Positions 1 through 64,000 of a stretch of 64,000 nucleotides of DNA are shown piece by piece. A program made the position numbers and the translations under genes. Within the stretch, counting starts at the first letter, position 1. Every line of letters begins with the position of its first letter. Source of the DNA: an uncultured delta proteobacterium. Its GTDB lineage: Bacteria > Desulfobacterota > Syntrophia > Syntrophales > UBA2192. Location of the stretch: assembly GCA_963802225.1 (NCBI GenBank), contig CAWDHZ010000012.1, positions 69,972 to 133,971 of the forward strand. Reading direction: 5' to 3'. Under the pieces are notes generated by a model. It was given only the letters and a program-made list of their open reading frames with translations, was not told where the DNA came from and did no database searches.

Positions 1-1316
1 TTTTTCGCCCCCAGGACGACGGCAAAAAGGCCGTCGGTGATCGTGTCCTCCGGGGGACTGGAACGCCGCTCGATCCAGTTTCGAAAGGCCGTGTTGTGCG
101 ACCCCGAGCCGAAGTGGCCATCGAAGTCCAGCTGGACGATCACGTTCCCTTCGACCAGATTCATGTACGGATGCGCACCGTGCGTACCCATGTCGGCAAA
201 CAGCCAGTTACTGCCCACATCGCCCTGCGAATCCTTCGAGTAATTATAGGCGAACACGTTTCCCGAGCCACCCCCCTCGAGCACCATGGAGTGACGCAGC
301 ACATAGAACATATTGTCCTCGATCCGGTGATCGGAGTTCACGAAGTGAAGCATCACGCCGTAGGCGAAGTCGCCGGGATAGTTCCCCCAACCGTGGTGGA
401 GGTAGCTCTGCCGAACCTCGTTTCCGTAGCTGTTTCGGATGCTGACGTGGTGGTTCCGGATCTTGTAGGTCTCCACGTTCCGGATCCAGCAATGCGCGCA
501 GTGGGTGATCTGGATGCCGTGGCGTGTTCCGCTGCCCGCCTGCGTCATCTCCATGGAAAGATCCTCGATCCCCACCCGGTCCACCATGCCCAATTTCAGC
601 GCTTCAGGATTCAGGGATGCTTTGAACGTAAAATACAGGGGTCGGCTCAGCGTCAGGGTGTCTCCGTTTCTGGCGGCGATCCGGGCGATCTGAGTCATGG
701 CGTGATTGCTGTCGTCAAAGAGTCCGCACCACGTACAGGTCCCGCCGCAGCCGGTCGGATCCACGGGAATACTGGGGTCATTGTCCTGGTAGATGACGAT
801 GTAGTCCCCCACGGACAGGGAAGACACATCCTGTACGGTGATCGTCGAGCTGTCCTTGGTGTAGCCAGAGAGGATTCGCGTCGGGGCCGAGCTCGCCCCA
901 GCGCCATCCACGGCCAGGATATGGCCGCTGGCCGAGACGTTTCTCAGGGTTGTGTTCCGCTGCCCGTCGCCCCGCAGGACAATGGATTTGGCGGCGATCT
1001 GCAGCGGGGCCGTCAGCCTGTACGTCCCAGCCGGAAGATAGACAACCTGCCCCGAGGGACAGCTGTCGATGGCGCGCTGGACGGCCACCGTGTCGTCGGT
1101 GATCCCGTCGCCTTTGGCCAGATAGGGGGCATTTTTGACGTTGGCGCAGACGGTCGTGCGCTGCGGGATCCCCCCGGGAATCCCCGGACTCCATGAAATG
1201 CGACGGTCGGTCGGAATGAGTTGAGCGTGAGTCGAAGGAATGCAGAAGAAGAGGGCGGCGCAGAGGAAGGAAGAGATCAGGATACCGGAGATTTCCTGGA
1301 AGGCCCTGTGATCCAT
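1..1316 (-). CDS. Secreted right-handed beta-helix (pectate-lyase-superfamily-like) protein, paralog A; 3' end runs off the window
   Basis: Absent from the ORF track because it has no stop inside the window. Manual reverse translation from ATG 1316 is uninterrupted: [49 protein letters not shown]...DDTVAVQRAIDSCPSGQVVYLPAGTYRL...[26 protein letters not shown]. About 80% amino-acid identity by eye to the N-terminal 440 aa of the next gene. Confidence 0.8.
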   Translation of the reverse strand, partial: MDHRAFQEISGILISSFLCAALFFCIPSTHAQLIPTDRRISWSPGIPGGIPQRTTVCANVKNAPYLAKGDGITDDTVAVQRAIDSCPSGQVVYLPAGTYRLTAPLQIAAKSIVLRGDGQRNTTLRNVSASGHILAVDGAGASSAPTRILSGYTKDSSTITVQDVSSLSVGDYIVIYQDNDPSIPVDPTGCGGTCTWCGLFDDSNHAMTQIARIAARNGDTLTLSRPLYFTFKASLNPEALKLGMVDRVGIEDLSMEMTQAGSGTRHGIQITHCAHCWIRNVETYKIRNHHVSIRNSYGNEVRQSYLHHGWGNYPGDFAYGVMLHFVNSDHRIEDNMFYVLRHSMVLEGGGSGNVFAYNYSKDSQGDVGSNWLFADMGTHGAHPYMNLVEGNVIVQLDFDGHFGSGSHNTAFRNWIERRSSPPEDTITDGLFAVVLGAK

Positions 1317-1554
1317 CCTGTTCGGTCCTTGCGAGGAAGACATGTCCCTGTCCTTTCTCGATGAGGCGAATCCCACAGGAATTCAGAATCCGAACTTGTC
1401 TGATGCTTCTCCAGTTGCCTCGGGACCCTCCTGTCGGGTCGATTCGCCATGTTGGATTTCTTGATGTTGACTCGGAACGGGGGCCGGCGGAGCCTCTTCC
1501 CGGGATCCCCGGTGGCCCGGCGAGCCGTTCCCCGACGCTGATCCCGCCTGGACG

Positions 1555-3660
1555 TTATGCCGCTTTTGTCGGGGCGTTGCTGCGACGGATCCGCGCAACA
1601 GCGATGATCCCGACCGATAAAGCGGCCAGAATCCCGATCGTCGTCATCATGCCGATGCTCAACGTCAGGTAACAGACCCCCACGACTGGCAGCAAACTCC
1701 ATCTCACGAGTCCTCGCAGACTCTCATGCTTCGCGATGAATTCCGCTACGGCCGGAGAGCATTGCTCGTAGAGTGTGACCAGGGCCTGACCGGGTCGATG
1801 ACTTAAAAGATAACGATCCCGGAATTCGCGAAGCACGTTCACTTCCGGCTCCAGGGACGAACCGTATGCCGCGCCGGCGATGAAGCAACCTCCGCGCCCC
1901 CCTCCCCCGCCGGGAGTAACAGGCGGAGACGCCATGGAGGCGGGCCCCGGAGACGGCACGAGCTGGGTCATGGATTCGAAGCGCTGCCGGGCCGGGATCA
2001 TTCCTACCATGGGCGCCAGGTCCGAACCGATCGCCGGCCAGGGGAGACTGCCGAAAAAGGATGGCCTGGAGGCAAGGTAGTAGGAGGCCGGCAGCGTGCG
2101 GTCCGCAATCGCCGCATCCCATTTCGTTTCGTTCGTGACGTAGTCGAAATTGCCGTGACGAAGCAAGGTCTTCTCCACGTCCGGATCGATGGGGCTCTGG
2201 CTGCTTGCACAGAGATAGCCCAAGTGCCAGATCTCTGCTTTGACAAAGGCCGGGGCTTGGTAGACGCCTGTGCATCCCGGGTGGCAGAGGACATTCCCCA
2301 CGATGTTGTGGTAGCGGTTCTTGGCCCCCAGGACAACGGCAAACAGGGCGTCGGTGATCGTGTCCTCCGGGGGGCTGGATCGCCGCTCGATCCAGTTCCG
2401 GAACGCCGTGTTGTGCGACCCCGAGCCGAAGTGGCCGTCAAAATCCAGTTGAACGATCACATTTCCCTCGAAGAGGTTCATGTAGGGATGAACGCCGTGT
2501 GTCCCCGCGTCGGCAAACAGCCAGTGGTCGCCGATATTGCCCTGAGAATCCTTCGAGTAATTGTAGCCGAAGACGTTTCCCGACCCCCCGCCTTCCAATA
2601 CCATCGCATGCCGCAACACATAGAAGATGTTGTCCTCGATCAGGTGGTCCGAGTTCACGAAGTGCAGCATCACGCCGTAGGCGAAGTCGCCGGGATATTT
2701 CCCCCAGCCATGGTGGAAGTAGCTCTGCCGGACCTCGCTGCCGTAGCTGTTGCGGATGCTCACATGGTGGTTGCGGATCCGGTAAGTCTCCACGTTGCGG
2801 ATCCAGCAGTGCGAGCCATGAGTGATCTCGATGCCGTGGCGCCTGCCGCTGCCCGGCTGCGTCATCTCCATGGAGAGGTCCTCGACCCCTGCACGATCCA
2901 CCATGGACAATTTCATCGCCTCGGGGTTCAGGGTCGGCTTGAACGTATAATATAGTGGGCGGTTCAGCGTCAGCGAGTTGCCGCTCTTGCCCTTGACCCG
3001 AACGATCTGCGTCATGGCGTGGTTGCTGTCATTGTAGAGCCCGCACCACGTGCAGGTGCCGCCGCAGCCGGTCGGGTCCACGGGAAGACTGGGGTCATTG
3101 TCCTGGTAGACCACGAGGTAGTCCCCCGCTGCGATGGAAGAGGCACTCTTGAGCGTGATCTTCGAACTGTCCTTCGTATAGCCGTCGAGGATCCTTACCG
3201 GGAAATGTCGTTCGTTCCTGCTGCCGATGGAAAGGATGTTGCCACTGCCCGCCTCGTTTCGCAGAAGTGTTTTTCGCTGCCCGTCGCCCCGCAGCACGAT
3301 GGATTTGTCGATGATCTGCAGCTCCGACGTCAGGCGGTATATCCCGGCCGGAAGGTAGACGGCTTGGCCGCTCTTACAGCGGTCAATGGCACGCTGGATG
3401 GCCGCCGTGTCGTCGGCGACGCCATTTCCCTTCGCGTGAAAGGGAGCGTCTTTCACATTCGCGCATACGGTTTTGTACTGCGGGATCCCCCCGGGGATAC
3501 CCGGGCTCCATGCGATGCGCCGATCGGACGGGATCAGTTGCGCCTGGGCAGCCGATGTGGCCGCAATCCAGACGACGCCGATAATCGCCGCGGCCAGGAA
3601 TCGGACGCGGCCCGTCGCGCCGCAGCGCTGGATGAACGATAGAACGTGTGTGGCATGCAT
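1555..3660 (-). CDS. Secreted beta-helix (pectate-lyase-superfamily-like) protein, paralog B, with Gly-run + CFI-type C-terminal module and TM anchor
   Basis: ORF track 1555..3855. Start trimmed to ATG 3660 ([41 protein letters not shown], signal-peptide-like), because the upstream Wzy-like gene ends at 3753. [28 protein letters not shown] is typical of pectate-lyase-superfamily beta-helix proteins. C-terminus: [36 protein letters not shown]... followed by a hydrophobic helix and RIRRS. Confidence 0.85.
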
Positions 3661-3752
3661 GATGAAACCCCTTGTGCGTCGGTCCGGATCGTTTGACGTG
3701 CGACTGGCGGGGTTCGCCTCGGGCGACACTCCCCCACCCATCGGGTGCCCCC

Positions 3753-5129
3753 TCACGACGGGCGGCGCTCCACCCCCCCCGGTCCCGACGATCCCGTCGC
3801 AGACACGGATCCGGGCCGCCCGTACTCCATATTGAAAAGAAGAAGCAAAAACCACAGGGGATTGAGCGCTTTGAAGGACGCTTCCGTCATGTTGTACAAC
3901 AGAGCGACGATCAGGAGCGTGATTCGTATTCGTCCGCGATCGTAATTCGTAAACAGCTCCTCCCGGCTCTTGTTATAAAAGGAACCCAGGATCGCGACAA
4001 GAAACATCAGGCCGATCAGCCCGAGATTGAGATAGACCTCCAGCAACCCGTTGTGGGCCTGGTTCGGCCTCCAGTAGTATTCAGACCAGAACCATGCAGC
4101 CCGGTCGCCGAGCCAGAAACTGTCGAATCCGGTGCCGATAAGCGCACTGTTCCTCGTATTGATCAGATCCTCCCAGAATTGGGTTCTCCCCGTAAGGGTC
4201 ATGTCCCGGCCCAAGAGGGACACCACAAAGGGAATGAAGTCCGCCAGCAAGAGGACAACGGTGGCCAGCACCAGGCTCGAGAGACAAAACAGGCCTAGAT
4301 AGTCCGGCCGTCTCCGGACCCAGGAAAATCCCAGGCACGCATAGACCCCGATCCCGACGGCAAAGGTCACCATGGCTGTCGAGCTCCTGGCCAGGATCAA
4401 TAGCCAGACGATCATGACCAGCAGCAGGACATAGACGCTCCCTTCCCGGACTCTTCTCAGCGTGTCCTCTTTCTTGCGGAGGACCTCGCACAGATAGCTG
4501 AACAACAGAACCCCTACAATCACGCAGAGCAGTCCGAGTGTATTCTTGTGTGTCGTGACGCCTCCATAGAATACCTCCCCGGACCAGCGGTGGTACATTC
4601 TGCCGTAGACGGGCATGTACTTGATGAAAACGATGGAGAGGGGCACGAGGATGAAGGCCACTCTCTTGACGACGCTCTTGACCGTCTCGTCCGGGTTCTC
4701 TTCCGTCAGCAGGATGAAGATCATGATGTAGTCGCCCAGCAGCTTGATCCATCGCTTGAGCGCGACATAGGGATAGTCCGCCCAGGTGATGCTCAGGGCA
4801 CAGTAAAAGACGAATGTCATGATCAGAAGGTTGTTGCCGATGAGGGCAAACCACCGCACTCTCCGGATGATCAGGACGATGAGGCCCGCCACGATCAGGG
4901 AAGAGAAGTACAGGCGATCGATCGGGTTGCCTTCCGTAAGATCGTAGGGAACGTCCGCGTGCACCGCTGCCGGGTTGATCCACAGGGACAAGGGCCTGGA
5001 CAGCAGGATCAGAACCCAGAACAAAGGGACCCACGTGGCGATGCGGGGGGAAGCTCCCCTCCGGTAGTCGGCCACAAAGAGTCCGATGATAAACAGGATG
5101 CAGAACGCAAGTGCGATCAGCGGGGACAT
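3753..5129 (-). CDS. O-antigen ligase / Wzy-like polysaccharide polymerase family membrane protein
   Basis: 458 aa with about 10-12 hydrophobic helices. THKNTLG and [16 protein letters not shown] resemble the Wzy_C / O-antigen-ligase loop and helix. Lies within a polysaccharide locus. Confidence 0.75.
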
Positions 5130-5185
5130 GTCGAACGGGATCCCATATCAGCAAACCGGTAGAGCATGAGGGAGTTCGCTTGCGA

Positions 5186-6064
5186 TCAGGCGCCGGGGGG
5201 CTTTTCCTGCTCGCCCTTTCTCGCATACCACTGCTTGCGCAGGTTCTTGAGTTTATTCTTCGTGTTTTCGGGCAGTACGGCCGCCAGACCGTGATGAAGA
5301 CCCAGCCGCAGGGCGACGGCCCCCTTCACGGTCAGGGGCACGTAGTAGCGCGGCAGATCCACCTTTTCGCACCCGTTGTGCCGCTTGAAGTCTCCCAGGC
5401 TGTCGGAGAGCCACTTTCCGTAAAGGAGACAGGGAATGCCTTTCTTATCACACACCTCAATGGCTTTGGCCAGCATGGCATTCTGAGGTGCCTTGTCCCG
5501 GTGCACCACCTTGGATACCATCCCGAAGGGGATGGCGGATACCCCGGTATTGCCGAGTTGGATGAACCCGATCAGTTCCTCTTCGAAATAGGCGCCGATA
5601 AAGTCCGATCGGTGCCGATCCTTCATCAATTCCCGTTTGACGGTCTCGAAATCCTTCCCGTAGTTTTCATAGGGTCTACCCTGCCGGACAGGCGTTTCAT
5701 TGAATATTTCCGTGACGCCCCGTATGAACTCGTCATGGAGATCCACGACCTTGACGAAGACGCCGCTTTTCTCCGCCTTTCTCACGGCCTTTCTGGAACT
5801 TCTCTCGATCTGGTGATTGAACCAGTGCTCGTATCCCTTGAGGGGAATGACCGCAGCCGGGTCCACCTCCCGATAATAAGGAAACAGGGGCTTGGTTTCG
5901 GGCAGCCTTTGCCAGAACGTCAGAAGATCGGCCCTCACGTGCTGCGCTTTCATCTTCCCGATGAAGGCCTCGGGGTCCTCGACATGGTCAAACCATTCGT
6001 CCTTCAGGATCGCGGTCTTGATCCAGGTTCCCTTGACGATGATTTCCTTGTTGTCGATCATCAT
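5186..6064 (-). CDS. GNAT/FemAB-like acyl- or aminoacyl-transferase
   Basis: 292 aa. The C-terminal half (FIGAYFEEELIGFIQLGNTG...HRDKAPQNAMLAKAIEVCDKKGIPCLLYG) looks like a GNAT core. Overall size and context resemble FemAB-related EPS-locus proteins. Confidence 0.5.
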   Translation of the reverse strand: MMIDNKEIIVKGTWIKTAILKDEWFDHVEDPEAFIGKMKAQHVRADLLTFWQRLPETKPLFPYYREVDPAAVIPLKGYEHWFNHQIERSSRKAVRKAEKSGVFVKVVDLHDEFIRGVTEIFNETPVRQGRPYENYGKDFETVKRELMKDRHRSDFIGAYFEEELIGFIQLGNTGVSAIPFGMVSKVVHRDKAPQNAMLAKAIEVCDKKGIPCLLYGKWLSDSLGDFKRHNGCEKVDLPRYYVPLTVKGAVALRLGLHHGLAAVLPENTKNKLKNLRKQWYARKGEQEKPPGA

Positions 6065-6100
6065 CGGATTGCCCTCCGTTGATCCATTGACTGATTCCCT

Positions 6101-7930
6101 TCAGGAAGACCCGCTTCCGTCGATGAAGACCCTGTGGATCATTTCCAGGGTGAGCACCTTGCTGATATCCAGCAGATAGTTGCCTTTCCCCGCGATGTGA
6201 TCCAATACCATCTTTTCGATATACGCGCGGTTCCAGTATGGTCTCTCCAGCGTCCTTCGATCCAGCAGGATCTCCTTCAGGTAGCCCGACAACTCCTTCT
6301 GGAACCAGACGCGGTAGAACAGGAACTTGTCGAACCCCATGACCCAGCGGGACATCTGGAACCGATCCAGCCTCGCCACCCGGTGATGCAGGGAATAGGG
6401 CAGATAGGCCTGAACGAACAGGGTATCGATCCTCAATAAAAATTTATAAAGCGCCCGCCGGGGCATGGCCTGCAGCGGGGAGCCTCCCCCCAGACCCCGG
6501 TTGGTCATGATCCGTGTCAGTTTCGGGTCGTGCTTCAAGATCGTATCCAGCTGAAAGGCTCCAAAGTCGATCTCTTCATCCGGAGCCCGATAAAGCAGCT
6601 CGATAAATTCATTGTCCAGATAGGGGCTGCGAACGGTCAATTGAGAATACTCGGCCGCGGTTGTTCCCGAAAAATACCAGGGAATCTCGTATCCGATCAG
6701 AAAGGACAGGTTGTGGCCTCTGCGGATGTTCCGAAAACGCTCCCTCGATGCGGTAAGGTAGGGCTCCATCTCCCGGCTGACCAGGTTCATGTTCGGCTCC
6801 GCCGGTTTGAGCACATTTGTTCCCCTCACCACCTGGCTGGCAAATTTGCCGGTCATCTTGATCGGGGCGATCTCGCGGACCTTCCGGTTGAAATAGATCT
6901 CGGAGGAATTGTTGACGCGCGCCAGCCCGTCGGTGACGAATACGGCCTTTTCGAACTGCGAAGGAAACTGCGACAGGAGATCCTCTCCTGCGCGGATCAC
7001 CCGGTAGCTCTGGTGACACGTCTCGGCCACCCGCCGGGACACGCGAATGTCGACGGTTTCGCGGTTCATCCCGCCGAAGGTGAAACAGGGAAGCTCACCG
7101 GCAGCCGGCTTGCGGCATGCCAGGATCATCCTGGAATCCAATCCGCCTGTCAGCGCAAGCCCGATCCCGCTGCCGGAAAAATAGCGGGGCAGGACCCTGT
7201 CGAACGTGTCACCCAGCGCATCCAGGTATTCCGCCTTACCCAGTTTCTGCTGATTCTCCAGATCGCGGACCTCGAAGTAACGGTCCTTCGTGACCCTGCC
7301 GTTTGCCCAGGTCCACCGCGAGCCGGGAGGCAGAAGGGAAACACCGGAAAAGTACGTCCTGTTTTCAATGGCGCAGTCAAACAGGAAATAGTCTCCGATG
7401 GTCTGCGGATCCATGGTTCGAAGCCCGGGCAGGACCTTGAGCAGCGACTTCGCCTCGGATGAAAAATAGAATGCCTCGTCGCCTTCGTGGCAGTACAGCC
7501 TCTGCATGCCGTAGCGATCATTGAAAAGAACAACCTGTCCCCGGCGGGTGTCAATGAGTAACCCTGAGAACCATCCGTTCAGCGTCTGCCAGAACTGCTC
7601 TCCCTGCTCTTCATAGAGATGGATCAGGGTGCTGGCGTTTTCCGGATTGAATTCGTGCCCGCGCGCGGAAAGATCCCGCAGGACGCTGCGGTCCAGGTAG
7701 CACTCGCCCGCTAGAAAGAGGACCAAATCCTTTTCTTCATTGCGGACGGGCATGCAGTCGGAAAACGACCCCTGGATGGACACGTGGCCGAGGAAGACGC
7801 CTGACTGCCTGTCGATGTAGGTGCCGGAAGAATAGAACGGCTCGTGGCACATCGTGCGCAGCATGCGCTCCAGGAGCGCCTCTTCGTTTCCGACGATCCG
7901 CTTGCGGATCATTCCCGTGATGCCCGGCAT
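6101..7930 (-). CDS. Asparagine synthetase B-like amidotransferase (EPS-locus type); N-terminal nucleophile Cys absent
   Basis: 609 aa. The synthetase-domain PP-loop LTGGLDSR is present. The N-terminus is MPGITGMIRKR rather than MCGI.G. Confidence 0.8.
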   Translation of the reverse strand: MPGITGMIRKRIVGNEEALLERMLRTMCHEPFYSSGTYIDRQSGVFLGHVSIQGSFSDCMPVRNEEKDLVLFLAGECYLDRSVLRDLSARGHEFNPENASTLIHLYEEQGEQFWQTLNGWFSGLLIDTRRGQVVLFNDRYGMQRLYCHEGDEAFYFSSEAKSLLKVLPGLRTMDPQTIGDYFLFDCAIENRTYFSGVSLLPPGSRWTWANGRVTKDRYFEVRDLENQQKLGKAEYLDALGDTFDRVLPRYFSGSGIGLALTGGLDSRMILACRKPAAGELPCFTFGGMNRETVDIRVSRRVAETCHQSYRVIRAGEDLLSQFPSQFEKAVFVTDGLARVNNSSEIYFNRKVREIAPIKMTGKFASQVVRGTNVLKPAEPNMNLVSREMEPYLTASRERFRNIRRGHNLSFLIGYEIPWYFSGTTAAEYSQLTVRSPYLDNEFIELLYRAPDEEIDFGAFQLDTILKHDPKLTRIMTNRGLGGGSPLQAMPRRALYKFLLRIDTLFVQAYLPYSLHHRVARLDRFQMSRWVMGFDKFLFYRVWFQKELSGYLKEILLDRRTLERPYWNRAYIEKMVLDHIAGKGNYLLDISKVLTLEMIHRVFIDGSGSS

Positions 7931-7939
7931 GTTATCTCG

Positions 7940-9112
7940 CTAATCCGCCATGCGCCTCTCGGCGCACTCCAGTTTCCACTTCAGAAGCGCCAGCGCCCTG
8001 TACATGGTGGTCTGGGCCCAGTGGATCATGGGGATTTTAGATGTGATGAACGGGTACTTTCGGTAATAAAAGTACCCCGTCTCATCCTGCATGTGGTCGA
8101 TGGTCCAGCGGGCCACCTTTTGCGCCAAGGGCAGCACCGATTCATCGAGATCGGAAAAATTGGACAGGGTCTCGATCGCCTGGGCGGCACACTGCATGTC
8201 GATCGGGTACGTCTTGTTGTGGTAGTACTTCGGCGTCCCGTCTGGCTCGAAGAAATGACTGACGTAGTATTTGAGCCCCCGCTCCAGGTTGCCCTGGAAG
8301 GCCTTATCCCCGGTGTTCTCGATGTAGCATTTCAGACTGTCGAGATTGTAGCCCGTGTGGAAATTGTCGATCCACTGCCGGTCCGGCGACTCCCCGTAAT
8401 ACCAGGCGCCGTTTTGGAGCTGGCGGGAGCAGCTGTAGTCCATGGCTTCCCGGGCGACGGCCAGACAGGCCTCGTTGCCCGTGATGCGTGCCGTTCGGGC
8501 CAGTATGGCTGCCCCCAGCATGTTCGAATTGTGGATCGAGCCCTGCATGAAGGCCACGTAGCTCAGGCACGTACCTGAATCGGTCTTTTCGCGGGGCAGC
8601 TCCATGATCCAGTTGCAGACGCTGACCGCTACGTCTAGATATCTCTGCTCCCCGAACTGCTCGTAAGCGTCCAGGAAAGCCTGCCCGACGAGGCCCGTCC
8701 AGACGATGATGGGCTCGAGCCTTGGCAGCTTTCCGCCCCGGCTGGAAAAATCGTAGTGATTTCCCCAGCTATGCCAGGCGTAGCCGGGCGCCTTGTTGCC
8801 GTCGAGCCAGTCGAGGCACCGGATCGCTTTTTCGCGGTATGCCGGATCGCCGGTGCTCTTCAGCATGGTCAGATACCCCCAGGCCATGTAACCCCGTCCT
8901 TTCGTGGATTCCTGGGGTTTGATGCCGAGGAGCGGCCTCAGGTTGACAGGCGATTGGCGCACGAGCTGCTGCAGCATCCTCTCGGCGAGCAGATTGCCGA
9001 ACGTGAGCGGCCGCAGAAAGGAGGACAACCCGTCAAAGGGTTCATACCCCTTGTAGTCGTGATCCTCGATCCACGTTTCCAGTCGACGGATACTTTCCGC
9101 AATGCCGATCAT
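7940..9112 (-). CDS. Conserved hypothetical protein of the polysaccharide locus (possible alpha/alpha-toroid carbohydrate-active fold)
   Basis: 390-aa ORF packed 10 nt after the AsnB-like gene start and 23 nt before the ChbG-like gene. Aromatic-rich motifs (WHSWGNHYDF, NGAWYYGE, NFHTGYN). No family I can name with certainty. Confidence 0.55.
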   Translation of the reverse strand: MIGIAESIRRLETWIEDHDYKGYEPFDGLSSFLRPLTFGNLLAERMLQQLVRQSPVNLRPLLGIKPQESTKGRGYMAWGYLTMLKSTGDPAYREKAIRCLDWLDGNKAPGYAWHSWGNHYDFSSRGGKLPRLEPIIVWTGLVGQAFLDAYEQFGEQRYLDVAVSVCNWIMELPREKTDSGTCLSYVAFMQGSIHNSNMLGAAILARTARITGNEACLAVAREAMDYSCSRQLQNGAWYYGESPDRQWIDNFHTGYNLDSLKCYIENTGDKAFQGNLERGLKYYVSHFFEPDGTPKYYHNKTYPIDMQCAAQAIETLSNFSDLDESVLPLAQKVARWTIDHMQDETGYFYYRKYPFITSKIPMIHWAQTTMYRALALLKWKLECAERRMAD

Positions 9113-9134
9113 CTTCTACACCTGCCTGCGCTTT

Positions 9135-9866
9135 TCACCAATCTGCATGGGCCGCCAAGGTGATTCCTTGGATCAGCTTCCCGTATTCCTCGCTCATCAG
9201 GTAACGGTATTCCTCTTCCCCGTCGGGATGCACGGCCACTTCGACAACCGACGAGCCTGCCAGCTCCATAATTCGTCTAATACGATCGCCGGGCAAGAGG
9301 GGCAGGAGCCGGAAGAAGTAGTCCGTGCAGCGGTGCCTCCTGCAAAGCCAGGCATCCACGGCTTTACGGTAACCGCGGTTGAAGATCGTCCGTTCGCCTG
9401 CAAAGAAGGAATGGTTCCTCCGGACCCGGAGCCCGCGGGGGATGACCCGGTCGATCAACATGTTGGCGCACAGGTGCATGTGGTGATGCCCGTCGATGCG
9501 GGAGGGCGGTTTGCCGTAGAGCCGATCAAACTCCTCCACCTGCCTGAGGTAGGCATATTCAAAATCCGCCCTCAGCGCGGGATGATACACGAGGCGCCTG
9601 AGCCTCTGCGGCCGCAGGAACCCGGCAATCCGCTGGTGGCGCTCCAGCAGCACCGCGTCCCGCACGGTGCCGGTGAAGGGGGTCGTGAAATTCAGGTGCA
9701 GGCCCGCATCGATGCCGAATGCCCGCGCCAGCTCCGCGGCCCTCTCCGCGTCCTCCATGAAGACCATGGCGCTGACGGACGCCGCCCTCCCGTTCCGGAA
9801 GCACGACAGGCTGTTGTCCGTCGCCTCTCTGTTCCGACCCCAGTCGTCGGCGTTAATGATCAGCAT
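9135..9866 (-). CDS. ChbG/HpnK (YdjC) family carbohydrate deacetylase
   Basis: N-terminus MLIINADDWGRN and IDGHHHMH match the YdjC/ChbG metal-binding motifs. 243 aa. Confidence 0.8.
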   Translation of the reverse strand: MLIINADDWGRNREATDNSLSCFRNGRAASVSAMVFMEDAERAAELARAFGIDAGLHLNFTTPFTGTVRDAVLLERHQRIAGFLRPQRLRRLVYHPALRADFEYAYLRQVEEFDRLYGKPPSRIDGHHHMHLCANMLIDRVIPRGLRVRRNHSFFAGERTIFNRGYRKAVDAWLCRRHRCTDYFFRLLPLLPGDRIRRIMELAGSSVVEVAVHPDGEEEYRYLMSEEYGKLIQGITLAAHADW

Positions 9867-9882
9867 GGCACCATAGCGGCCG

Positions 9883-10770
9883 TCAGGATCGAAGGGCCTT
9901 CGAAAGCAAATCTCGAAGCCTTTGCTTCTGCTCTTGGCGATAAAAATCGATTAATTCCTGTGAGACCGGTCTTTCCCTCCGGCATGCCGCGGACGCCACA
10001 TAGCCAAGCAGGGTGAACAGTCCGCCGAACAAATACGGCGGGTTTTTCATCTGGTAAAAGGCCCGCAAGAAAGCCCACAGGGGATGGCTGCCCAGAGAGT
10101 AATCCTCCCTGCCGAGCCTGAACTTGGCCTTCAGCGCATTGCCGTTTGCCGTGCCCATCTTCCGGAGGTGGGTGGCGTTTTTGCCGGTGAAGGTCTGCGT
10201 CCTCCAGCCCCTCATGCGCGCCGTCGTAACGGCCACCCAGTCGATCCCTCCCCCCCTGATCGGCACGTACCCCCCGATGGATTCAAAGCACTCCCTGCGA
10301 AATAGCTGGCAACCGCCGGAGACGTGCTCGATGTTCGAATATCGGTAATCGTACGTCGCCTCCCCCTCGCTGAAGGGAGTTCCAGCCACCCCCAGATCGG
10401 GGTGCAGGGTGAACTGGGCAAGCAGATATTCGAAATATTCGCTGTCGAATGAAAGGTCCGCGTCCAGGTTTCCGATGATGTCGTAATCCAGACCCTTCAC
10501 GATCTCATACCCCGCGTTGAAGGCGCGGACCTTGGAGGCAAAGTTCCGGCCCCCGTTGTTGGGGATGCGGATGAGATGCATCCACGGGTGCTTGCTCGCG
10601 TAGGACGCGACCACGTCGTCCGTCCGGTCGACCGACCCGTCGCTGATGATGACCCATCGTTTCGGCAGGACCGTCTGAGAGACAACCGACAGGATGGTCT
10701 CTTCGATGTAATCCCCCTCGTCCCGGGCGGGCGTGATCAGCACGTATGCGTTAATGGTCTTCGCTTTCAT
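9883..10770 (-). CDS. Family-2 glycosyltransferase (tandem paralog 2)
   Basis: ORF track 9883..10965. Trimmed to ATG 10770 (MKAKTINAYVLITPARDEGDYIEETILSV...ISDGSVDRTDD), because the upstream paralog stops at 10779. IGNLDADL is a DxD-like motif. Confidence 0.85.
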   Translation of the reverse strand: MKAKTINAYVLITPARDEGDYIEETILSVVSQTVLPKRWVIISDGSVDRTDDVVASYASKHPWMHLIRIPNNGGRNFASKVRAFNAGYEIVKGLDYDIIGNLDADLSFDSEYFEYLLAQFTLHPDLGVAGTPFSEGEATYDYRYSNIEHVSGGCQLFRRECFESIGGYVPIRGGGIDWVAVTTARMRGWRTQTFTGKNATHLRKMGTANGNALKAKFRLGREDYSLGSHPLWAFLRAFYQMKNPPYLFGGLFTLLGYVASAACRRERPVSQELIDFYRQEQKQRLRDLLSKALRS

Positions 10771-10778
10771 GCCCCTCG

Positions 10779-11672
10779 TCACACTCCCCTGAACAATTTC
10801 CAGAGCCGCTCCAACTGCTCCTTCCGGTAGAAGTCCGTCAGTTCCTCCGGGATCGGCCGCTCCACGTCCAGCAGGAAGCCCGCCACATAGCCCACAAACA
10901 TGAGCATGCTGCCCAGCACATAGGGTTTGTCCTTGATGTGATAGCACGCCCTCAGAAATTCCCACAGGGGGTGGCTTCCCAGATAATAGTCCTCTTTCCC
11001 GATCCGGTAGCGCGCGGAGAAGATGTTTCCGCCGCCGGTCCCCATCGGCCGATGATGCAGCAGATATTTCTCCGTAAAGGTTCTCGTCTTCCAGCCCTTC
11101 ATGCGAGCGGCCGTCACGGCGACCCAGTCGATCCCGCCTCCCTTGATGGGTGTGTATCCCCCAATGGCCTCAAAACATTCGCGCCGGAACAACTGCAGCA
11201 TTCCCGTAACATGCTCGATATTTGCGTACCGATAGTTGTACTGCCTCCGCGGCACCTCGTAAAAGGGAGGGCCCGCCACTCCCAGGCTCGGGAACTGCGC
11301 AAATTTATCCAGAAGATGCTCCAGCATGTCCTTCTCAAAAGAGAGATCCGCATCGAGATTCCCGATGATGTCATACTCGAGATCCTTCACGCGCGCGTAA
11401 CCGGCATTGAAGGAATGCACCTTGGACGCAAAATTCCGATCCGCCTGAGCGGGCCTCCGAATGAACTCCATCCAGGGTATTTTCTCTGCATAGCTCTTCA
11501 CGATTTCGTCGGTGCGGTCCGTCGAGCCGTCACTGACAATGACCCATTTTACCGGAGGAACTGCCTGAGCGATCATCGATTGGATCGTCAACTCGATATA
11601 CGCTTCCTCGTTCCGGGCCGGTGTAATGAGAACGTACGTCGGCCCGCTCCGCTGCTGGTCCTTTCCCTTCAT
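10779..11672 (-). CDS. Family-2 glycosyltransferase (tandem paralog 1)
   Basis: 297 aa: YVLITPARNEEAYIELTIQSM...VSDGSTDRTDE...IGNLDADLSF. Roughly 55-60% identical by eye to 9883..10770. Confidence 0.85.
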   Translation of the reverse strand: MKGKDQQRSGPTYVLITPARNEEAYIELTIQSMIAQAVPPVKWVIVSDGSTDRTDEIVKSYAEKIPWMEFIRRPAQADRNFASKVHSFNAGYARVKDLEYDIIGNLDADLSFEKDMLEHLLDKFAQFPSLGVAGPPFYEVPRRQYNYRYANIEHVTGMLQLFRRECFEAIGGYTPIKGGGIDWVAVTAARMKGWKTRTFTEKYLLHHRPMGTGGGNIFSARYRIGKEDYYLGSHPLWEFLRACYHIKDKPYVLGSMLMFVGYVAGFLLDVERPIPEELTDFYRKEQLERLWKLFRGV

Positions 11673-11718
11673 GGTCCATCTCCCCTCCGTTCGACAGACG
11701 TTTTCAGGCGATTCCCCA

Positions 11719-12816
11719 TTATCCCGTGCTTTCGGACGACCTGCCGACCTGCGCGAAGATGTCGTCCATCATCCTTGCCGTGAGGAGGATCTCCCGGTAC
11801 GGGATGGGCACCGGCTTGTCCTCCACGATGGAACGGTAAAACGCCTCGATGAGACGCTTCATCCCGGATTTCATGTGAAAATCATTTTTCAGAAACGACA
11901 TCATGTTGAGGATTGAATTCGACCCGTATTGCTTCGCGTAGACCCAGGGGGGGATGAATTTTTCGACATAGCTCTTGAAGCGGGAACCTTTCACCCGGAT
12001 CAGGGTCTGCTGATCATGGTCCATGATCAATGCGTTATGGGGTCCGTAGACCCGGAAGTGGCGAAGCGTGGGGCGCATTTGCGAGGAGAACGTGAAGTAG
12101 GCCGTGCAGCCGCGGCGATCATCGAGGATCACCCGAAGCTCGTCGATGATCTCCGTCTCGCCCATCTCTTTCAAAAAGTCGCTGGTGAATCCGTGCGCCG
12201 TGACGGCGGGGGATTCCCCCTGGAGATATTCCGCAACCCGGGCGAGGCCATGGCTGATGTTGTTCTGCAGCAATTGGCCGGGCAGGCGGCGGACCCAGTG
12301 GCTTCGGTCCCCCAGCAGCGCCCGCGCGTACTGCTGATTGCCGAAATCGTAGCAGTAATAGCTCTCCATGTGAACGGGCGGGCCCCCGAGGTAGCCGCCC
12401 CGGATGAGCTGCCTCATCCGCAGGGCCGCGTGGGAGAACTGTTCGTCGTGGTCCACCGTGATCTTCAGATTTCCCTGTTCCGCACGGCGGATCAGGTCCA
12501 CGGTCTCATCCGCCGTCACGGTGAAGGGCTTTTCCATGAACACGTGGCAACCGGCATCGAGAGCCTGCAGCCCCAGCCCATAATGGCCCTGTGGGGGTGT
12601 GGTGATGTGGACGACGTGGGGTTTAGCCTTTTTCAGCATCTCCTCGAAATCATCGTAGAATCCTTGGATCCTGAATCGATCCGCCAGCTGTTGCGCCATC
12701 AGCGTCTCCCGATCGCACACACCGACAATCGTGCAGCCGGATATCCGCTGAATCTGCGCTGCGTGCTCATCGGCAATCCTGCCGCAGCCGACGATGCCGA
12801 TTCGAAGCTCAGGCAC
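11719..12816 (-). CDS. Gfo/Idh/MocA family NAD(P)-dependent oxidoreductase
   Basis: ORF track 11719..12864. A GTG at 12816 lies 2 nt after the upstream TAA and is preceded by GAGAGAGGGA, giving VPELRIGIVGCGRIADEHA (Rossmann N-terminus). Confidence 0.8.
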   Translation of the reverse strand: MPELRIGIVGCGRIADEHAAQIQRISGCTIVGVCDRETLMAQQLADRFRIQGFYDDFEEMLKKAKPHVVHITTPPQGHYGLGLQALDAGCHVFMEKPFTVTADETVDLIRRAEQGNLKITVDHDEQFSHAALRMRQLIRGGYLGGPPVHMESYYCYDFGNQQYARALLGDRSHWVRRLPGQLLQNNISHGLARVAEYLQGESPAVTAHGFTSDFLKEMGETEIIDELRVILDDRRGCTAYFTFSSQMRPTLRHFRVYGPHNALIMDHDQQTLIRVKGSRFKSYVEKFIPPWVYAKQYGSNSILNMMSFLKNDFHMKSGMKRLIEAFYRSIVEDKPVPIPYREILLTARMMDDIFAQVGRSSESTG

Positions 12817-12817
12817 G

Positions 12818-13903
12818 TTACGTCCCTCTCTCGTGATCAAAATAGTGCCGGGATCCCTCCGCAAACGGCACTCTCGGCTTCCAGCCGAGAAGCCGTTTCA
12901 GCTTCTCGTTCGTGTACCGGTTCCCCTTCCAGTCGCTCGCCCAGCGCCTCCGGTTGAACACGGGAGGCAGCTGCCCCTCGGACCAGCCGGAATACCTTTC
13001 CCAGAGCCAGCACAGGCTATAGCTGAGCGGGCGGGGTATCGGGATCGACCGGAAATTCCTCACATGCCTCTTGTACAGCCTGAGAAATTCCCTGCTCGTG
13101 GGCAGGTCGTCGTCGACCACGTTGAAGATTTCGCCGTCTACCCCTTTTCTCAACCCGGCGAGCACGATTGCCTCGGCGCAATTATCTACATACGTAAACG
13201 GGATCCGGTTGGAACCCCCCAGGTGGAGAAAGACGCCGAAGGTGCCGATGCCCACCCGCTGGGTCAGCCCCCGGTTCCCCGGACCGAAAACCACACCCGG
13301 CCGGACGATCACATACGGAATTCCGCGGCGACGGCAGAGCTCCATCACCTGCTCATCCTGCTTGACCTTGGCATAGCAGTATGCCTCGCCCCTGAGCTCG
13401 GGCTGTTCATCCACGGCGCAGGTCTCATCCAGGACAGCACCGCGCTTTAATTCCAGATTTGAATAGACGGTAAAGGAACTGACGCTGACCAGACGCCGTA
13501 TGGTTTTCTTCTCGGCGCAGGCTTCGACCAGGTTCCGCGTCGATACGACGGAATTCAGAAATGCATCGGGATAGGATTTGACGCCCCGGCCGGCAGCCAG
13601 GTGATAGACAACGGACACTCCCTCGGTGATCGCTCTGCAGTCTTCCCTCGACAGCAGGTTGCCACGGTGGATCTCGATGCCGGCCACACCGGATTTCCGA
13701 ATCACCTCTTCGAGAGCCGTGGATTGTCCCGAGGGACGTGCCAGGCAGACCAGGTTCGTGAACCCGTATTCCGCCAGAATCCGGACCACCTGCGTACCAA
13801 TGAACCCGTTCGCCCCGGTAATCAGGATGCGATCGCGGGGATCGACGATAAAATCGCCAGGCGCCCCTGACGTCTCTTTTCCGGAGGAATTCCCGACCGT
13901 CAT
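12818..13903 (-). CDS. NAD-dependent epimerase/dehydratase (extended SDR)
   Basis: ILITGANGFIGTQVVRIL glycine-rich NAD motif and YCYAKVKQD (YxxxK). 361 aa. Confidence 0.85.
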   Translation of the reverse strand: MTVGNSSGKETSGAPGDFIVDPRDRILITGANGFIGTQVVRILAEYGFTNLVCLARPSGQSTALEEVIRKSGVAGIEIHRGNLLSREDCRAITEGVSVVYHLAAGRGVKSYPDAFLNSVVSTRNLVEACAEKKTIRRLVSVSSFTVYSNLELKRGAVLDETCAVDEQPELRGEAYCYAKVKQDEQVMELCRRRGIPYVIVRPGVVFGPGNRGLTQRVGIGTFGVFLHLGGSNRIPFTYVDNCAEAIVLAGLRKGVDGEIFNVVDDDLPTSREFLRLYKRHVRNFRSIPIPRPLSYSLCWLWERYSGWSEGQLPPVFNRRRWASDWKGNRYTNEKLKRLLGWKPRVPFAEGSRHYFDHERGT

Positions 13904-13904
13904 C

Positions 13905-14795
13905 TCACTCCATCACGTACTTCTGTCCGACCACATCGACTCCCAGGAGAGACAACAGCCGTCCGATGTGGTCGAAATCGCTGATGAGGCATTTCATAAA
14001 TCGGTGGTGCCCCGCCAGGAGGAGGAACGGCAGGGACAGGGTGTAAAAAGGAATAGCAACGACCGACTTTGCATAATCGACAGGCCGGAAATGCGGGATC
14101 TTTCCCCTCACCAGGGCCCGCTTCAGCATGAATGACCGTTTGAAGCGCTCCGGGGGAACCGATTCGTAGACGGGAGCTTCGTTGCACCATTTGAATGTGC
14201 ATCCTTTCCGGATCATGCGCCTGAAGAATTCTCGATCCTCCCCGCCACCGCCGAACTCTTTTCGGAACAGGTTTTCGTCTCCGTCGAAGAGGTCTCTCCG
14301 GATGAGGACATTGCCGGTCCGGGTGTGTGCCCAGTCCAGGACCGTTCCCGTCCCGTGAGAGGGCCTCTCATAAAACCCGCCTTTGATGACCCATGGCGGG
14401 GGCTGCACCTCATAGTGCGGGATCACGGGCCCGAGGATGCCGTCGGCCCCCAGTTGCCGGAATGCCATAAACAGCGTGATGAGCCAGTTTTGCGGCGGGT
14501 ACTCGTCATCGTCGATAAAGGCGAGAAAATCCCCCGTCGCTTTGCGGACGGCCTTGTTCCGGGCCAGGGCGATGTTCTGCTCGGGTTCGGTATCATATTC
14601 AATGGGGACGGCGGTCCGGTCCTTCCACTCCTCCACGGTACGCTTGGCCGACTGTCCCGCGTCGTTGTCCACAACAAGGACCGAGTAGGTAAAGAGCCCT
14701 TCAGTCCTTTGGTCCTGCAGGCGGTTCAGCAGCCTGGCCAAGAGCTGAGGCCTTCTGTACGTGCAGATGCAGACATGGATGTGTTGCGGGGTCAT
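13905..14795 (-). CDS. Family-2 glycosyltransferase
   Basis: HVCICTYRRPQLLARLLNRL...VVDNDAGQSA...FIDDDEYP (DxD). 296 aa. 4-nt overlap with the upstream gene. Confidence 0.85.
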   Translation of the reverse strand: MTPQHIHVCICTYRRPQLLARLLNRLQDQRTEGLFTYSVLVVDNDAGQSAKRTVEEWKDRTAVPIEYDTEPEQNIALARNKAVRKATGDFLAFIDDDEYPPQNWLITLFMAFRQLGADGILGPVIPHYEVQPPPWVIKGGFYERPSHGTGTVLDWAHTRTGNVLIRRDLFDGDENLFRKEFGGGGEDREFFRRMIRKGCTFKWCNEAPVYESVPPERFKRSFMLKRALVRGKIPHFRPVDYAKSVVAIPFYTLSLPFLLLAGHHRFMKCLISDFDHIGRLLSLLGVDVVGQKYVME

Positions 14796-15898
14796 CCTTC
14801 GAACGCCCTGATCGTTTCCGCGATGTACGCTACCTCACGCTCGGTCAGTTCGGGGTACAGGGGTAGTGACAGGATCTCTTTCGATGCCACCGTGGCGCAG
14901 GGATAATCCCGCTCCCGGTGGTTGCAGTAAGCATACGCTTTCAGATTGGGCAACGCAATCGGATAGTGGATGCCCGTGGAGATCCCCTTCGATTGCAGAT
15001 AGGCCTGCAGTTCGCCCCGCCGGTCTTTGGGGGCCCGGATCACATAGAGATGGTAAACCGCCCGGACATCGTTTATCTCGTAAGGGGTCACAAGCCCTGA
15101 ATCGGCCAGGTACCGGTTATAGCTGTATGCGTTCTTTCTTCTCGCCTCCGTCCACCGCGGCAGGTGCTTGAGCTTGACCCCGAGGATGGAGGCCTGGAGG
15201 GCATCGAGACGGCTGTTGATGCCCTCCAGCTCGTGGTCGTACTTGTCGATGCGGCCGTGGTTCGCGAACATCCGTGCCTTCCTGGCGAGGCTGTCATCGT
15301 TTGTGACGATCGCCCCGGCATCCCCGTAGGCTCCGAGATTCTTTCCGGGATAGAAGCTGAAGCAGGCACAATCTCCGATCGAACCTATGGTGCGCCCCTT
15401 GTACTCGGCTCCGTGCGCCTGTGCGGCATCTTCGATCACTTTCAGACCGTGCCTTGCGGCCAAGGCCAGTATGGGGTCCATGTCGGCGGGCTGACCGTAG
15501 AGATGGACGGCAATAACAGCTTTCGTTTTCGGCGTAATCCTCTCCGCGATGCGAACGGCGTCAATGTTGTACGTCCTGGGGTCGACGTCGGCAAAGACCA
15601 CCCTGGCACCCGCCTGGGTAACGGCCTCGGCCGTTGCGATGAAACTGTTGGCCGGCACGATGACCTCGTCGCCTTGCCCGATCCCGAGGCATCTGAGCGC
15701 AATGAAAAGGGCATCGGTGCCGTTGCCGACGCCCACGCAGTGTTTCACGCCGCAGAAGGAGGCAAAGGCCTCCTCGAAGTTCTTGACGTAGGCTCCGCCG
15801 ATGAAGGCTGTCTTCGACAGGACTTCAAAGATGACAGAGTCGATCTCCGTCTTGATCGATTCGTACTGCTTCTTCAAGTCTACGAGCTGGATGTTCAT
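14792..15898 (-). CDS. DegT/DnrJ/EryC1/StrS family PLP aminotransferase (WbpE/WlbC-like)
   Basis: ORF track 14792..16333. Trimmed to ATG 15898 (MNIQLVDLKKQYESIKTEIDSVIFEVLSKTAFIGG), preceded by GAGGAA. The longer ORF overlaps the acetyltransferase gene out of frame. Confidence 0.9.
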   Translation of the reverse strand: MNIQLVDLKKQYESIKTEIDSVIFEVLSKTAFIGGAYVKNFEEAFASFCGVKHCVGVGNGTDALFIALRCLGIGQGDEVIVPANSFIATAEAVTQAGARVVFADVDPRTYNIDAVRIAERITPKTKAVIAVHLYGQPADMDPILALAARHGLKVIEDAAQAHGAEYKGRTIGSIGDCACFSFYPGKNLGAYGDAGAIVTNDDSLARKARMFANHGRIDKYDHELEGINSRLDALQASILGVKLKHLPRWTEARRKNAYSYNRYLADSGLVTPYEINDVRAVYHLYVIRAPKDRRGELQAYLQSKGISTGIHYPIALPNLKAYAYCNHRERDYPCATVASKEILSLPLYPELTEREVAYIAETIRAFEG

Positions 15899-15957
15899 AC
15901 ATTCCTCACGAGATGGGATTCTGGACTCAGATAACGGGGAATCGGGAGAACGCCGGG

Positions 15958-16425
15958 TCAGAGCGTTCGCAGAAGCCGGGCCGGGTTGCCGGCATAGACG
16001 CCCGGCCGGGTGATGTCCTTTGTCACGACGGCGCCTGCACCGATGACGACGCGGTCGCAGATCCTCACGGGCAGGAGGGTCGCATTGGATCCTATCGAAA
16101 CGTGATTGCCGATGTATGTCGATTTCCAGAGATTCGTCCGGCCACGTGCAGGGCCTCCCTCCGAAAACAGGTCGTTGATGAACATCACCCCATGGCCGAT
16201 GACGCAATCCTCCCCGACGCTCACCAGCTCGCAGATGAAGGTGTGGGACTGCACCCGCGTCCGGTTGCCGACGACAACACCCTTCTGGATCTCCACAAAG
16301 GGGCCGATAAAGCAGCCCTCGCCGATTTCGCACTCATAGAGGTTCACGGGTTCGACGACGGTCACGTCGGCACCGAAGCGTACATCGCGGATCTGGCATT
16401 TGAAGACGTTGGTGGGAGCGGACAT
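15958..16425 (-). CDS. Left-handed beta-helix (hexapeptide) N-acetyltransferase (WbpD/WlbB-like)
   Basis: 155 aa with hexapeptide repeats (IGEGCFIGPFVEI, VGEDCVIGHGVMF, IGNHVSIGSNATL, IGAGAVV). Confidence 0.85.
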   Translation of the reverse strand: MSAPTNVFKCQIRDVRFGADVTVVEPVNLYECEIGEGCFIGPFVEIQKGVVVGNRTRVQSHTFICELVSVGEDCVIGHGVMFINDLFSEGGPARGRTNLWKSTYIGNHVSIGSNATLLPVRICDRVVIGAGAVVTKDITRPGVYAGNPARLLRTL

Positions 16426-16460
16426 GCAGACCTCTGAAAATTGCGGGTTCCGGTTTTGCT

Positions 16461-17444
16461 TCAGGAGGCCAGGATGCGGACGACTTCACGGGCGTGATCG
16501 ATACCGCTCAGGCAGGCCGTGCCGTTTTCGACGCAGTCCGCGAAGTGCTCGACCTCGACCCTGATCGGCTCCGGGAAATCGATCCGCGGCAGGATCACGT
16601 CGCCTTCACGGTGGCTGAAGCTCTGGGCTCTGGGGTTGTCGTAATCCATGTTCTTCCCCAGGACCGCCTTGCGGTCGATCCCCTTGTCATAGATGGCGAT
16701 CTTGCTGTCGGCGTCGTTATCGTAGACGACCATCTTTCTCGATCCCACGACGGTCATCTGGCGGAGCCTCCGGGGGTCGAGCCAGCTGACGTGGATGTTG
16801 GCCATGACCTTGTTCGGATAGAGGATGTTCATGAAGACGACGTCGTCGATTTTTTCCTGGAGGTAGTCGACCCCCCTTTTCACGATGGATATCGGCTTCG
16901 GGTCCCCCAGCCAGTACTGGATGATGCTGATGTCGTGGGGGGCGAAGTTCCAGAGGGCATCCACATCGGACCGGATCCGGCCGAGGTTGAGCCTCTGGCT
17001 ATAGATGTACCGGATCTCTCCCAGCTCGCCCGTGTCGATGAGCTTTTTCACGTAGCGGACGGCTGCATTGTAGAGGAAAGTGTGTCCGACCATCGCGACG
17101 AGCTTCTTCTCCCGGGCGAGAGCGCCGATCCGGTCGACCTCGGCGACGGTCGTGGCAATCGGCTTTTCCACCAGGATGTGCTTTCCCGCCCCCAGGGCTC
17201 TCATGGCCAGCTCGAAATGCGACTGGACGGGTGTGGCAATGACAACAGCCTGGATTTCCGGGTCTTCAAGCGCCAGACCTATGTCAGCCGTAACGTGGAT
17301 TGCCGGGTAAAGGCCACGGACGTAATCCTGCCGGTCGCCGGACAGGTCGACGACCGTCTTCACGCGGCACTTCCTGCTCGCGACCAGGTTTCTCAAGAGA
17401 TTCGGGCCCCAGTAGCCCACACCGATCTGCGCGACGTTCACCAT
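16461..17444 (-). CDS. Gfo/Idh/MocA family oxidoreductase (WbpB/WlbA-like)
   Basis: MVNVAQIGVGYWGPNLLRNL...VEKP. 327 aa. Directly upstream of the acetyltransferase and aminotransferase genes. Confidence 0.85.
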   Translation of the reverse strand: MVNVAQIGVGYWGPNLLRNLVASRKCRVKTVVDLSGDRQDYVRGLYPAIHVTADIGLALEDPEIQAVVIATPVQSHFELAMRALGAGKHILVEKPIATTVAEVDRIGALAREKKLVAMVGHTFLYNAAVRYVKKLIDTGELGEIRYIYSQRLNLGRIRSDVDALWNFAPHDISIIQYWLGDPKPISIVKRGVDYLQEKIDDVVFMNILYPNKVMANIHVSWLDPRRLRQMTVVGSRKMVVYDNDADSKIAIYDKGIDRKAVLGKNMDYDNPRAQSFSHREGDVILPRIDFPEPIRVEVEHFADCVENGTACLSGIDHAREVVRILAS

Positions 17445-17481
17445 GAGACATTCCCCCTTTGCTTTGCCAATCGATCGGGGC

Positions 17482-18660
17482 TCACGAAGGCCGGGTCAAA
17501 GACCCGTAGAGATCGATCAGGTCCTGTTTATGCCGCTGCCATCCGTAATGATCCAAAAATACCCTGGCCCTTCGAGCTTTCGAGAAACGCCGCGGCTCGT
17601 CCCGGTAGCTCTCCAGGATGGCCGCAGAGAGCGAGTCCACATCCTCGGCCTCAAAAAAACTCAGCATGTCATCGGAAAAATAATGCCGTATCGTCTTCAG
17701 TGGCGGCGCGACGACCGGAATGTCCAGGCAGATGTACTCGAGCATCTTGACGGGAAGCATCAGCTCAGTCGCCATGTTCCGCCGGTTGGAGATGACCCCC
17801 AGGTGCATGGGGCGCAGGGCGGAGGCAAGCTGATCCACGGGGATGATACCGTGAAAGATCACGCAGGAAGTCAGACCCAGGCTCTCCGTCAGCGAGACGA
17901 GTTCCCCCTCGTCGTCGCCGGCGCCGATGATGTGGAATTTCAGCCCGGGGATTTTGCCGCCCAGGCCCGCCACGGCCCGGATGGTCAGATCGACGCCAAG
18001 CCTTCTGGCGAGCGTGCCATGGTAAACGAGGTCGAAGGTGCCGGCAGCGGTCCGATCCGGTCCGCCGTCGCCATTTCCGAACCACCGGTCGTCTGGGACG
18101 TTCATGGAAACCGAGATCTTGTTACCGGGAATCCCGCGCCCCACCAGCACGTCACGCTGCGGGTGATTGACGCAGAGGATCCGGTGCGCCATGCGGCAGC
18201 ACAGGGCCTCCTCGATGCACAGCATCCGGAACATCAGGGCGGAGCGGTTTTTGAACTTCTCCAGGTAGGTTTCGGGGACGGAGTCGTGGATGTCGAGGAT
18301 GACCTTTTTGCCCATCAGGCGCGGCACAACGGCGCAGAAGATCAGGAAGTTCGGCATATTGTGTATGTGGACCACGTCGATCCCGCCGCTCAGGCCTCGC
18401 CTGGTGCAGTCGAGAAACGCCGCCAGGAGAAACTTCAGGTAAGAGAGCAGATAGGCGTAAACACTTTTGCCCCAGTACCGGCCGGCGCTGAGTTCGACAA
18501 CGTGGACACCATTTGACACCGCCGATTGCCGCGACGCGCCCATCCGGGGCACGACGACCGTGACGTCGTAATCCGGCAGAGCGGCCAGCGTCTCGGCCTC
18601 CCTTCGCACGCGGGGGTCCGTGGCGTAGATCGTATAGGCCACCATGTAGACGGCTGTCAT
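17482..18660 (-). CDS. Family-4 (GT-B, group 1) glycosyltransferase
   Basis: 392 aa. The C-terminal half (LVYHGTLARRLGVDL...FHIIGAGDDEGEL...MLEYICLDIPVVA) is typical of a GT4 nucleotide-sugar-binding domain. Confidence 0.8.
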   Translation of the reverse strand: MTAVYMVAYTIYATDPRVRREAETLAALPDYDVTVVVPRMGASRQSAVSNGVHVVELSAGRYWGKSVYAYLLSYLKFLLAAFLDCTRRGLSGGIDVVHIHNMPNFLIFCAVVPRLMGKKVILDIHDSVPETYLEKFKNRSALMFRMLCIEEALCCRMAHRILCVNHPQRDVLVGRGIPGNKISVSMNVPDDRWFGNGDGGPDRTAAGTFDLVYHGTLARRLGVDLTIRAVAGLGGKIPGLKFHIIGAGDDEGELVSLTESLGLTSCVIFHGIIPVDQLASALRPMHLGVISNRRNMATELMLPVKMLEYICLDIPVVAPPLKTIRHYFSDDMLSFFEAEDVDSLSAAILESYRDEPRRFSKARRARVFLDHYGWQRHKQDLIDLYGSLTRPS

Positions 18661-18702
18661 GCCTGTTGCTGTTCCCCTTGATGTGATTGTTCCGTGGAAA
18701 TC

Positions 18703-20325
18703 CTAAGCCTGCAGGGCGATGACGGTGTCCAGATCGCCATGCACGGTCAGATCGGTGGTCCCCGCCGACGGGTCGTGGACCCGAAGCACCATGCCGGGCG
18801 CCTCGCCGCCGGAAGGGCAGTCAAGCCGGACGTGGAGCTCCCCGTCGCGTCTCTCTTCGCTGCGGAACGCGACCGATCGCCGCTTTTCGAACCAGGAGAC
18901 GGCCTCCTGTGCTGTCGCAAACCAGGCGCCGCTTCCCTTCAGCTCCTCGATCACGCGGATGTAGAGATCGTCCCAGAACCGTTCAGGCCCCACGCTGCGG
19001 TGATGCCAGTTGACGGTGAAGGCCCCTCCGTTTGCCGCGACACGGGTGTAGATCTCTCGGATTCGTTCGAACGCAGCGGCCTCCGACAGGCCCATCCGCC
19101 CCGGGGAAAGAAGCGCCGTGTCCATGACGAGCAGCGGCAGTTCATGCAGCGTTGTTCCGGGCAGCCGGAATGCCTGGGCGGTGCCGGCCCGGTAACCGAC
19201 CGCATCGTTGTACCCGACGGTCGAGTCGTAGGAAAAACCGGCATCTTCGAGCACCCCCGGCGTGTCGGCGGAGAAGAAGAGCCAGTGCATACGAACACCG
19301 AGGGCTGGTCGATGCGTCATGCCGCCCACCCGCATTTTCTCGTCAGCTGCCAGCTCTGCGCTGTGCCAGGCATCGATCCCGTGAAGACCGATCTCGCAGC
19401 CCCGCGCGAGGATCTTCTCGACTTCGCCGGTGATGTCACCGATGTCGTATTTCACGGCCCGCCCCTCCGCCGTCCGCCCCTCGAGGTCCAGCCCGGGCCT
19501 GTTCTTGTACGGGATGAGGAAAAAGGTCGACGGCAGACCCTGCTCGATTTCGGCATAGCGGTCAAACAGGATCAGGAAGTCTTTCTGGAGGCCCAGATAG
19601 ATTCCGGGCAGCGAGGCAACGGCCTTCCAGTTCTCCAGGGCTTTCTTCCACGACAGGGAACCCCGCCGGGCCCGTGCGAGCGATCCGCAAAGCGCCCGGT
19701 ATACAAACCCGAACATCGTGGAATCGAACTTGTGACGGCGAATCCCGACGAAATCCACGTCGTGGGTGAGGCACGCGATGAAGCGATGCCCGGGCGGAAA
19801 CGGGGGGATCTCGATGAGAGGGACGCCGGCCGACAGGATGCATTCCCTCAGAAGGCCGATGTGATGATCGAGGGTGGGGATCAAGGCGTGGCGCACGGGC
19901 TGCCCCGAACGCAGCAGATACTCGATTTCCCGGAACAGATCGAAGCCGAAGCGAAAAACCATCCGACCGGGTTTTTCGATTTTCGTGCAGGCGCTCTCGC
20001 AGGTACCATCGAATTCAACGACAGACTGTCCGGAGGACTCCGGCACCGCCGCCTTCCGATAAATCGGCAAGGGCCTGTCCCCCCATCTCAGGAGGGTCCC
20101 GGGCGGCCCCTCTCTCAGCCGGATTCCGAGGCGCCTGTCGATGTCTTTTTCTTCGCTTCCGTAGATGAGGACGACGGGTGCGTCGACTTCCCGATCGGCA
20201 TCCGACGCGATCAGCAGGACGTCGTAGCGCCTGTCGCCCTGGGCGAATTCCCACGGCGTCTTGAACAACTCGAAGAATTCCTCAACGACGTCCCGGTCCC
20301 TTGGCTCCGCGATAACGCCGATCAC
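18703..20325 (-). CDS. Polysaccharide deacetylase (CE4-like) family protein with N-terminal extra domain
   Basis: ORF track 18703..20388. A GTG at 20325 forms a GTGA overlap with the upstream stop, so it is preferred. LTHDVDF, GLHGIDAWH and NWHHRS resemble the CE4-type metal/catalytic motifs seen in EPS-locus deacetylases. Confidence 0.65.
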   Translation of the reverse strand: MIGVIAEPRDRDVVEEFFELFKTPWEFAQGDRRYDVLLIASDADREVDAPVVLIYGSEEKDIDRRLGIRLREGPPGTLLRWGDRPLPIYRKAAVPESSGQSVVEFDGTCESACTKIEKPGRMVFRFGFDLFREIEYLLRSGQPVRHALIPTLDHHIGLLRECILSAGVPLIEIPPFPPGHRFIACLTHDVDFVGIRRHKFDSTMFGFVYRALCGSLARARRGSLSWKKALENWKAVASLPGIYLGLQKDFLILFDRYAEIEQGLPSTFFLIPYKNRPGLDLEGRTAEGRAVKYDIGDITGEVEKILARGCEIGLHGIDAWHSAELAADEKMRVGGMTHRPALGVRMHWLFFSADTPGVLEDAGFSYDSTVGYNDAVGYRAGTAQAFRLPGTTLHELPLLVMDTALLSPGRMGLSEAAAFERIREIYTRVAANGGAFTVNWHHRSVGPERFWDDLYIRVIEELKGSGAWFATAQEAVSWFEKRRSVAFRSEERRDGELHVRLDCPSGGEAPGMVLRVHDPSAGTTDLTVHGDLDTVIALQA

Positions 20326-20936
20326 GCGCTCTTCCCGTGCCCGGCGGGCGGCGCTCCGGGCTCCTGCGAATCCGCTTTCCGCAGCCACTCCTGCCTCCAG
20401 AAAAAGAAACAGGAGCGATCACAAACCCCGAAATCCGTCGTCCCGCTGCACAGGACGCCATCGAGAATCACTAGACCCTTGCACTTCTTCATCTTATAGT
20501 CCCGCTCGTCCAGAAATGTGTTCACCCGCTTCAGCACGCGCTGCTTCGTGCCGCAGAAGGACCACATTTCCTCCATGAAAGCGCAGCCGCGCAGACCATT
20601 CCAACGAGTGAGGGTCTTTCGGATTTCCTCTCTCGGCAAAACCAACACGACATCGCCGGGCTGAAGTTCTTCTCTTCCTTTCATGGGATCCTTATCCCCT
20701 CCCGAGCTCGAATGCAGCACCTCCCGGATTGTGTTTTGCACATAGCGCAGTCTACGTTTTGTGAATCGCTTGAGTCGTTTTTTGAAAAACTGCCATGCAC
20801 TTTCCAGCTTTCCAAGCGGCTCCGCCAATTCCGTCAACGAATGAATCTGGCATCCCGGTCGGCAAAGGGGTTCACCGCTTCGTTCTTGTTGCGATGGTGA
20901 TAAGAACATCATCCCAAAAGGGGAATCTGCAGACAT
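20322..20936 (-). CDS. Cys-rich conserved hypothetical protein
   Basis: ORF track 20322..21203. Trimmed to ATG 20936 (alternative 20912), because the FemAB-like gene stops at 20954. The C-terminal 110 aa carry 7 Cys (CAFMEEMWSFC...KKCKGLVILDGVLCSGTTDFGVCDRSCFFFWRQEW). Confidence 0.45.
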   Translation of the reverse strand: MSADSPFGMMFLSPSQQERSGEPLCRPGCQIHSLTELAEPLGKLESAWQFFKKRLKRFTKRRLRYVQNTIREVLHSSSGGDKDPMKGREELQPGDVVLVLPREEIRKTLTRWNGLRGCAFMEEMWSFCGTKQRVLKRVNTFLDERDYKMKKCKGLVILDGVLCSGTTDFGVCDRSCFFFWRQEWLRKADSQEPGAPPAGHGKSA

Positions 20937-20953
20937 CGGCCTCACTGAATTGT

Positions 20954-22012
20954 CTAAATATGCCTGTACAGGAATTTGCCGAGAGCCTCGAACGCATAAT
21001 CCGGTGATTTGATGCACGCTGTCTTGGCCAGCCTGTATTTCAGGGTACTTTCCTTCCCGTTGACTTTCTCGCATATCTCCCTTGGATAATAGAAGTGCGA
21101 CAGCGCGATAGACTCGGATCCCCAGCGGCGCTTGAAATCCATCAAATCCTGGTTTGTCGGGTTGGTGCGGCCGAAATCGAAGACCTTGAAGCCTTCCCGG
21201 CATGCTGTCCGGATCGTCTCCCAGAAAAGCAGATGATTGGGACCCATGTTCAGGGCGGCCGCATCGGACGCAGCGAATTCAGCGGATATGCGATCCTTGA
21301 ACTTGAAATTGATCAACCCGGCGACGGGCCTTCCCTCATGTTCCGCGATCAGCAGGTTCATCCTGCCGGCGGGCCAGTAGACATCCCATATGGCCTTGAA
21401 GAATTCATAGGGCTGAGTGGGAAGCTCCAAGCGCCTTCGAGTCAATAAATAAAGGCCAAAGAAGTCTTTGAGGTCCTGCTCCTGATCCGCCAGTCGAACG
21501 TGCAGCCCGCAAAGCCGCGCCCGCTGAATTTTCTGCCGGACGCAAGTCCTGTGGAAGGACTTTTTCAGGAGTTCAGGGTCCCCGTTCAGGCGGAGGAAAT
21601 GATGCTGAAAATATCGTTGAACGCCCAGCCGCTCATCCTTGATCATGTCGGCGGATGCAAGCGTTCGCAGTTCGAAAAAGGAAGCACGGCTTTTTTTCAT
21701 CAAAACGAGGCTTTCTTCCAGCAGGATCCGAAATTGCTGCGGATCCGACACGAGGGCATCGCAAAGCGTGGCGAAGGGAATACTCACGAGCTTGTTGCCC
21801 GTTAACCAACTTCTGACCTCGAACAGGGGCAACCCGGCAACGATGCGATCCTCTTCGAAGAGAGCCAGGTAATGCGGTTTGACATGCTGGAAGCTCCTTG
21901 CCATCACCTCCTTCCAGCCTGACAAATGAGTCAGCCAGCCAAATGGGTGACTCTCCACAAATTGATCCCATCTCTGATCCACGCAGGGATCGATCACTCT
22001 GACCTGTGACAT
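20954..22012 (-). CDS. FemAB-family (lipid II:glycine glycyltransferase-like) protein, EPS-locus type
   Basis: 352 aa. PNHLLFWETIRTACREGFKVFDFGRTNPTNQDLMDFKRRWG is typical of FemAB-related GNAT-fold proteins. First gene of the minus-strand polysaccharide block. Confidence 0.75.
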   Translation of the reverse strand: MSQVRVIDPCVDQRWDQFVESHPFGWLTHLSGWKEVMARSFQHVKPHYLALFEEDRIVAGLPLFEVRSWLTGNKLVSIPFATLCDALVSDPQQFRILLEESLVLMKKSRASFFELRTLASADMIKDERLGVQRYFQHHFLRLNGDPELLKKSFHRTCVRQKIQRARLCGLHVRLADQEQDLKDFFGLYLLTRRRLELPTQPYEFFKAIWDVYWPAGRMNLLIAEHEGRPVAGLINFKFKDRISAEFAASDAAALNMGPNHLLFWETIRTACREGFKVFDFGRTNPTNQDLMDFKRRWGSESIALSHFYYPREICEKVNGKESTLKYRLAKTACIKSPDYAFEALGKFLYRHI

Positions 22013-23672
22013 TGCTCTATCCTCCGAGATGAAGAGTTGATGCTGGGTTGTAAATCCATCAGGCTATAACCATTGATTTTAAGAGGTGTGCCAATGCTTC
22101 CGCAGGGGCTCCGGCAACGCCACTGGCCGACGTCCTGCTGCGGGGTATGACCGAGGAACCGTCTGAGAGGCCGTCAACCTCCAGGCAGGCTTGCGCCCTC
22201 TCAGTTACATGGACGAACTGAAAAGGCATTCGGCAGCCCATCATGGCGCCTGGCCGCCCGAAGGGCACGTCGTGAGAACGCCGTTCTTCTCTCCCTGCAA
22301 AACTCCCTGCAGCGCCCGGCAACATCTGATTCCCAAGCTTGAACCACGGATGATATTCGAGCCAAAGCTCTTAATACGGGTTCAGGAAACGGACGGTCTT
22401 CTATGTATGGGATTATTGAATCGTGGAGGCGTGAATGATATGGCCCCCATGTATACATTTAAATACCGGGGGCAAAGGATCCAAAGACCTGTAATGGTTG
22501 ATGAATTATTACTCGAGCAGGATTGTTTGCGGTCAGGTGCATGCCGGATAACCCCCCGTACCCGCCACACCTTTTCGCATCTCTCTAGCTTATTGCTAAG
22601 GCAATCTCTGTACCACGTCGTCGAAGCAAGCAATGGAGACTGTCGTCATCGGTTTTCAAGACATTGATAATGTTGCATTTTTTACTGACATGGCGATTAA
22701 AAAAATGCGTTATCTGGTTGCGCGACAAAGGGGGGCTAGCAGTTGGAATGTAAAACTTACCGACACTTTTCCACGGGCGAAACAGGATCAAACACTAATT
22801 TTCGAAAAATGTTGTTCCATATTAGCTAATTAAGTAATATTTGTTGCTCAGGATGCATTGTAAGCTGTACCGACGAAAATATAGCAATCGCTGTTCATCC
22901 CAAGGGCATGTCGGACGGGACAAATTACATGGATCGGTGTGTCTGTTTATGGGAGACTTGCTTCACTGGTTGTCACCCCTGATATGGATTCATTCTTCGA
23001 GTTGGATATCTTTTACCCGCGCTGCGGAAACTGTCGGTATCTCATACATTTCCATCATCCGGATAAAACCTTCATTATTATGGGTTCTTTAGCGAGGTAA
23101 ATTCGTGAGCCCATATGACAACCCCGAAGTGGCGCATTACCACTTCTGAGTGGCTCACTGTTTGGCAATAAAGGCGCATAAATATTTAATACGTATTTGA
23201 AATAATAGCATTTTATTAGGTTAAACAGAGCAAATAATGCATCTTTCAAAAATAAATAAATGCGACATAAAATTGGTTATTTTTCTTGGCGGTCAGCGAC
23301 TATCGACGCCATCGACTCTTTTTTTCTTAATGATGCGGGGTGGTATTGATATAATAGATTCAAGATCAGTCGGTTGTGATCCGCGCCGAGAAAAGCAAAG
23401 TCAGAATGCTCCTTGACGGCGAGAGCGGCGCTTCTCAAAAAGAACTTGTCTACGATGCGAGAAAGGATATAGACCATGAACACGATCAAACACCCTACCC
23501 CCGGCGGAAGCTACCGGTAGTTGGTTGGATCCAGGAGTTGGCCGCTTCACACTCTAAATAAATTTGCCATATTTATTCGCCGAGTTAAAAGGAAAGAACG
23601 GTTTTTCAAGTTAAATGGGCATGAGGGGAAATCCTTTCAACTAAAAAAGGCAGGCGCAAAGGTGAGGACAAA

Positions 23673-24131
23673 ATGAGGGTTCAGAAAAAAATTGTAATAA
23701 ATGCCCTACCCGAGATGATCTGGCCGTTTCTGGTAGATCCCGAAAAAATCTTGCAATGGTGTTTTACGCTAGAAAGCTTCCAATATACAAGCGGACAAAA
23801 AGGAGGTAAGGACGCCACGTTCAGATACGAAGAAAAAGGGGAGGTCCACAGGCTTGAAGTGAACTGCGTAATAACGGAGTGGATTGAACATCAGAGAATT
23901 TCTTTTACAATGACGAAGGGGACCCACTTCAAGAGCTACATGGAAAGGTGGGAGATTGCGCCTGCAGGAGAGAGAAGCATCTTCACTTTCGATCAGGAAA
24001 TCAAGATGCCCTATGGGATAATAGGCGAACTTATCGGTATTTACCGCGCCAAGCGAGCTGCGAAGGTTGTCGAAGAAATGTTAGCGAAATTAAAGGAGTC
24101 CGTTGAAAATTCGAGGACAAAGGCGGAATAA
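23673..24131 (+). CDS. SRPBCC (START/Bet v1/AHSA1-like) family protein
   Basis: 152 aa. The N-terminus KKIVINALPEMIWPFLVDPEKILQW is typical of the family. SD-like GGTGAGGA lies upstream. Low-GC codon usage. Confidence 0.7.
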   Translation: MRVQKKIVINALPEMIWPFLVDPEKILQWCFTLESFQYTSGQKGGKDATFRYEEKGEVHRLEVNCVITEWIEHQRISFTMTKGTHFKSYMERWEIAPAGERSIFTFDQEIKMPYGIIGELIGIYRAKRAAKVVEEMLAKLKESVENSRTKAE

Positions 24132-24195
24132 AAACTTGAGGAAAGTTCCGTTGGAATGACGAATGGCCGAATTAATCTGAATTGAAGAGTGTCTC

Positions 24196-25110
24196 ATGAA
24201 GGAAGGCAGTCTGGAAACAGATGGAGGCTCGATCTTTTATAAGGTAATCGGCCGCGGCTACCCGTTGGTGCTGATGCACGGCGGACCAGGCAGCGACCAT
24301 ACGTACCTGCTTTCCTTAAAGAATTTAGCAGACTCCTTCACTTTGGTTTTTTACGACCATCGCTGCAACGGTCGTTCAAGCGGGCCAAGCCTCCAGTCGA
24401 TGAACTGGGAGAACCTGACGGCGGATGCCGAAAATCTTCGGAAGCATTTGGGCCATGAACGATGGGCGGTGCTGGGGCATTCTTTTGGAGGAATGGTGGC
24501 CCTGGAATATTCCCTGCGCCATCCGGAGAGCTTGTCTCATTTGATTCTGCTCGATTCCGGTGCCAGCTCGTACTGGTTTCGTGAGAACGCCCCCCTGCTG
24601 CTCAAGGAGCGCGGATTCAACGCCAAAACGATCGATGGCGCCAAGAGGCTATTCAGCGGTGAAATAAGGGCAAATGAAGCTTTTTGGATCAAGCTTAGGC
24701 TGTTACCTGCCTACTACTATGGTTTCAACTGGATTAAGAAACCTTTCACAAAACGGCCTAAAAGCAATATTGAGGCCCTTATTTACGGGTTCAAAGTTTT
24801 ACTTGCGAATTGGGATTTCATAAGCCGGCTGGGGAATATAAAAACCCCGACCTTGGTTGCCGCCGGGAGAGACGATTTCATTTTCCCGCCCGAACACCAG
24901 GCGATCATAGCCGATAAGATTCCCAATTCAAGGCTTGAAATCATTGAAAAAGCGGGGCACAACACTGCAAATGAACGGCCCATAGAGGTTATGCGCCTGG
25001 TGAAGAATTTCATTCTTTTCCCGCCGGAGCATCAGGCGTTGATAGCCGATCGGTTACCAAACGCGAGACTCAATATCATCGAAAAATCCGGGTACAGCGC
25101 CCGGGAATGA
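24196..25110 (+). CDS. Alpha/beta hydrolase (proline-iminopeptidase-like) with duplicated 3' end
   Basis: LVLMHGGPGSDHTYL, nucleophile elbow GHSFGGMVA and catalytic-His region EKAGHN. The last 27 codons repeat the preceding FPPEHQ..IIEK.G segment. Confidence 0.85.
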   Translation: MKEGSLETDGGSIFYKVIGRGYPLVLMHGGPGSDHTYLLSLKNLADSFTLVFYDHRCNGRSSGPSLQSMNWENLTADAENLRKHLGHERWAVLGHSFGGMVALEYSLRHPESLSHLILLDSGASSYWFRENAPLLLKERGFNAKTIDGAKRLFSGEIRANEAFWIKLRLLPAYYYGFNWIKKPFTKRPKSNIEALIYGFKVLLANWDFISRLGNIKTPTLVAAGRDDFIFPPEHQAIIADKIPNSRLEIIEKAGHNTANERPIEVMRLVKNFILFPPEHQALIADRLPNARLNIIEKSGYSARE

Positions 25111-25144
25111 GCCAAGGAAATTATTCGCCTGACGAAAGATTTTA

Positions 25145-25876
25145 TCACGTAAAACGACAATCTTTCCGGCTTGAGAACGTGTTCACTTCGCTGCTGAATG
25201 CCCTTGTTACAGAGAATAAAAGCCTGTGTTCGTACTTCCAGCAATATTTTTTGAAACCAATTTTTTCAAATACCTTTATGCCGGCTATATTATTTCCGAG
25301 TGTGTAAGCAATCGCACGTTTATAGCCCTTTTCCATAGCCATTTTGCATAGCAGCGAGTCGACTGAGGAAGCCAAACCTGTTCTCCGATACTTTTCAAAA
25401 GCAAACAGGTTGAACAGTAAGACCTCGTCTTCTTTAATGGGGGGGATTCCTTTGAAACCATCTCGAAGTTCGGGACGCTCTGCAGAGGACAGCAACCAAG
25501 CTATGTAGCAGAGTTCTCCGCTTTCCGTCGTTCTCGCAACATAGAACTCACGGAAGCCAGAGTCGTAAAACATTTTTCGCATCACGAGTTCATATGCGCT
25601 TACGTTGCTCGCAGTTTTCGCTATTGTTACGATTTCGTCTATATCGGTTTGTTTTCCGCTCTGCAATGTGTATTCGATGTCGGTTTGAAAGTCCGAACAC
25701 GGTTTGTTGAGATCCTTTTCCATACCGACAAAATAAGTTTTGCTGTAAATTTGACGTCTCAGTTCCCTCGCCAGAACGTTCGGGCCCGCGATTCTGCCCA
25801 GCAAAACGGCATAACGAATTTTTTTGAAAGATGCTTTCAGCGGCACGGCGCGACCCTGCTTTACAGTGCAATACAC
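25145..25876 (-). CDS. GNAT family N-acetyltransferase
   Basis: 243 aa. LFAFEKYRRTGLASSVDSLLCKMAMEKGYKRAIAYT...GIKVFEKIGFK matches GNAT motifs A and B. Confidence 0.7.
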   Translation of the reverse strand: MYCTVKQGRAVPLKASFKKIRYAVLLGRIAGPNVLARELRRQIYSKTYFVGMEKDLNKPCSDFQTDIEYTLQSGKQTDIDEIVTIAKTASNVSAYELVMRKMFYDSGFREFYVARTTESGELCYIAWLLSSAERPELRDGFKGIPPIKEDEVLLFNLFAFEKYRRTGLASSVDSLLCKMAMEKGYKRAIAYTLGNNIAGIKVFEKIGFKKYCWKYEHRLLFSVTRAFSSEVNTFSSRKDCRFT

Positions 25877-26106
25877 AGAAGGTTCTTATGGGTTTACATT
25901 ACAATAGATGAGTTTTATACACATGGTTAACGAATTGACCGTCGGACCCGGAATGCGTTGTAGTTGGCACCTTTTATTGTGCCTCATGGTAAGGCTTTCC
26001 GGACTGAATATCAAGTTTAATGAATTCAGCAAACATCAGATTGTTCAGGTGTCTTTTGTTACCATTTAAAAACAAATAACTTTTTCCCTGTTAAAAGGAG
26101 GGATCA

Positions 26107-27339
26107 TTGGAATATCGCAAATTGGGGAGGACTGGACTTGACGTAAGTGCAATTGGTTTAGGTGGGGCACAATATATGGAAATATTGCCACAAAAATTAG
26201 TTGTTTCGATTGTTCAAGAAGCCTTGGATAACGGGATCAACTATATTGATTTGTTTTCCGCTAATCCCCATATCCGTGACAAAATTGGGTTAGCTCTGAA
26301 AGGCAAACGCGAAAAAGTTATCATTACGGCACATCTGGGAGTATCAGAGAAACATGGCCAATATTGCAGAACACGAGACGAAGGAGAGTGCAGCAAATTC
26401 TTCATAGACTTTTTATCTCGATTGCGCACCGATTGGGTGGATATTCTAATGTTACATTTTATCGATCTGGAACATGATTATAAAAGAGCCTTCAACGGTG
26501 GCATTTTGCAACTCGCGCAGAAATATCAGAGCGAGGGGAAAGCTCGTTTTATAGGAATGAGTGGTCATGACCTGGAAGTTTCTTTGAAAGCTGTAAAGAG
26601 CGGTCAGATCGATGTCCTTATGTATCCAATCAACATAACAAATAACGCCATGCCTGATCGGGATAAGCTTCTTAATGCCTGCATCACTGAAGAGGTAGGG
26701 TTGGTTGCGATGAAACCCTTTGCAGGGGGAACTCTTCTTCGGGGAAGCGCCGCGGTTTTCACTGACAGCCTCAGTTCAGGTTGGAGGAGTTTTCACAGAA
26801 AACAAGCGATTTCAGCAACCCCAATACAGTGTATCAGTTATGTACTATCGCAAGCAGGGGTTTCCACGGTTGTGCCCGGCGTAAGAAGCGCTGCGGAATT
26901 GCAGGAAACTCTTCGCTTCTTAAACGCCAGTTCCGAAGAGAAAAGCTTTGACTCCCTGGTGGAAAGCTTTGGCGGTTATCTGGAAGGTGGCTGCGTATAC
27001 TGCAATCACTGTTTGCCATGTCCCTCTTCAATAGATATCGCTCGGGTCAATCGACTTGTGGATACATCAAAGCATGCCTTCACGGAGAACCTCTACGCTG
27101 AGTATAACGAACTTTCAGCAAAGGCTTCCGACTGTACAGAATGTGAAGCATGTATGAAGCGTTGTCCTTTCAATGTGGATGTCATATCACATATGAAAGA
27201 AGCCAAGCGCTTATTCGAAGGCATCAGGTACAAAGCATGGATCCGATCCATATACTGGCGTCTTCATAAGGTTCAATTCTTTTGGCTTTTTTTCAGAGCT
27301 TTGAGGAAGCTCAAGAGGCGTCTTTTCAATGCGCGTTAA
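26107..27339 (+). CDS. Aldo/keto reductase fused to a C-terminal 4Fe-4S ferredoxin-type Cys cluster
   Basis: TTG start 5 nt after AAGGAGG. MEYRKLGRTGLDVSAIGLGG is an AKR N-terminus. C-terminal CVYCNHCLPCP ... CTECEACMKRCP. Confidence 0.85.
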   Translation: MEYRKLGRTGLDVSAIGLGGAQYMEILPQKLVVSIVQEALDNGINYIDLFSANPHIRDKIGLALKGKREKVIITAHLGVSEKHGQYCRTRDEGECSKFFIDFLSRLRTDWVDILMLHFIDLEHDYKRAFNGGILQLAQKYQSEGKARFIGMSGHDLEVSLKAVKSGQIDVLMYPINITNNAMPDRDKLLNACITEEVGLVAMKPFAGGTLLRGSAAVFTDSLSSGWRSFHRKQAISATPIQCISYVLSQAGVSTVVPGVRSAAELQETLRFLNASSEEKSFDSLVESFGGYLEGGCVYCNHCLPCPSSIDIARVNRLVDTSKHAFTENLYAEYNELSAKASDCTECEACMKRCPFNVDVISHMKEAKRLFEGIRYKAWIRSIYWRLHKVQFFWLFFRALRKLKRRLFNAR

Positions 27340-27667
27340 TCAAGAACACAAAGGTAAGGCAAAGCATTTGTGCGATTCGGATCAAGATCGTCCTCAACCG
27401 TTGACCTGCCCCCGGTCCCTCTCCCTTCCCTTCATCGCCATGAAGATGCAACTCATGCGGCTCCGAAGCCGGATCGCGGAACAGGTGAAGAAATTTTACG
27501 GAGATCCGACAGCAGTCTACTGCCTGAGATCACGAAGGCGATGATCCATACGAGCCGCTTTTCTCCCGTCATTTCCCTTCTTGTCATGGTACCTGTTTTC
27601 ATCTATATTTTTTATAAGCTGGTCATACTCGAACGAACAGCTATCATGGCACGATGAGATGCATGGT

Positions 27668-28339
27668 ATGAAGAAAAGATCGAAATGGATGTGGGGAGCA
27701 ATCGGTCTCGCGGGGATTCTGCTGCTGCTTGCATCCGGATCCTGCGAAACGTTCCTTCTTGAGGCAGGCAGGTTCATGGCCCCCATCGATGACCGGATGG
27801 AGGGTATCGCGGACGCTGTCGTCCTGGAAGGCACCGAGCATATCCAGAGGGAGACCGTGGCACGGGTGGCAGGGATGGTTTCATCGGGGAAGGCGCGGCG
27901 GATGGTCGTTGTCCTGACCCGAAAAGAGCCCGGCGACGTCCCGTCGACCGACCTCGAAGCCCCTCACTCTGTCGTCCAAGAGGCGTTGGATCGTCTCGGA
28001 CTGGATGAGAAGGCCAGCCGGGTCATCGTGACCTCGTTCCGGCACCCGGTGACGCTCACATCGGCAAGAGAAGCCATGGAGGTTCTCGCCGGGGAGGGGA
28101 TCCGAAGCGCCATTCTTGTTTCCCCGGGCTTTCACACGCGGCGAAGTTATCTCGTTTACCAGTCCATCGGCGAGCCGCTTCAGATCCGGATCTTTCCCCA
28201 TGCCTCCTTTGACGGCCACAATCATGGGCTTGACCGGTGGTGGACCCAGTATCATGGGGTACACGACTTCGTCGAGCAGGGTCTCAAGCTCGCATACTAT
28301 ATGGTCCGTGGCTATATCCCCCTGAGATTCTCGTACTGA
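27668..28339 (+). CDS. DUF218 / YdcF(ElyC/SanA)-like membrane-anchored protein
   Basis: ORF track 27581..28339. Trimmed to ATG 27668 (MKKRSKWMWGAIGLAGILLLLASGSC, signal/anchor). SAILVSPGFHTRRSYLVYQ resembles the DUF218 core. Confidence 0.65.
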   Translation: MKKRSKWMWGAIGLAGILLLLASGSCETFLLEAGRFMAPIDDRMEGIADAVVLEGTEHIQRETVARVAGMVSSGKARRMVVVLTRKEPGDVPSTDLEAPHSVVQEALDRLGLDEKASRVIVTSFRHPVTLTSAREAMEVLAGEGIRSAILVSPGFHTRRSYLVYQSIGEPLQIRIFPHASFDGHNHGLDRWWTQYHGVHDFVEQGLKLAYYMVRGYIPLRFSY

Positions 28340-28558
28340 GTTCGACGATACCCAGATTGCCCCCCAAGGCCCACCCTGCCCGATCAAGAACTCCGGTCTC
28401 CCAGACGTTCTCTTCTGTAAACTTTACTCGCCTCTGGCTTGGCCGCTGTCGCACAAAAAAAGCTGCGACGGACCGGAAGTCCAAAAGGTTTTCATTGCGG
28501 TACCCATGGCACGCACATCAGCCGGCCGATCTTTTCTTGCCGCTCGTCGAAACAAATC

Positions 28559-28768
28559 TCACTTCCGAGAGATGTTGCGAACGGCAAAATAGAAGCCGAT
28601 TGTGAGGATGACAACAAATCCCGTCAGCCGCACCAGGAGCGCAAAATCGGCATCCTCGGTGATGGAGGGCATCCCGGCGCGGAAGAGTTCCGGCCATGCC
28701 GTGTACCAAAGCCAGGACAGCAACACGGCCGCCCCCGCCACGATCGTGATACGAATGAGCCTGCTCAT
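28559..28768 (-). CDS. Small two-helix membrane protein (paralog 2)
   Basis: 69 aa: MSRLIRITIVAGAAVLLSWLWYTAWPELFRAGMPSITEDADFALLVRLTGFVVILTIGFYF. Shares the pattern WLW...EL..G.P....D....LLTGF with the adjacent ORF. Confidence 0.5.
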   Translation of the reverse strand: MSRLIRITIVAGAAVLLSWLWYTAWPELFRAGMPSITEDADFALLVRLTGFVVILTIGFYFAVRNISRK

Positions 28769-28795
28769 CGAAGTCTCCTCCGCTGCCTGGCAGCG

Positions 28796-29017
28796 TCAAT
28801 GGTCGCCGTTCCGGTTCCCGATATTTTTTACACCCAGGGAGATGGAAACGGCACTGATGAAGATGAACCCGGTCAACAAGACGTAATGGGAGACGCGGTG
28901 GTCATCGATATCGGCGGGAATCCCCGTATGGAGCAGCTCGGTCGCCAGGGGCCACCAGAGCCATGCAATGAGGGCGCAGAAAGCTGTCGGGAACGCAACG
29001 AGGAAAAGCCTTCTCAT
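28796..29017 (-). CDS. Small two-helix membrane protein (paralog 1)
   Basis: ORF track 28796..29047. ATG 29017 gives MRRLFLVAFPTAFCALIAWLWWPLATELLHTGIPADIDDHRVSHYVLLTGFIFISAV. It follows the flavoprotein stop (29055). Confidence 0.5.
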   Translation of the reverse strand: MRRLFLVAFPTAFCALIAWLWWPLATELLHTGIPADIDDHRVSHYVLLTGFIFISAVSISLGVKNIGNRNGDH

Positions 29018-29054
29018 GAGATCGCCTTTCTGCGCATTAGTGCCCACCTTTTTT

Positions 29055-30629
29055 TCAGACGCCTCCGACGGGGAGATACTTCACCGTAAAGGCGTTCTTG
29101 TCCGCGTCGTAGCTCAGGCAGGAGTTCCTGCGACCGTTGCCGTCGTCCTCATCGGGGAAATCGCTCCGCAGAAAGCTCCCTCGGCTCTCCAGGCGCCCGA
29201 GGCTCGCCTGCAGGATGGCGCGCAGCACGAGGGCTCCGGCCCTGGCGTCCTCCAGGACAGCGCGCCCGCCGGGACCGGCTGCAGCAAGCGGCTTCAGGCG
29301 CTTCTCGATCGCCTCGAGCCTCTCCATGCCCCTGCACAGCCCTTCGTCCGACCTTACAATCCCCGCACACTCCCAGGCCGTTGCCCGGATCGCCGAAAGG
29401 ATACCCTGAACTTCACCAGCTCCCGGCACAGACCCCGCCGCGGGGAGCTGTCTCGGCTTTTCCCGGCAGGAGGGGACGGGCATTTTACCCAGGGCCCGCT
29501 CGGCCGCGGAGCGTCCGGCGACGATACCCGACACGACACACTCCGTCATCGCGTTGCCGCCCATCCGGTTCGCCCCGTGAAGCCCCCAGAGGATCTCCCC
29601 GCAGGCAAAAAGGCCGCCGATGTCCGTCTCGCACGTCTCGCCGGTCCTCAGACCGCCCATCGTGAAGTGAACGGCCGGCGCAACGGCCACGGGCTTTTCC
29701 CTGAAATCGAAGCGAAGCCGTTTGAAGATGGCCAGGGGATGAACATCCCAGGCCGAGGCGGGAACCTCGCGAAGGTCGAGAAAAACGCCCCCCGCCTGCG
29801 CCTCCTCGAAGAGAAGGGCTGAGAAGGAGTCGCGCTTCTTGACGATCGCATCGTTGACATCCCCGAGACCGTGCTTTTCGAGGATGTTCTCACCGGATGA
29901 ATTGATAAGTTTCGCTTCGCGGGCAAAGGGCGGATAGACGATCAGGGCCGGCAGCCGCGGGTCGGCAAAGACCAGGGGAAAGAACTGGACGAACTCCATG
30001 TCCCAAAGATCGATCCCCGCCCTGGCGGCCAGGGCATACCCCTGCCCCAGGATCTTCTTCTGGTTGTCATGACGGCGATAGATGGCCCCTGCGCCTCCCG
30101 CGGCAAGGACCACGGCGGGGGCGTCGATGTCCATTTCCTCACCCTTGCGGTTGAAACCCCTGACGCCGCAGACCCTGCCGTTGTGACAGGGAAGCTCGGT
30201 GACCTGGAATCCGGGGAGGACATGAACGCCCTCGAGGTTTTTGACCAGGTCCGCCAGCTTTCTCATGAGGGCAACGCCGGGAATCACGGAGGGATCCGGG
30301 GAGACGACAGAGCGCTGCGCGCCCCTGTCTTTCAGGAGCACCCCGGCAGAGCGCAGGAACTGGAACGCAGAGGGCGCCTCCCGGGCAACGAGCCGCACCA
30401 GGGATTCCCGGTTGAGCCCCCGCCCCGCCCGGAGGGCATCGCGGATGTAGTCATCGGGGCTGTATTTTTCCGACGGCCCGGCAAAGAATCCGTTGGCCAG
30501 CGCCGAGTTCGTCCCGATTCCGATGGGGCCCCGGTCGACAACGAGAACCGTTGTCCCTTGCTTTGCCGCCGCATGGGCCGCCGTCAGACCCGCCAGGCCC
30601 GCACCGATGATGATGACCCGTTTCGACAT
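29055..30629 (-). CDS. FAD-binding flavoprotein of the SdhA/FrdA/NadB family (atypical active-site motif)
   Basis: ORF track 29055..31049. Trimmed to ATG 30629 (MSKRVIIIGAGLAGLTAAHAAA, dinucleotide fold), since the kinase gene stops at 30749. GLHGANRMGGNAMTECVVSG is family-typical. MEFVQFFPLV replaces the usual ..QFHPT. Confidence 0.8.
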   Translation of the reverse strand: MSKRVIIIGAGLAGLTAAHAAAKQGTTVLVVDRGPIGIGTNSALANGFFAGPSEKYSPDDYIRDALRAGRGLNRESLVRLVAREAPSAFQFLRSAGVLLKDRGAQRSVVSPDPSVIPGVALMRKLADLVKNLEGVHVLPGFQVTELPCHNGRVCGVRGFNRKGEEMDIDAPAVVLAAGGAGAIYRRHDNQKKILGQGYALAARAGIDLWDMEFVQFFPLVFADPRLPALIVYPPFAREAKLINSSGENILEKHGLGDVNDAIVKKRDSFSALLFEEAQAGGVFLDLREVPASAWDVHPLAIFKRLRFDFREKPVAVAPAVHFTMGGLRTGETCETDIGGLFACGEILWGLHGANRMGGNAMTECVVSGIVAGRSAAERALGKMPVPSCREKPRQLPAAGSVPGAGEVQGILSAIRATAWECAGIVRSDEGLCRGMERLEAIEKRLKPLAAAGPGGRAVLEDARAGALVLRAILQASLGRLESRGSFLRSDFPDEDDGNGRRNSCLSYDADKNAFTVKYLPVGGV

Positions 30630-30748
30630 CAGTTCATGAATGCCCTTCAGAACTTTTCTGTTTGTTTTACAGGATATCCCCGGGTGCGTCAATCCGGGCA
30701 GGCACTCGGCGGGGTTTTCCCTGCGGGGGCCGTCCCGCATGCAGGCCC

Positions 30749-31636
30749 TTACTCGTACCCCCTGGCCAGCAGTTCGCTTTTCGACGGGATCCCCGCCCGG
30801 CCGCCCGGCTTTGTCGCCACCTGCGCCGCGGCCCATACGGCAAGATCGAAGCTTCTCCCGGGATCCCAGCCCCGGACTAGTCCATAGGTGAGGCCGGCAT
30901 GGAAGACATCGCCGCAGCCCGTCGTGTCGACGGCCTCGACGGCACAGGCGGGCTTCACGATGGATCGCCCTCTGAACAGGGCCGCATATCCTCTCGCACC
31001 AAGGGTCACGCCCGCTATCCTCGGGCCGAGCTCGGCGATCCTCCTGCACGCCCCGAGGGGGTCGTCGCCGCCGACAAGGGAACGGGCGAAGGATTCGGAG
31101 CTCACGAAGCAGTCGCTGAGGCGGGCCAGTTCGAGCATCCCCTCCCGGAGGGTCCCCGCGTCGACGGAAACGATGACCCCCGCTTTTTTGGCCATGGACG
31201 CGGCGGCAAGAGATGCCTCAATGAAGAGCCCGTCCGTGTGCAGGACGCGGGAGGCACGGAGGATGTCCATTCTGATTTCCGAGGGCTTGAGCGCCTCGCC
31301 CGTCGGCCTCTGCCAGAAGATGGTCCGCCACCCGCCGGGCTCCGAAGCGATGAAGGCAAACTGCGAGCTGTGTCCCGGCCTTTCGACAAGGCCTGCGGTA
31401 TCGACGCCCTCATTTTGAAGAAAGCGGGCAATCTGCCTTCCGAACGGGTCATCGCCGGCAACACCGGCAAAATGACAGGCAAGCCCCCAGCGGGAAAGGG
31501 CCACCAGGGCCGTGGCTACGGGCCCGCCGCCCTGGATGACCATGTCGTGAAACTCACATTTCGTATCAGGATGAGGCCAGGCGGGGATGCGCCCGACATA
31601 GTCGAGGGAACACTGGCCGAGGCCAAAGACGTCCAT
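30749..31636 (-). CDS. PfkB-family carbohydrate/nucleoside kinase
   Basis: 295 aa. GGGPVATALVALSRWG (signature 1 region) and DTTGCGDVFHAGLTYG (PfkB signature 2). Confidence 0.85.
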   Translation of the reverse strand: MDVFGLGQCSLDYVGRIPAWPHPDTKCEFHDMVIQGGGPVATALVALSRWGLACHFAGVAGDDPFGRQIARFLQNEGVDTAGLVERPGHSSQFAFIASEPGGWRTIFWQRPTGEALKPSEIRMDILRASRVLHTDGLFIEASLAAASMAKKAGVIVSVDAGTLREGMLELARLSDCFVSSESFARSLVGGDDPLGACRRIAELGPRIAGVTLGARGYAALFRGRSIVKPACAVEAVDTTGCGDVFHAGLTYGLVRGWDPGRSFDLAVWAAAQVATKPGGRAGIPSKSELLARGYE

Positions 31637-31672
31637 CCGGTCTATCCAGTCTATTCAGTCTGTTCCGTCTTT
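31637..31672. repeat. 9-nt degenerate tandem array abutting the pfkB start codon
   Basis: CCGGTCTAT CCAGTCTAT TCAGTCTGT TCCGTCTTT. Confidence 0.8.
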
Positions 31673-31678
31673 GGGTCC

Positions 31679-31725
31679 AAATCCCCCTCTTTCCCCCTTT
31701 GATAAAGGGGGATGAAGGAGGATTT
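31679..31725. repeat. 47-nt palindromic element, copy 1
   Basis: AATCCCCCTCTTTCCCCCTTTGATAAAGGGGGATGAAGGAGGATTT. Core stem TCCCCCTTT/AAAGGGGGA. Near-identical to 58907-58955. Confidence 0.85.
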
Positions 31726-31730
31726 CTCTT

Positions 31731-31778
31731 TTCACTTCTTCACTCAGACACTCAGACACTTAGACACTTTTAACACTG
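31731..31778. repeat. 8-nt CAGACAC-type tandem array
   Basis: TTCACTTCTTCACTCAGACACTCAGACACTTAGACACTTTTAACACTG. Confidence 0.85.
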
Positions 31779-31794
31779 TCGCGAAGCGGCCCGA

Positions 31795-32721
31795 TCATTC
31801 GCAAATGCTGTCCGTCATGTCCCCCTTGAGCCAGCGGTCCACAAGGGCGCGGGTGAGTGCGATATCCCGGTTCGAGCGCTTTGCCGCCTCTTCCAGAATG
31901 CTCATCGTCGCCCGGACCTTTTCCTCCATGCCCAACAGGGCGTAGATCCGCACGCTCTGTTCCCAGTAATTCACGGCCGAGGCATCATCCCGAAGGCCTG
32001 CAGTACAGCGGCCCAGGGCGGTTAAGTCATCGGCGATCCCCCTGTAAAAGCCGGCTTTGCGGTCGCTTTCGAGGGCCTTTTCGAAATAGGGAACGGCCTC
32101 CTTGTACCGGGCCGTCCCGAGCAGCAGCTCCCCCATGGCGTGATTCGCGGCTGCCGCCCCGGCGGGATTCCTTCTGTCGATATTATCGAGAGCCTCTTTG
32201 AACATCCCCTCGGCCCCCTTGACATCGCCCTGCTTCGCAAGGAAAATGCCCTTCACCGTCATGGCCGGGACGAAGGGTTTGCGCCCGATGAGGATCTTCA
32301 GCGCCTCGTCGATGTTCTTCCCGGCAGCAGCGTAATCCCCCGTATCCACCTGGGCGGCCGCCAGGTTCGACAGCGTCTGTCGCACGTCCTCCTGATCCCC
32401 GAGACCCCTGTACATCCGCAGTGCATCCTCGAGGAAGGGGATCGCGGCTGCGGCCTCGCCCATGGCGCGGTACACGACACCGATGTTGTTTGCGCTCATG
32501 GCCATACCGCGGCTGTCCCCAATCGCCGTGTATAGCTCGTTGGACCTGTAGAAGTGATCCAGGGCACGGGCATAACAGCCCCGTTCATAGAACGGCATCC
32601 CCTTGTCGGTCTGCACGCTGCCGGCGCTGATGTGATCGGGCACGATCACCTCTTTTGTCCCGCCGCAGGATGCCAGGAGGAGCACGAAGATCAATGCGAT
32701 TCCAATATTCACGGTTCTCAT
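31795..32721 (-). CDS. TPR-repeat lipoprotein
   Basis: MRTVNIGIALIFVLLLASCGG lipobox. Repeated A..Y/F..AL.. 34-aa TPR-like units. Begins 8 nt after the MlaD-like stop. Confidence 0.75.
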   Translation of the reverse strand: MRTVNIGIALIFVLLLASCGGTKEVIVPDHISAGSVQTDKGMPFYERGCYARALDHFYRSNELYTAIGDSRGMAMSANNIGVVYRAMGEAAAAIPFLEDALRMYRGLGDQEDVRQTLSNLAAAQVDTGDYAAAGKNIDEALKILIGRKPFVPAMTVKGIFLAKQGDVKGAEGMFKEALDNIDRRNPAGAAAANHAMGELLLGTARYKEAVPYFEKALESDRKAGFYRGIADDLTALGRCTAGLRDDASAVNYWEQSVRIYALLGMEEKVRATMSILEEAAKRSNRDIALTRALVDRWLKGDMTDSICE

Positions 32722-32728
32722 AGCCGCC

Positions 32729-33676
32729 TCATTTCCTCAGACCGGCGTCCAGGTCTTTCCCCTCGGGCTTCGGGGGAAGGTTTCCCCTGACGAAGGGGTT
32801 CTTTTCCAGGGCCTTGACGACACGGTTGATTTCATCCACTCCATCCCTGATTTCCTGGAGGCCTCGCTTCGTTGTCCGAATCACGGCCGGGACCTCGCGG
32901 CTTCCTTTCTCGAGGTTGACCGTGATTTCCCGGATGTTCTCCATGCTCTCCCGCAGATTGGCCGTCACCTCTGGGGTGGCGCCCTCGACATTTTTCAAGA
33001 CATTATCGAGCCTCTCCATGGACGTGTTCACCCGGTTGATCAGCTCGTCGGACCGCAGGAGCTGACCCGCCGTCCCTTCACCTTCCTTCAGGCCGGTGGT
33101 TACCGTTTCCAGATTTTTCAGGTTTTTCTCGATGCTGTTCAGCGAGACGAAGAGCGGTCCCTTCGGGTCTCTCAATTCGTCAACGATGTCGGCGAGGTTC
33201 CGGATGGTCTCCGTCAGGCGCTTGGCCGTCTCCTCCACCTCGTACTCCGCCAGAATCTGCGCGAGGGTTTTCTTCTCTTCGGATTTGACCGTCTCCCCGG
33301 AGGGAATGAGGGGGCTGTCGGGTTTGCCCGGCCGCACGGCCACATACTCCGACCCGATGAGGGTGGGGCTCTCGACGGTGACCACCGTGTCCTGCCGGAA
33401 CCGGGTGCGATACTCCTCGAAGATCAACAGCCGCACGCGAACGGCATCCCCGACGAGCTGCACGGATTTCACGTGCCCGATCTCGGCCTTGAAGAGCTTC
33501 ACCGACGAGCCCGGCGCGAGGTTGTAGTTCTCCTTGAACTGCGCATAGTAGGTCACCGTCGGGCGGAACCAGTCCTTGCCGCGCCCGATAAGGACCACCG
33601 TGCCGATCATGAGGGCGACGACGAGGATGATGAAGACGCCGACGACCCGGTCCATCCTGCTGAATTTCAGTTCCAT
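32729..33676 (-). CDS. mlaD: MlaD/MCE-domain protein
   Basis: N-terminal TM helix, then an MCE domain (YYAQFKENYNLAPGSSVKLFKAEIGHVKSVQL), then a long coiled-coil tail. Confidence 0.8.
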   Translation of the reverse strand: MELKFSRMDRVVGVFIILVVALMIGTVVLIGRGKDWFRPTVTYYAQFKENYNLAPGSSVKLFKAEIGHVKSVQLVGDAVRVRLLIFEEYRTRFRQDTVVTVESPTLIGSEYVAVRPGKPDSPLIPSGETVKSEEKKTLAQILAEYEVEETAKRLTETIRNLADIVDELRDPKGPLFVSLNSIEKNLKNLETVTTGLKEGEGTAGQLLRSDELINRVNTSMERLDNVLKNVEGATPEVTANLRESMENIREITVNLEKGSREVPAVIRTTKRGLQEIRDGVDEINRVVKALEKNPFVRGNLPPKPEGKDLDAGLRK

Positions 33677-33700
33677 GACTCCCCCGGGACGGGACGGCCT

Positions 33701-34366
33701 TCAAACGACATTCACCACGCCGTCCCGAATGTAGATGTCTTTCTTCTTGAACAGGCGATCGTACTGCGTCAGCCCGGCATAGTAGACGCAGGGAATACCC
33801 GAATCGATCGCCTTCCGCGTCATCTCGATGTAGAGCTCGACGACCGGGCGGGCGAGAACGACAAAGGCCTGCTCGATGAGAAACACCTCTGCCCCCTTCG
33901 TCATCTCCCGGACGATGACGGCCGCACGGACATCCTCCAGCGCGACCTGGGCGGGACGAAGGTCGAGCTTTTCCTCGATCCCGAAAAGGCGGCAAAGCGA
34001 CAAGACATCGTCGCTCAACTGCAGGTCCAGCTTGTTTTCGTGGTAGTAGCGGCCGAGCAACAGATTCGTCCTCAGCGTCCGGTTCCCAATCAGGGCGGCA
34101 TCGGTCCCGAGATAGGCGATCCTTCTCCGGACGGGCAGGAGCCGGCGGGACTTGGTAAAATCCAGCGCTTCGTCCTTGAAAAAGTAAGTGCCCTCCTCCG
34201 GCGGCTCGAGGGTTGCCAGGGCCCTCAGGAAAAGGTGCGCATCGTCGATCCGGTCGGCATGAAGGCTGAAGGCATCCCCCTGCGAAAGGGAGAAGGAGAA
34301 CTTCTGCAATCCCTTTCCCCGGCCCGTGGGGGCGTGCGCGTACTCTCTCAGTTCGACAATCGCCAT
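33701..34366 (-). CDS. MlaF-position ABC ATPase-like protein with degenerate Walker A, signature and Walker B motifs
   Basis: ORF track 33701..34393. ATG 34366 gives MAIVELREY.... ABC-like scaffold (GDAFSL..., IAYLGTDAAL..NRTLRTNL, EVFLIEQAF), but no GxxGxGK(S/T), no LSGGQ and no hhhhDE. Confidence 0.55.
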   Translation of the reverse strand: MAIVELREYAHAPTGRGKGLQKFSFSLSQGDAFSLHADRIDDAHLFLRALATLEPPEEGTYFFKDEALDFTKSRRLLPVRRRIAYLGTDAALIGNRTLRTNLLLGRYYHENKLDLQLSDDVLSLCRLFGIEEKLDLRPAQVALEDVRAAVIVREMTKGAEVFLIEQAFVVLARPVVELYIEMTRKAIDSGIPCVYYAGLTQYDRLFKKKDIYIRDGVVNVV

Positions 34367-34373
34367 AGCCAAC

Positions 34374-35150
34374 CTACAGGATGAAGGCGGCAAAGAGAAT
34401 GAAATTCACCGCCAGGCAGTAAATGAGGCAAGCAACGGCCCCCCTCGAAGTGGCAACGGGAACCTCCGTGATCCCCCTTTTGATGGCCAGCCCGTAGTGC
34501 AGCGCGATCACGGTAATCCCCACGCCGAAAAATAGGGCCTTGAGGGCGACTACGGCGATGTCGAGGCCCGTGATGGCCTTCCCGATCTGGGAGAGAAAAT
34601 TCTGCAGGGGCAGGGTCGTGAGCGCCCAGGCGATGGCGTACCCTCCCAGCACGGAGGTAATGCAGAAAATCGTGATCAGGCAGAACATGGACACTGTGAT
34701 GCCGATCATGCGGGGCACGTACAGGATATCGAGAGGGTTGATCCCCTGGAGCTCCAGGGCTTCGATTTCCCTCAGCACGTTCATATATCCCGTCTCGATG
34801 GTTATCGCGGTCGCGGACCGGAGAGTGACGATGAGCGCCGTGATGAGCGGTCCGACCTCGCGAATGAGCAGGGCCACCGTGATATTTCCCAGGTCATGCT
34901 GGGCCGCAACACCCGAGAGCTGCAGGATCATCATGCTCCCGAGCAGAAGTGCAATGGGGATCACGATCCACAGGGCTTCAACGGCCGTGAAATAGATCTG
35001 CTCGATGACGATTCGGACCCGGAGCCTGCGACCCATCCTGGGGTTGACGACGATCTGGCGCAGAATCCGGTAGAGGAAGGCCGACTGGTCCGCGTAGCGG
35101 TTCAGCCGAACCTCCGTCTGCCTTCCCACATACCCCACGAAATCCCGCAC
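34374..35150 (-). CDS. mlaE: MlaE-family ABC permease
   Basis: 258 aa with 5-6 TM helices. IEQIYFTAVEALWIVIPIALLLGSMMILQ and REIEALELQGINP are MlaE/Ttg2B-like. Confidence 0.85.
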   Translation of the reverse strand: MRDFVGYVGRQTEVRLNRYADQSAFLYRILRQIVVNPRMGRRLRVRIVIEQIYFTAVEALWIVIPIALLLGSMMILQLSGVAAQHDLGNITVALLIREVGPLITALIVTLRSATAITIETGYMNVLREIEALELQGINPLDILYVPRMIGITVSMFCLITIFCITSVLGGYAIAWALTTLPLQNFLSQIGKAITGLDIAVVALKALFFGVGITVIALHYGLAIKRGITEVPVATSRGAVACLIYCLAVNFILFAAFIL

Positions 35151-35320
35151 CGAAACGGCCTCCCGGAAACTCCTGCCCTGCGCGTAACTGCGGTAAAACT
35201 TTAAACGAAACCCCCCGGTTCGTCAACCGGGAAGTCTTTGCTGTCCCGGGCAGAGGTTTCCATTCCGGGCGGGTCGAGTCCTGCCCCCAGGCCGGAAGCG
35301 GATCCGCGCGAAGGAGAGAA

Positions 35321-35355
35321 TCACAAAGGCCTCCCGCCCCAAAGGGCGGAAGGCC
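35321..35355 (-). terminator. Rho-independent terminator after leuD
   Basis: The minus strand reads GGCCTTCCGCCC-TTTG-GGGCGGGAGGCC (12-bp stem, one G.U), followed by TTTGTGATT. It lies 42 nt after the leuD stop. Confidence 0.6.
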
Positions 35356-35396
35356 TTTTCATGACGGTCGAGTGCAACTGCGCAGCAGCTTGAACG

Positions 35397-35900
35397 CTAT
35401 GGCTGCTTCTGAAGCTTTTCCTTGCGGATGTGCTCCACGAGCCCGCCTGCCTTGATGAGCCGCTCCATGAAGGGCGGGATCGGGCGGGCCTGGTAGGATT
35501 TCCCGCGGGTGAGGTTCTCGATCTTCCCGTTGATCAGATCGACGGAAAGCCGGTCGCCTTCCTGCAGATCCTCGGCGGCATCGGCCGACTCGAGGAGCGG
35601 CAGCCCGATGTTGAAGGCATTGCGGTAGAAGATCCGGGCAAAGCTCTTCGCGATGATGACGGAGACGCCGGAGGCCTTGATGGCGATAGGGGCGTGCTCC
35701 CGGGACGAGCCGCAGCCGAAGTTTCTTCCCCCCACGATGACATCCCCCGGCGAGACGGCTGAGGCGAATTCGGGTTTTCCGTCGGCAAAGGCGTGCTTTG
35801 CCAGCAAGGCCCCGTCGGAGACATTGCAGTAGCGGGCTGCAATGATGAGATCCGTGTCCACATCATCGCCGAACTTCCAGACTCTACCTTCGAATTTCAT
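35397..35900 (-). CDS. leuD: 3-isopropylmalate / citraconate hydratase small subunit (type II LeuD)
   Basis: 167 aa. MKFEGRVWKFGDDVDTDLIIAARY and GGRNFGCGSSREHAPIAIK are the archaeal-type LeuD pattern. Confidence 0.9.
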   Translation of the reverse strand: MKFEGRVWKFGDDVDTDLIIAARYCNVSDGALLAKHAFADGKPEFASAVSPGDVIVGGRNFGCGSSREHAPIAIKASGVSVIIAKSFARIFYRNAFNIGLPLLESADAAEDLQEGDRLSVDLINGKIENLTRGKSYQARPIPPFMERLIKAGGLVEHIRKEKLQKQP

Positions 35901-35922
35901 ATCGTCTCCTTACAGTCGACAA

Positions 35923-36020
35923 GTGCCTGAGTGTCTAAGTGTCTGAGTGATCAAGTGATGGAGTGAAGAATGTTAGAAGCTTTCTTTCTTCACTCAGACA
36001 CCATTTCACTCAGACACTGA
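35923..36020. repeat. Inverted pair of CAGACAC-type arrays filling the leuC-leuD spacer
   Basis: Left arm: GTGCCTGAGTGTCTAAGTGTCTGAGTGATCAAGTGATGGAGTGAAGAA. Right arm: TTCTTCACTCAGACACCATTTCACTCAGACACTGA. Confidence 0.85.
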
Positions 36021-36023
36021 TTT

Positions 36024-37283
36024 CTATAATTCCTCAGGAGAGCCGATTCTCCCCAACACCGCCGATGCCGCCGCCACAAAGGGATTGCAGAGAAAGACCT
36101 CGCTCTTCGGGTGGCCCATGCGGCCGACGAAATTGCGGTTCGTCGTCGCCAGCGCCCGCTCGCCCGAGGCAAGGATCCCCATGTGCCCTCCCAGGCAGGG
36201 CCCGCAGCAGGGCGGCCCGATGACGGCGCCGGCCTCGAGGAACGTATCGATGATCCCCTCCTTCATGGCCGCTTGAAGGATGGTCGGAGTAGCCGGGATG
36301 ACGATCAGGCGAAGGCCCGGCGCCTTCTTTCGGCCTTTCAGCAGACTCGCTGCATCCCGCAAATCCTCCAGCCACCCGTTGGTGCAGGAACCGATGAAGA
36401 CCTGATCCAGCGTGACGTTTTTCGCCTCTGAGACCGGCTTCACGTTTGCCGGCGAGGGGGGGAAGGCGATCTGCGGCTCGAGGGAGCTCACGTCGATCGA
36501 AATGGTTTTTTCGTATTTCGCGCCGGCGTCACTCTTGAGGAAAACGGGTTCCCACCGGGCACGGCCCTTCACGTAGGCGCGGGTGGTCTCATCGGGCTCC
36601 ATGATCCCGTTTTTCGCCCCCGCCTCGACGGCCATGTTCGCCATGGCGAACCGGTGCGGCATGGAAAGCGCGCGGAGGGTATCGCCGCAGAACTCGAGAG
36701 CGCTGTACAACGCCCCCTCGACGCCGATCTCGCCGATGAGGCGAAGGATCAGGTCCTTTCCGCCCACGTGCGGCCGCAGGGTTCCCGAATATTGGACCCG
36801 GATTGTCGGCGGGACGCGAAGCCAGATCTCGCCCGTGGCCATCACGGCAGCCATGTCGGTGCTCCCCACACCGGTGGAAAAGGCCCCCAGGGCCCCGTAG
36901 GCGCAGGTGTGACTGTCGGCCCCGATGATCACCTGGCCCGGGACGACCAGGCCCTGCTCCGGCAGAAGCACGTGGCCGATGCCGGCCTCACCGACCTCGT
37001 AATAAAGCTCGAGCTGCTGCTCGCGGGCAAACTCACGCATGAGCTTGGCCTGCTCGGCCGAGGCGATGTCCTTGTTCGGCACGAAATGGTCGGCCACAAG
37101 GGCAACCTTCTTTCGATCGAAGACCCTCGGGGCGCCGATCTCCTTGAAAACCTGGATGGCGATGGGGGCCGTGAAATCATGGGCGAAGGCCAGATCCACC
37201 TTTACCTCGATGAGGTCCCCCGGTGCAACGCTCTCGAGCCCCGCGTGCGTGGCAAGTATTTTCTCCGTGATTGTCATTGGCAT
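36024..37283 (-). CDS. leuC: 3-isopropylmalate / citraconate hydratase large subunit (type II LeuC)
   Basis: 419 aa. MTITEKILATHAG, IGADSHTCAYGALGAF and GSCTNG are aconitase-family motifs. Confidence 0.9.
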   Translation of the reverse strand: MPMTITEKILATHAGLESVAPGDLIEVKVDLAFAHDFTAPIAIQVFKEIGAPRVFDRKKVALVADHFVPNKDIASAEQAKLMREFAREQQLELYYEVGEAGIGHVLLPEQGLVVPGQVIIGADSHTCAYGALGAFSTGVGSTDMAAVMATGEIWLRVPPTIRVQYSGTLRPHVGGKDLILRLIGEIGVEGALYSALEFCGDTLRALSMPHRFAMANMAVEAGAKNGIMEPDETTRAYVKGRARWEPVFLKSDAGAKYEKTISIDVSSLEPQIAFPPSPANVKPVSEAKNVTLDQVFIGSCTNGWLEDLRDAASLLKGRKKAPGLRLIVIPATPTILQAAMKEGIIDTFLEAGAVIGPPCCGPCLGGHMGILASGERALATTNRNFVGRMGHPKSEVFLCNPFVAAASAVLGRIGSPEEL

Positions 37284-37456
37284 CGTTATGCAACTCCAGC
37301 AAAGTGTTCGATAAGAGGTTCTTAACCGAAAGGCTTGTCAAAAATGGCCAAATGCAAGGCAGCCGACATCCCGAGGAGCGAGGCGTACTTAGTGTGTACG
37401 TTGAGCGACGAGGGACGAGGCGAACGCCGCAGAGGGCCGTTTTTCACAAGCCTCCT

Positions 37457-39067
37457 TTAGGCTACGGCCTTGCGGGCTTCCTTGCCGTTCCTGTTGAGCC
37501 GATCCTTGCTCAGCTTGTACTGGATGCTGTCCACCAGGGCAAGCCAGCTTGCCTCGATGACGCTCTCGGAGACCCCGATCGTGCTCCAGATGTCCTTGTC
37601 GTCGCGCGACTCGATGAACACGCGCACTTTTGCCGCCGTGCCCTCGCTGCCCTCGAGGATGTTCACCTTGAAGTCGGTGAGGTGCATCCGGGCAAGCTCG
37701 GGGTAGAATTTCACGAGGGCCTTGCGCAGGGCGTTGTCCAGCGCGTTGATCGGGCCGTTGCCCTCGGCGGCGGTGATCTCCGTGTCCCTGCCCACGATAA
37801 CCTTGATGAGGGCCTGGGCGCGGGAGGGCTCGTTGCCCTGCTTTTCGTTTATAACACGGAAGCATTCGAGATAGAAGGGCTCTTCGAACTCGCCCGTGGC
37901 CTTGCGGATGATGAGGGCAAGGGAGCCGTCGGCGGCTTCGAAGGTGTAGCCTTCGTTTTCCATGTGCTTGATCTCCTCGACGATCCTGCGGCTCCGTGAG
38001 TCGTCATCGCCCAGCGAGAGCCCCAGTTCGGCGGCCTTGTACTCGATGTTGCTCTTGCCGGAGAGATCCGAGACCAGGACCCGGCGGTGATTGCCGGTGA
38101 GCTCGGGCCGGATGTGCTCGTAGGCCTCGGTGTTCTTGAGCACGGCGTGGACGTGGACGCCCCCCTTGTGGGCGAAGGCGCTGCGGCCGACGAAGGGCCT
38201 CGAGTTCACGGGGGTGATGTTGGCGATCTCGCTCACGAAGAGCGACAGTCGCGTGAGCTCTTTGAGCGCGCCCTCGGGCAGGCAGGGCATCTTCATCTTG
38301 ATCTCCAGGTTGGCCATGATGGGGACGAGATCCGCGTTGCCGCATCGCTCGCCATAGCCGTTGATCGTCCCCTGCACCATCCGGACGCCTTTTTCGACGG
38401 CGGCCAGCGTGTTGGCCACGGCAAGCCCCCCGTCGTTGTGGGCGTGGATGCCGAGCCGTTCCCTCGGAATCAGGGCGGCCACCTCGTCCACCACCCGTGC
38501 GATCTCCGAGGGAAGCGTCCCCCCGTTGGTGTCGCAGAGCACGATCATTTCGGCGCCGTTTGTGAAGGCCGCCTCGATCGTCTGAAGGGCGTAGCGGGGG
38601 GTTGCCCGGTAGCCGTCGAAGAAGTGTTCGGCGTCGTAGATGACCTCCTTTTTCTTCGACTTCAAATAAGCAACCGTCTCGCCGATCATGGCGAGGTTCT
38701 CCTTCAGGGAGACCTTCAGAATCTCCTTGACGTGGAAATCCCAGCTCTTGCCGAAGATGGTCACCGTCGGCGTCTGCGCCTCGAGCAGGGCCTGCACGTT
38801 CGGGCACTCGCTGGGCGGGGTGTGAGCCCTTCGCGTGCTCCCGAAGGCGGCAAGGCGCGCGTTTTTGAACTTCACCTTCCGGGCCAGCTCGAAGAAGCGC
38901 ATGTCCTTCGGGTTCGAGCCGGGCCATCCCCCCTCGATGTAGGCGATCCCGAACTCGTCGAGGCGCCTGGCCACGCGGATTTTCTCCTCGGCCGAAAAAC
39001 TCACCTGCTCGCCCTGGGCGCCGTCCCGCAGGGTCGTGTCGTAGATCACAACCGCTCTCTTGTCCAT
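37457..39067 (-). CDS. cimA: (R)-citramalate synthase (LeuA/CimA family)
   Basis: ORF track start 39076 is a TTG. ATG 39067 (MDKRAVVIYDTTLRDGAQGEQVSFS) is preceded by GAGGGGGA. IEGGWPGSNPKD and the roughly 535-aa length with a C-terminal regulatory domain fit CimA-type rather than classical LeuA. Confidence 0.75.
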   Translation of the reverse strand: MDKRAVVIYDTTLRDGAQGEQVSFSAEEKIRVARRLDEFGIAYIEGGWPGSNPKDMRFFELARKVKFKNARLAAFGSTRRAHTPPSECPNVQALLEAQTPTVTIFGKSWDFHVKEILKVSLKENLAMIGETVAYLKSKKKEVIYDAEHFFDGYRATPRYALQTIEAAFTNGAEMIVLCDTNGGTLPSEIARVVDEVAALIPRERLGIHAHNDGGLAVANTLAAVEKGVRMVQGTINGYGERCGNADLVPIMANLEIKMKMPCLPEGALKELTRLSLFVSEIANITPVNSRPFVGRSAFAHKGGVHVHAVLKNTEAYEHIRPELTGNHRRVLVSDLSGKSNIEYKAAELGLSLGDDDSRSRRIVEEIKHMENEGYTFEAADGSLALIIRKATGEFEEPFYLECFRVINEKQGNEPSRAQALIKVIVGRDTEITAAEGNGPINALDNALRKALVKFYPELARMHLTDFKVNILEGSEGTAAKVRVFIESRDDKDIWSTIGVSESVIEASWLALVDSIQYKLSKDRLNRNGKEARKAVA

Positions 39068-39084
39068 CTTTCTCAATCCCCCTC

Positions 39085-39124
39085 GAAATAAAAAATCCGT
39101 TACCAGGGAGCCTGATAACGGATT
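39085..39124 (-). terminator. Attenuator terminator between the leader peptide and cimA
   Basis: The minus strand reads AATCCGTTA-t-CAGG-CTC-CCTG-g-TAACGGATT, followed by TTTTTTATTT. It ends 18 nt before the cimA ATG. Confidence 0.6.
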
Positions 39125-39160
39125 TGGTTGATTCCTTCCGGTTATGCCATCAAGCCATCA

Positions 39161-39238
39161 TCAGCCCCCTACGCCGCCCGGACGTATGCCGATTATGTCG
39201 ATAATAATAGCGATGATGGTGCCGATGATGCTCTTCAT
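39161..39238 (-). CDS. Isoleucine-rich leader peptide (25 aa)
   Basis: ATG AAG AGC ATC ATC GGC ACC ATC ATC GCT ATT ATT ATC GAC ATA ATC GGC ATA CGT CCG GGC GGC GTA GGG GGC TGA = MKSIIGTIIAIIIDIIGIRPGGVGG. 10 of 25 codons are Ile. It lies between a sigma70-like promoter and a terminator, upstream of cimA. Confidence 0.65.
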   Translation of the reverse strand: MKSIIGTIIAIIIDIIGIRPGGVGG

Positions 39239-39269
39239 TTCGAAAATTGAACCTCTTGAAAGTTGGCAG

Positions 39270-39298
39270 AGCATAAAGTGTGCCGACCCTTTTGTCAA
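39270..39298 (-). promoter_or_regulatory. Sigma70-like promoter for the leader-cimA-leuCD transcript
   Basis: The minus strand reads TTGACA (39298-39293), a 17-nt spacer, then TATGCT (39275-39270). It begins 8 nt after the stop of the peptidase gene. Confidence 0.5.
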
Positions 39299-39305
39299 TG
39301 AAATT

Positions 39306-41188
39306 TTATCGTGCCGGCTTTCCATCGCGTCGCGAGCCGCGCCCGGCCCCGCAGAAGAGAAAGACGGCGGCGCCGAGCCACCCGAGAAGTCCCACCGCCT
39401 CGCGCCCTGCGCCCAGCAGGGTCTCGCTTGCGGCCACGACGGGCGCAAGCACGGCCCTCACGCCGGTTCTCAGGCCCTCGTCGGCGGCGATGACATCTGC
39501 CATAGGGGGAGACAGGGTGTAGTAAAGCTCCACGAAGGCCCTGCCCGAGTGGGAGGGCAGGAGGTAGACGTCGCGGAACTCCCTCAGCGTGACCACCCGC
39601 GGCTCCAGTGCCGAGCCGAAGGCCGCCGTGGCGATGAAGCATCCGCCGCCCCCTCCGCCGCTGCTGCTGCCGCTGGCGGGCGGCGGAGCCGCGGTGGTGA
39701 AACTCCATGAACTCGACGACGCAAGAGCAACGCCTTCGCTGTCCTGCACGCCGGTGGTAAGCGTCGCCGTAAAGCTTGTGCTGTAGACCAGGTTCGCCGA
39801 AGGGGTGAAGGTTGCCGTCTGCGTCCCCGCATCGTATGACACGGAACCCGAAACAGGCGAACCTCCCTGAGTAAGCGTGAAGGACGAGGTGGTGATCGAC
39901 GAGGCGCTCATGGTCTCGCTGAACGTGACGGACACCGTTGTGCTAGGGCTCACCACCGTTGCCCCGCTTGAGGGGCTTTGACCGGAGATGGTCGGCGGCA
40001 CTCCCGCCTGGGTAACGTTGAACGTTTTCCCGGCAACGGTCAGCGCACCCGTACGGGATTTAGCGCCCGTGTTCTGCGTCACGGAATAATTCACCGTCCC
40101 GTTCCCCGTACCGCTCGCCCCCGAGGTGACCGTAATCCACCCGGCAGTGCTGACAGCCGTCCAGGCACAGCCGCTCTGCGTTGTGACGGTAACACTGCCG
40201 GAACCCGCCGGCTGGCTCAGGGACTGACTGCTCGGGGAAAGAGAATAACTGCAGGAAGACCCCGTGTATCGAAGGGTGTAATCCCCGAAATTCACGACCG
40301 TGCCGAGATCGGAGTAGGCGATCTTGAAATAGCCCGATTCTCCCCAGCCCGCTCCCCAGCTGTTCTTCACGATGAAGTACTGGCCGGCGTCGCTGTACCC
40401 GACGATGAGGACGGCATGGCCGCCTTCGAGAGACCCCGTCGTGTACGTGTAGACCCCGCCCGAGTATGAATAAAAATCGGTGTAGACATCCATGGTCGTG
40501 ACGAGCGGCCCGTAGCTCACGAGCGCGTCCCTAATGGCGCTCACCGTGGGGGACGTGGTAGTCACGTAGCCCCAGCTCACGATCTGATACGTGGAGGTCT
40601 GGTAGGCGGAGCAGGCGCTGCCGCAGCTGCCATCTCCCCCGGTGTAGGGATAGCAGGTCTCCAGGGGCAGTCCGGTATCCCGGATGTAATTGGAGGCGTA
40701 GGAGATGTACCCCCCGCTGCAGCTGCCCGCGTCGTTTCCGCCCGAGGAGCCGCAGGAGATGAGGACTTGCTCGGAGAGGTTGAGATCGATGCCCGGCGTG
40801 TTTTCGGCGCGCAGAACCGACGATTCCAGGGCCGCTGTCGTGGCGAAGGCCCAGCAACTGCCGCAGCCCCCTTGATTTCTCACGGGTGTAACGAAGTTCA
40901 CCGCTGTTGTTTCGCCAGTCGAGACTCGGCGGCGCGCCCACGATGGGGGGCTCCGCCATGACCATCATCTCCGCTCCGACAGGCATGTCCGGTTTGATCA
41001 GCCCAAGACGGGCCCTTCGCTCCGCCGGGCTGAGTTGTGTCATGGACGTTTTCGCCGGCCTGCCAGTTGGCCTGCTTTGCGGCGATCGCGGCTCTGACCT
41101 GTAAGACCTCATCGGCGAGGGACAACGAAGCGGCGAAGACAATAGAGGCCGCAAGGAGGAAGGCAACACCGATCCGGGTTTTTCTCAT
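39306..41188 (-). pseudogene. Papain-family (C1) cysteine peptidase + BACON/Ig-like domains + CFI-type C-terminal module; N-terminus split over three frames
   Basis: Frame A (41188 down): MRKTRIGVAFLLAASIVFAASLSLADEVLQVRAAIAAKQANWQAGENV (signal + propeptide). Frame B: MTQLSPAERRARLGLI...[12 protein letters not shown]. Frame C (ORF 39306..40901): [26 protein letters not shown]... through the C-terminal [34 protein letters not shown] and a TM helix. Frame switches lie near 41045 and 40900. Confidence 0.7.
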
Positions 41189-41279
41189 GGGGCACGTCCT
41201 GTGAGCGAATTTCTGCGACGATGCGGCCGCGGCGAGTCCATTCACCGCTCACTCCGGGGTAACCTGTCCCGGATCCCCA

Positions 41280-41777
41280 TCAGCGGGGCGCTGCATCGCC
41301 GGGTGCCAGCGAGGGGAAATCGAACAGGATCGGTGTGCAGGTCCCCCGCGTGATCACTTTGAGCGTGCAACCTAACCGCTTTCCCGGCCGGATGTCAAAT
41401 TTTTCGATGAAGGCCCTATCGGGGGGCATCTCCCGGTCCGGAAGGAGGGAGAATGTCCTCTGCAGCGCCGCCTTTCCCAGGGGCTCCTCGACGGGCCCTT
41501 CGGGGATGAAGCGGAATTTCACGTCGAACCGCCCGCCGGCCGCCGCGGCAGGAGCGTCCACGGGGGCTACCGAGACAATCTCGGCCTGCCCCGGGTAGGA
41601 TTTGTACTCGCAGGGCCCTCCCACCAGGGGTCCCCGTGTCGTTTCCGAACCTGTCATGGAGCAACCGATCCCGGGCAATAATGCCACAGTATAGATAATC
41701 GTAAAAAATCCCAATTTCTTGAGTGAAAACCACCACCGTGTCGACGTCGGTCTTTCGTCATGCCTCTGGCCCATCAC
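41280..41777 (-). CDS. Hypothetical lipoprotein
   Basis: 165-aa ORF. LLPGIGCS is lipobox-like and follows a hydrophobic segment. No recognisable domain, and the start codon is uncertain. Confidence 0.45.
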   Translation of the reverse strand: MMGQRHDERPTSTRWWFSLKKLGFFTIIYTVALLPGIGCSMTGSETTRGPLVGGPCEYKSYPGQAEIVSVAPVDAPAAAAGGRFDVKFRFIPEGPVEEPLGKAALQRTFSLLPDREMPPDRAFIEKFDIRPGKRLGCTLKVITRGTCTPILFDFPSLAPGDAAPR

Positions 41778-41842
41778 GCCCTCCCTGTTTAACCTGTTTT
41801 TCGGTTTCCCGCCTCTTAAACTTTACAACAATACAGATGCAG

Positions 41843-41938
41843 GAACTGGGGAATTGGGAATCCCGAATCCCTTTTCCTCTTCACTCAGACACTTAGACAC
41901 TCAGACACTCAGACACTCCGTCACTTCCTTTTTCACTG
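41843..41938. repeat. GGGAATN heptamers followed by a CAGACAC-type 8-nt array, downstream of the TolC gene
   Basis: GGAACTG GGGAATT GGGAATC CCGAATC C..., then CTCAGACA CTTAGACA CTCAGACA CTCAGACA (41884-41915). The array overlaps the TolC stop codon. Confidence 0.8.
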
Positions 41939-43297
41939 CTGCGAAGCAGCGTCTTGGGGTTTCCAGATCACCCCCATGGCCCGCTCGAGGGCCGCCAGGG
42001 CAATGTGGTAATCGCTCAATGCGTTGGACCAGGAGGCCCTAGCGAAGGTCAGGAGTGTCAGGGCATCGAGGACGTCCGTCATCCTGGATACCTGCTCCCG
42101 GTAACGCTCCTGGTTGATCCGGTAGTTCTCATCGGCCTGTTCGATCGATGTCCGCGTCACGGCGATGAGCTTCTCGGCCTCCTTCACCGCTAGCCAGGCA
42201 TTCTTCACTTCCAGGGCAACCTGGTCTTTCACGTTGGTGAGCGCATTGACGGCCTGCTTTTCCCGGCTGACGCTCGCATCGCGGGAGTACTTCGTTCGGC
42301 CCCATTCCCAGAGATCCCACGTCGCCACGGCCGCCACGGCCCAGTTTTCCGGATTCCTGTAGGCTGAGCCGTTGAGATCGGCACTGTCCCCGTAGCGCTG
42401 GTAGCTTCCGACAAGATTGACCGACGGGTAGAATTCGCTCTCCACGACCTTGACCTTTTTCCCCGCCTGTTCTGCCCTCAGGGAAAAGACCTGGATCTCC
42501 GGCCGGTTGTCCATGGCGGCCTGCAGGCACTCGTCGAAGTCCTTCCCGTAGGGTTTGTAGTCGAGGATATCGACGACAGCGACCGGGGTGCTGATGGGAC
42601 GTCGAAGAATCGTGTTGAACCGCGCATGGCTCTCCTCCAGGCGGTTTTCGGTCCGGACAAGAGACTGGGTGCCGTCGGCGAGCCTCACCTCGGCCTGCAG
42701 GTAATCGTTGCGGGGAACGAGGCCGACCTCGTAAAAGTTTTTCGCGAGATCCTTCTGGGCGATGAACTGTTCAACGGACTGTTTCGCCACGCCGACAAGA
42801 CGCTTCGCCTTGAGGATGGTGTAGTAGGACCGTTGCACTTCCAGGACAATGTCCTGAACGGTGCCCATCTCTTCGTGCTTCGAGGCGTCGAGCCCCAGAC
42901 GGCTGATGTCATAGTTTGCCTCGAGCCGGCCTCCTGTGAAGAGGGGCTGCCTGGCATCGAGGGACCAGGTGTAGTTGTCCTGAGTTCCGACCGTCAGGGT
43001 ATTGATGGGGGAGGGTGGCGGCTGCTTGATATACTGCGCCGGGTCGTTATGGGTGTAATTGTAGGTTGTGCTCAATTTCGGGAGAAACCCCGTGAAGGCT
43101 TCCTTCTTCCGCGCCTCCGACGCGGCGACCCCCTCCCTGGCCGACTGGATGATGACACTCTGCTTCAGGGCGATATCAATGCTCTGCTCGAGCGTCAGCG
43201 GCACCGTGCTTTCCTGGGCAAGTGCGATACCGACAGAGATCAATATTAAAAAAACACCGGTTGACATTCCCACCCGGACCAATCGCTTCATAACCAT
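41933..43297 (-). CDS. TolC-family outer-membrane efflux protein
   Basis: ORF track 41933..43990. The upstream 231 codons are an out-of-frame shadow of the permease gene. ATG 43297 gives MVMKRLVRVGMSTGVFLILISVGIALAQESTVPLTLEQSIDIALKQS, followed by two TolC-like repeats. Confidence 0.85.
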   Translation of the reverse strand: MVMKRLVRVGMSTGVFLILISVGIALAQESTVPLTLEQSIDIALKQSVIIQSAREGVAASEARKKEAFTGFLPKLSTTYNYTHNDPAQYIKQPPPSPINTLTVGTQDNYTWSLDARQPLFTGGRLEANYDISRLGLDASKHEEMGTVQDIVLEVQRSYYTILKAKRLVGVAKQSVEQFIAQKDLAKNFYEVGLVPRNDYLQAEVRLADGTQSLVRTENRLEESHARFNTILRRPISTPVAVVDILDYKPYGKDFDECLQAAMDNRPEIQVFSLRAEQAGKKVKVVESEFYPSVNLVGSYQRYGDSADLNGSAYRNPENWAVAAVATWDLWEWGRTKYSRDASVSREKQAVNALTNVKDQVALEVKNAWLAVKEAEKLIAVTRTSIEQADENYRINQERYREQVSRMTDVLDALTLLTFARASWSNALSDYHIALAALERAMGVIWKPQDAASQQ

Positions 43298-43325
43298 CAC
43301 CTCACTAAAACGTCTTTTCCCGAAT

Positions 43326-43367
43326 CCCGATGCCTGATGCCTGATTCCCGACTCCCGCCGCCTCCGG
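43326..43367. repeat. 7-nt degenerate tandem array (permease-TolC spacer)
   Basis: CCCGATG CCTGATG CCTGATT CCCGACT CCCGCCG CCTCCGG. Confidence 0.8.
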
Positions 43368-43371
43368 CGGC

Positions 43372-44493
43372 TCAATCCAGCCGCTTCCTGAACCGCCCTA
43401 GGGCCCCCGCGAAGACCACCATACCCATGATGATGAGGGCCAGGTACTGGGGCCACAGGACCGAAATTCCCACGCCTTTGAGAAAGATCCCCCGGATGAT
43501 GACAAGCATGTAACGCAGGGGGTCCAGGTATGTGAGCCACTGCACGACGAGCGGCATGTTCTCGATGGGGAAGACGAACCCCGAGAGCATGAAAAACGGT
43601 ACGATGAAAAAGAAGGTCGTCATCATGGCCTGCTGCTGCGTGGCCGAGATGGTGGAGACGAAGAGCCCGATGCCGAGGGTGCTCAAGAGAAACAGGCACA
43701 ATCCGAGAAACATCAGGGGGGCGCTCCCCACGATGGGGATGTCGAACCAGAAAACGGCGAAGAGGGTCACGGCCACCATCTGGGCAATCGAGATCAGGAT
43801 GTAGGGAATCGTCTTGCCGAGGATGAGCTCGAAGGGCCGCATGGGCGTCACGATGAGTTGCTCCATCGTCCCCACCTCCTTTTCCTTGATGATGGCCATG
43901 GAGGTAAAGAGAAGCGAGATGATCATGATGAGGACGGCCACCATCCCCGGGACGAAGAAAGCACGGCTTTCCAGGTTCGGGTTGTACCACGTGCGGACCC
44001 GCGCGTCGATCCGGCCGTAGTCGATCCGCTGGGGGACAAGCTGCCGGATGAAGTCCTGGTTCAGTTTCTCGAGGACCTGGAGCGTGTAGGCGACCCGCAC
44101 CCCGGCCAGGTTGCTCATGCTCCCGTCGGCCAGCACCTGGACGGCCGCTGTCTCGCCCTTGCGGATGCGCTCGCTGAAGTCGGGACCGATCTTGATGGCG
44201 ATGTCCACCTTTCTGCGCAGCAGAAGCTCCTCCAGCTCCCGGGGATCGTCCACCTGGTGAGTAACACGGAAGATGGGGCTTCCCTCGAAGGCATCCCGAA
44301 CAAGCCGGCTTTCCCGCGTCCGGGACTGGTCCAGAAGACCGACCTTGACATCCCTCACGTCCGTGGAGACGACGTAGCCGAAGATGAGAAGCATGGTGAA
44401 CGGCATGATGAACAGGATCGGCCGGTTCTTCTTGTCCCGGAAGAGCTGGATGAACTCCTTTCTCACGATTTCGCGGATCCGGATCCAGTTCAT
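43372..44493 (-). CDS. ABC-2 type transporter permease (YbhR/YbhS-like)
   Basis: MNWIRIREIVRKEFIQLFRDKKNRPILF. 373 aa: a large periplasmic loop, then 5 TM helices. Confidence 0.85.
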   Translation of the reverse strand: MNWIRIREIVRKEFIQLFRDKKNRPILFIMPFTMLLIFGYVVSTDVRDVKVGLLDQSRTRESRLVRDAFEGSPIFRVTHQVDDPRELEELLLRRKVDIAIKIGPDFSERIRKGETAAVQVLADGSMSNLAGVRVAYTLQVLEKLNQDFIRQLVPQRIDYGRIDARVRTWYNPNLESRAFFVPGMVAVLIMIISLLFTSMAIIKEKEVGTMEQLIVTPMRPFELILGKTIPYILISIAQMVAVTLFAVFWFDIPIVGSAPLMFLGLCLFLLSTLGIGLFVSTISATQQQAMMTTFFFIVPFFMLSGFVFPIENMPLVVQWLTYLDPLRYMLVIIRGIFLKGVGISVLWPQYLALIIMGMVVFAGALGRFRKRLD

Positions 44494-44494
44494 T

Positions 44495-45634
44495 CTATAG
44501 CCCCTCTTTCCTCATCTTGACCACGGCAGCAGCGGCGCCGACGAGAAACATGACGAGCAGCACCAGGAAGCTCGGCCAGAGGTAGCTCATCCCCACATTG
44601 CGGAGAAACAGCCCGTTCATGATGTCGATGTAGTACGTCGCCGGGACGATCCAGGTCACGAACTGAAGCATCCGGGGCATGTTCTCCACGGGAAACACGA
44701 AGTTCGAAAGCAGAAGCGCCGGCAGGTACGAAACGAGCAGCGCGATCTGGTTTGCCACGAGCTGGGACTTCGTGGCTATCGAGATGAAGAGCCCCAGCCC
44801 CAGCGCAACCGACAGGTAGATCGAAGAGGCCAGGATCATCAGCCAGAAGCTCCCCTTCATGACCACCCCGAAGAGCAGCTGCCCCATGAGCAGCGCCACG
44901 AGGACGTCCGTCATCGCGATGAGGAAATAGGGGATCGCCTTCCCGGTGAGAAACTCGACGGCGTTGATCGGGAGAGACCGGATCGTCTCCATGGTCCCGT
45001 TTTCGTATTCCCGGGCGATGACGAGCGAGGTCAGCATGGCCCCCACGATCATGATGATGACGGCGATGATGCCGGGGACGATGAAGTTGCGGCTCTCGAG
45101 CTCCTCGTTGAACCAGACCCGAACGCGCCCTTCTACGGCCGGGCGCAGGTTGTCGAGGCCTTGCCGGCCGAGGAAGTCGACGAGCAGTCGCGAGTTGTAT
45201 CGCTCGACGAAGGAAGTGATATAGCCCCGGGAGATGGTCCCGATGTTCGGGTCGCTGGCATCGATCAGGACCTGCAGCGGCGCTTCGCGGTTCGAGCGGA
45301 TGTTTTCGGTCCACCGCGGCGGGATGACCAGCGCAATCGTCGCCTTGCCGGCATCGAGCCAGGCCACGGCAGCTCGTTCGTCGGGAAGATAGGTAACCAG
45401 GTCAAAGTAGGCCGAGGCGTCGAGACGGCCGGCGAAATCCCGGGAGAGCTCCGTGCGGTCGTGGTCGACGATGACGACCTTCACGTTGTCCACGTCGAGC
45501 GAGAGCGCATAGCCGAAGAGCAGGATGAGCAGCAGCGGCAGCGCAAAGGCCATGTACAGGCTCCGGTAGTCCCGGACGATGTGGTAGAACTCCTTCCGGG
45601 CCACGGCCTGTATGTTTCGGGGATTGATCAACAT
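44495..45634 (-). CDS. ABC-2 type transporter permease (YbhS/YbhR-like)
   Basis: ORF track 44495..45676. ATG 45634 gives MLINPRNIQAVARKEFYHIVRDYRSLYMAF. The extra upstream codons lie in a repeat array. Confidence 0.85.
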   Translation of the reverse strand: MLINPRNIQAVARKEFYHIVRDYRSLYMAFALPLLLILLFGYALSLDVDNVKVVIVDHDRTELSRDFAGRLDASAYFDLVTYLPDERAAVAWLDAGKATIALVIPPRWTENIRSNREAPLQVLIDASDPNIGTISRGYITSFVERYNSRLLVDFLGRQGLDNLRPAVEGRVRVWFNEELESRNFIVPGIIAVIIMIVGAMLTSLVIAREYENGTMETIRSLPINAVEFLTGKAIPYFLIAMTDVLVALLMGQLLFGVVMKGSFWLMILASSIYLSVALGLGLFISIATKSQLVANQIALLVSYLPALLLSNFVFPVENMPRMLQFVTWIVPATYYIDIMNGLFLRNVGMSYLWPSFLVLLVMFLVGAAAAVVKMRKEGL

Positions 45635-45635
45635 T

Positions 45636-45668
45636 GACGTCTGTTCCGTCTGTCCCGTCGTTCCGCGG
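45636..45668. repeat. 9-nt degenerate tandem array abutting the permease start codon
   Basis: GACGTCTGT TCCGTCTGT CCCGTCGTT CCGCGG. It shares TCCGTCTGT with 31637-31672. Confidence 0.75.
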
Positions 45669-45682
45669 GGCGGCATCTCGAA

Positions 45683-45758
45683 GCCTGCAGTCTACAGCCT
45701 ACAGCCGACAGTAAAGACCTGCCATCTGTTGGCTGTTGGCTGTCAGCTGTCGGCTGGC
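45683..45758. repeat. Inverted pair of heptamer arrays (CAGCCNA / TNGGCTG)
   Basis: Left arm GCCTGCAGTCTACAGCCTACAGCCGACAG, 14-nt loop, right arm CTGTTGGCTGTTGGCTGTCAGCTGTCGGCTGGC. Confidence 0.85.
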
Positions 45759-45764
45759 CATTTG

Positions 45765-45800
45765 CCTCGTCCCGACACCCTGGTCCCTAGTCCCTTTCCG
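45765..45800. repeat. 7-nt degenerate array overlapping the ATPase-2 stop
   Basis: CCTCGTC CCGACAC CCTGGTC CCTAGTC CCTTTCC. Confidence 0.7.
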
Positions 45801-46551
45801 TTCTTGTCATCAGCCTTATAAACGCATCATTGAGCGTTGCCTTTGGCTCCCCCGGGCAGACCTCCGCGATGATCTCGCCAGGGCTCCCGATGGCGACGAT
45901 CCTCCCCTCGTTGATCATGACGATCCGGTCGCAGTTCAGGGCCTCGTCCATGTAATGCGTCGTGACAAAGATGGTGACCCCTTCTGCGGCCAGCTTCCGG
46001 ATGAATTCCCAGAAGTGCCGCCTGGTGATGGGGTCGACGCCGGAGGTGGGCTCGTCCAGAAAAAGGATCTCCGGCCGGTGTAGAAGCGCGCAGGCGAGCG
46101 CCAGGCGCTGACGCCACCCGGGCGGCAGCTCACGGGTGAGCCGGTCCTTCACCTCCTCCAGGCGGGCCTGGCCGAGGGCCCAGCCGGTGCGCTCGCCCCA
46201 CTGACTCTCGGGGACGCTGTAGATTCCCAGGTAGAAGCGGATGTTCTCGACGGGTGTCAGATCTTCGTAGAGGGAAAATTTCTGGGACATGTAGCCGATG
46301 GTCTGCTTGATGGACTCGGACTGGCGAACGACGTCGTAACCGGCGACCTGCCCCGAACCCGACGAGGGGGTGATGATGCCGCAGAGCATCCGGATGGTGG
46401 TCGATTTACCGGCGCCGTTGGGCCCGAGGAAACCGAAAATCTCCCCCCGCTCAATCGAGAAGCTGACGCGGTCCACGGCAACGAAATCGCCGAAGCGCTT
46501 CTCCAGGTCTTTCACGGAGACAATCTCAGGATTTGACGTTGTCACGGGCAA
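45787..46551 (-). CDS. ABC transporter ATP-binding protein 2
   Basis: Walker A GPNGAGKST, signature region RELPPGWRQRLALA and Walker B ILFLDEPTSG. 254 aa. Confidence 0.9.
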   Translation of the reverse strand: MPVTTSNPEIVSVKDLEKRFGDFVAVDRVSFSIERGEIFGFLGPNGAGKSTTIRMLCGIITPSSGSGQVAGYDVVRQSESIKQTIGYMSQKFSLYEDLTPVENIRFYLGIYSVPESQWGERTGWALGQARLEEVKDRLTRELPPGWRQRLALACALLHRPEILFLDEPTSGVDPITRRHFWEFIRKLAAEGVTIFVTTHYMDEALNCDRIVMINEGRIVAIGSPGEIIAEVCPGEPKATLNDAFIRLMTRTERD

Positions 46552-47287
46552 GCGCTCCGTCTGTTTCCTCGATGCGGTGGATCATGGCGTCCTCCAGGCT
46601 CGCGAAGGACGACCGGATCTCATCGGGCGAGCCGTCGGCCAGGATGCGGGCGCGGTGCATCAGGGCAAGCCGGCCGCACTTCTCACCCTCGTCGAGGTAT
46701 GCCGTCGAGACGACGATCGTCATCCCCGAGCGTTTCATCTCCAGGAGAATCTCCCAGAACTCCTGGCGGGAAACGGGGTCCACCCCGTTGGTCGGTTCAT
46801 CGAGGACGAGAATCCGCGGCTCGTGCACCAGCACGCAGGCAAGACCCAGCTTCTGCTTCATTCCCCCGGAGAGCTTTCCCGCAGGGCGCTCGGCAAAGGG
46901 CAGGAGGTTGGAGAAGCCGAGGTAGCGCTCCCTACGCTTCGTTCTCTCGGCGCGGGGAATCCCGAAGATATCCATGAAGAAGGCCAGGTTCTCGTCGACA
47001 GTCAGATCCGGATAGAGACCGAACCGCTGGGGCATGTACCCGATGAGTCGCTTCACCTTTCGCCTGTCCGAGACGGCGTCGATCCCGTCCATCAAGATTC
47101 GCCCTGACGTGGGCTCGATCATGGTGGCCATCATGCGCAGCAGCGTCGATTTTCCCGCCCCGTCGGAACCGACCAGGCCGAAGATCGTCCCCTCCTCGAT
47201 CGCCAGCGTCACGTCCTGGACGGCCGTGACCTGCCCGAACCGGCATGTGACATTCTCGACCTCGATGATGGGTCTACCGGTTGTCAC
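46526..47287 (-). CDS. ABC transporter ATP-binding protein 1
   Basis: GTG start. Walker A GSDGAGKST, LSGGMKQKLGLA and ILVLDEPTNG. 253 aa. Confidence 0.9.
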   Translation of the reverse strand: MTTGRPIIEVENVTCRFGQVTAVQDVTLAIEEGTIFGLVGSDGAGKSTLLRMMATMIEPTSGRILMDGIDAVSDRRKVKRLIGYMPQRFGLYPDLTVDENLAFFMDIFGIPRAERTKRRERYLGFSNLLPFAERPAGKLSGGMKQKLGLACVLVHEPRILVLDEPTNGVDPVSRQEFWEILLEMKRSGMTIVVSTAYLDEGEKCGRLALMHRARILADGSPDEIRSSFASLEDAMIHRIEETDGALARDNVKS

Positions 47288-47303
47288 GGTTGTATCTTCC
47301 CCC

Positions 47304-47345
47304 GCCTGAAGCCTGTAGCCTGCAGCCTTTAGCCTTGAGCCTTAT
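47304..47345. repeat. 7-nt degenerate tandem array (hlyD-ATPase spacer)
   Basis: GCCTGAA GCCTGTA GCCTGCA GCCTTTA GCCTTGA GCCTTAT. Confidence 0.9.
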
Positions 47346-48358
47346 TTGAGCCACGCATCCGCCGGCATCCCCGTCTTGAGCTCCAGGTTCGGGTTCGGCG
47401 CGGTGATCTCCACGAGGTATACGAGCTTGACACGCTCCTTGTGAGTCTGAATGATCTTGGGGGTAAATTCGCCTTCCGACGCGATGAACGTCACCGTTCC
47501 CTCGAAGGTCTTGCCGGCAAGGCTGTCGACCTTCACGTTTGCCTTCTGGCCCTGCTTCACGTTTCCGATCTCCGTCTCCCCGACATAGATCTTCACCTTG
47601 ACGGAAGTGAGATCAGAGAGGCTCAGGGCCTGGCGCGTCGGGGTCACGACTTCGCCCTGCTCGATATTTTTGCTCGTCACGATCCCCGCAAAGGGGGCCC
47701 GCAGCTGCGTCCGGTCCAGCTGGATGCGGGCCTGCTCGAGGGCGGCTTTCGATGCCGCGGCCTGGGCCCGAGAAGCCTCCACCTCGCGCTCGGTGACTCC
47801 GATCCGGCCCAGGTTGCCCTTCGCCTGCCTCAGCACCGCCTCGGTCTCCGCGAGTTTTGAGCGCGCCGTATCGGAACTGAGTTTTACCGTCTCCCACTCC
47901 TTCTTGGAGACGACCTGTCTGGAGTAGAGCTGATCATAACGCTCCTTGTTCGACTGCGCCTCCGTAAGCACGTCGCGGGCACCGGCAACACCGGCCTCGG
48001 CCCGCGCCACATCATCGGGCAGGGTCTTGCGGTAAACCTCCATAAGCGCCGACGCCTGGTCCTGACTCCGCTCCGAGCGGTCGAGCGTCGCCCTCGCCTG
48101 ATCGCGGGCCGCCTCGAACTCGGCGCGGTCAAGCTCCGCAAGGGGCTGGTCCTTCTCCACACGCTGTCCCTCCGTGACGAGCACCTTTACCACCTTGCCC
48201 CCGACCTGGAAGGATAGGTTCGAAATGGTGGCGGCCTCGACGGTCCCCGAGTAATAGAGTCCGTCTTTTTTCAGGCTCTGCTGACCGAACCAGACCATGA
48301 GTCCCGCTCCGAGCAGCAGTGCGACAAACGCAGCGATGATGATCTTTTTCTTTTTCAA
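47342..48358 (-). CDS. HlyD-family membrane-fusion (periplasmic adaptor) protein
   Basis: MKKKKIIIAAFVALLLGAGLMVWF anchor, then a lipoyl-like domain, a coiled coil and a beta-barrel (LRAPFAGIVTSKNIEQGEVV). Confidence 0.85.
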   Translation of the reverse strand: MKKKKIIIAAFVALLLGAGLMVWFGQQSLKKDGLYYSGTVEAATISNLSFQVGGKVVKVLVTEGQRVEKDQPLAELDRAEFEAARDQARATLDRSERSQDQASALMEVYRKTLPDDVARAEAGVAGARDVLTEAQSNKERYDQLYSRQVVSKKEWETVKLSSDTARSKLAETEAVLRQAKGNLGRIGVTEREVEASRAQAAASKAALEQARIQLDRTQLRAPFAGIVTSKNIEQGEVVTPTRQALSLSDLTSVKVKIYVGETEIGNVKQGQKANVKVDSLAGKTFEGTVTFIASEGEFTPKIIQTHKERVKLVYLVEITAPNPNLELKTGMPADAWLK

Positions 48359-48617
48359 CGAATCCCTCCTCGATCGGTCTGGTCTGGTTTATGCCCATTA
48401 TTCCGAATTCGGGCCCTTTTCGCCATCCTTTTCACGTTGCCGGCTTCCCGCGCCTGGCCGCCGGGGCGCGAATCGCGACGGGACGGGGCCCAGGGGAGTA
48501 AACACTTAGTGGCATGAACGCGTCGGGGATGTCAAGGCGAACGCAAGAAGGGCAAGGGGAAAAGAGGCGTGTCGCGTGCAACGGGTAGCGTATGAAGGAG
48601 TGCCTGAGTAAAGAGAA

Positions 48618-48724
48618 GGGCTTCAGGCTTCAGGCTTCGGGCTTCGGGCTTCGGGCTTCAGGATTCAGGAATTCGGATGCCTGATCGCGGCCGCGAAGCG
48701 GCTGCCTGATACCTGAAGCCTGTG
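48618..48724. repeat. Largest heptamer array, with a central GC palindrome and an inverted distal arm
   Basis: GGCTTCA x2, GGCTTCG x3, GGCTTCA, GGATTCA, GGAATTC (48619-48674). Then GCGGCCGCGAAGCGGCTGC. Then CCTGATACCTGAAGCCTG, which is complementary to the array units. Confidence 0.9.
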
Positions 48725-48795
48725 CGAAACGCCGGTTGTTCGTGATACGCGGTTAGATGAAGGTGTGGCTTTGGGGAGATGGGAGGGGGGATTCT

Positions 48796-48830
48796 CCTAT
48801 ACCCTATACCCGATGCCCTTTACCCTGGCC
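48796..48830. repeat. 7-nt CCCTATA-type array
   Basis: CCTATAC CCTATAC CCGATGC CCTTTAC CCTGGCC. Confidence 0.85.
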
Positions 48831-48948
48831 GCTGCCGCTTCGCGGCATGGCCGGGCGTGCGAACCCGCTGCAGGCGGGCAGCTCCTGCCCGCAGCGTCTC
48901 GTCCCGTGTTCACGCTTTCCGGATCGCAAGCCCGCCGAGGCCGCGATG

Positions 48949-49278
48949 TCACTCCTGGATGTCGAAGTGGCGATCGAGACGCATCGTCTTCAGCAGCCCC
49001 AGGATCTCCTTCGACACGTGGATGATCGCGAGTCGGCCCTGCTTCTTCTTGAGCGAGTTGTGGGCCGCGATCAGTACCCCGAGGCCAATGGAGTCGATCA
49101 TCTGCACGCCGGCCAGATCGATGGTCACGTCCGTGACGCCTTCCTCGATGAGGGACCATAGGTTGCGCCGCAACTCCTGGGCATAGGAGGCGACAATGTC
49201 CCTGCCCGGCGCGATCAGTGTCTGCTTCTGCTGTTTGATTGCTTCTTCCATGAAACCTCCTGTTGGTTCAATCTTCAT
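48949..49278 (-). CDS. STAS-domain anti-sigma-factor antagonist (SpoIIAA/RsbV/HsbA-like)
   Basis: ORF track start 49314 is a GTG; ATG 49278 or 49250 is more likely. VQMIDSIGLGVLIAA contains the conserved phosphorylatable Ser (DSxG). Confidence 0.8.
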   Translation of the reverse strand: MKIEPTGGFMEEAIKQQKQTLIAPGRDIVASYAQELRRNLWSLIEEGVTDVTIDLAGVQMIDSIGLGVLIAAHNSLKKKQGRLAIIHVSKEILGLLKTMRLDRHFDIQE

Positions 49279-49306
49279 GATGTACGGTGGCACAAGGCTC
49301 GCGGCG

Positions 49307-49726
49307 TCACTCACTCTGCCAGAAGACGGCGAGCCGGTTCCCCTTTTCGTTGTAGTGAAAGCCCGAGGAATAGAGCGTCATGATGGCCGTTCCCCGGCCG
49401 GATTCCGAGGTGATGTCGGGCACGTCGCCCGTCAGGCTTTTCCAGTCAAACCCGTCGCCGTCGTCCTCCACTTCCATGGTGAGCCTGCCCGACTCGAACC
49501 GGAGACTGTACCGGATGCGCGAGTCCTCCTCGTGGCGGCTCCCGTAAAGCACCGCGTTGGTGAGGGCTTCCCTCATGATGAGCAGGACTCCGAAGGGGTT
49601 GACCCCCGCGCCGCTCTCCACGAGAAAGCGCTTCGTCTCCTCGCCCGCCCGGTCGATGTACCGCAGCTTCGGCGAAAGAAAGACCGTCAGGTTTCCCGGT
49701 GCCTTGCTGATTTCGAAAACATCCAT
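49307..49726 (-). CDS. RsbW/SpoIIAB-like anti-sigma serine kinase (HATPase_c_2)
   Basis: ORF track 49307..49822. ATG 49726 gives MDVFEISKAPGN.... ALTNAVLYG (N-box), EVEDDGDGFD (G1) and ESGRGTAIM (G2). Confidence 0.75.
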   Translation of the reverse strand: MDVFEISKAPGNLTVFLSPKLRYIDRAGEETKRFLVESGAGVNPFGVLLIMREALTNAVLYGSRHEEDSRIRYSLRFESGRLTMEVEDDGDGFDWKSLTGDVPDITSESGRGTAIMTLYSSGFHYNEKGNRLAVFWQSE

Positions 49727-49793
49727 GCAACCCTTCCTTGCTACCAGACCTCTGCAAAATACGAGTCCCGATGACCCTCTCCGGGCGACACCG

Positions 49794-50960
49794 TCACACC
49801 TCCACGCCGAGCAGCAGGACATCGTCCTGCAGACGACCCCGGTCCGGGCAGATCAGGGATACGATCTCGTTTACGGCCTCTTCGATGGGCATATCCCGCG
49901 TTTCTACGCAGCAGGCCATGAGCGCGTCGATCCCCTCCTCCCGGCCGCGGGGGTCCTCCCCGAAAACTTCCAGCAGGCCGTCCGTGAAGAGAAAGAAGCG
50001 GTCTCCCCCGCTGACGCTCACGCAAAGCGGCTCAAAGAGGACATCCTCGAAGACGCCCAGGATGTCGCCCTCGGCCGCCAGCGGCCGGATCTCCCCGCCT
50101 GCACTGAGAACCAGCACCGGAGGATGCCCCGCATTGACAACGGTCAGCTTCGAAATCCGGCGGTCGAGCTGCGCGTAGACGCCTGTCAGGTGCTCGCCGT
50201 TTTTCATGAGGCTCATGAACACCCGGTTGATGACCTGCATCGTCTCTGCGGGCGTGATCTGCGGTCCCGTGTTCTGGCTGATCAGGGCCTTCAAGGCAAA
50301 GGTGTTGTAGGAGGCGCGGATGTCGTGCCCGCTGAAATCGGCGGCGAAATAACCGAAGGCCCCCTCCTCCACGGGAAAGACGTCATAGAAGTCCCCGCCG
50401 GCTTCGATGATGGGGATGTAGCTCACCCCGAAGAGCGCCCCGGGGAACTCCACCGGCCGTGGCAGGATCGCCTGCTGGGCCTCGTGGACCTGTTTGAGTT
50501 TTGCCGCCTGCAGCTCGATGATGCTCCGAAAGGTGTCCCGCGTCTCGAGGTGCCGGCCCACCCGCGCGAGGACCTCCGTCTTGTCGAAGGGCTTGGTCAT
50601 GTAATCCACGGCCCCGAGTTTCAGCCCCGTCACCTTGCTCTCCGTGTCGGTCTTGGCCGACAGGAAGACGATGGGGATGTGGGCCGTTTGCGGGTCCTTC
50701 TTCAGCTTCTCGCAGGACTCGAAGCCGCTTTCGCCCGGCATCATGATATCCAGCAGGATCAGATCCGGCAGGCGCAAAGCGGCAAGGCCCCTGCCGTCGG
50801 GCCCATTTTCGGCCGCAAGCGTCCCGTAGCCGGCACCTTTCAGGATTTTTTCCAACAGCCTGACGTTCACGGGGTGATCGTCGACAATCAGGATCGTCCC
50901 CTTGCTTTCCGTAATTTCCCTGATTTCCATGGGTCCCGGTGACATGCTTTTATCCTTCAT
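49794..50960 (-). CDS. Response-regulator receiver + PP2C (SpoIIE) phosphatase (RsbU/HsbR-like)
   Basis: Canonical REC (ILIVDDH...LILLDIMMPGESG...FLSA...TKPF). The C-terminal half carries SpoIIE-type motifs (GGDFYDV, FTDGLLE). ATGA overlap with the upstream kinase. Confidence 0.85.
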   Translation of the reverse strand: MKDKSMSPGPMEIREITESKGTILIVDDHPVNVRLLEKILKGAGYGTLAAENGPDGRGLAALRLPDLILLDIMMPGESGFESCEKLKKDPQTAHIPIVFLSAKTDTESKVTGLKLGAVDYMTKPFDKTEVLARVGRHLETRDTFRSIIELQAAKLKQVHEAQQAILPRPVEFPGALFGVSYIPIIEAGGDFYDVFPVEEGAFGYFAADFSGHDIRASYNTFALKALISQNTGPQITPAETMQVINRVFMSLMKNGEHLTGVYAQLDRRISKLTVVNAGHPPVLVLSAGGEIRPLAAEGDILGVFEDVLFEPLCVSVSGGDRFFLFTDGLLEVFGEDPRGREEGIDALMACCVETRDMPIEEAVNEIVSLICPDRGRLQDDVLLLGVEV

Positions 50961-52966
50961 AGGGGGTCGGCGTTATGCCCGGATGCTCTGGCAAGGCCCG
51001 GTGCCCCGCCGTTTCCCTTCTTTTGCAACCCGTTTCCGGTGAGCACCGCCTTGACGCTCCGGGAGAGCTGCTCCAGGTTGAAGGGCTTCTGGATGAAGCC
51101 GTTGCACCCCCGCTCGAGGATCTGCGTCGCCTCCCCGTCGATGCTGTACCCGGAGAGCAGCAGCACCTTCACCTCGGGGTTCATCGCCTTCATGCAGTCA
51201 TAGGCCTGCCCCCCGCCCATCTTGGGCATGACGATGTCCAGCAGAACGAGGTCGATCTCGTCGCGCCGTCCCCGGTAGACCTCCACGGCCTCCTCGCCGT
51301 CGCGAGCCGTGATGACGCGGTATCCCATGGTCTGCAGCAGGTCCCGGCCGATCTCGAGCATCATCTGCTCATCGTCGACGAGCAGAATGGTTTCGCTGCC
51401 TCGCTTGATCGGTTCGTGCACCTCGGCGCCGTTGCGCGCGACGGGCTTGTCTGTCGCGCTGAGATAGATCCGGAACGTCGTCCCCTTCCCCTTCTCCGAT
51501 TCCACGTCGATGAACCCGCCGTGTCCCTTGACGATGCCGTAGACGGAGGCGAGCCCCAGCCCCGTCCCGCGCCCCATCTCCTTGGTCGTGAAGAAGGGCT
51601 CGAAGATCCGCTCCATGGTCTTGCGGTCCATGCCCGTCCCGGAGTCCGTCACGGTGAGCAGGACGTAGTTGCCCGGTTTGGGGTTGTAGAGCTTTCCCTT
51701 CATGGCATGGTGGTCTGTATTGACCGTCCGGACCACGAGGCTCCCGCCGCCCGGCATGGCGTCGGCGGCATTGACGAAGAGGTTCATGAGGACCTGCTCG
51801 AGCTGGCCGGCGTCGGCCTCGATGGCGAAGAGATCGCGGGTCAATTCGTGGTGGATGAGGATCTCCTTTCGCGTCCGGTTGAAGGTTTCACAGGCCTCCT
51901 GGACCAGCAGGTTGAGGTCGATGGGCCTGACCTCGTAGCGGCCCTTGCGGGCATAGCCCAAAAGCTGGGCCGTGAGACGGGAGCCGCTCTGGACCTGTTT
52001 CTCGATGCTTTTGAGCCGCTCGAAGAAGGGGTGTTTCAGGTCCAGGTCGAAGAGCATGAGCGAGATGTTCCCCTGGATGACCATGAGGAGGTTGTTGAAG
52101 TCATGGGCGATGCCGCCGGCCAGGGTGCCCACGGCCTCCATCTTCTGGGCGTGGTGGAACTGGGCCTCGATCTGCTTGCGCTCGCTCACGTCGTCGAGCA
52201 CCATGATGAGGGTCCGCTTCATGTCGTCGCGGATCGGCAGGAGCTTGATCATGAACTCCCGGTCGTTGAGCTTCACGGGACTGTCGGCTGCCACGATACT
52301 CGCCTCGGCCGTCACGCGGTCGATCATCTCCCGCACCAGGTCCTTGTCCCTGCTGGTGAAGAGGCCGAGCACGCTCGAGGCCAGAAGCCGCTCCTCGGGA
52401 ATGCCGGCGAGGGTGATGGCCGCGGGGTTGGCAAAGACGATGCGGCCCCCCGGAGTGATCTCCAGGATGCCCTCGGAGAGGCTTCCCAGCACACCCTCGT
52501 AGTGCTTCCAGATGGAGAGCAGCTCCTTTGTGATCTGCCGCGAGTAGAGGTTCTCGACGCCGAAGATGCGCTCCTGCACGTCCCGCGTGCCCCGGTGCTC
52601 GGCATCGTGGAGCGCGGCAGCGACATACTGGCCCATTTTGCCCAGCGGTCCCTTGGCAATGCAGGCATTGGCCCCGATGGCCCGAAAGTCGAGTTGCTCC
52701 TCGGCGGCGGCGGCCGAGAGGATGATGAGGTAGGTGTCCCTCATCTCGGGCATGGCCCGGATGATCTGGCAGAGCTTCTTGCCGTCGATATTGGGCATGA
52801 TAAGATCCACGAAGATGATGTCGGGGCGGTAGGTTTCCAGGATATCAAGGGCGTGCAGGCCATCCTCGGAGATGCGGACCTCGTGTCCGATCTTGCTCAG
52901 GAACTTGGACATGTACTCCAGGATGATCGGGTGGTTGTCCACGACGAGGATTTTTTTCTTTTTCAT
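50957..52966 (-). CDS. Hybrid sensor histidine kinase (REC-PAS-HisKA-HATPase-REC)
   Basis: ORF track 50957..53728. ATG 52966 ([13 protein letters not shown]) forms an ATGA overlap with the GGDEF gene stop. H-box [14 protein letters not shown] boxes and a C-terminal REC (ILLVDDE...[11 protein letters not shown]). Confidence 0.85.
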
Positions 52967-53946
52967 GCCGCGCATCCTTTCGTCTCGGGTCCGACGGGCC
53001 TCGCCCCCCGAACCGCGTTTCTCCCCTCGCGTTTTGCCTGGTACAAAAACACGTCGGCCTGCTCCATCAATTGATCCAGGGTGATTCTTTCGGCCTTCAG
53101 GACCGGCCGGTAGCTGGTAACACCGAAACTGGCCGTGATGCGGAACTCCCCGCCTTTGAGATGGAAGGGGGTTTCCGCCACGAGGCGCCTGAGCCTCTCC
53201 GCCACGATGTAGGACGAAGGCAGGTCCGTTTCCGGCAGCACGATGAGGAACTCTTCGCCTCCGTAGCGGGCCATCCAGTCCACGTCGATGCGGATGGAGC
53301 CGGCAATCCGGTTCACGAAATCCTTCAGGACCTGATCGCCGGCCCGGTGCCCGTGCCGGTCGTTGACGTCCTTGAAGTGATCGATGTCGCACATGATGAC
53401 CGACAGCGGGTGCCCGTAGCGCTGGGAGCGTTTGAGCTCCTGGTGGAGACGCTCCGTGAGGTACACCCGGTTGAAGATCCCCGTGAGGGCATCCCGGATG
53501 GACAGGGCGCGCACCTCTTCGTTCGAGAGCCGCAGCGAGCGCTCGAGATCGATGACCCGCCGGGCAGCCTTGAGTCGGGCGGCAAGATCGGCCGGATCGA
53601 CAGGCCGGGCCAGGTGGGTGTCGGCCCCGGCCTCGAGCCCCTTGAGGATTTCGGACTTCCGGTTCCCCCGGGTCAGCATCAGGATGTAGACGTAGCCGGG
53701 AAGGTTGCGGGCACGGAGGGTCCGGCACAGCTCGAAGCCGTCCATCCCGGACAGACGAGAGCCCGCAATCACGATGGGGAAGAACTCCGCCGCCATGGCG
53801 GCGACGGCCTTGCGGCCGTCTGCTACGGTCACGACCTTCCGGTATCCCGCATCTGCGAGGGCTTTCCCCAGGACCTCCCGGTCTGCGGGATCCTCCACGG
53901 CGATCAGGATCGGTACGGGTTGCTGTTCCATCATTCGGAAACCCAT
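52963..53946 (-). CDS. Receiver-like domain + GGDEF diguanylate cyclase
   Basis: RYGGEEFLIVLPET A-site. The upstream REC-like domain lacks the phospho-acceptor Asp in a by-eye alignment. Confidence 0.85.
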   Translation of the reverse strand: MGFRMMEQQPVPILIAVEDPADREVLGKALADAGYRKVVTVADGRKAVAAMAAEFFPIVIAGSRLSGMDGFELCRTLRARNLPGYVYILMLTRGNRKSEILKGLEAGADTHLARPVDPADLAARLKAARRVIDLERSLRLSNEEVRALSIRDALTGIFNRVYLTERLHQELKRSQRYGHPLSVIMCDIDHFKDVNDRHGHRAGDQVLKDFVNRIAGSIRIDVDWMARYGGEEFLIVLPETDLPSSYIVAERLRRLVAETPFHLKGGEFRITASFGVTSYRPVLKAERITLDQLMEQADVFLYQAKREGRNAVRGARPVGPETKGCAA

Positions 53947-54027
53947 CCCCGGGAGCGTGAAACCCCGGAGCTTACAAACGTTATTCCCTGTTCTTTATTC
54001 CCTGAGGGCTCATCCACCGCCTGCCCC

Positions 54028-54348
54028 TCAATGCCCCTCGAGGGCCGCTGAAATCGATGTGAGCTTCTGCGCGATTTCACCGATGGCCTCATCGGCCCCG
54101 TCGAGTTTCTGCGCCCGGGCGTCCGCCTCGACGCGCGTCGCGATCTCGTAGATGTCAGTGAAACCCAGGTTGGCCGATGCCCCCTTCAGGGAATGGGCGG
54201 ACATGACCACACCCTGACAATTGCGGTTCGCCCAGGCATCGCGCAACTTTTCGAGATCCGTCACCCCCACGCTGACGAACAGCTCGGCCATTTCCCGGAA
54301 ATCCTGCTCATCGAGCCCGATATTCTCCGCCATCTCGTTGAAATTCAT
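54028..54348 (-). CDS. Histidine phosphotransfer (HPt) protein
   Basis: ORF track 54028..54453. ATG 54348 gives MNFNEMAENIGL.... HSLKGASANLG is the HPt signature. Confidence 0.8.
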   Translation of the reverse strand: MNFNEMAENIGLDEQDFREMAELFVSVGVTDLEKLRDAWANRNCQGVVMSAHSLKGASANLGFTDIYEIATRVEADARAQKLDGADEAIGEIAQKLTSISAALEGH

Positions 54349-54400
54349 CTTTCTCTCCGGTCGTTTTTCTTTTCCCTTTACTTTGTCTTCGATTCTCTTT

Positions 54401-54428
54401 CCGAACCCTATACCCTGTACCCGATACC

Positions 54429-54442
<14 letters not shown>
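54401..54442. repeat. 7-nt CCCTATA-type array overlapping the kinase stop codon
   Basis: CCGAACC CTATACC CTGTACC CGATACC CTATCCC CTGTTTC. Confidence 0.85.
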
Positions 54443-57302
<2,860 letters not shown>

Positions 57303-57603
57303 GCAGTGATCCTGCTCGCGTTGTTTCGGAAGGCGGCGTGACTGCCCGCACAGCACAGCAATACGGGCATCCCGCAGGCGGTGCACACCTTACCGCCAAG
57401 ATAGCGATGCATGAAGCATACCAGCAACAGGCAGGCAAACATCACGCCGCGAGCCGCAGGCCGCAAGGCTTCAAAAGCGTTGGATTTCAAATAGTTATCC
57501 GGTGATGGGTTGCACCCTTTATCGGCTGCCCTTTCTGTGATAAAGAAGCAGCGGATGAGCCGCCGGCAACCGGCGGAATCGGATCGGAAAGGGCAGGATC
57601 ATC

Positions 57604-58194
57604 ATGGCAGCACCTCGACTTATTCTGGCCTCGGCTTCGCCCCGCCGCAAGGAGATGCTCCGGCTTGCCGGGGTTCGCTTTGTCATCCTGCACGGCAACG
57701 TGGACGAGGCGCCGGAGCCGGGGGAGGCCCCGGAGGAATATGCCCTGCGGCTCTCCGAGGCAAAGGCAAGGGCCGTTGCCGCAATGCGACCCGGCCGCTG
57801 GGTCCTGGGGGCGGACACGATCGTGACGATCGACGGTGAGCTTCTGGGCAAGCCGGCCACGCGGGACGAGGCCCGGTGCATGATCCGCAAGTTGAGCGGG
57901 CGCGAACACACGGTCATCACCGCGTTCACCCTGATGAACAGCGGGCGTGCGGAAGTCATTCGGCGGGCCGTCGCCTCGCAGGTCCGTTTCAAAGACGTCC
58001 CCGACGACGAGGTGGAGTGGTACGTGGCCACCGACGAGCCCTACGACAAGGCCGGCGGCTACGCCGTCCAGGGGAAGGCGTCTTTTCTCGTCTCCGAGAT
58101 CCACGGCTCCTGGACCAATGTCGTAGGGCTTCCGCTTTGCGAAGTCGTCGAGGCGCTGAAGGAGCTGGGCCTGGTAGATTTCAAACAGGAGTGA
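57604..58194 (+). CDS. maf: Maf-family nucleoside-triphosphate pyrophosphatase
   Basis: LILASASPRRKEMLRLAGV and KAGGYAVQG are Maf hallmarks. 196 aa. Confidence 0.9.
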   Translation: MAAPRLILASASPRRKEMLRLAGVRFVILHGNVDEAPEPGEAPEEYALRLSEAKARAVAAMRPGRWVLGADTIVTIDGELLGKPATRDEARCMIRKLSGREHTVITAFTLMNSGRAEVIRRAVASQVRFKDVPDDEVEWYVATDEPYDKAGGYAVQGKASFLVSEIHGSWTNVVGLPLCEVVEALKELGLVDFKQE

Positions 58195-58197
58195 TCC

Positions 58198-58890
58198 ATG
58201 TCCGAAGTGAACGAGAACATTCGTCGGATCCGGGAGCGGGTTGCGGCAGCAGCCGCGCGCGCAGGCCGTGACCCGGCCGGGGTGCGCCTCATGGCCGTCA
58301 CCAAGACCGTGAGCGATGAACGGATCCGGGAGGCCATCGGGGCCGGGATCGAGATCATCGGAGAGAACTACGTCCAGGAGGCAAAGCGGAAGATCGAGCT
58401 GATGGGCAAGAGCGTAGAGTGGCACCTCATCGGCCATCTGCAGACCAACAAGGCAAAGTACGCCGTGCGCCTCTTCGACATGATCCACTCCGTGAACCGG
58501 CTGAGCCTGGCCGAGGAGCTCAACCGGCGGGCCGCCGCCGCGGGAATCGTGAGCAGGATTCTCGTCGAAGTCAACCTGGGCGGGGAGGAATCGAAGAGCG
58601 GCGCTGCGCCCGATGAGGCACCGGATCTGATCCGGGTCATCGCCGCAGGGATGCCGAACCTTTCGATCCAGGGCCTCATGACCATGGCGCCCTGGTATGA
58701 CGATCCCGAGAAGGCGAGGCCCTGCTTTACGGGCCTGCGGGCGCTGCGCGACCGCATTTTCGCCGAGAACATCCCGAACGTCACCATGCGGGATCTCTCC
58801 ATGGGGATGACGGATGACTTCGAGGTGGCCGTCGAGGAAGGCGCCACCCTGGTGCGGATCGGGCGGGCGATCTTCGGGGAGCGGAAGTAA
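58198..58890 (+). CDS. yggS: YggS-family pyridoxal-phosphate homeostasis protein
   Basis: LMAVTKTVS (PLP Lys), GENYVQE, WHLIGHLQTNK and LSMGMTDDFEVAVEEGATLVRIG. 230 aa. Confidence 0.9.
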   Translation: MSEVNENIRRIRERVAAAAARAGRDPAGVRLMAVTKTVSDERIREAIGAGIEIIGENYVQEAKRKIELMGKSVEWHLIGHLQTNKAKYAVRLFDMIHSVNRLSLAEELNRRAAAAGIVSRILVEVNLGGEESKSGAAPDEAPDLIRVIAAGMPNLSIQGLMTMAPWYDDPEKARPCFTGLRALRDRIFAENIPNVTMRDLSMGMTDDFEVAVEEGATLVRIGRAIFGERK

Positions 58891-58906
58891 GCCGTGATCA
58901 ATAAAA

Positions 58907-58955
58907 AAATCCCCCTCTTTCCCCCTTTGAAAAAGGGGGATGGAAGGGGGATTTT
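58907..58955. repeat. 47-nt palindromic element, copy 2; looks like a bidirectional terminator between convergent yggS and the HD-nuclease gene
   Basis: AAAAAAA-TCCCCCTCTTTCCCCCTTTGAAAAAGGGGGATGGAAGGGGGA-TTTTCTT. An A-run lies upstream and a T-run downstream of the hairpin. Confidence 0.85.
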
Positions 58956-58959
58956 CTTA

Positions 58960-59032
58960 CCTTGTGCCTTGGTGCCCGTGTATTTCCTATACCTAGACCC
59001 TCTACCCTCTACCCCGTTTCTACGCCCCTGCC
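58960..59032. repeat. 7-nt CCTNNNC-type degenerate array
   Basis: CCTTGTG CCTTGGTG CCCGTG..., then CCTATAC CTAGACC CTCTACC CTCTACC CCGTTTC TACGCCC CTGCC. It overlaps the stop of the HD-nuclease gene. Confidence 0.8.
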
Positions 59033-59976
59033 TTTCCCTTATAGAGAAACCTTTCGAAGAACCGGTGGAAGAGGGTCCACTCCGATTCCTCGTTGCCGGA
59101 ATTCCCGATAAAGGCCTGGAAGGCCGTCACTTTGGCGTCCAGATCGTCGACGAAATGGACGATGAGGGCCTCCATGGTCTTGGGACGCTTGGGAGAGCCG
59201 AAATCGAGCTCGCCGTGATGGGCAAGGACCACGTGCTTGAGCTCCAGAGCCAAGCCCTCCGGGAACCCGTCGATGGCCGCAATCCTCCGGTCGAGCATTT
59301 CCACTCCGAGGTAGATGTGCCCCAGGAGCCGCCCCGGTGTCGAGTAATCGATGGCCCGGTCGTAGGAAAATTCCTCGATCTTGCCGATGTCGTGCAGGAT
59401 CCCGCCGGCAATCAGCATGTCGCGGCTCACCGCCGGGTAGTGACTCGCCAGGAAGTCAAGGATCCGCACCATGGACAGGGTGTGCTCCAGGAGCCCCCCA
59501 AGGTAGGCGTGGTGGAATCCTTTTGCGGCAGGCGCCCTTTTGAGCCGCGCGGCCAGATCCCCGTCGCCCAGAAAGTTCTCCAGCAGTTTTTTCAGCCAGG
59601 GGTTCTCCACCGAGGCCACATAGCCCGACAGCGCGGTGAACATCTCTTCAACGTCGCCCTTCGTGGTGGGGAAATAATCCCAGGGGTCGATGTCGGTCTC
59701 CTCTATTCTGCGGATGTCCAGGACAGCGAGTTGCGTGCTGTCGCGGTAGCTGACGGCGCGGCCCTGCACGAAGACGATGTCGCTTTTTTTAAAGAGCGGG
59801 TCGAGGGCGGGCACGTTGTCCCAGACTCGCCCTTCGATGTCCCCCGTCCTGTCACGGAGCCGGATGCTCAGATAAGGCGCACCCTTCTGGGAATAGGCGA
59901 GATTCTTTTCCATGACGAGAAACGACGCCTTGATCTTCTCGCCTGCCTTGATGTCTTTCACGTATAAGGATTTCAT
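59020..59976 (-). CDS. OB-fold + HD-domain 3'-5' exoribonuclease (YhaM-like)
   Basis: N-terminal OB region (FLVMEKNLAYSQKGAPYLSIRLRDRTGDIEGRVW). HD motifs HHAYLGGLLEHT and ILHDIGK. Confidence 0.7.
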   Translation of the reverse strand: MKSLYVKDIKAGEKIKASFLVMEKNLAYSQKGAPYLSIRLRDRTGDIEGRVWDNVPALDPLFKKSDIVFVQGRAVSYRDSTQLAVLDIRRIEETDIDPWDYFPTTKGDVEEMFTALSGYVASVENPWLKKLLENFLGDGDLAARLKRAPAAKGFHHAYLGGLLEHTLSMVRILDFLASHYPAVSRDMLIAGGILHDIGKIEEFSYDRAIDYSTPGRLLGHIYLGVEMLDRRIAAIDGFPEGLALELKHVVLAHHGELDFGSPKRPKTMEALIVHFVDDLDAKVTAFQAFIGNSGNEESEWTLFHRFFERFLYKGKAGA

Positions 59977-60002
59977 CCATTTCCTTCCTGTTGTTTATTG
60001 AC

Positions 60003-60090
60003 TGAAGCCTGAGAGCTCTTTCTTTTTTCCTCCCACCTGGTACCTGTCATCTGCTGCCTGTAGCCTGTGGCCTTGTTTGCCTACGCCTTG
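60003..60090. repeat. 7-nt CCTGNNN-type degenerate array
   Basis: TGAAGCCTGAGAGC..., then CCTCCCA CCTGGTA CCTGTCA TCTGCTG CCTGTAG CCTGTGG CCTTGTT TGCCTAC GCCTTGA. It overlaps the fdhD stop. Confidence 0.8.
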
Positions 60091-60872
60091 ATGGCTTTGC
60101 TTCCCGCATAGACCGTGAAAGACCCGCTCCGCACATACCCCACGACCACGATCCCCAGCGACTCGGCCAGCATGACGGCCCGCGAGGTGGCCGCCGAGTG
60201 GGAGACGATGACGGGAACCCCCATCCGCCAGGCCTTGGAGACGATTTCCGAGGAGACGCGCCCCGTCGTCAAAAGAATCTTGTCGGAAAGGTCGACGCCT
60301 TCGGTGAGCGCCCACCCGCAGAGCATGTCGATCGTGTTGTGCCGCCCGATGTCCTCCCGTGCCGCGAGGATGCCCTGCAGTCCGGCCAGGGCCGAGCAGT
60401 GGGTGCCCCGTGTGCGCTCGTGAATCACCGTGGCCGCAAGGAGCGCATCCATCAGACTCAGAACCGTTTGAGCATCGAGCTCCGGGCGGGCCTGAAGGAC
60501 GGCACTTTTATTCCCTTCCGCCTGGAACGAGCGGCTGCCGCGGGAGCCGCTCGAGGCAATCGTCTTTCCCGTCGCCGGGGAGGGCCTAGAGCCCCTGCCG
60601 CCCCGGGTCCGTATGTCGACCCGGTCGGACGAGAAGGTCATTTGCATGATATCCTCAGCCGTCTCGATCAGGCCTTCCTGTTTCGCAAACCCTGTCGCAA
60701 GCTCCCGCAGGTGAAGACCCGCGCAGGCAATGGTCACGACGAGACCGCCATCGACGAAGACCTCCAGGAGCATCTCGCGGACCACGTCCACCGGGGCCCC
60801 GGAGAATCGCTTTCCGTCGAAGCGGCGCAGGCTCAGCTGCTCGATCCCTTCCGTTCCGGCCGGTTTTTTCAT
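60081..60872 (-). CDS. fdhD: FdhD-family formate-dehydrogenase accessory protein (Cys loop not evident)
   Basis: 263 aa. REDIGRHNTIDML and TGRVSSEIVSKAWRMGVPVIVSHSAATS are FdhD-like. ATGA overlap with the selB stop. Confidence 0.8.
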   Translation of the reverse strand: MKKPAGTEGIEQLSLRRFDGKRFSGAPVDVVREMLLEVFVDGGLVVTIACAGLHLRELATGFAKQEGLIETAEDIMQMTFSSDRVDIRTRGGRGSRPSPATGKTIASSGSRGSRSFQAEGNKSAVLQARPELDAQTVLSLMDALLAATVIHERTRGTHCSALAGLQGILAAREDIGRHNTIDMLCGWALTEGVDLSDKILLTTGRVSSEIVSKAWRMGVPVIVSHSAATSRAVMLAESLGIVVVGYVRSGSFTVYAGSKAIKA

Positions 60873-62788
60873 CGCTGCTGCCTCTCCCTCAGCGTCCGGT
60901 GATCGCCCACGCGGATGGTGAGCTTCGTGGCGTCGAAATATTCCATGAGGGGGATGATGTACTTGCGGGAAAGACCCGTGAGGTCCTTGAAGGTGGCCGG
61001 TGTGGCCTTCCCGTCCCTCGTCAGAGCCGCTGAGTAGTCCTCTTTCAGCTTTCCCATCGGCTCGCTGTGGAAAAAGAGATCCTCGGTGACCTTCACGAGC
61101 ACCCCTTCGTTGAGAAGCACCCCGAGCACGCTCAGGATCTCGGCCTTCTTCCCCTTGAGCGCCTCCATGACCTCCTTGACGGAAGGCGGCGTCAGCTGCG
61201 CTTCGCGGTAGATCGTATCGATCCTTCCTCCCAGGTCTCCCAGATTTCCCTTGAGATCGACGCGGTGTGCCGCAAGCCGCACGTGCTCCCGGTCGGCGAG
61301 GATCCTCTTCTCGTTTTCCAGCTCCTTCAGGGCCATGTTGAAAAGCTTGCTCTCGAGCTCCTGGCCTGCCGTCGTCCGCAGCTCCTCCTTGGGCACGCCC
61401 TCCTTGAGGGGGAACCGCTGGTGGTAGAGGCCGATCTCCTGGAGAAGCTCCTCCTTTAATCCCTGGTAGGCGGGAAACGAAACGATCCGGGTCTCTTCCC
61501 TGTCGATGCGGATGATGGCCTTCTTTTCGGCCATGTCCTTCAGGATCCGGTTCAGATCGCCCAGCGGGATCCCCGTCCTCACGGCAAGCCGGCTCGACGT
61601 GAGCCCTTGAACCCCCGTGCGCCCCAGGATCACGGCCACCCGCTCGACGTCAGTCCCCGTGCGGAGCGACTCCAGCTCCACGGCAAACCGCTCCTTCGTC
61701 TTTTTCTGCTTCACGGCATCGGGGTCGAGGATCTCGCCGCCGCCCACCGTGCGGATGGGGGAGTAGCTGCGGATCACGAACCGGTCCCTGCCCATGGTCA
61801 CGACGGGCTCTTCCAGCAGCAGCTGGGCGTAGACCTTCTGCCCCGGCTGGAGCTCCTCGCGGTCGAGAAGGACGACGCGGGCCATGATCTCGTTCGTCCC
61901 CGTGTGGAAGCGAGTGAGCGCGCGGTTCTTCAGTACCCGGCCCGCCCCCGCAAGATACTCGAGATGGACGTCGAGGCGCTGGGAGGGCTCGAAGATGTTC
62001 GGATGGGCCACCACGTCGCCCCGCTCCAGCGCGGTGCGCTCGACGCCCTGCAGGTTGATGGCGGTGCGCTGCCCGGCTTCGGCGTCTTCCTGCGACTCGT
62101 TGTGGACCTGGATGCCGCGCACCTTGGCGTGGATGCGCTGGGGCAGGACCTCGACGGTGTCGCCCACGCTCACGCGACCGGAGACGAGGGTCCCCGTGAC
62201 GACGCTGCCGAATCCCTTCATGGTGAAAACCCGGTCGACGGGAATCCGGAAGAGGCCGCTGTCGCGGCGCTCGCCGATCCGGGAGGCCATCTCCTCGATG
62301 GCGGCTGTAAGCTCTGCAATCCCTTCCCCCGTGACGACGGACACCGGGATGATAGGCGCTCCATCGAGAAAGGTCGTCTTCATGAACCCGCGCACGTCAT
62401 CTCGCACGAGCGAAAGCCAGTCGGCGTCGACCAGGTCGATCTTGGTGAGTGCGATGATGCCGCTTTGGATCCCGAGCAGGGTGCAGATGTCGAGGTGCTC
62501 GCTCGTCTGGGGCATGACCCCCTCGTCGGCGGCGATCACGAGAAGAACCATGTCGATGCCGGTGGCGCCGGCCACCATGTGCTTGACGAATTTCTCGTGG
62601 CCCGGCACATCGACGACGCCGAGGGCATCGCCGTTTTCGAGGGGTAGGGAAGCAAAGCCCAATTCGATCGTGATCCCCCGCTCCTTCTCCTCCTTCAACC
62701 GGTCCGTGTCCACGCCGGTGAGGGCCTTGACGAGCGAAGTCTTCCCGTGATCGACATGACCTGCCGTGCCCAGAATAATGTGCTTCAT
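60869..62788 (-). CDS. selB: Selenocysteine-specific translation elongation factor
   Basis: [25 protein letters not shown]...[18 protein letters not shown] GTPase. 639 aa with C-terminal winged-helix repeats. Confidence 0.9.
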
Positions 62789-62899
62789 GAAATCCGATCC
62801 TGCTTGCCGGTCGCGTCATTCGCAGCGGAAAAACGGACAATCCGTCATGAGATAACAGAATTCCTGCCGTTACTCAATCTCAAAGATTGCACGGATCGA

Positions 62900-63014
62900 G
62901 GTCTAGGGTATGAGGTGATAGGCGACAGCCGTAAGTGAAGCAGCCTCAGTAAGAGTCCTGACTACCTGTTACACTGTTACCGGCTGTAGGCTGTCGGCTG
63001 TTGGCTATTAGCCC
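62900..63014. repeat. Composite: inverted CCCTATA-type units, then ACAGCC / GGCTGTN arrays of opposite polarity
   Basis: GGTCTAGGGTATGAGGTGATAGG; then GCGACAGCCGTAAGTGAAGCAGCCTCAG; then GGCTGTA GGCTGTC GGCTGTT GGCTATT AGCCC. Confidence 0.8.
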
Positions 63015-63051
63015 TTGCGCACGGCTCCCCTATCCTTTATATATACCCCCC

Positions 63052-63484
63052 ATGAGAATTCTCGCGATCGACTACGGGGAGAAACGAATCGGCCTGGCCG
63101 TCTCCGACGAGTTGGGGATCACGGCGCGGGGGATCTCCGTCATCGAGCGCAAATCGAAGAAGACGGATTTGGAGGCCATCGCCGCGGCCGTTTCGGAGTA
63201 TGGCGTCGGCACGATCGTCGTCGGCTATCCCCTGAGACTCGACGGCTCGGCGGGCATCCAGTGCCGGAAGGTGGACCGCTTCATCGCCTCCCTCAAAGAG
63301 GCCATTGCCGTTTCCGTCATCGCCTGGGACGAAACGCTTGTCGACGAAGGAAGCCGAGGAGCTGATGCGCGAGGCGGGCGTGAAGCGCAAAAAGAAGCGG
63401 GGCATGGTGGACCGGATCGCCGCCGCCGTCATCCTGCAGGACTATCTGAACCAAAAGGCCCGTCACGGGGGAGGCAACCCGTGA
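63052..63484 (+). pseudogene. ruvX: RuvX/YqgF putative pre-16S rRNA nuclease with an apparent +1 frameshift near 63338
   Basis: The frame from ATG 63052 gives MRILAIDYGEKRIGLAVSDELGITARG...VIAWDETLVD. The conserved C-terminus TKEAEELMREAGVKRKKKRGMVDRIAAAVILQDYLNQ is in the next frame and ends at TGA 63482-63484. Not in the ORF track, because the first frame reads on into mltG without a stop. Confidence 0.7.
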
Positions 63485-64000
63485 AGCCCTTCGCATTTCT
63501 CCGACGGTACCGGCTCTCGGTCTTCGCGCTCTTCGCAGCAGCGGGAATCCTTGCGGCATTCTGGGTTCTCGGCACCCTCCGGCATCCCGCCGCCGGGGAA
63601 GACGATATCGTCCTCGTGAACATCCCCCGGGGCACGCCCTTCGCCCAGGTCGTGAACCTCCTCGACGAAAAGGGTCTCATCCGGAGCCGGCTTGTCTTCC
63701 GGGCCATGGCCTATTTTTACAGCGCCCCCCAGCAGATCAAGGCCGGCGAGTATGAATTCTCCAAAGTCATGCCGCCCGGAAAAATATTGGAAAAACTCAT
63801 CAACGGGGACATGAAAAAACACACCATCGTGGTCCCCGAGGGGTTCACCGTGCGCCTGATCGCAGCGCGCCTTGCCGCGAAGGGTCTTGTCGAAGAGAAG
63901 GAGTTCCTGCGCCTCGCGAGGGACAAGGAATTCCTGGCCACCCTGAAGATCCCGGCGGCAAGCGCCGAAGGGTTCCTCTTCCCCGACACGTACAACTTCG
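63481..64000 (+). CDS. mltG: MltG/YceG endolytic murein transglycosylase (5' part; runs off the window)
   Basis: A GTG at 63481 overlaps the ruvX stop (GTGA). VKPFAFLRRYRLSVFALFAAAGILAAFWVL is the anchor, followed by IKAGEYEF, VPEGFTV and GFLFPDTY, which are YceG hallmarks. Confidence 0.8.
   Translation, partial: MKPFAFLRRYRLSVFALFAAAGILAAFWVLGTLRHPAAGEDDIVLVNIPRGTPFAQVVNLLDEKGLIRSRLVFRAMAYFYSAPQQIKAGEYEFSKVMPPGKILEKLINGDMKKHTIVVPEGFTVRLIAARLAAKGLVEEKEFLRLARDKEFLATLKIPAASAEGFLFPDTYNF

Follow-up and report, generated by a model that had tools for sequence, protein, structure and literature searches.

Three genes in or at the edge of the window (the whole stretch of DNA analyzed, 64 kb in length) encode proteins that end in a CFI-box tail, which are referred to here as carriers 1–3 (Table 1). 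The open reading frame of carrier 1 spans 1555..3855(−), of which the ATG at 3660 is the probable start, and the resulting N-terminus (MHATHV..., with cleavage before Q) was judged by eye to be a Sec signal peptide. Its nearest relatives carry the names GH28-related and GH55; the portion of a carrier ahead of the tail is called the passenger here. Carrier 1 is the second-last gene of a minus-strand polysaccharide gene cluster and is followed by its β-helix paralog, carrier 3. The cluster encodes a Wzy_C protein, an AsnB-like amidotransferase, YdjC, GT2 and GT4 glycosyltransferases, Gfo/Idh/MocA dehydrogenases, an epimerase, a DegT-type aminotransferase, an acetyltransferase, and a FemAB-family protein. 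Genes in this cluster resemble families associated with the PEP-CTERM system (TIGR03019 at 169.6 bits, TIGR03108, and TIGR04063), all of which scored below the cut-off. The window also encodes OEP, Mla, and ABC-2/HlyD genes, indicating that this soil bacterium is diderm.

Table 1. Positions of the CFI-box carriers, the parts of their tails, and the adjacent gene cluster in the window.
Feature	Position	Strand	Description and basis
Carrier 3	1..1316	−	N-terminal 438 codons of β-helix paralog; 76% identical to carrier 1; tail outside the window
Carrier 1	1555..3660	−	701-aa exported β-helix protein with CFI-box tail; PF12708 Pect-lyase_RHGA_epim, PF13229 Beta_helix
Carrier 1, basic C-terminal end	1558..1593	−	12 residues including RIRRS, predicted cytoplasmic; sequence and family charge pattern
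Carrier 1, hydrophobic stretch	1594..1680	−	29 residues, predicted membrane-spanning anchor; Kyte-Doolittle windows 1.67 and 2.01
Carrier 1, CFI-box-CTERM core	1681..1887	−	69 aa, ending SLLPVV; NF041770 1–69/69, 92.6 bits, E = 9.6e-27
Carrier 1, Gly run	1888..1911	−	GGGGGRGG, linker ahead of the invariant Cys
Polysaccharide biosynthesis cluster	3753..22063	−	Upstream of carriers 1 and 3
Carrier 2	39306..41188	−	Papain-family (C1) peptidase with signal peptide, BACON, Big_5, and CFI-box tail; PF00112 Peptidase_C1
Carrier 2, basic C-terminal end	39309..39341	−	11 residues including RGSRRDGK; sequence
Carrier 2, hydrophobic stretch	39342..39398	−	19 residues, predicted membrane helix, after a 12-residue spacer; sequence, position as in relatives P0001–P0011
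Carrier 2, CFI-box-CTERM core	39435..39641	−	Ending VLAPVV; NF041770 1–69/69, 94.5 bits, E = 2.4e-27
Carrier 2, Gly run	39642..39665	−	SSGGGGGG; sequence

In the AlphaFold2 model of the carrier 1 tail, the core was all-helical with block-mean pLDDT values of 77–89, and the hydrophobic stretch appeared as a helix at residues 100–123. Approximately 36 mostly hydrophobic residues follow the core in a row, and this run could form a hairpin instead of a single span. The gene for carrier 2 exceeds the listed open reading frame (39306..40901(−)); it starts with a signal peptide at the ATG at 41188 and is spread over three reading frames, as single-base insertions at 40900 and 41047 break it in this assembly. 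In four independent runs, all contigs spanning these two sites were without one base at each. Removal of both extra bases gave a 626-aa open reading frame that aligned without gaps to an intact relative, P0376, with 94.2% identity. Relatives of this C1 peptidase passenger possess either the CFI-box tail or no anchor, and no other sorting signal was found on its homologs.

The tails encoded at 1555–1911(−) and 39306–39665(−) were 47% identical over approximately 118 residues, which confirms the likeness pointed out in an earlier, sequence-only reading of this DNA. Their passengers were also unrelated as that reading had stated (a PF12708/PF13229 β-helix versus PF00112 Peptidase_C1 with BACON and Big_5), and the CFI-box model it had mentioned does exist in NCBIfam as NF041770 (CFI-box-CTERM), a model of 69 positions with a curated cut-off of 40 bits, of which both tails are full-length members. 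Chance or low complexity as the source of the likeness is ruled out by the E-values listed in Table 1. The sequence-only reading further predicted that the paralog truncated at the window edge bears the same tail. This was borne out by P0258, a relative of 701 aa whose N-terminus is identical to the window part of carrier 3 at 438 of 438 residues and which hence provides its full-length form. P0258 matched NF041770 at residues 582–650 (89.2 bits, 1–69/69); this domain opens with CFIAQAAYGS and is followed by a hydrophobic stretch and RRAILRR. When the Wzy_C protein was looked up, the matching contigs all broke inside the β-helix gene, and neither carrier 1 (two candidate starts), carrier 2, LeuC, nor P0258 led to a contig by its exact protein sequence. 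All three carriers thus exceed the NF041770 cut-off over the whole model, with a C-terminal domain that starts at Cys-Phe-Ile and ends 41–51 residues before the stop, and a six-frame motif scan located just two copies inside the window. No Pfam model matched either tail, nor did a GlyGly-CTERM, PEP-CTERM, or Cys-type sorting-signal model in the NCBIfam search, and the family, which amounts to 27,808 clusters at 50% identity, is not mentioned in the literature searched. The three window carriers are new members of a catalogued family without a described function.

The layout of the tail was evaluated for 213 bacterial members of the exported (anchored) class, in which a Gly run is always succeeded by an all-helical core of 69 residues, then by a membrane helix, and finally by an Arg-rich end. 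The 8 residues ahead of the Cys contain a median of 6 Gly, this Gly run being conserved at 90% or higher, and the Cys is located a median of 106 residues from the C-terminus. A strong 17-residue hydrophobic segment follows the core in 192 of the tails, while most of the other 21 have a weaker one and then Arg. The net charge past the membrane helix has a median of +4, with 92% of the tails at +2 or more. The CFI-box was C-terminal in all 87 genome-encoded carriers examined and in approximately 140 of the 150 top representatives; where it is internal, which is rare, a new signal-peptide-like segment comes after it. N-terminal signal peptides are visible on carriers of this class, whose passengers include S8, C25, and M4 peptidases, GDSL esterases, fn3, PKD, DUF11, BACON, and adhesin-like domains. 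The class extends over tens of thousands of protein clusters from Thermodesulfobacteriota, Nitrospirota, Gammaproteobacteria, and others, and a genome may hold several carriers, some of them in tandem, such as the three described here and three in another locus, L002. Homologs of the β-helix passenger elsewhere end in the T9SS type A sorting domain TIGR04183 (23–46 bits), in a tail of Cys, membrane helix, and Arg, or in nothing. Such varied ends indicate that the tail is an exchangeable C-terminal localization module. The T9SS domain occupies the same position on these homologs in other lineages, but its fold and secretion route are unrelated and it has no sequence similarity to the CFI-box, so that it is a functional analogue at most.

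The membrane helix, the Arg-rich end, and the exported passengers together make a C-terminal membrane anchor the best reading of the tail. We put about even confidence in the proposal that the Gly linker, CFI-box domain, single membrane helix, and Arg-rich end constitute such an anchor on exported enzymes, on which the CFI-box itself is neither the anchor nor a classical sorting motif. For the present organism, the sequence features suggest that the tail probably tethers the three secreted enzymes to the cell membrane. They are exported by their N-terminal Sec signal peptides, and the C-terminal helix with its Arg cluster would most likely serve as a stop-transfer anchor. The enzyme would be held on the outer (periplasmic) face of the cytoplasmic membrane, with the N-terminus out and the C-terminus in, and the CFI-box would sit at the membrane surface. 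We infer this topology from hydropathy and the positive-inside rule only. In the case of the two β-helix paralogs, a polysaccharide-active enzyme would thereby come to lie close to the export machinery that belongs to the neighboring polysaccharide cluster. The sequence-only reading had described the module as a sorting or anchoring tag; the anchoring part agrees with the hydrophobicity, charge, and passengers of the 213 tails, while the part of a sorting tag with a dedicated enzyme was weakened.

A cleavable sorting signal would require a membrane enzyme encoded elsewhere, which cuts near the Gly run or the Cys, perhaps modifies the Cys, and directs the passenger to the cell surface, in parallel with PEP-CTERM/exosortase, GlyGly-CTERM/rhombosortase, and MYXO-CTERM/myxosortase. 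The Cys had been called invariant on the basis of two tails, and it is so in every sequence that was aligned or collected by a Cys-anchored motif, in both protein contexts described here. Its location at the junction of a variable passenger and a conserved tail, together with the Gly run, membrane helix, and Arg cluster, is in favor of a signal, as are the multiple and partly tandem carriers per genome, the diverse exported passengers, and the T9SS sorting domain on the same β-helix passenger in other lineages. An invariant Cys, a membrane helix, and an Arg-rich end on exported proteins, several carriers per genome, and varied passengers are features that the tail shares with the known Cys-containing sorting signals, and like the tripartite signals of the LPXTG, PEP-CTERM, GlyGly-CTERM, and MYXO-CTERM type, it ends in a membrane helix and an Arg/Lys cluster. 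A Gly-rich stretch, a C-terminal membrane helix, and a basic cluster are shared with both GlyGly-CTERM/rhombosortase and PEP-CTERM/exosortase, and the location of carrier 1 in a polysaccharide cluster with genes similar to PEP-CTERM-associated families is a further likeness to the latter. In standard tripartite signals, however, the membrane helix follows a short motif at once (bioRxiv 10.1101/2023.06.07.544157), and the motif of the Cys-containing signals likewise adjoins the helix (bioRxiv 10.1101/2023.06.07.544157; PMC11980579), whereas the Cys motif of the CFI-box tail is approximately 60 residues away, a distance spanned by the conserved helical domain. Such a folded 69-residue domain between Cys and helix also distinguishes it from the Cys-containing signals. 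Similarly, the Gly run of GlyGly-CTERM adjoins the membrane helix (PMC3237569, PMC6219818), but that of the CFI-box tail is approximately 70 residues from it. The title of the NF041770 entry in NCBIfam is furthermore "domain", not "sorting domain".

No candidate processing enzyme had been seen in the window, and this was confirmed, as no polytopic protease-like gene, rhomboid, or exosortase was found within the 64 kb. Neighbor clustering was then extended to 80 carrier loci comprising 1,054 open reading frames, among which no exosortase, rhomboid, CPBP protease, or sortase recurred within 10 kb of the carriers, which lends no support to the dedicated sortase-like partner previously envisaged. 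The recurrent neighbors were generic families only (ABC ATPases, histidine kinases, and GT2), in addition to two partners confined to particular carrier subfamilies. Among 85 polytopic neighbors surveyed with Pfam, no protease-like family recurred, the commonest families being LPG_synthase_TM, ABC-2, and MlaE. Processing enzymes for the known Cys-containing signals are usually encoded away from their substrates (bioRxiv 10.1101/2023.06.07.544157), which speaks for the cleavable signal despite these results. We consider such a signal unlikely overall, in view also of the proteins described below.

The NF041770 core (67–90 bits) was also found on ten plasmid or phage proteins, in nine of which the domain ends 6–17 residues ahead of the stop. 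Their N-terminal domains are CSD, Mrr_cat with WYL, TPR, CAP, or RTX. Those of the CSD, Mrr_cat with WYL, TPR, and RTX types, with sources in Burkholderia, Acinetobacter, Rhodanobacter, a Clostridioides phage, and Haloquadratum, have no room for a membrane helix and, as judged by eye, no N-terminal signal-type hydrophobic segment; this helix-less type accounts for seven of the nine IMG/VR matches. The sequence-only reading held that occurrence on cytoplasmic proteins would speak against a sorting or anchoring module, and the conserved core does occur on apparently cytoplasmic proteins, namely the CSD and the Mrr_cat and WYL carriers, to judge by the type of their N-terminal domains. Its mention of similar tails on archaeal surface proteins was half right: plasmid PL47 of Haloquadratum walsbyi does encode a carrier, but one of the Mrr/WYL type instead of a surface protein. 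The Gly run, which had been regarded as part of the conserved signal, is confined to the exported class and thus behaves as a linker; helix-less members have M, Q, N, P, R, or E directly ahead of the Cys. The core is hence not restricted to exported proteins as tripartite signals are, nor bound to a membrane helix as Cys-containing signals are. Such an equally conserved core, Cys included, on helix-less and signal-less proteins would be out of reach of a sorting enzyme in the envelope, and its presence on non-secreted plasmid and phage proteins makes a simple sorting tag unlikely.

Since the same domain ends these proteins without a membrane helix, the CFI-box core is autonomous; it is mostly cationic and all-helical. 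An alignment of 12 anchored and helix-less sequences gave 12 residues invariant across both contexts: C1, A4, A6, G9, L19, R20, R23, D24, L27, G33, Y40, and P45. The net charge of the core has a median of +3 in the anchored class and ranges from +2 to +10 in the helix-less class, where the final helix combines a basic charge with amphipathicity (hydrophobic moment 0.4–0.8). An explanation of the core charge by the positive-inside rule (neutral in the periplasm, basic in the cytoplasm) was dropped; the window cores are neutral and the anchored median is +3, so the contrast is weak. AlphaFold2 modeled the core alone as all-helical with a pLDDT of 67 and a pTM of 0.43. A profile search against PDB sequences found no relative (best E = 0.6, isochorismate lyase), and a Foldseek search of PDB with both models gave E-values of approximately 9, with an ESX-5 component and saposin A at a probability of 0.05, which were taken as noise. 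It is speculative that the core mediates membrane-surface association and/or self-association, with a Cys that would be essential in some role; given their basic charge, the helix-less members might just as well bind nucleic acids.

The single Cys and the conserved Arg, Asp, and Tyr might otherwise bind a metal or cofactor, for example by bridging subunits, in which case anchoring would be incidental. Although the domain is very small and is present in both cytoplasm and periplasm, its polar residues C, R, R, D, and Y do not vary between bacteria, phages, and an archaeon, and the low confidence of the monomer model for the lone domain is compatible with a partner-dependent fold. Each chain has only one Cys, however, and neither a known metal or cofactor motif nor a family or structural match was detected, so that we regard a binding site of this kind as decidedly unlikely.

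Hedgehog/Hint domains, which are all-β and consist of approximately 130–150 residues, perform an N-to-S acyl shift at a Gly|Cys-Phe site. The tripeptide G-C-F at the boundary of passenger and tail recalls this chemistry, by which the Cys would attack the preceding peptide bond and the passenger would be released or moved to an envelope nucleophile. Invariance of the Cys in both classes would also be expected for an intrinsic chemical role regardless of compartment. In contrast to Hint, the CFI-box has 69 residues that are predicted to be all-helical, and no Hint or intein Pfam family matched at E ≤ 1. Gly ahead of the Cys is moreover dispensable in the helix-less class, and the alignment shows no conserved His, Thr, or Asn like those on which known self-cleaving modules rely. 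Self-processing is hence highly improbable.

The membrane anchor remains the reading we prefer, yet a plain anchor needs no 69-residue domain, invariant Cys, or conserved Gly run, so that a further function, possibly processing, is conceivable. Among such functions, it is unlikely, though worth stating, that the Cys at the junction of passenger and tail is the site of a covalent step that either cleaves the chain or links it to a lipid or an envelope polymer, by an enzyme or autocatalytically. If so, the anchored proteins would collectively be substrates of a surface-attachment pathway not yet described, and the same chemistry would be put to intracellular use by the helix-less proteins of plasmids and phages.

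For the window alone, the outcome is an ordinary annotation of three members of a catalogued family. More broadly, the tail ranks with the more abundant uncharacterized C-terminal modules, and is found on proteases, esterases, and polysaccharide-active enzymes from anaerobes of environmental importance and from lineages related to nitrifiers. Any mechanism is constrained by the fact that the core works in two settings with identical invariant residues: on exported proteins, where a membrane helix adjoins it, and on apparently cytoplasmic proteins encoded by mobile elements, where it has none. Telling a static anchor from a processed sorting signal or a self-associating membrane module would locate where these exoenzymes act, and the tail could supply a portable tethering tag.

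The open reading frames of carrier 1 (an exported beta-helix protein) and carrier 2 (a C1 peptidase) are listed in the table, and their translations reproduced the positions and sequences of the two C-terminal tails picked out in the sequence-only reading. The tails share 47% identity across ~118 residues. No domain is common to the passengers in front of them, which are a pectate-lyase-like right-handed beta-helix (PF12708, PF13229) in carrier 1 and, in carrier 2, a papain-family peptidase with BACON and Big_5 domains C-terminal to it. Both tails matched NF041770 (CFI_box_CTERM) across all 69 model positions with 92.6 and 94.5 bits (cut-off, 40 bits), so that the NCBIfam model mentioned in that reading does exist; no Pfam model matched the tail region. 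A six-frame motif scan of the window found no third copy of the tail. Carrier 3, the beta-helix paralog cut by the window's left edge, is 76% identical to carrier 1, and its window portion equals the N-terminus of P0258, a 701-residue database protein, at 438/438 residues. P0258 ends in AASGGG-CFIAQAAYGS...LRAFRD..., a hydrophobic stretch and RRAILRR, and scored 89.2 bits against NF041770. The locus therefore has three carriers, as had been guessed for the edge-cut paralog. The three window proteins are ordinary new members of a catalogued domain family; our literature search found no publication on the domain. P0012, a close relative of tail 1 with 90% identity (L081 112-540, JGI metagenome 3300034126), lacks nine residues, RGLVRWSLL, of the core's last helix and retains the membrane helix and basic end.

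Carriers and other features located in the window
Feature	Position	Strand	Details
Carrier 3 (partial)	1-1316	minus	
Carrier 1 ORF	1555..3855	minus	Probable start ATG 3660, 701 aa; C-terminal order: GGGGGRGG, core ending SLLPVV, 29 mostly hydrophobic residues, 12-residue end
Polysaccharide (or O-antigen-like) biosynthesis cluster	3753-22063	minus	
Low-GC island	~22000-27500		43-49% GC vs 57-65% in flanks; ORF GC3 0.44-0.60 vs 0.75-0.85 elsewhere
Proline-iminopeptidase-like alpha/beta hydrolase (island)	24181-25110	plus	
Aldo-keto reductase with ferredoxin-like motifs (island)	26095-27339	plus	
Carrier 2 ORF	39306..40901	minus	True gene start ATG 41188; C-terminal order: SSGGGGGG, core ending VLAPVV, 12-residue spacer, 19-residue hydrophobic stretch, 11-residue end

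The carrier 2 gene, which begins with the signal peptide MRKTRIGVAFLLAASIVFAASLSLA, is split in the window over three frames by single-base insertions at 40900 and 41047. One base is absent at each of these positions in all contigs from four independent soil-metagenome runs, and removal of both gave a 626-residue ORF with 94.2% gap-free identity to the intact ortholog P0376. These one-base insertions are confined to this assembly and reflect either errors in it or a pseudogene specific to the strain.

Searching with a profile built from 12 tails gave matches to 27,808 representatives of 50%-identity clusters with E ≤ 0.001, of which 18,867 reached E ≤ 1e-10. At least 286 CFI-box loci turned up when a single genome was scanned for each species. 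Among the best 80 of these, several genomes contributed multiple loci, and two or three carriers stand in tandem at some. They cover Thermodesulfobacteriota (Geobacter, Pelotalea chapellei DSM 13688, Syntrophales, Desulfobacterales, Desulfobulbaceae), Nitrospirota, Gammaproteobacteria (Acidiferrobacterales, Sulfuricaulis, Sulfurifustis), Methylomirabilis, Nitrospinaceae, Omnitrophota and Alphaproteobacteria (including Dongiaceae). Among 213 complete tails, the median Cys-to-stop distance was 106 residues, 6 (median) of the 8 positions preceding Cys were Gly, and the median net charge past the hydrophobic segment was +4. That segment was strong in 192 of the 213; most others had a weaker one, still followed by Arg. 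The passengers have visible N-terminal signal peptides and comprise exported hydrolases as well as domains of adhesin type (Peptidase_S8, GDSL, C25, M4, fn3, PKD, DUF11, BACON). Distant homologs of the beta-helix passenger end in a T9SS type A sorting domain (TIGR04183, 23-46 bits), a Cys/membrane-helix/Arg tail, a dockerin-like end or nothing, and such swapping on one passenger is what would be expected of a localisation module. The best-supported reading is that the window tails anchor Sec-exported enzymes to the membrane by their C-termini; in it, the Gly run would be a flexible tether, the CFI-box an autonomous membrane-proximal helical domain, and the hydrophobic helix with its Arg cluster a stop-transfer anchor holding the N-terminus out and the C-terminus in.

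In the few "internal" occurrences, the CFI-box region is directly followed by a new signal-peptide-like segment, and these look like fused reading frames. Three representatives sharing <50% identity (P0139, P0191, P0246) carry CFI-box, membrane helix and Arg cluster, then, in frame, another signal-peptide-like segment with a beta-rich domain of ~270 residues behind it, giving 378 residues past Cys. The layout of L065 is comparable (380 residues past Cys), but its fn3 and lectin-like domains are unrelated. These layouts may be genuine fusions, or may reflect adjacent genes that are repeatedly read through.

The genes around the carriers bear on the alternative that the CFI-box tail is a processed sorting signal, which we rate as unlikely. 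When 1,054 ORFs from the best 80 of the at least 286 loci were clustered, the commonest non-carrier families occurred at no more than 13 loci each and were generic (ABC ATPases, histidine kinases, GT2). No recurring intramembrane protease family was found among the 85 polytopic neighbours of these 80 loci, whose top families were LPG_synthase_TM, ABC-2, ABC_membrane and MlaE. A processing enzyme could still be encoded elsewhere in the genome, outside these neighbourhoods. Two small partner genes with no match in Pfam were each tied only to particular carrier subfamilies. Geobacter-type carriers (L006-L009, L018, L021, L035, L062) and GDSL-type carriers (L027, L041, L046, L048, L060, L069, L078) each have their own conserved upstream partner; one partner has ~180 aa and a stop overlapping the carrier gene's start, and the other has ~260 aa and lies 9-57 nt upstream of GDSL-esterase carriers.

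The window agrees with the earlier statement that no candidate processing enzyme is visible: annotation of its genes revealed no exosortase, rhomboid, CPBP protease or sortase, and its polytopic proteins are Wzy_C, MlaE and two ABC-2 permeases, besides an unannotated 94-codon ORF with two hydrophobic windows. Both passengers have their nearest named relatives among Syntrophales MAG proteins, so the window appears to derive from a Syntrophales-like member of the Thermodesulfobacteriota. The source organism is diderm, since the window has outer-membrane efflux protein, Mla and ABC-2/HlyD genes. Carriers 1 and 3 are the last genes of the polysaccharide cluster, which contains Wzy_C, an AsnB-like amidotransferase, YdjC, several GT2 and GT4 glycosyltransferases, dehydrogenases, an epimerase, a DegT-type aminotransferase, an acetyltransferase and a FemAB-family protein. 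Some of these resemble PEP-CTERM/XrtA (exosortase)-associated families, every score being under cut-off: the FemAB-family gene (169.6 bits against TIGR03019, cut-off 260 bits), the AsnB-like amidotransferase and an stp3-like GT4. No PEP-CTERM protein was found in the window. The low-GC island may have been acquired horizontally.

A helix-less class was found on plasmids and phages. The consensus core matched 48 plasmid records, many annotated as CFI-box-CTERM domain-containing protein, and ten proteins examined scored 67-90 bits over the full NF041770 model. In 9 of the 10 the domain ends 6-17 residues short of the stop, leaving no room for a membrane helix, and none of the ten had an N-terminal signal-type hydrophobic segment as judged by eye. 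N-terminally they carry a CspA-like cold-shock domain with zinc ribbon (Burkholderia, Comamonadaceae), Mrr_cat + WYL adjoining a restriction endonuclease (Haloquadratum walsbyi plasmid PL47), TPR (5-kb Acinetobacter lwoffii plasmids), CAP with RTX repeats (Paracoccus) or a zinc ribbon (Clostridioides phage-plasmid). The cold-shock and Mrr_cat + WYL contexts look defence-related. In IMG/VR the CFI-box is rare, with 9 loci, 7 of them without the helix. On conjugative plasmids, a ~137-residue CFI-box protein lies directly upstream of a PD-(D/E)XK or Cas4-like nuclease.

This gene pair is conserved in Rhodanobacter (L088 2809-3773), Acidovorax (L091 156-1090) and Denitratisoma (L092 2818-3737). 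Its first protein has a short N-terminal part and a membrane-helix-less CFI-box, and overlaps the next gene's start by 4 nt; in L088 and L092 the second gene bears the annotation of a PD-(D/E)XK or Dna2/Cas4-like nuclease, and in L091 that of a hypothetical protein. Neighbouring genes include Fic/VbhA, zeta-toxin, SNF2 and helicase genes. Cytoplasmic-type fusions lie at L082 3653-4234, L086 2608-3249 and L084 3218-4252. In the Burkholderia and Comamonadaceae fusions the order is cold-shock domain, CxxC...CxxC zinc ribbon and CFI-box, and the cold-shock domain shows a weak likeness to the retron Se72 effector (40 bits, under cut-off).

The sequence-only reading had taken the whole tail for a cell-surface anchoring or sorting tag. 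The core is unlikely to be a mere envelope sorting signal, because it is conserved, Cys included, on apparently cytoplasmic proteins (signal judged by eye), and because ~60 residues part the CFI-box motif from the membrane helix, unlike in standard tripartite signals (Haft; bioRxiv 10.1101/2023.06.07.544157; PMC3237569; PMC11980579). The alignment showed 12 residues invariant across both contexts (C1, A4, A6, G9, L19, R20, R23, D24, L27, G33, Y40 and P45). A cofactor or metal site in the domain appears improbable. Self-cleavage of the tail at Gly|Cys is hardly credible: the helix-less class has no Gly run, and M, Q, N, P, R, E or G stands immediately before its Cys.

AlphaFold2 predicted the 130-residue tail to be all-helical, with a mean pLDDT of 72.9 (77-89 for core and membrane helix), and values for the core alone were lower (pLDDT 67, pTM 0.43). 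Neither sequence profile nor Foldseek found a significant PDB relative. The core is generally cationic: its charge has a median of +3 for the anchored class and ranges from +2 to +10 for the helix-less one, in which the last helix of the core is amphipathic and basic. We favour a putative role of the core in membrane-surface association and/or self-association. The occurrence of the CFI-box in two contexts, anchored and helix-less, is a useful constraint on its function.

What the first reader, a model, noticed from the sequence alone, without database searches (positions are those of the whole stretch)
31637..63014. Nearly every intergenic spacer over 31 kb is built from degenerate 7-9 nt tandem arrays (at least 17 arrays in about 12 spacers)
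SEEN: Spacers between 31.6 and 63.0 kb consist of short-period direct repeats whose units drift by 1-2 nt per copy. Examples:
- GGCTTCA GGCTTCA GGCTTCG GGCTTCG GGCTTCG GGCTTCA GGATTCA GGAATTC (48619-48674)
- GCCTGAA GCCTGTA GCCTGCA GCCTTTA GCCTTGA GCCTTAT (47304-47345)
- CCTATAC CCTATAC CCGATGC CCTTTAC CCTGGCC (48796-48830)
- CTCAGACA CTTAGACA CTCAGACA CTCAGACA (41884-41915)

A few unit classes recur at distant loci and on both strands: GCCTGNA/GGCTGTN, CCCTATA, CAGACAC and GTCTGTTCC. For example, CCTATACCTAGACCC at 58986-59000 recurs as a near reverse complement, GGTCTAGGGTATGAGG, at 62900.

The arrays sit inside operons (hlyD|ABC, ABC|permease, permease|tolC, leuC|leuD, kinase|hpt) as well as between convergent and divergent genes. 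Four of them run over the last codons of a CDS (stops at 41933, 45787, 54429 and 60081). A weaker candidate lies in the cimA-leuC spacer (about 37370-37428).

I saw none in the tightly packed polysaccharide locus or in the AT-rich block.

These arrays are not CRISPR-like, since there are no unique spacers and the period is far too short. They are not coding and do not match any REP/BIME family I recognise.

INFERENCE: This is a lineage-specific family of intergenic simple-sequence elements. Possible roles are RNA structure, processing or stability signals, binding platforms for a periodic nucleic-acid-binding protein, or neutral slippage products. I cannot distinguish between these from sequence alone.
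Basis: seen in the sequence. Interest (0 to 1): 0.8.

Follow-up and report, generated by a model that had tools for sequence, protein, structure and literature searches.

The report
Heptamer-dominated intergenic repeat arrays in Syntrophaceae
About half of the gaps between genes in this Syntrophaceae genome carry short tandem arrays of 7-9-base units that grow and shrink by replication slippage; a few array types sit at fixed places and orientations next to stop or start codons, which makes this an undescribed lineage example of a known but functionally unexplained bacterial repeat phenomenon.

Summary
The arrays are real and far beyond chance. TRF finds 11 arrays of period 7-9 in 3.25 kb of spacer, against 0.29 in shuffles, at 16 times the coding density. 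"Nearly every spacer" is overstated: about 12 of 20 spacers carry arrays here, and 47% of 256 spacers do in relatives.

They are long simple-sequence repeats. Period 7 dominates, and near-identical strains differ by clean 7-, 16- and 21-nt indels, which is the slippage signature. Orthologous spacers keep an array but change its unit sequence.

They are not featureless. I see four kinds:
- (GACGGAAYA)n lies in sense just 5' of start codons (30/42 versus 1/39) and replaces a canonical Shine-Dalgarno sequence.
- (GAGTGTCT)n-GAGTGAAGA is a high-copy module found in only 7 related MAGs, and it trails stop codons (62:17).
- (GGGNNNN)n abuts stop codons on the coding strand (33/45 versus 1/32). Xanthomonas and Nostoc G-quadruplex repeats follow the same rule.
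- Inverted array pairs form hairpins of about 30 bp.

The closest precedents are heptameric SSRs (Mrazek 2007; Rehm 2015), TAACTGA repeats in Beggiatoaceae, and paired 7-9-nt arrays in Geobacter metallireducens. I rate this a new variant of a known kind. Function is inferred, not shown.

The parts
31640..31675 (-). Class D array, (GGAAYAGAC)x3 read in mRNA sense. It ends 3 nt before the ATG of the PfkB kinase gene (31636).
31679..31725 (.). CCCCC/GGGGG hairpin (AAATCCCCCTCTTTCCCCCTTT / AAAGGGGGATGAAGGAGGATTT). In relatives the same module directly precedes many class D arrays.
   Evidence: (I6)
31731..31771 (-). Class C module, (GAGTGTCT)x3 plus a GAGTGAAGA tail. It lies 26 nt after the stop of the TPR lipoprotein gene (31795).
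35921..36018 (-). leuC|leuD spacer. A class C arm (35986-36018) and its inverse complement (35921-35970) form a hairpin (z = -4.8).
   Evidence: (I2, I3)
37403..37423 (-). Weak two-unit heptamer trace (CCTCGTC CCTCGTC) in the cimA-leuC spacer. Not significant on its own.
41848..41871 (.). GGGAATT / GGGAATC / CCGAATC palindromic heptamers in the tolC trailer.
41878..41928 (-). Class C module, (GAGTGTCT)x4.6 plus a GAGTGAAGAGG tail, 5 nt after the tolC stop (41933). The relative L197 has two units fewer (a clean 16-nt indel).
43319..43371 (-). perm2|tolC spacer. A conserved stop-proximal mini-hairpin (43357-43371) is followed by the heptamers GGGAGTC GGGAATC AGGCATC AGGCATC GGGATTC. L197 lacks exactly one unit (7 nt).
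45639..45666 (-). Class D array, (GGAACGAC GGGACAGAC GGAACAGAC), ending 4 nt before the conserved ATG of ABC-2 permease 1 (45634). It is present next to this ATG in about 15 of 20 orthologous spacers, with 1-6 units.
45683..45757 (-). Inverted pair of heptamer arrays, (ACAGCCN)x4 at 45726-45757 and (NGGCTGT)x4 at 45683-45711. Together they form a hairpin (z = -2.9).
45765..45794 (-). G-tract heptamer array GGGACTAGGGACCAGGGTGTCGGGACGAGG. It contains the abc2 stop codon TAG (45787-89), has four G-tracts (G-quadruplex consensus), and recurs at other genes and genomes.
47304..47344 (-). (AGGCTNN)x5 filling the hlyD|abc1 spacer from the stop codon to the SD. It is unstructured (z = 0.07). Orthologous arrays in relatives have other units.
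48619..48724 (-). (TGAAGCC)x7 at 48619-48674 with a partly complementary (CAGGCNT) array at 48675-48724 around a GCGAAGC mini-hairpin. Forms a hairpin (z = -3.7) upstream of hlyD.
   Evidence: (I1, I11)
48796..48830 (-). G-tract heptamers (AGGGTAA AGGGCAT CGGGTAT AGGGTAT AGG) in the trailer of the STAS gene.
53981..54005 (-). Weak 13-nt direct repeat (GGGAATAAAGAAC AGGGAATAA) between hpt and the GGDEF regulator gene. Not of the 7-9 class.
54401..54440 (-). G-tract heptamers AGGGGAT AGGGTAT CGGGTAC AGGGTAT AGGGTTC. They overlap the last three codons and the TAG stop (54429-31) of the hybrid kinase gene, upstream of hpt.
58905..58955 (.). Second copy of the CCCCC/GGGGG hairpin between convergent genes. 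It is flanked by A7 and T runs and is flagged as terminator-like on the minus strand.
   Evidence: (I5)
58986..59015 (-). G-tract heptamers (GGGGTAG AGGGTAG AGGGTCT AGGTATAGG), 5 nt after the stop of the HD-domain gene (59020) and upstream of the terminator hairpin.
60036..60077 (-). (AGGCCAC AGGCTAC AGGCAGC AGATGAC AGGTACC AGG), starting 3 nt after the fdhD stop (60081). Unstructured (z = 0.5).
62900..63013 (.). GGTCTAGGGTATGAGGTGATAGG (62900-22) and (GGCTGTN)x4 (62982-63013) in the spacer upstream of selB.

Best explanation
The arrays are long simple-sequence repeats with units of 7, 8 or 9 nt, in that order of abundance.

How they arise (shown). Slipped-strand mispairing creates, expands and contracts them in non-coding DNA of a Syntrophaceae lineage. 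Units that are not multiples of three are purged from coding DNA, so the arrays fill spacers up to the neighbouring stop and start codons.

What is layered on top (pattern shown, role inferred). A few unit classes have become position- and orientation-specific parts of transcripts:
(i) G-tract heptamers (GGGNNNN)n and the clade-specific (GAGUGUCU)n-GAGUGAAGA module sit at or just after stop codons on the coding strand. I read them as 3'-trailer elements, with a possible G-quadruplex or exonuclease/pausing block.
(ii) (GACGGAAYA)n forms an unstructured, purine-rich leader that ends about 7 nt before the start codon. It takes the place of a canonical Shine-Dalgarno sequence. I read it as a weak-SD or standby ribosome-loading or regulator-binding platform.
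(iii) Inverted array pairs make stem-loops of 25-35 bp between cistrons or at gene ends. I read them as mRNA stabilisers or terminators of the REP kind. Their arms are kept complementary while the unit sequence is replaced.
For: Generation by slippage (shown):
- L206 and L212 are 100% identical over 900 nt of flank, yet carry GGGTCCA x1 and x4.
- Window versus L197 (93-97% identity) shows clean 7-nt and 16-nt indels inside arrays.
- Perfect arrays of 4-5 units occur in relatives.
- Intergenic periods are 7:115, 8:49, 9:26, with few others. In CDS the periods are 9, 12 and 6.

Turnover with position kept:
- Orthologous spacers of the hlyD-tolC operon carry arrays at the same place but with different units.

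Class-specific position and orientation:
- Class D: 30/42 arrays have a long ORF start within 40 nt downstream in sense (19 within 10 nt), against 1/39 in antisense. This replicated at 26:3 in an independent set.
- Genes behind class D have weak anti-SD pairing: median -3.5 versus -5.9 kcal/mol, 0% versus 49% at or below -6, p = 0.005.
- Class C: 62 of 79 lie downstream of a same-strand gene, at a median of 29 nt after the stop. Of these, 19 lie between convergent genes.
- (GGGNNNN)n: 33/45 lie within 30 nt after a same-strand stop, against 1/32 in antisense. This is not a gene-calling artefact.
- G4 motifs are 5-fold enriched in spacers.

Hairpins:
- z-scores run from -2.9 to -4.8.
- Five different units form a hairpin in the same spacer in different lineages, and both arms grew by 16 nt between L203 and L211.

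Independent assemblies, including long-read MAGs, show the arrays, so they are not assembly artefacts.
Against: - No transcript or protein data exist, so every functional role is inferred from position.
- Hairpins fold equally well on either strand. There is no G-U signature favouring the sense RNA, so a DNA-level role or origin is not excluded.
- The overall G>C sense bias of heptamers (52:24) was not significant in the replicate set (40:30).
- The preference for exactly four G-tracts is only mild.
- Genes behind class D arrays share no function, so there is no regulon logic.
- Gene calls were made with a crude GC3 rule, so distances are approximate.
- Orientation relative to transcription could not be separated from orientation relative to replication, except where arrays abut codons.
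Confidence: 0.6

Rival explanations
1. The arrays are purely neutral slippage products. They have no function at all. The position and orientation rules only reflect where such arrays are harmless. For example, C-rich unstructured RNA after a stop codon would load Rho, and arrays may be seeded from purine-rich SD regions.
For: - Rapid turnover of unit and copy number between relatives.
- Unpaired arrays are unstructured.
- No functional coherence among neighbouring genes.
- The general heptamer strand bias is weak.
- The AT-rich, probably acquired block has none, as expected if arrays accumulate slowly in situ.
Against: - The same 8- and 9-nt consensus sequences are kept at dozens of unrelated loci and in several genomes, while neighbouring arrays drift.
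- The last class D unit keeps a distance of about 7 nt to the ATG.
- The asymmetry of G-tract arrays at stop codons is 33:1.
Confidence: 0.25
2. The arrays are binding platforms on double-stranded DNA for a nucleoid-associated or global regulator protein. This was proposed (IHF/HU) for the paired 7-9-nt arrays of Geobacter metallireducens.
For: - The same architecture (3-5 tandem units, pairs on opposite strands at variable distance, also inside operons) is described in PMC2700814.
- Hairpin arms are Watson-Crick symmetric, with no RNA strand preference.
- G. metallireducens class 2 (TCTCCGTSY) is close to the reverse complement of class D.
Against: - Unit sequences are too diverse for one protein.
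- The strict orientation of classes C, D and E relative to the coding strand, and their contact with stop or start codons, is not expected for a symmetric DNA bender.
- The IHF/HU idea was itself only a conjecture.
Confidence: 0.07
3. The arrays are parts or footprints of small mobile elements (REP/BIME- or MITE-like). A cassette made of the C array, the CCCCC/GGGGG hairpin and the D array spreads between genes.
For: - The cassette recurs with the same module order at many loci, in high copy number, and is restricted to one clade.
- Hairpin modules are present or absent in orthologous spacers (L001/L217 versus others).
- True MITE-like inserts target class D arrays (L206, L212, L124).
Against: - No terminal inverted repeats or target duplications bound the arrays.
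- Differences between relatives are whole-unit indels, not insertions or excisions.
- Modules occur singly and in many combinations.
- No transposase or RAYT gene is linked within the window.
Confidence: 0.08
4. The arrays are contingency loci. Copy-number changes switch neighbouring genes on and off, as in phase variation.
For: Copy number does vary between near-identical strains, and some arrays lie in leaders.
Against: - Arrays are short (3-5 units) and degenerate.
- They flank housekeeping genes (leuCD, trpCF, ABC transporters).
- The last class D unit keeps its distance to the ATG whatever the copy number.
- Rehm et al. reached the same negative conclusion for Xanthomonas and Nostoc.
Confidence: 0.03

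Closest known systems
Heptamer-dominated long simple-sequence repeats (LSSR) of prokaryotes, especially the G-quadruplex-forming GGGNATC / GGGGAYT repeats of Xanthomonas and Nostoc (Rehm et al. 2015, PMC4692102; Mrazek et al. 2007 as cited there and in PMC4679880)
   Same: - Tandem 7-nt units that are over-represented in non-coding DNA.
- Located mostly between co-directional genes.
[quoted passage not shown]
- Inverted copies exist.
- Extensive length and sequence variation between close relatives at the same spacer.
- Neighbouring genes are unrelated, and the function is unknown.
- GGGAATC/GGGATTC units even occur in the window (43319-56, 41848-71).
   Different: - Here no single unit dominates: dozens of heptamers are used (AGGCTNN, ACAGCCN, AGGGTAN, AGGGACN, GGTGACA and others).
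- Arrays are shorter, and the preference for four units is only mild.
- Additional 8- and 9-nt classes have their own positional rules.
- The host is an anaerobic syntroph of the Desulfobacterota.
TAACTGA direct repeats of marine Beggiatoaceae, some Cyanobacteria and Bacteroidetes (MacGregor 2015, PMC4679880)
   Same: Class D arrays behave like them. They are sense-oriented tandem repeats that end a few nucleotides upstream of start codons. They sit in spacers that lack a canonical ribosome-binding site. They precede genes of unrelated function, including essential ones.
   Different: - The unit is 9 nt (GACGGAAYA), not 7 nt (TAACTGA), and has no sequence similarity.
- The host phylum is different.
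- A conserved CCCCC/GGGGG hairpin often precedes the array.
Paired 'putative global regulator binding sites', classes 1-3, and GGACCGG x4 elements of Geobacter metallireducens; direct repeats of 6-42 nt in G. bemidjiensis (Aklujkar et al. 2009, 2010; PMC2700814, PMC2996986)
   Same: - Three to five tandem units of 7-9 nt, mostly as pairs on opposite strands at variable distance.
- Found in intergenic regions, including inside operons (proBA).
- Species-specific, and targets of IS insertion.
- Same phylum.
- Class 2 (TCTCCGTSY) is close to the reverse complement of class D. Class 3 (MTYCTGA) resembles the (GAATCCT)n units seen here.
   Different: - The Geobacter elements were defined as a few BLAST-alignable families of 16-49 copies.
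- Here the arrays are far more heterogeneous and denser, affecting about half of all spacers.
- The IHF/HU interpretation is untested, and the orientation rules found here do not support it.
REP/BIME elements of Enterobacteria
   Same: - High-copy intergenic modules combined as mosaics in a preferred order.
- Stem-loops between cistrons and at gene ends.
- A plausible role in mRNA 3'-end protection or differential expression within operons.
   Different: - The stems here are built from tandem short units and change sequence between species.
- There is no conserved REP consensus.
- No RAYT link is known.
- Many arrays are unpaired and unstructured.
Cyanobacterial STRR (short tandemly repeated repetitive) heptamers
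   Same: Tandem heptanucleotides in non-coding DNA of particular lineages, with function unknown after decades.
   Different: STRR comprise a few fixed unit sequences per genome. No positional grammar comparable to classes C and D has been reported, as far as I know (my own knowledge, not tested here).

Membership tests
Long simple-sequence repeats (LSSR, units 5-11 nt) | Head-to-tail copies of a short unit, longer than expected by chance in that sequence. | tested here: met
   11 arrays found against 0.29 expected in shuffles. Autocorrelation peaks at lags 7 and 14.
Long simple-sequence repeats (LSSR, units 5-11 nt) | Heptamers are the commonest unit, and arrays are enriched in non-coding DNA. 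| tested here: met
   Intergenic periods are 7:109-115, 8:33-49, 9:26-62, with few others. CDS is dominated by 9, 12 and 6.
Long simple-sequence repeats (LSSR, units 5-11 nt) | Copy number changes by whole units between close relatives (slippage). | tested here: met
   7-nt and 16-nt indels between window and L197. GGGTCCA x1 versus x4 with 100% identical flanks.
G-quadruplex-forming heptameric repeats (Rehm 2015) | One G-tract of at least three G per 7-nt unit, with at least four consecutive units. | tested here: met
   A subset only, e.g. window 45765-94, 48796-830, 54401-40. There are 44 intergenic G4 motifs in co-directional spacers. Most other arrays (AGGCTNN, ACAGCCN, and classes C and D) do not qualify.
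G-quadruplex-forming heptameric repeats (Rehm 2015) | [quoted passage not shown] | tested here: met
   33/45 within 30 nt after a same-strand stop, against 1/32 in antisense. Control for gene-calling artefact.
G-quadruplex-forming heptameric repeats (Rehm 2015) | Clear preference for four units. | tested here: inconclusive
   Chains of 3, 4, 5 and 6 G-tracts number 125, 80, 28 and 6. That is a shoulder at four, not a mode.
G-quadruplex-forming heptameric repeats (Rehm 2015) | G4 folding of the oligonucleotides in vitro (CD, K+ dependence). | not testable with these tools
   Needs spectroscopy.
TAACTGA-type start-codon-proximal repeats (MacGregor 2015) | The unit sequence is TAACTGA. | tested here: not met
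   Class D units are GACGGAAYA. It works like this family but is not a member.
TAACTGA-type start-codon-proximal repeats (MacGregor 2015) | Forward orientation within a few nt of the start codon, with the canonical RBS missing. | tested here: met
   30/42 versus 1/39. Weak anti-SD pairing.
G. metallireducens paired tandem-repeat sites (classes 1-3) | Three to five tandem 7-9-nt units occurring as pairs on opposite strands at variable distance. | tested here: met
   Pairs at 45683-757, 35921-36018 and 48619-724. Other pairs in relatives.
G. metallireducens paired tandem-repeat sites (classes 1-3) | Consensus units GTTGCTYN, TCTCCGTS(Y) or MTYCTGA. | tested here: inconclusive
   There is only partial resemblance: the reverse complement of class 2 to class D, and class 3 to (GAATCCT)n in L048/L001. 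The Geobacter sequences themselves were not aligned.
REP/BIME | A conserved imperfect palindrome of 20-40 nt in high copy number, associated with RAYT transposases. | tested here: inconclusive
   The CCCCC/GGGGG hairpin and the class C module are high-copy. The array hairpins have no conserved sequence, and a RAYT link could not be examined.
CRISPR | Repeats of 24-48 nt separated by unique spacers of similar length. | tested here: not met
   Units of 7-9 nt are contiguous, with no spacers.
MITE | Terminal inverted repeats and target-site duplication bounding a unit of fixed length. | tested here: not met
   Not seen for the arrays. True MITE-like inserts exist in relatives but are separate entities.
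Known RNA families (Rfam 15) | A match to a covariance model. | tested here: not met
   No hit at gathering scores over the whole window, and none at E <= 0.1 over 31-64 kb.

The most novel reading that the evidence does not exclude
The three position-specific classes form a lineage-wide 'punctuation' of transcripts that is read by dedicated proteins binding periodic single-stranded nucleic acid. The classes are G-tract heptamers and (GAGUGUCU)n after stop codons, and (GACGGAAYA)n in place of the Shine-Dalgarno sequence before start codons. The readers could be, for example, cold-shock-domain, S1 or CsrA-like factors, each covering one unit or every second unit. On this reading, translation initiation and mRNA decay of hundreds of unrelated genes are set by the unit type and number of a fast-evolving repeat code.
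Probability: 0.15. Interest if true: 0.8.

Novelty: new variant of a known kind. Interest (0 to 1): 0.5.

Why it matters
Heptameric intergenic repeats have been noted in cyanobacteria, Xanthomonas, Beggiatoaceae and Geobacter for up to 35 years, and no function has been demonstrated for them.

This Syntrophaceae clade adds three useful things:
- A very dense case: about half of all spacers carry an array.
- Several classes that differ in unit length and obey different, strict rules: after stop codons, before start codons, or as hairpin pairs.
- Many closely related MAGs and metagenome contigs in which turnover can be followed unit by unit.

This makes three questions testable. Is the positional rule a selective filter or a function? 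Can a repeat array replace a Shine-Dalgarno sequence? How do the two arms of a repeat-built hairpin stay complementary?

There is also a practical point. The arrays mislead ORF callers, which extend CDSs through them, and they should be masked or annotated in these genomes.

Tried and rejected
- Rfam at gathering scores and at E <= 0.1, plus ARAGORN: nothing found.
- Sigma-70 promoter scan: no promoter-like site in or at the class D arrays. The idea that they are promoters of leaderless mRNAs found no support.
- Sense versus antisense folding of ten array hairpins, looking for a G-U signature of RNA-level selection: no consistent difference.
- Functional coherence of genes behind class D arrays: none. 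They include a PfkB kinase, an ABC-2 permease, an Opp ATPase, TrpF, TrpC, a GNAT, a hydrolase, DUF4416 and AcrB.
- A general 'SD-like stepping stones' reading of all heptamers: only some units (AGGTGAC, AAGGCGA) resemble the SD, so I dropped it.
- Transposon footprints (7-9-bp target duplications) as the source of the period: rejected. Perfect arrays of 4-8 in-register units and whole-unit indels fit slippage better.
- Assembly artefact: rejected. Arrays occur at orthologous sites in independent short-read and long-read assemblies.
- CsrA (ANGGA motifs at 9-nt spacing in class D): this remains an untested idea drawn from memory of the CsrA literature.

Full report
**Observation**

These are HlyD, two ABC ATPases, ABC-2 permeases, an OEP/TolC protein, LeuC/LeuD, a CimA-like protein, Hpt and STAS. 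Nearly all genes beyond 31 kb lie on the minus strand.

- The 20 spacers of at least 20 nt beyond 31 kb (3252 bp) hold 11 non-redundant TRF arrays of period 7-9. Dinucleotide-preserving shuffles give a mean of 0.29 and a maximum of 3.
- Array density is 3.4 per kb in spacers and 0.21 per kb in the neighbouring coding sequence.
- Spacer autocorrelation peaks at lags 7, 14 and 8. Coding DNA and the spacers before 31 kb, including the AT-rich block, show no peak.
- By eye there are about 20 arrays in about 12 of the 20 spacers. "At least 17 arrays in about 12 spacers" is therefore right, and "nearly every spacer" is too strong.

**Organism and distribution**

The HlyD protein finds Syntrophaceae/Syntrophales MAGs at 78-94% identity. 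The closest relatives (L001, L002, L005, L026, L048) are as rich in arrays as the window. L003 (78%) and more distant Syntrophales (L016, L034, L037, L073) have almost none. Some unrelated Desulfobacterota MAGs (L023, L053, L059, L060, L075) are again rich.

I then took 77 further loci from seven genomes of the clade. Of the 256 spacers of at least 40 nt that were not used to find those loci, 47% carry an array of period 7-9. Intergenic periods there are 7 (115), 8 (49) and 9 (26), with very few others. In coding DNA the common periods are 9, 12 and 6 (first set).

**How the arrays arise**

Orthologous spacers of the hlyD-abc-abc-perm-perm-tolC operon carry an array at the same place in each species, but with different units and copy numbers. 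At hlyD|abc1, for example:
- GGCTNNA in the window and L001;
- GGGTCGA plus GGGTAAA in L002;
- GGGTAYA in L005;
- GGCGAAA in L026;
- none in L003.

A 34-nt stretch of perm1 that is invariant across species retrieved 23 metagenome contigs. This gave about 20 versions of the abc2|perm1 spacer.
- L206 and L212 are 100% identical over 900 nt of flank but have one versus four GGGTCCA units.
- The window and L197 (93-97% identical) differ by a clean 7-nt indel in the perm2|tolC array. They also differ by a clean 16-nt indel, two units, in the array at 41878-41928.

This is the signature of slipped-strand mispairing. The arrays also occur at orthologous sites in independent short- and long-read assemblies, which excludes assembly artefacts.

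**Structure**

Several arrays are halves of inverted pairs. Pairs at 45683-45757, 35921-36018 and 48619-48724 fold into long hairpins with z-scores of -2.9, -4.8 and -3.7. Unpaired arrays (47304-44, 43319-56, 60036-77) are no more structured than shuffles.

In the abc2|perm1 spacer, five different units build a hairpin in different lineages: ACAGCCN, GGTGACA, GGAATGAT, AACAAGC and GGGTNNA. Between L203 and L211 both arms grew by 16 nt and kept perfect pairing. This is not universal, since L002 has 7.7 versus 4.3 units in its two arms.

Ten such hairpins fold equally well as sense or antisense RNA. I therefore have no evidence that the pairing is selected at the RNA level rather than kept at the DNA level.

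**Classes with positional rules**

*Class D, (GACNGAAYA)n.* A pattern scan of 185,579 genomes and inspection of the hits show many copies in Syntrophales, Desulfarculaceae and other delta-type MAGs.
- Of 42 evaluable non-coding arrays, 30 have a long ORF start within 40 nt downstream in sense, and 19 within 10 nt. In antisense the count is 1 of 39.
- In the independent set the orientation to the downstream gene is 26:3.
- The last GAC starts 6-8 nt before the ATG in most cases.
- These genes pair weakly with the anti-SD: median -3.5 versus -5.9 kcal/mol, none versus 49% at or below -6, p = 0.005.
- Their functions are unrelated.
- A conserved hairpin, AAATCCCCC...GGGGGATTT, often precedes the array. 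It occurs in the window at 31679-31725 and 58905-58955, and the second copy scores as a terminator.

*Class C, (GAGTGTCT)n followed by GAGTGAAGA.*
- 62 of 79 evaluable copies lie downstream of a same-strand gene, at a median of 29 nt after its stop. Nineteen of these lie between convergent genes.

*Class E, (GGGNNNN)n.*
- 33 of 45 copies lie within 30 nt after a same-strand stop codon, and 26 lie within 12 nt, often containing the stop. For the C-rich orientation the count is 1 of 32.
- This asymmetry is not caused by ORFs reading through C-rich arrays.
- G-quadruplex motifs are five-fold enriched in spacers.
- The preference for four tracts is only a shoulder in the distribution.

*Heptamers in general.* The overall strand bias is modest and did not replicate: 52:24 in the first set and 40:30 in the second.

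*Module order.* The modules recur in a preferred order: stop, (AGGGACN)n, C array, hairpin, D array, ATG. The spacer at 31637-31794 is a complete example.

**Comparison with the literature**

- Rehm et al. (PMC4692102) describe GGGNATC and GGGGAYT heptamer repeats of Xanthomonas and Nostoc. They report the same positional rule and the same variability between relatives, and they did not establish a function. They cite the idea that heptamers fit the DNA polymerase footprint and so favour slippage.
- MacGregor (PMC4679880) describes TAACTGA repeats just upstream of start codons that lack a canonical RBS. This is the analogue of class D.
- Aklujkar et al. (PMC2700814, PMC2996986) describe paired tandem arrays of 7-9-nt units in Geobacter intergenic regions, including inside operons. 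Their guess was IHF/HU binding.
- No paper in the searchable library mentions such repeats in Syntrophaceae or Desulfobacterota outside Geobacter.

**Interpretation**

Generation and turnover by slippage is shown.

The same 8- and 9-nt consensus sequences persist at dozens of unrelated loci, in one orientation, and in contact with stop or start codons. This argues that classes C, D and E are more than neutral debris. The roles I assign them are inferences from position only:
- 3' trailers, possibly with G-quadruplex formation;
- an SD-substituting leader;
- intercistronic stem-loops.

Two alternatives cannot be excluded. One is a purely selective filter, for example avoidance of C-rich naked RNA after stop codons. 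The other is DNA-level pairing maintained by template switching.

**Verdict**

The finding is real and statistically robust, and it appears undescribed for this lineage. It belongs to a known kind of bacterial repeat whose function remains open. I rate it a new variant of a known kind, with interest 0.5.

Noticed in passing
window 31778-31792, 48690-48705, 48836-48850: A GCGAAGC / GCTTCGC mini-hairpin motif (CCGCGAAGCGG) recurs in spacers next to arrays. The same motif ends the abc2 gene in L001 and L217.
   Followed up: no
window 22000-28400: This AT-rich block (GC 0.43-0.50, against about 0.60 elsewhere) has sizeable spacers but no period-7 signal. It is probably recently acquired DNA, which fits arrays accumulating in situ over time.
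   Followed up: partly
window 37331-37349 and 37435-37453: A long-range inverted repeat (19 nt, 89% complementary, 85 nt apart) spans the cimA-leuC spacer. It may be a regulatory leader of leuCD and is unrelated to the arrays.
   Followed up: no
window 45577-45610 (minus strand), start of the ABC-2 permease gene: The 34-nt coding stretch CAGGCCGTGGCCCGGAAGGAGTTCTACCACATCG is invariant, synonymous sites included. This holds in seven species that are otherwise 93% or less identical, and in 23 metagenome contigs.
   Followed up: partly
L206 and L212 (abc2|perm1 spacer); also L124, L169, L196: A MITE-like insert of about 150 nt, containing the hairpin CTCTCCCTTGAGGGGAGAGGGT, splits or directly follows class D arrays, so the arrays may be insertion targets. 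A second element has the terminal inverted repeats GTCATTGCGAG...CTCGCAATGAC (L169, L158, L196).
   Followed up: partly
window 44495-45676 ORF: The longest ORF of the permease gene starts 14 codons upstream of the conserved MLINPRN start and reads through the class D array (MPPRGTTGQTEQTS). In relatives the abc2 ORF can run on through G-tract arrays. Arrays will therefore cause mis-annotated CDS ends.
   Followed up: partly
window 39093-39125 (minus strand): A strong canonical intrinsic terminator (15-bp stem followed by TTTTATTT) lies after the papain-like protease gene. Ordinary terminators therefore coexist with the array hairpins.
   Followed up: no
L084, L097, L128, L151, L103, L141 (loci from the pattern scan): (GACGGAAYA)-like tandem arrays also turn up in non-coding DNA of MAGs labelled Verrucomicrobiota, Capsulimonadaceae, Acidobacteriota and Prevotella. 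Some may be mis-binned contigs. Hits in Streptomyces and Flavobacteria are mostly coding (G-T-D repeats).
   Followed up: no

Follow-up and report, generated by a model that had tools for sequence, protein, structure and literature searches.

The window, the 64-kb stretch of DNA from an uncultured delta proteobacterium that we analysed, carries on its minus strand an operon in which the citramalate synthase gene cimA is followed by leuC- and leuD-type genes. A leader with a promoter, a short open reading frame (ORF) and a hairpin lies upstream of cimA (Table 1). Synthase genes of the TIGR00977 type are routinely mis-annotated as 2-isopropylmalate synthase. The rest of the window contains polysaccharide-synthesis genes, transporters and histidine kinases, and no other amino-acid operons or attenuators were found within the 64 kb.

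Table 1. Positions of the leader elements and operon genes in the window.
Feature	Position	Strand	Remarks
Sigma-70-type promoter	39270..39298	-	-35 TTGACA 39298-39293, 17-nt spacer, -10 TATGCT 39275-39270
SD-like AAGAGG	39252..39257	-	13 nt before leader ATG, a long spacing
Leader ORF MKSIIGTIIAIIIDIIGIRPGGVGG	39161..39238	-	ATG 39238, UGA 39163-39161, 25 codons
Segment 1, GAGCAUCAUCGGCACCA	39217..39233	-	codons 3-8 including Ile4 and Ile5; complementary to segment 2
Segment 2a, GGGGGCUGAUGAUGG	39155..39169	-	conserved antiterminator strand; spans leader stop codon 39163-39161
Segment 2b, CUUGAUGGC	39146..39154	-	second antiterminator strand, clade-specific
Antiterminator strand proposed earlier, AUAACCGGA	39137..39145	-	weak, not conserved
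Terminator hairpin, segments 3+4, AAAUCCGUUAUCAGG-CUC-CCUGGUAACGGAUUU	39093..39125	-	15-bp stem
U-tract after terminator, TTTTTTATTT	39083..39092	-	invariant across relatives
cimA, citramalate synthase	37457..39067	-	first regulated gene; TIGR00977, 727 bits (cutoff 450)
leuC-type isopropylmalate/citramalate isomerase, large subunit	36024..37283	-	TIGR02083, 643.5 bits (cutoff 610.65)
leuD-type small subunit	35397..35900	-	last gene of operon; TIGR02087, 201.9 bits (cutoff 108.95)
GC-rich hairpin after leuD	~35357-35326	-	read by eye
Next promoter-like site	35226-35198		past leuD

An earlier note on this DNA had described the promoter, an isoleucine-rich ORF of 25 codons without leucine, and a terminator, and had proposed that they couple cimA-leuCD expression to the charging of Ile-tRNA. 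The promoter is present, with 10 of 12 matches to consensus, and is the top-scoring of only two sigma-70-like sites in 8 kb. TTGACA and TAnnnT, at the same distance from each other, precede the leader in relatives as well. We infer from the sequence that transcription starts near 39263. The U-tract ends (39083) 15 nt short of the cimA start codon, a gap too small to hold a promoter for cimA itself. As judged from the sequence, transcription reaching cimA can apparently start only at the promoter upstream of the leader.

The leader ORF contains 10 Ile codons (six AUC, two AUU and two AUA) and no Leu codon, as claimed, and its UGA stop is followed by a second in-frame UGA. With Ile at 5.5% of the codons of long ORFs in the window, the probability of at least 10 Ile in 24 codons is 2.4e-7. 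When 168 loci were scanned for small ORFs with at least seven Ile in 12 codons, 12 were found within 330 nt upstream of cimA and none in the remaining 2.4 Mb of the same loci. The Ile enrichment of the leader ORF exceeds chance. The long distance between the SD and the ATG, conceded as a weakness of the proposal, is real. AAGAGG and its 13-nt spacing are kept within the clade of the window, and in other clades the ATG-initiated leader ORFs are preceded at 4-16 nt by purine-rich SDs. With such a spacing, translation of the leader could be inefficient.

Alternative pairings of the leader RNA

The terminator hairpin and its U-tract were confirmed (15-bp stem, 39125-39093, -19.9 kcal/mol). Among related sequences 92.7% of cells were paired, compensatory changes were seen in five pairs, and the RNAalifold consensus agreed with the hairpin. 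We rejected the idea that it serves as the terminator of the gene upstream of the leader, because that gene varies between clades and is often divergent. The sequence of the stem (GUUAUCAG / CUGRUAAC) is conserved well beyond the needs of a plain terminator. This conservation can be explained by a chain of complementarity that runs from the Ile codons to segment 2, from segment 2 to segment 3, and from segment 3 to segment 4. The primary sequence of a terminator can be frozen in this way, through successive complementarities to regulatory codons.

The 5' arm of the terminator plus its loop (39121-39106) also pairs with segment 2a. The terminator and this antiterminator share one strand and are mutually exclusive, and they are nearly iso-energetic (-20.1 kcal/mol for the 2a:3 hairpin vs. 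-19.9 kcal/mol for the terminator), so the outcome depends on kinetics. In an alignment of 28 sequences 90.7% of antiterminator cells were paired, with compensatory changes in 7 of 12 pairs. No more than 1 of 500 shuffles did as well, and slid controls gave 21-54%. RNAalifold predicted the antiterminator de novo when the alignment ended before segment 4. In all 23 loci the 2:3 duplex had an energy of -14.6 to -24 kcal/mol, values reached by no more than 10 of 200 shuffles.

Folding revealed competing terminator and antiterminator structures, as the earlier note had anticipated, though the antiterminator strand is 39169-39155 and not the one it had named. That note had paired AUAACCGGA (39145-39137) with UCCGUUAU and had argued that the position of this strand after the leader stop could discriminate a terminating from a stalled ribosome. 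The pairing exists in the sequence, but it is worth only -5.9 kcal/mol. Uncompensated changes occur in L081 and L162, inside the window's own clade; other clades have no equivalent of AUAACCGGA, and pairing between the spacer and segment 3 amounts there to -2 to -7 kcal/mol. The geometric argument was not borne out either, because 39145-39137 is exposed with or without a ribosome on the stop codon and thus cannot tell the two states apart. On these grounds we rejected it as the main switch.

Upstream of segment 2, the leader contains a strand, segment 1, that can engage segment 2 in turn; codons 8-10 and 15-17 hold similar copies of it. The free leader, in its MFE fold, has segment 1 paired with segment 2. 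The 1:2 duplex of the window (-20.1 kcal/mol) was equalled by 6 of 200 shuffles, and that of leaders of the Ile/Leu/Val type by 0-2 of 200. In several clades, including L002, L003, L006, L007 and L163, the pairing was no better than in shuffles. Thus, 1:2 pairing is clade-specific and not universal, and because this 'protector' beats shuffles only in some clades, the state without translation is not uniformly defined. The window also has segment 2b, which is kept only in part in L081. Its hairpin with segment 3 (-15.1 kcal/mol) was predicted whenever 1:2a formed in the wake of a ribosome stalled on the late Ile codons. Segment 2b could therefore antiterminate in the window even without translation.

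The position of the leader ORF relative to these strands is constrained. Counted from where the segment-2 core begins, the stop codon is at +2, +5, +13 or +16 nt in 22 of 22 leaders, and the far end of the core never falls more than 6 nt before or 8 nt after the stop's first base. Every locus thus has its leader stop inside or adjoining the antiterminator strand. In 14 of the 22, a distance of 20-23 nt separates the core from the last Ile codon upstream of it. When the stop codon was masked by a ribosome, the sole remaining alternative was worth -7 kcal/mol. With the ribosome masked at early Ile codons the fold was the 2a:3 antiterminator; at late Ile codons it was 1:2a plus 2b:3. According to this footprint model, on which the occlusion geometry rests, a ribosome at the stop would occlude segment 2a and one stalled on the Ile codons would free it.

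Distribution of the switch and leader codon content

The promoter, the Ile-rich mini-ORF, the antiterminator strand and the terminator recur before cimA in at least about 25 loci of Syntrophales- and Desulfatiglandales-like bacteria, over a range of CimA identity from 96% down to about 60%. Close relatives came from exact-protein look-ups; there were few among the metagenome matches listed. One of the loci with the element, L001, is from a MAG labelled Syntrophus aciditrophicus. The mini-ORF and hairpin are thus kept in relatives, and a conserved CAUA(G) motif is located 5' of segment 2.

A covariance model of the switch (R1) also matched upstream of ilvBNC-cimA-leuA operons (L012, L014, L015 and L020). 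Across these homologous switches the codon content of the leader tracks the gene content of the operon. Leaders before cimA, cimA-leuCD, cimA-leuCD-leuB and cimA-leuB are Ile-only (0-2 Leu codons), those before cimA-leuA-leuCD contain Ile and 3-11 Leu codons, and those before ilvB-ilvN-ilvC-cimA-leuA contain Ile, Leu and Val. Branched-chain amino acid genes accompanied the switch in every case. The element in the window is the Ile-only branch of a wider family of branched-chain amino acid attenuators in Desulfobacterota. The earlier reading of the leader as a cimA attenuator was supported with respect to control of cimA-leuCD, but the switch is not confined to cimA. Most other phyla have cimA directly behind aspartokinase, without a leader. 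Outside the family, L078 (Acidobacteria) was the only one of the loci examined in which a terminator and small ORF precede cimA.

A search of positions 38500-39900 against Rfam (E <= 10) gave nothing at the gathering score, the best match being Trp_leader (14.9 bits vs. the required 41, E = 9.6), and no Rfam family matched near cimA at the gathering score in 15 related loci. The T-box (RF00230) was absent from 38500-39900 at E <= 10 and from the 15 relatives at the gathering score. In the full-text literature we found no description of a leader-peptide attenuator for cimA or for branched-chain operons of Desulfobacterota, although an earlier computational prediction is possible. The mechanism is classic; the target, the bacterial group and the RNA family appear to be undescribed.

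The family has no entry in Rfam and occurs in several orders of Desulfobacterota, and model R1 could offer a means to chart the branched-chain amino acid regulon of these mostly uncultured organisms. The family also forms a natural series in which one switch chassis has been re-tuned through its leader codons (Ile/Leu/Val, Ile plus Leu, Ile-only) as operon content changed, and it illustrates how the specificity of an attenuator evolves.

A proposed model for isoleucine control of cimA-leuCD

Based on these computational results, we consider it highly probable that the leader is a ribosome-mediated transcription attenuator that is specific for Ile and controls cimA, leuC and leuD. The proposed coupling to Ile-tRNA charging is supported by conservation, covariation, the position of the stop codon and the tracking of operon content by leader codons. 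We propose that, when charged tRNA-Ile is ample, the ribosome would reach the UGA and its footprint would lie over segment 2a and most of 2b. With segment 2 covered, the 5' arm of the terminator would be free for segment 4 and RNA polymerase would terminate at the U-tract. Conversely, when charged tRNA-Ile is scarce, the ribosome would stall in the Ile run, 22-60 nt upstream, leaving segment 2 exposed to pair with segment 3 once the latter is made. This pairing would block the terminator and allow transcription of cimA-leuCD. In the absence of translation, segment 2a may be sequestered by AUCAUCGGC, the Ile codons of segment 1. The synchrony between ribosome and polymerase in attenuation needs pausing by RNA polymerase.

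Every leader contains at least one AUA codon. AUA accounts for 29% of Ile codons in the leaders vs. 13% in the adjacent cimA genes, and the excess holds even in genomes with 0-1 AUA in cimA. Each Ile-only leader has an AUA 22-31 nt before the antiterminator strand. A ribosome stalled there would still leave that strand free, but hardly one any closer to it. It is conceivable, but rather doubtful, that the true sensor is the minor, lysidine-dependent tRNA-Ile that reads AUA. If so, expression of the citramalate pathway would depend on how tRNA-Ile2 is charged and modified (by TilS), not on bulk Ile-tRNA. The CUA codons of the leu leader in enterobacteria would offer a parallel for such a use of AUA.

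Control by Ile only is awkward, because leuCD is normally also needed for leucine synthesis. This difficulty would be lifted by a leuCD paralogue in the genome or by an internal promoter in the 173-nt gap between cimA and leuC. On the evidence of the leader, the leuCD copy linked to cimA may be dedicated to, or have been co-opted for, the citramalate route. It also provides regulatory evidence, independent of protein sequence, that the TIGR00977-type synthase of Syntrophales-like anaerobes serves isoleucine synthesis.

Other readings of the locus have to be weighed against these observations. The switch between segments 2, 3 and 4 could be real but set by an RNA-binding protein, an uncharged tRNA or a small ligand, with the mini-ORF incidental or modulatory. 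The extra conservation of the terminator stem and the CAUA(G) motif, which has no assigned role, are consistent with such a sensor, as is the finding that mutating the codons of a Streptomyces ilvB leader left regulation unaffected (PMC1262725). However, the stem conservation is accounted for by the complementarity chain from the Ile codons, there was no match to Rfam (the T-box included), and no conserved structured domain of aptamer size was seen beyond the two alternative helices. Furthermore, the stop codon is always in or beside segment 2, and the leader codons shift with the genes controlled, which a factor that acts on the RNA alone would not require. We therefore regard a sensor other than the ribosome as very unlikely. 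Equally improbable, in our view, is that the peptide acts through Rho-dependent polarity, through translational coupling or re-initiation, or through mRNA stability, the hairpin being a constitutive leaky terminator. The long SD spacing, the patchy occurrence of 1:2 pairing and the small energy difference between the two hairpins would agree with this, but covariation specifically maintains the antiterminator pairing and an intrinsic terminator with a U-tract is invariant. Translational coupling is ruled out by distance, because 70-90 nt lie between the leader stop and the start of cimA in most loci, and up to about 260 nt in others.

Because the peptide is hydrophobic, and JGI gene callers annotate an ORF at the leader position, the mini-ORF could also be taken for a functional membrane peptide whose transcript simply ends at the hairpin, cimA being expressed by read-through or from another signal. 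Yet the peptides have only Ile runs in common, they use two reading frames and differing stop positions relative to the conserved RNA, and within a clade of 90-96% identity their non-Ile positions vary freely while the RNA elements are invariant. The constant linkage to branched-chain amino acid genes also speaks against a separate role, and a cimA promoter cannot fit after the terminator. We rejected a functional micro-protein, which we find scarcely credible, and retain Ile-specific attenuation.

Comparison with known systems

Enterobacterial attenuators begin with a promoter and a short ORF in which regulatory codons form a run; antiterminator and terminator hairpins that exclude each other follow, and a U-tract leads directly to the first biosynthetic gene. 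The codon content of the leader sets which amino acids are sensed. The cimA leader follows the same logic as the ilvGMEDA, ilvBN, leu, thr, trp, his and pheA attenuators of these bacteria (see also PMC1183508), but has no sequence or structure homology to them. Its target is cimA of the citramalate route and not ilvA or ilv genes. In addition, the cimA leader is Ile-only, while the ilvGMEDA leader responds to Ile, Leu and Val and the thr leader to Thr and Ile. Unlike in the enterobacterial systems, the stop codon lies inside the antiterminator strand and the 1:2 element is optional.

The family members in front of ilvBNC-cimA-leuA resemble actinobacterial ilvBNC attenuators, in which a short Ile/Val/Leu ORF overlaps alternative hairpins before ilvB; a three-hairpin model has been put forward for Corynebacterium glutamicum, and there are candidates in Mycobacterium and Streptomyces (PMC11857589, PMC1262725). 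The actinobacterial attenuators belong to a different phylum, are unrelated in sequence and have no linkage to cimA. The candidate ilvB leader peptides of Streptomyces coelicolor had codons that proved dispensable for regulation when mutated, and thus did not behave like classical attenuators (PMC1262725). By analogy, this case may serve as a cautionary precedent for reading the cimA leader as an attenuator.

The T-box of Bacillota plays the same role for ilv-leu and leuA/cimA-type genes, with tRNA charging deciding between terminator and antiterminator, and isopropylmalate/citramalate synthases of COG0119 are among its targets (PMC12452182). It differs in that uncharged tRNA is bound directly by a structured leader of 200-300 nt without an ORF, whereas the cimA leader would sense charging through the ribosome. 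Last, the ilv-leu operon of Staphylococcus aureus has a leucine-rich attenuator peptide (PMC5794164). As in the cimA leader, one branched-chain amino acid dominates and a biosynthetic operon is controlled, but the staphylococcal leader senses Leu rather than Ile, works with CodY, and is unrelated in sequence and taxon.

The leader, its terminator and the operon

It had been proposed from the sequence that an Ile-specific attenuator lies in front of cimA-leuCD. The promoter, Ile-rich leader ORF and terminator before cimA proved to be real, at minus-strand coordinates, by sequence, consensus scan and Ile statistics. The promoter is one of only two promoter-like sites found in 8 kb by the consensus scan, and the terminator hairpin, with 15 pairs, is by far the longest terminator-like site in an 8-kb scan. 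The UGA stop of the leader is followed by a second in-frame UGA, and 15 nt separate the end of the U-tract (39083) from the cimA ATG. The AAGAGG lies 13 nt from the leader ATG in the window's clade; this spacing is long, as had been pointed out, and the caveat for leader translation stands. Downstream of leuD come a GC-rich hairpin and then, in front of Mla-type genes, another promoter-like site; the operon is therefore cimA-leuC-leuD.

Features of the leader and operon in the window, and ilvBNC-type switches in related loci (L-numbers)
Feature	Position	Strand	Basis or remark
Promoter TTGACA, 17 nt, TATGCT	39298-39270	minus	consensus scan, 10/12 matches
SD-like AAGAGG	39257-39252	minus	sequence
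Leader ORF, 25 codons, MKSIIGTIIAIIIDIIGIRPGGVGG	ATG at 39238, UGA stop 39163-39161	minus	sequence
Leader AUA codons	39196-39194 and 39187-39185	minus	sequence
Segment 2a, GGGGGCUGAUGAUGG	39169-39155	minus	conserved block; leader stop codon inside
Terminator hairpin AAAUCCGUUAUCAGG-CUC-CCUGGUAACGGAUUU + U-tract	39125-39093	minus	sequence and terminator scan
cimA	ATG at 39067	minus	TIGR00977, 727 bits against cutoff 450
leuC	downstream of cimA	minus	TIGR02083
leuD	downstream of leuC	minus	profile match
ilvBNC-type switch (segment 2, terminator, U-tract)	L014:40-208, L020:315-485, L012:366-532, L015:470-631		Desulfobacterales-like MAGs

The leader is enriched in Ile beyond chance. Ile makes up 5.5% of codons in the 42 long ORFs of the window, and the probability of at least 10 in 24 is 2.4e-7. 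Among 168 related loci, 12 small ORFs with at least 7 Ile per 12-codon span lie in the 330 nt before cimA, and none in the remaining 2.4 Mb. JGI calls give the leader as a 37-aa protein in L161:2295-2408, L162:2303-2416 and L166:2294-2407 (window equivalent 39274-39161). That call begins at an in-frame ATG within the -10 hexamer (TATGCT), before the point where transcription probably begins; its start is probably mis-called, and the 25-codon ORF is the plausible reading.

If leuCD is under Ile-only control, a second leuCD copy or an internal promoter is to be expected. The cimA-leuC gap (37284-37456, 173 nt) holds a TTGACA hexamer at 37341-37336 with no persuasive -10 box. A promoter there, if present, would free leuCD from Ile-only control, a point of importance should this LeuCD make leucine as well. 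Separately, an 8-nt unit (GTGTCTGA / GTGTCTAA) occurs in short intergenic tandem arrays (31740-31767, 35923-35950, 35990-36017, 41881-41916) that form an inverted pair in the leuC-leuD gap. It has 14 matches against 3.7 expected, a number reached by no shuffle, and the arrays may be a REP-like intergenic repeat.

Conservation and the terminator/antiterminator switch

The closest CimA homologues are metagenome proteins at 89-96% identity, the next ones are at 76% or lower, and those with names are mostly from Syntrophales MAGs. We gathered 169 loci by a genome scan, a metagenome scan and eight exact-protein look-ups. Alignment of the cimA upstream regions, a check suggested in the earlier note, showed that the Ile-rich mini-ORF and hairpin are kept: about 25 of the 169 loci share a TTGACA-type promoter, an ATG-initiated mini-ORF with an Ile run (for example MFRNIIAIIIISIIIIQGAHSDLMMG, MHYRNLNTIIGIIIGIISPGNSGA and MTASSIIIIGGIIRPDITGGLISA), a spacer and a terminator. 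They belong to the window's clade, the 76% clade, MAGs labelled Syntrophus, Syntrophales or Smithella, and Desulfatiglandales-like MAGs. Different clades have different genes 5' of the leader, often in the opposite orientation, which rules out the hairpin as the terminator of the preceding gene. In the window that gene (39306-40901, minus) encodes a CFI-box-CTERM domain (NF041770, 94.5 bits) and has no relation to the attenuator; its counterparts in close relatives carry Peptidase_C1, BACON and Big_5 domains. In most other phyla cimA directly follows aspartokinase, without a leader. An Acidobacteria MAG (L078:3820-3960) has an unrelated-looking Ile/Thr-rich leader, MHPDRGIDTRIAITGITGGTPGG, and a GC-rich terminator, AGCCCUCACCCG-UCGG-CGGGUGAGGGCU with U8, which ends 56 nt upstream of where the cimA match starts; attenuation of cimA may have arisen here independently.

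The primary sequence of the terminator (CCGUUAUCAGG ... CCUGRUAACGG) is strongly kept despite CimA divergence to about 60% identity. Every leader ORF carries a second conserved block, GCCUGAURAUGG, at its 3' end. This block repeats the sequence of the terminator 3' arm (segment 4), and thus is able to pair with the 5' arm (segment 3). In the window this 2a:3 hairpin has -20.1 kcal/mol and the terminator -19.9 kcal/mol; a clade-specific second strand, CUUGAUGGC (39154-39146, segment 2b), reaches -15.1 kcal/mol. For the terminator, 92.7% of alignment cells are paired and 5 pairs show compensatory changes (slid controls 30-52%). For the antiterminator, also computed in a 24-sequence version, 90.7% of cells are paired in 28 sequences (slid controls 21-54%), with compensatory changes in 7 of 12 pairs and 22 cells; at most 1 of 500 shuffles matched its compensated pairs or pair types. 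RNAalifold predicted the terminator from the full alignment and, de novo, the 2:3 pairing from an alignment ending before segment 4. The 2:3 duplex has -14.6 to -24 kcal/mol in all 23 testable loci, reached by at most 10 of 200 dinucleotide shuffles.

Folding bore out the mutually exclusive terminator and antiterminator structures that had been suggested, with 2a as the competing strand in place of the one first named. The latter, AUAACCGGA (39145-39137), pairs at -5.9 kcal/mol with changes uncompensated within the window's own clade, and the spacer holding it has no conserved pairing across loci (-2 to -7.8 kcal/mol). Two further elements are kept in the alignment: a CAUA(G) motif 8-10 nt 5' of segment 2, whatever the reading frame (alignment A4 columns 17-22; window about 39178-39172), and a stop codon 13 nt after the segment-2 core start, even in loci with an earlier UGA stop (A4 columns 40-42; window about 39152-39150).

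Ribosome position and leader codons

The leaders use two reading frames, and the stop codon in 22 of 22 is either a UGA inside the segment-2 core at +2 or +5 or the conserved stop 13-16 nt after the core start. Relative to the first base of the stop, the core end lies from 6 nt upstream to 8 nt downstream in every case, which would place the core within the footprint of a terminating ribosome. In 14 of the 22, 20-23 nt separate the last Ile codon from the core that follows it, about the shortest distance at which a stalled ribosome should still leave segment 2 free. We folded the window leader with a 30-nt ribosome mask. The terminator alone formed when the mask sat on the stop codon. A mask over early Ile codons gave the 2a:3 antiterminator in the nascent RNA, and one over late Ile codons let segment 1, the Ile codons AUCAUCGGC (39233-39217), anneal to 2a behind the ribosome, with 2b:3 as the antiterminator. 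The free leader folds as 1:2a plus the terminator (z = -3.7). Pairing of 1 with 2 is better than shuffles in the window's clade and in Ile/Leu/Val-type leaders, not everywhere.

We propose that a ribosome at the leader stop codon would cover segment 2, so that the terminator forms, and that a ribosome stalled at Ile codons would leave segment 2 or 2b free, so that the antiterminator forms. Segments 1 (AUY AUC), 2, 3 and 4 would form a chain in which each complements the previous one. The terminator sequence may be frozen because segment 4 is bound through these successive complementarities to the Ile codons.

Leader codons were also compared with operon content. R1, a covariance model built on the leader 3' end and terminator, finds every cimA-proximal copy (55-84 bits) and four more some 3.5 kb upstream of cimA, where the switch precedes ilvB-ilvN-ilvC-cimA-leuA. 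Ile, Leu and Val codons abound in the leaders of these four, as in MHKIIAIYNLISLILVLAGVLIICGEHPGLIMA.

Leader codons by operon type
Operon	Loci	Leader codons
cimA; cimA-leuCD; cimA-leuCD-leuB; cimA-leuB	about 19, several clades	5-10 Ile, 0-2 Leu, 0-2 Val
cimA-leuA-leuCD	L005	6 Ile, 3 Leu
cimA-leuA-leuCD	L009-L011, L083, L090	5-12 Ile, 7-11 Leu, 0-6 Val
ilvBNC-cimA-leuA	L012, L014, L015, L020	5-8 Ile, 5-6 Leu, 2-5 Val

Codon content tracks gene content, as ribosome-mediated sensing predicts, in lineages that are not independent samples. Such tracking would not be needed by a factor that reads only the RNA. Covariation, stop geometry and codon content versus operon content support the proposal that cimA-leuCD is coupled to Ile-tRNA charging through the leader; all support for the attenuator is computational. 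AUA, the codon read by a minor lysidine-modified tRNA-Ile, makes up 29% of Ile codons in leaders (22 loci) versus 13% in adjacent cimA genes and 8% in the window's long ORFs. Leaders keep AUA even where the genome's cimA has 0-1, and all Ile-only leaders have one 22-31 nt before segment 2. A starvation-sensitive minor isoacceptor may have been selected for, an idea discussed for leu-leader CUA codons (PMC1183508); an RNA-pairing constraint could equally account for the excess.

Relation to known attenuators

Because the same switch precedes ilvBNC-cimA-leuA, the window element belongs, as one branch, to a wider and apparently uncatalogued family of branched-chain amino acid attenuators. An Rfam search of the window leader region and related loci gave homology to no family and no T-box riboswitch. 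No prior description was found in full-text literature; an earlier prediction may exist elsewhere. In function the cimA leader is predicted to be a textbook leader-peptide attenuator of the trp/his/leu/thr/ilv class. The nearest functional analogues in Enterobacteria are the ilvGMEDA and thr attenuators. Others are the actinobacterial ilvBNC attenuators (PMC11857589, PMC1262725) and the Leu-rich attenuator peptide of S. aureus (PMC5794164); in S. coelicolor ilvB the leader codons proved irrelevant, a cautionary precedent (PMC1262725). Unlike these analogues, this one targets the citramalate route to isoleucine, occurs in Desulfobacterota, is Ile-only in the window's branch, has its stop codon within the antiterminator strand, and treats the 1:2 element as optional.
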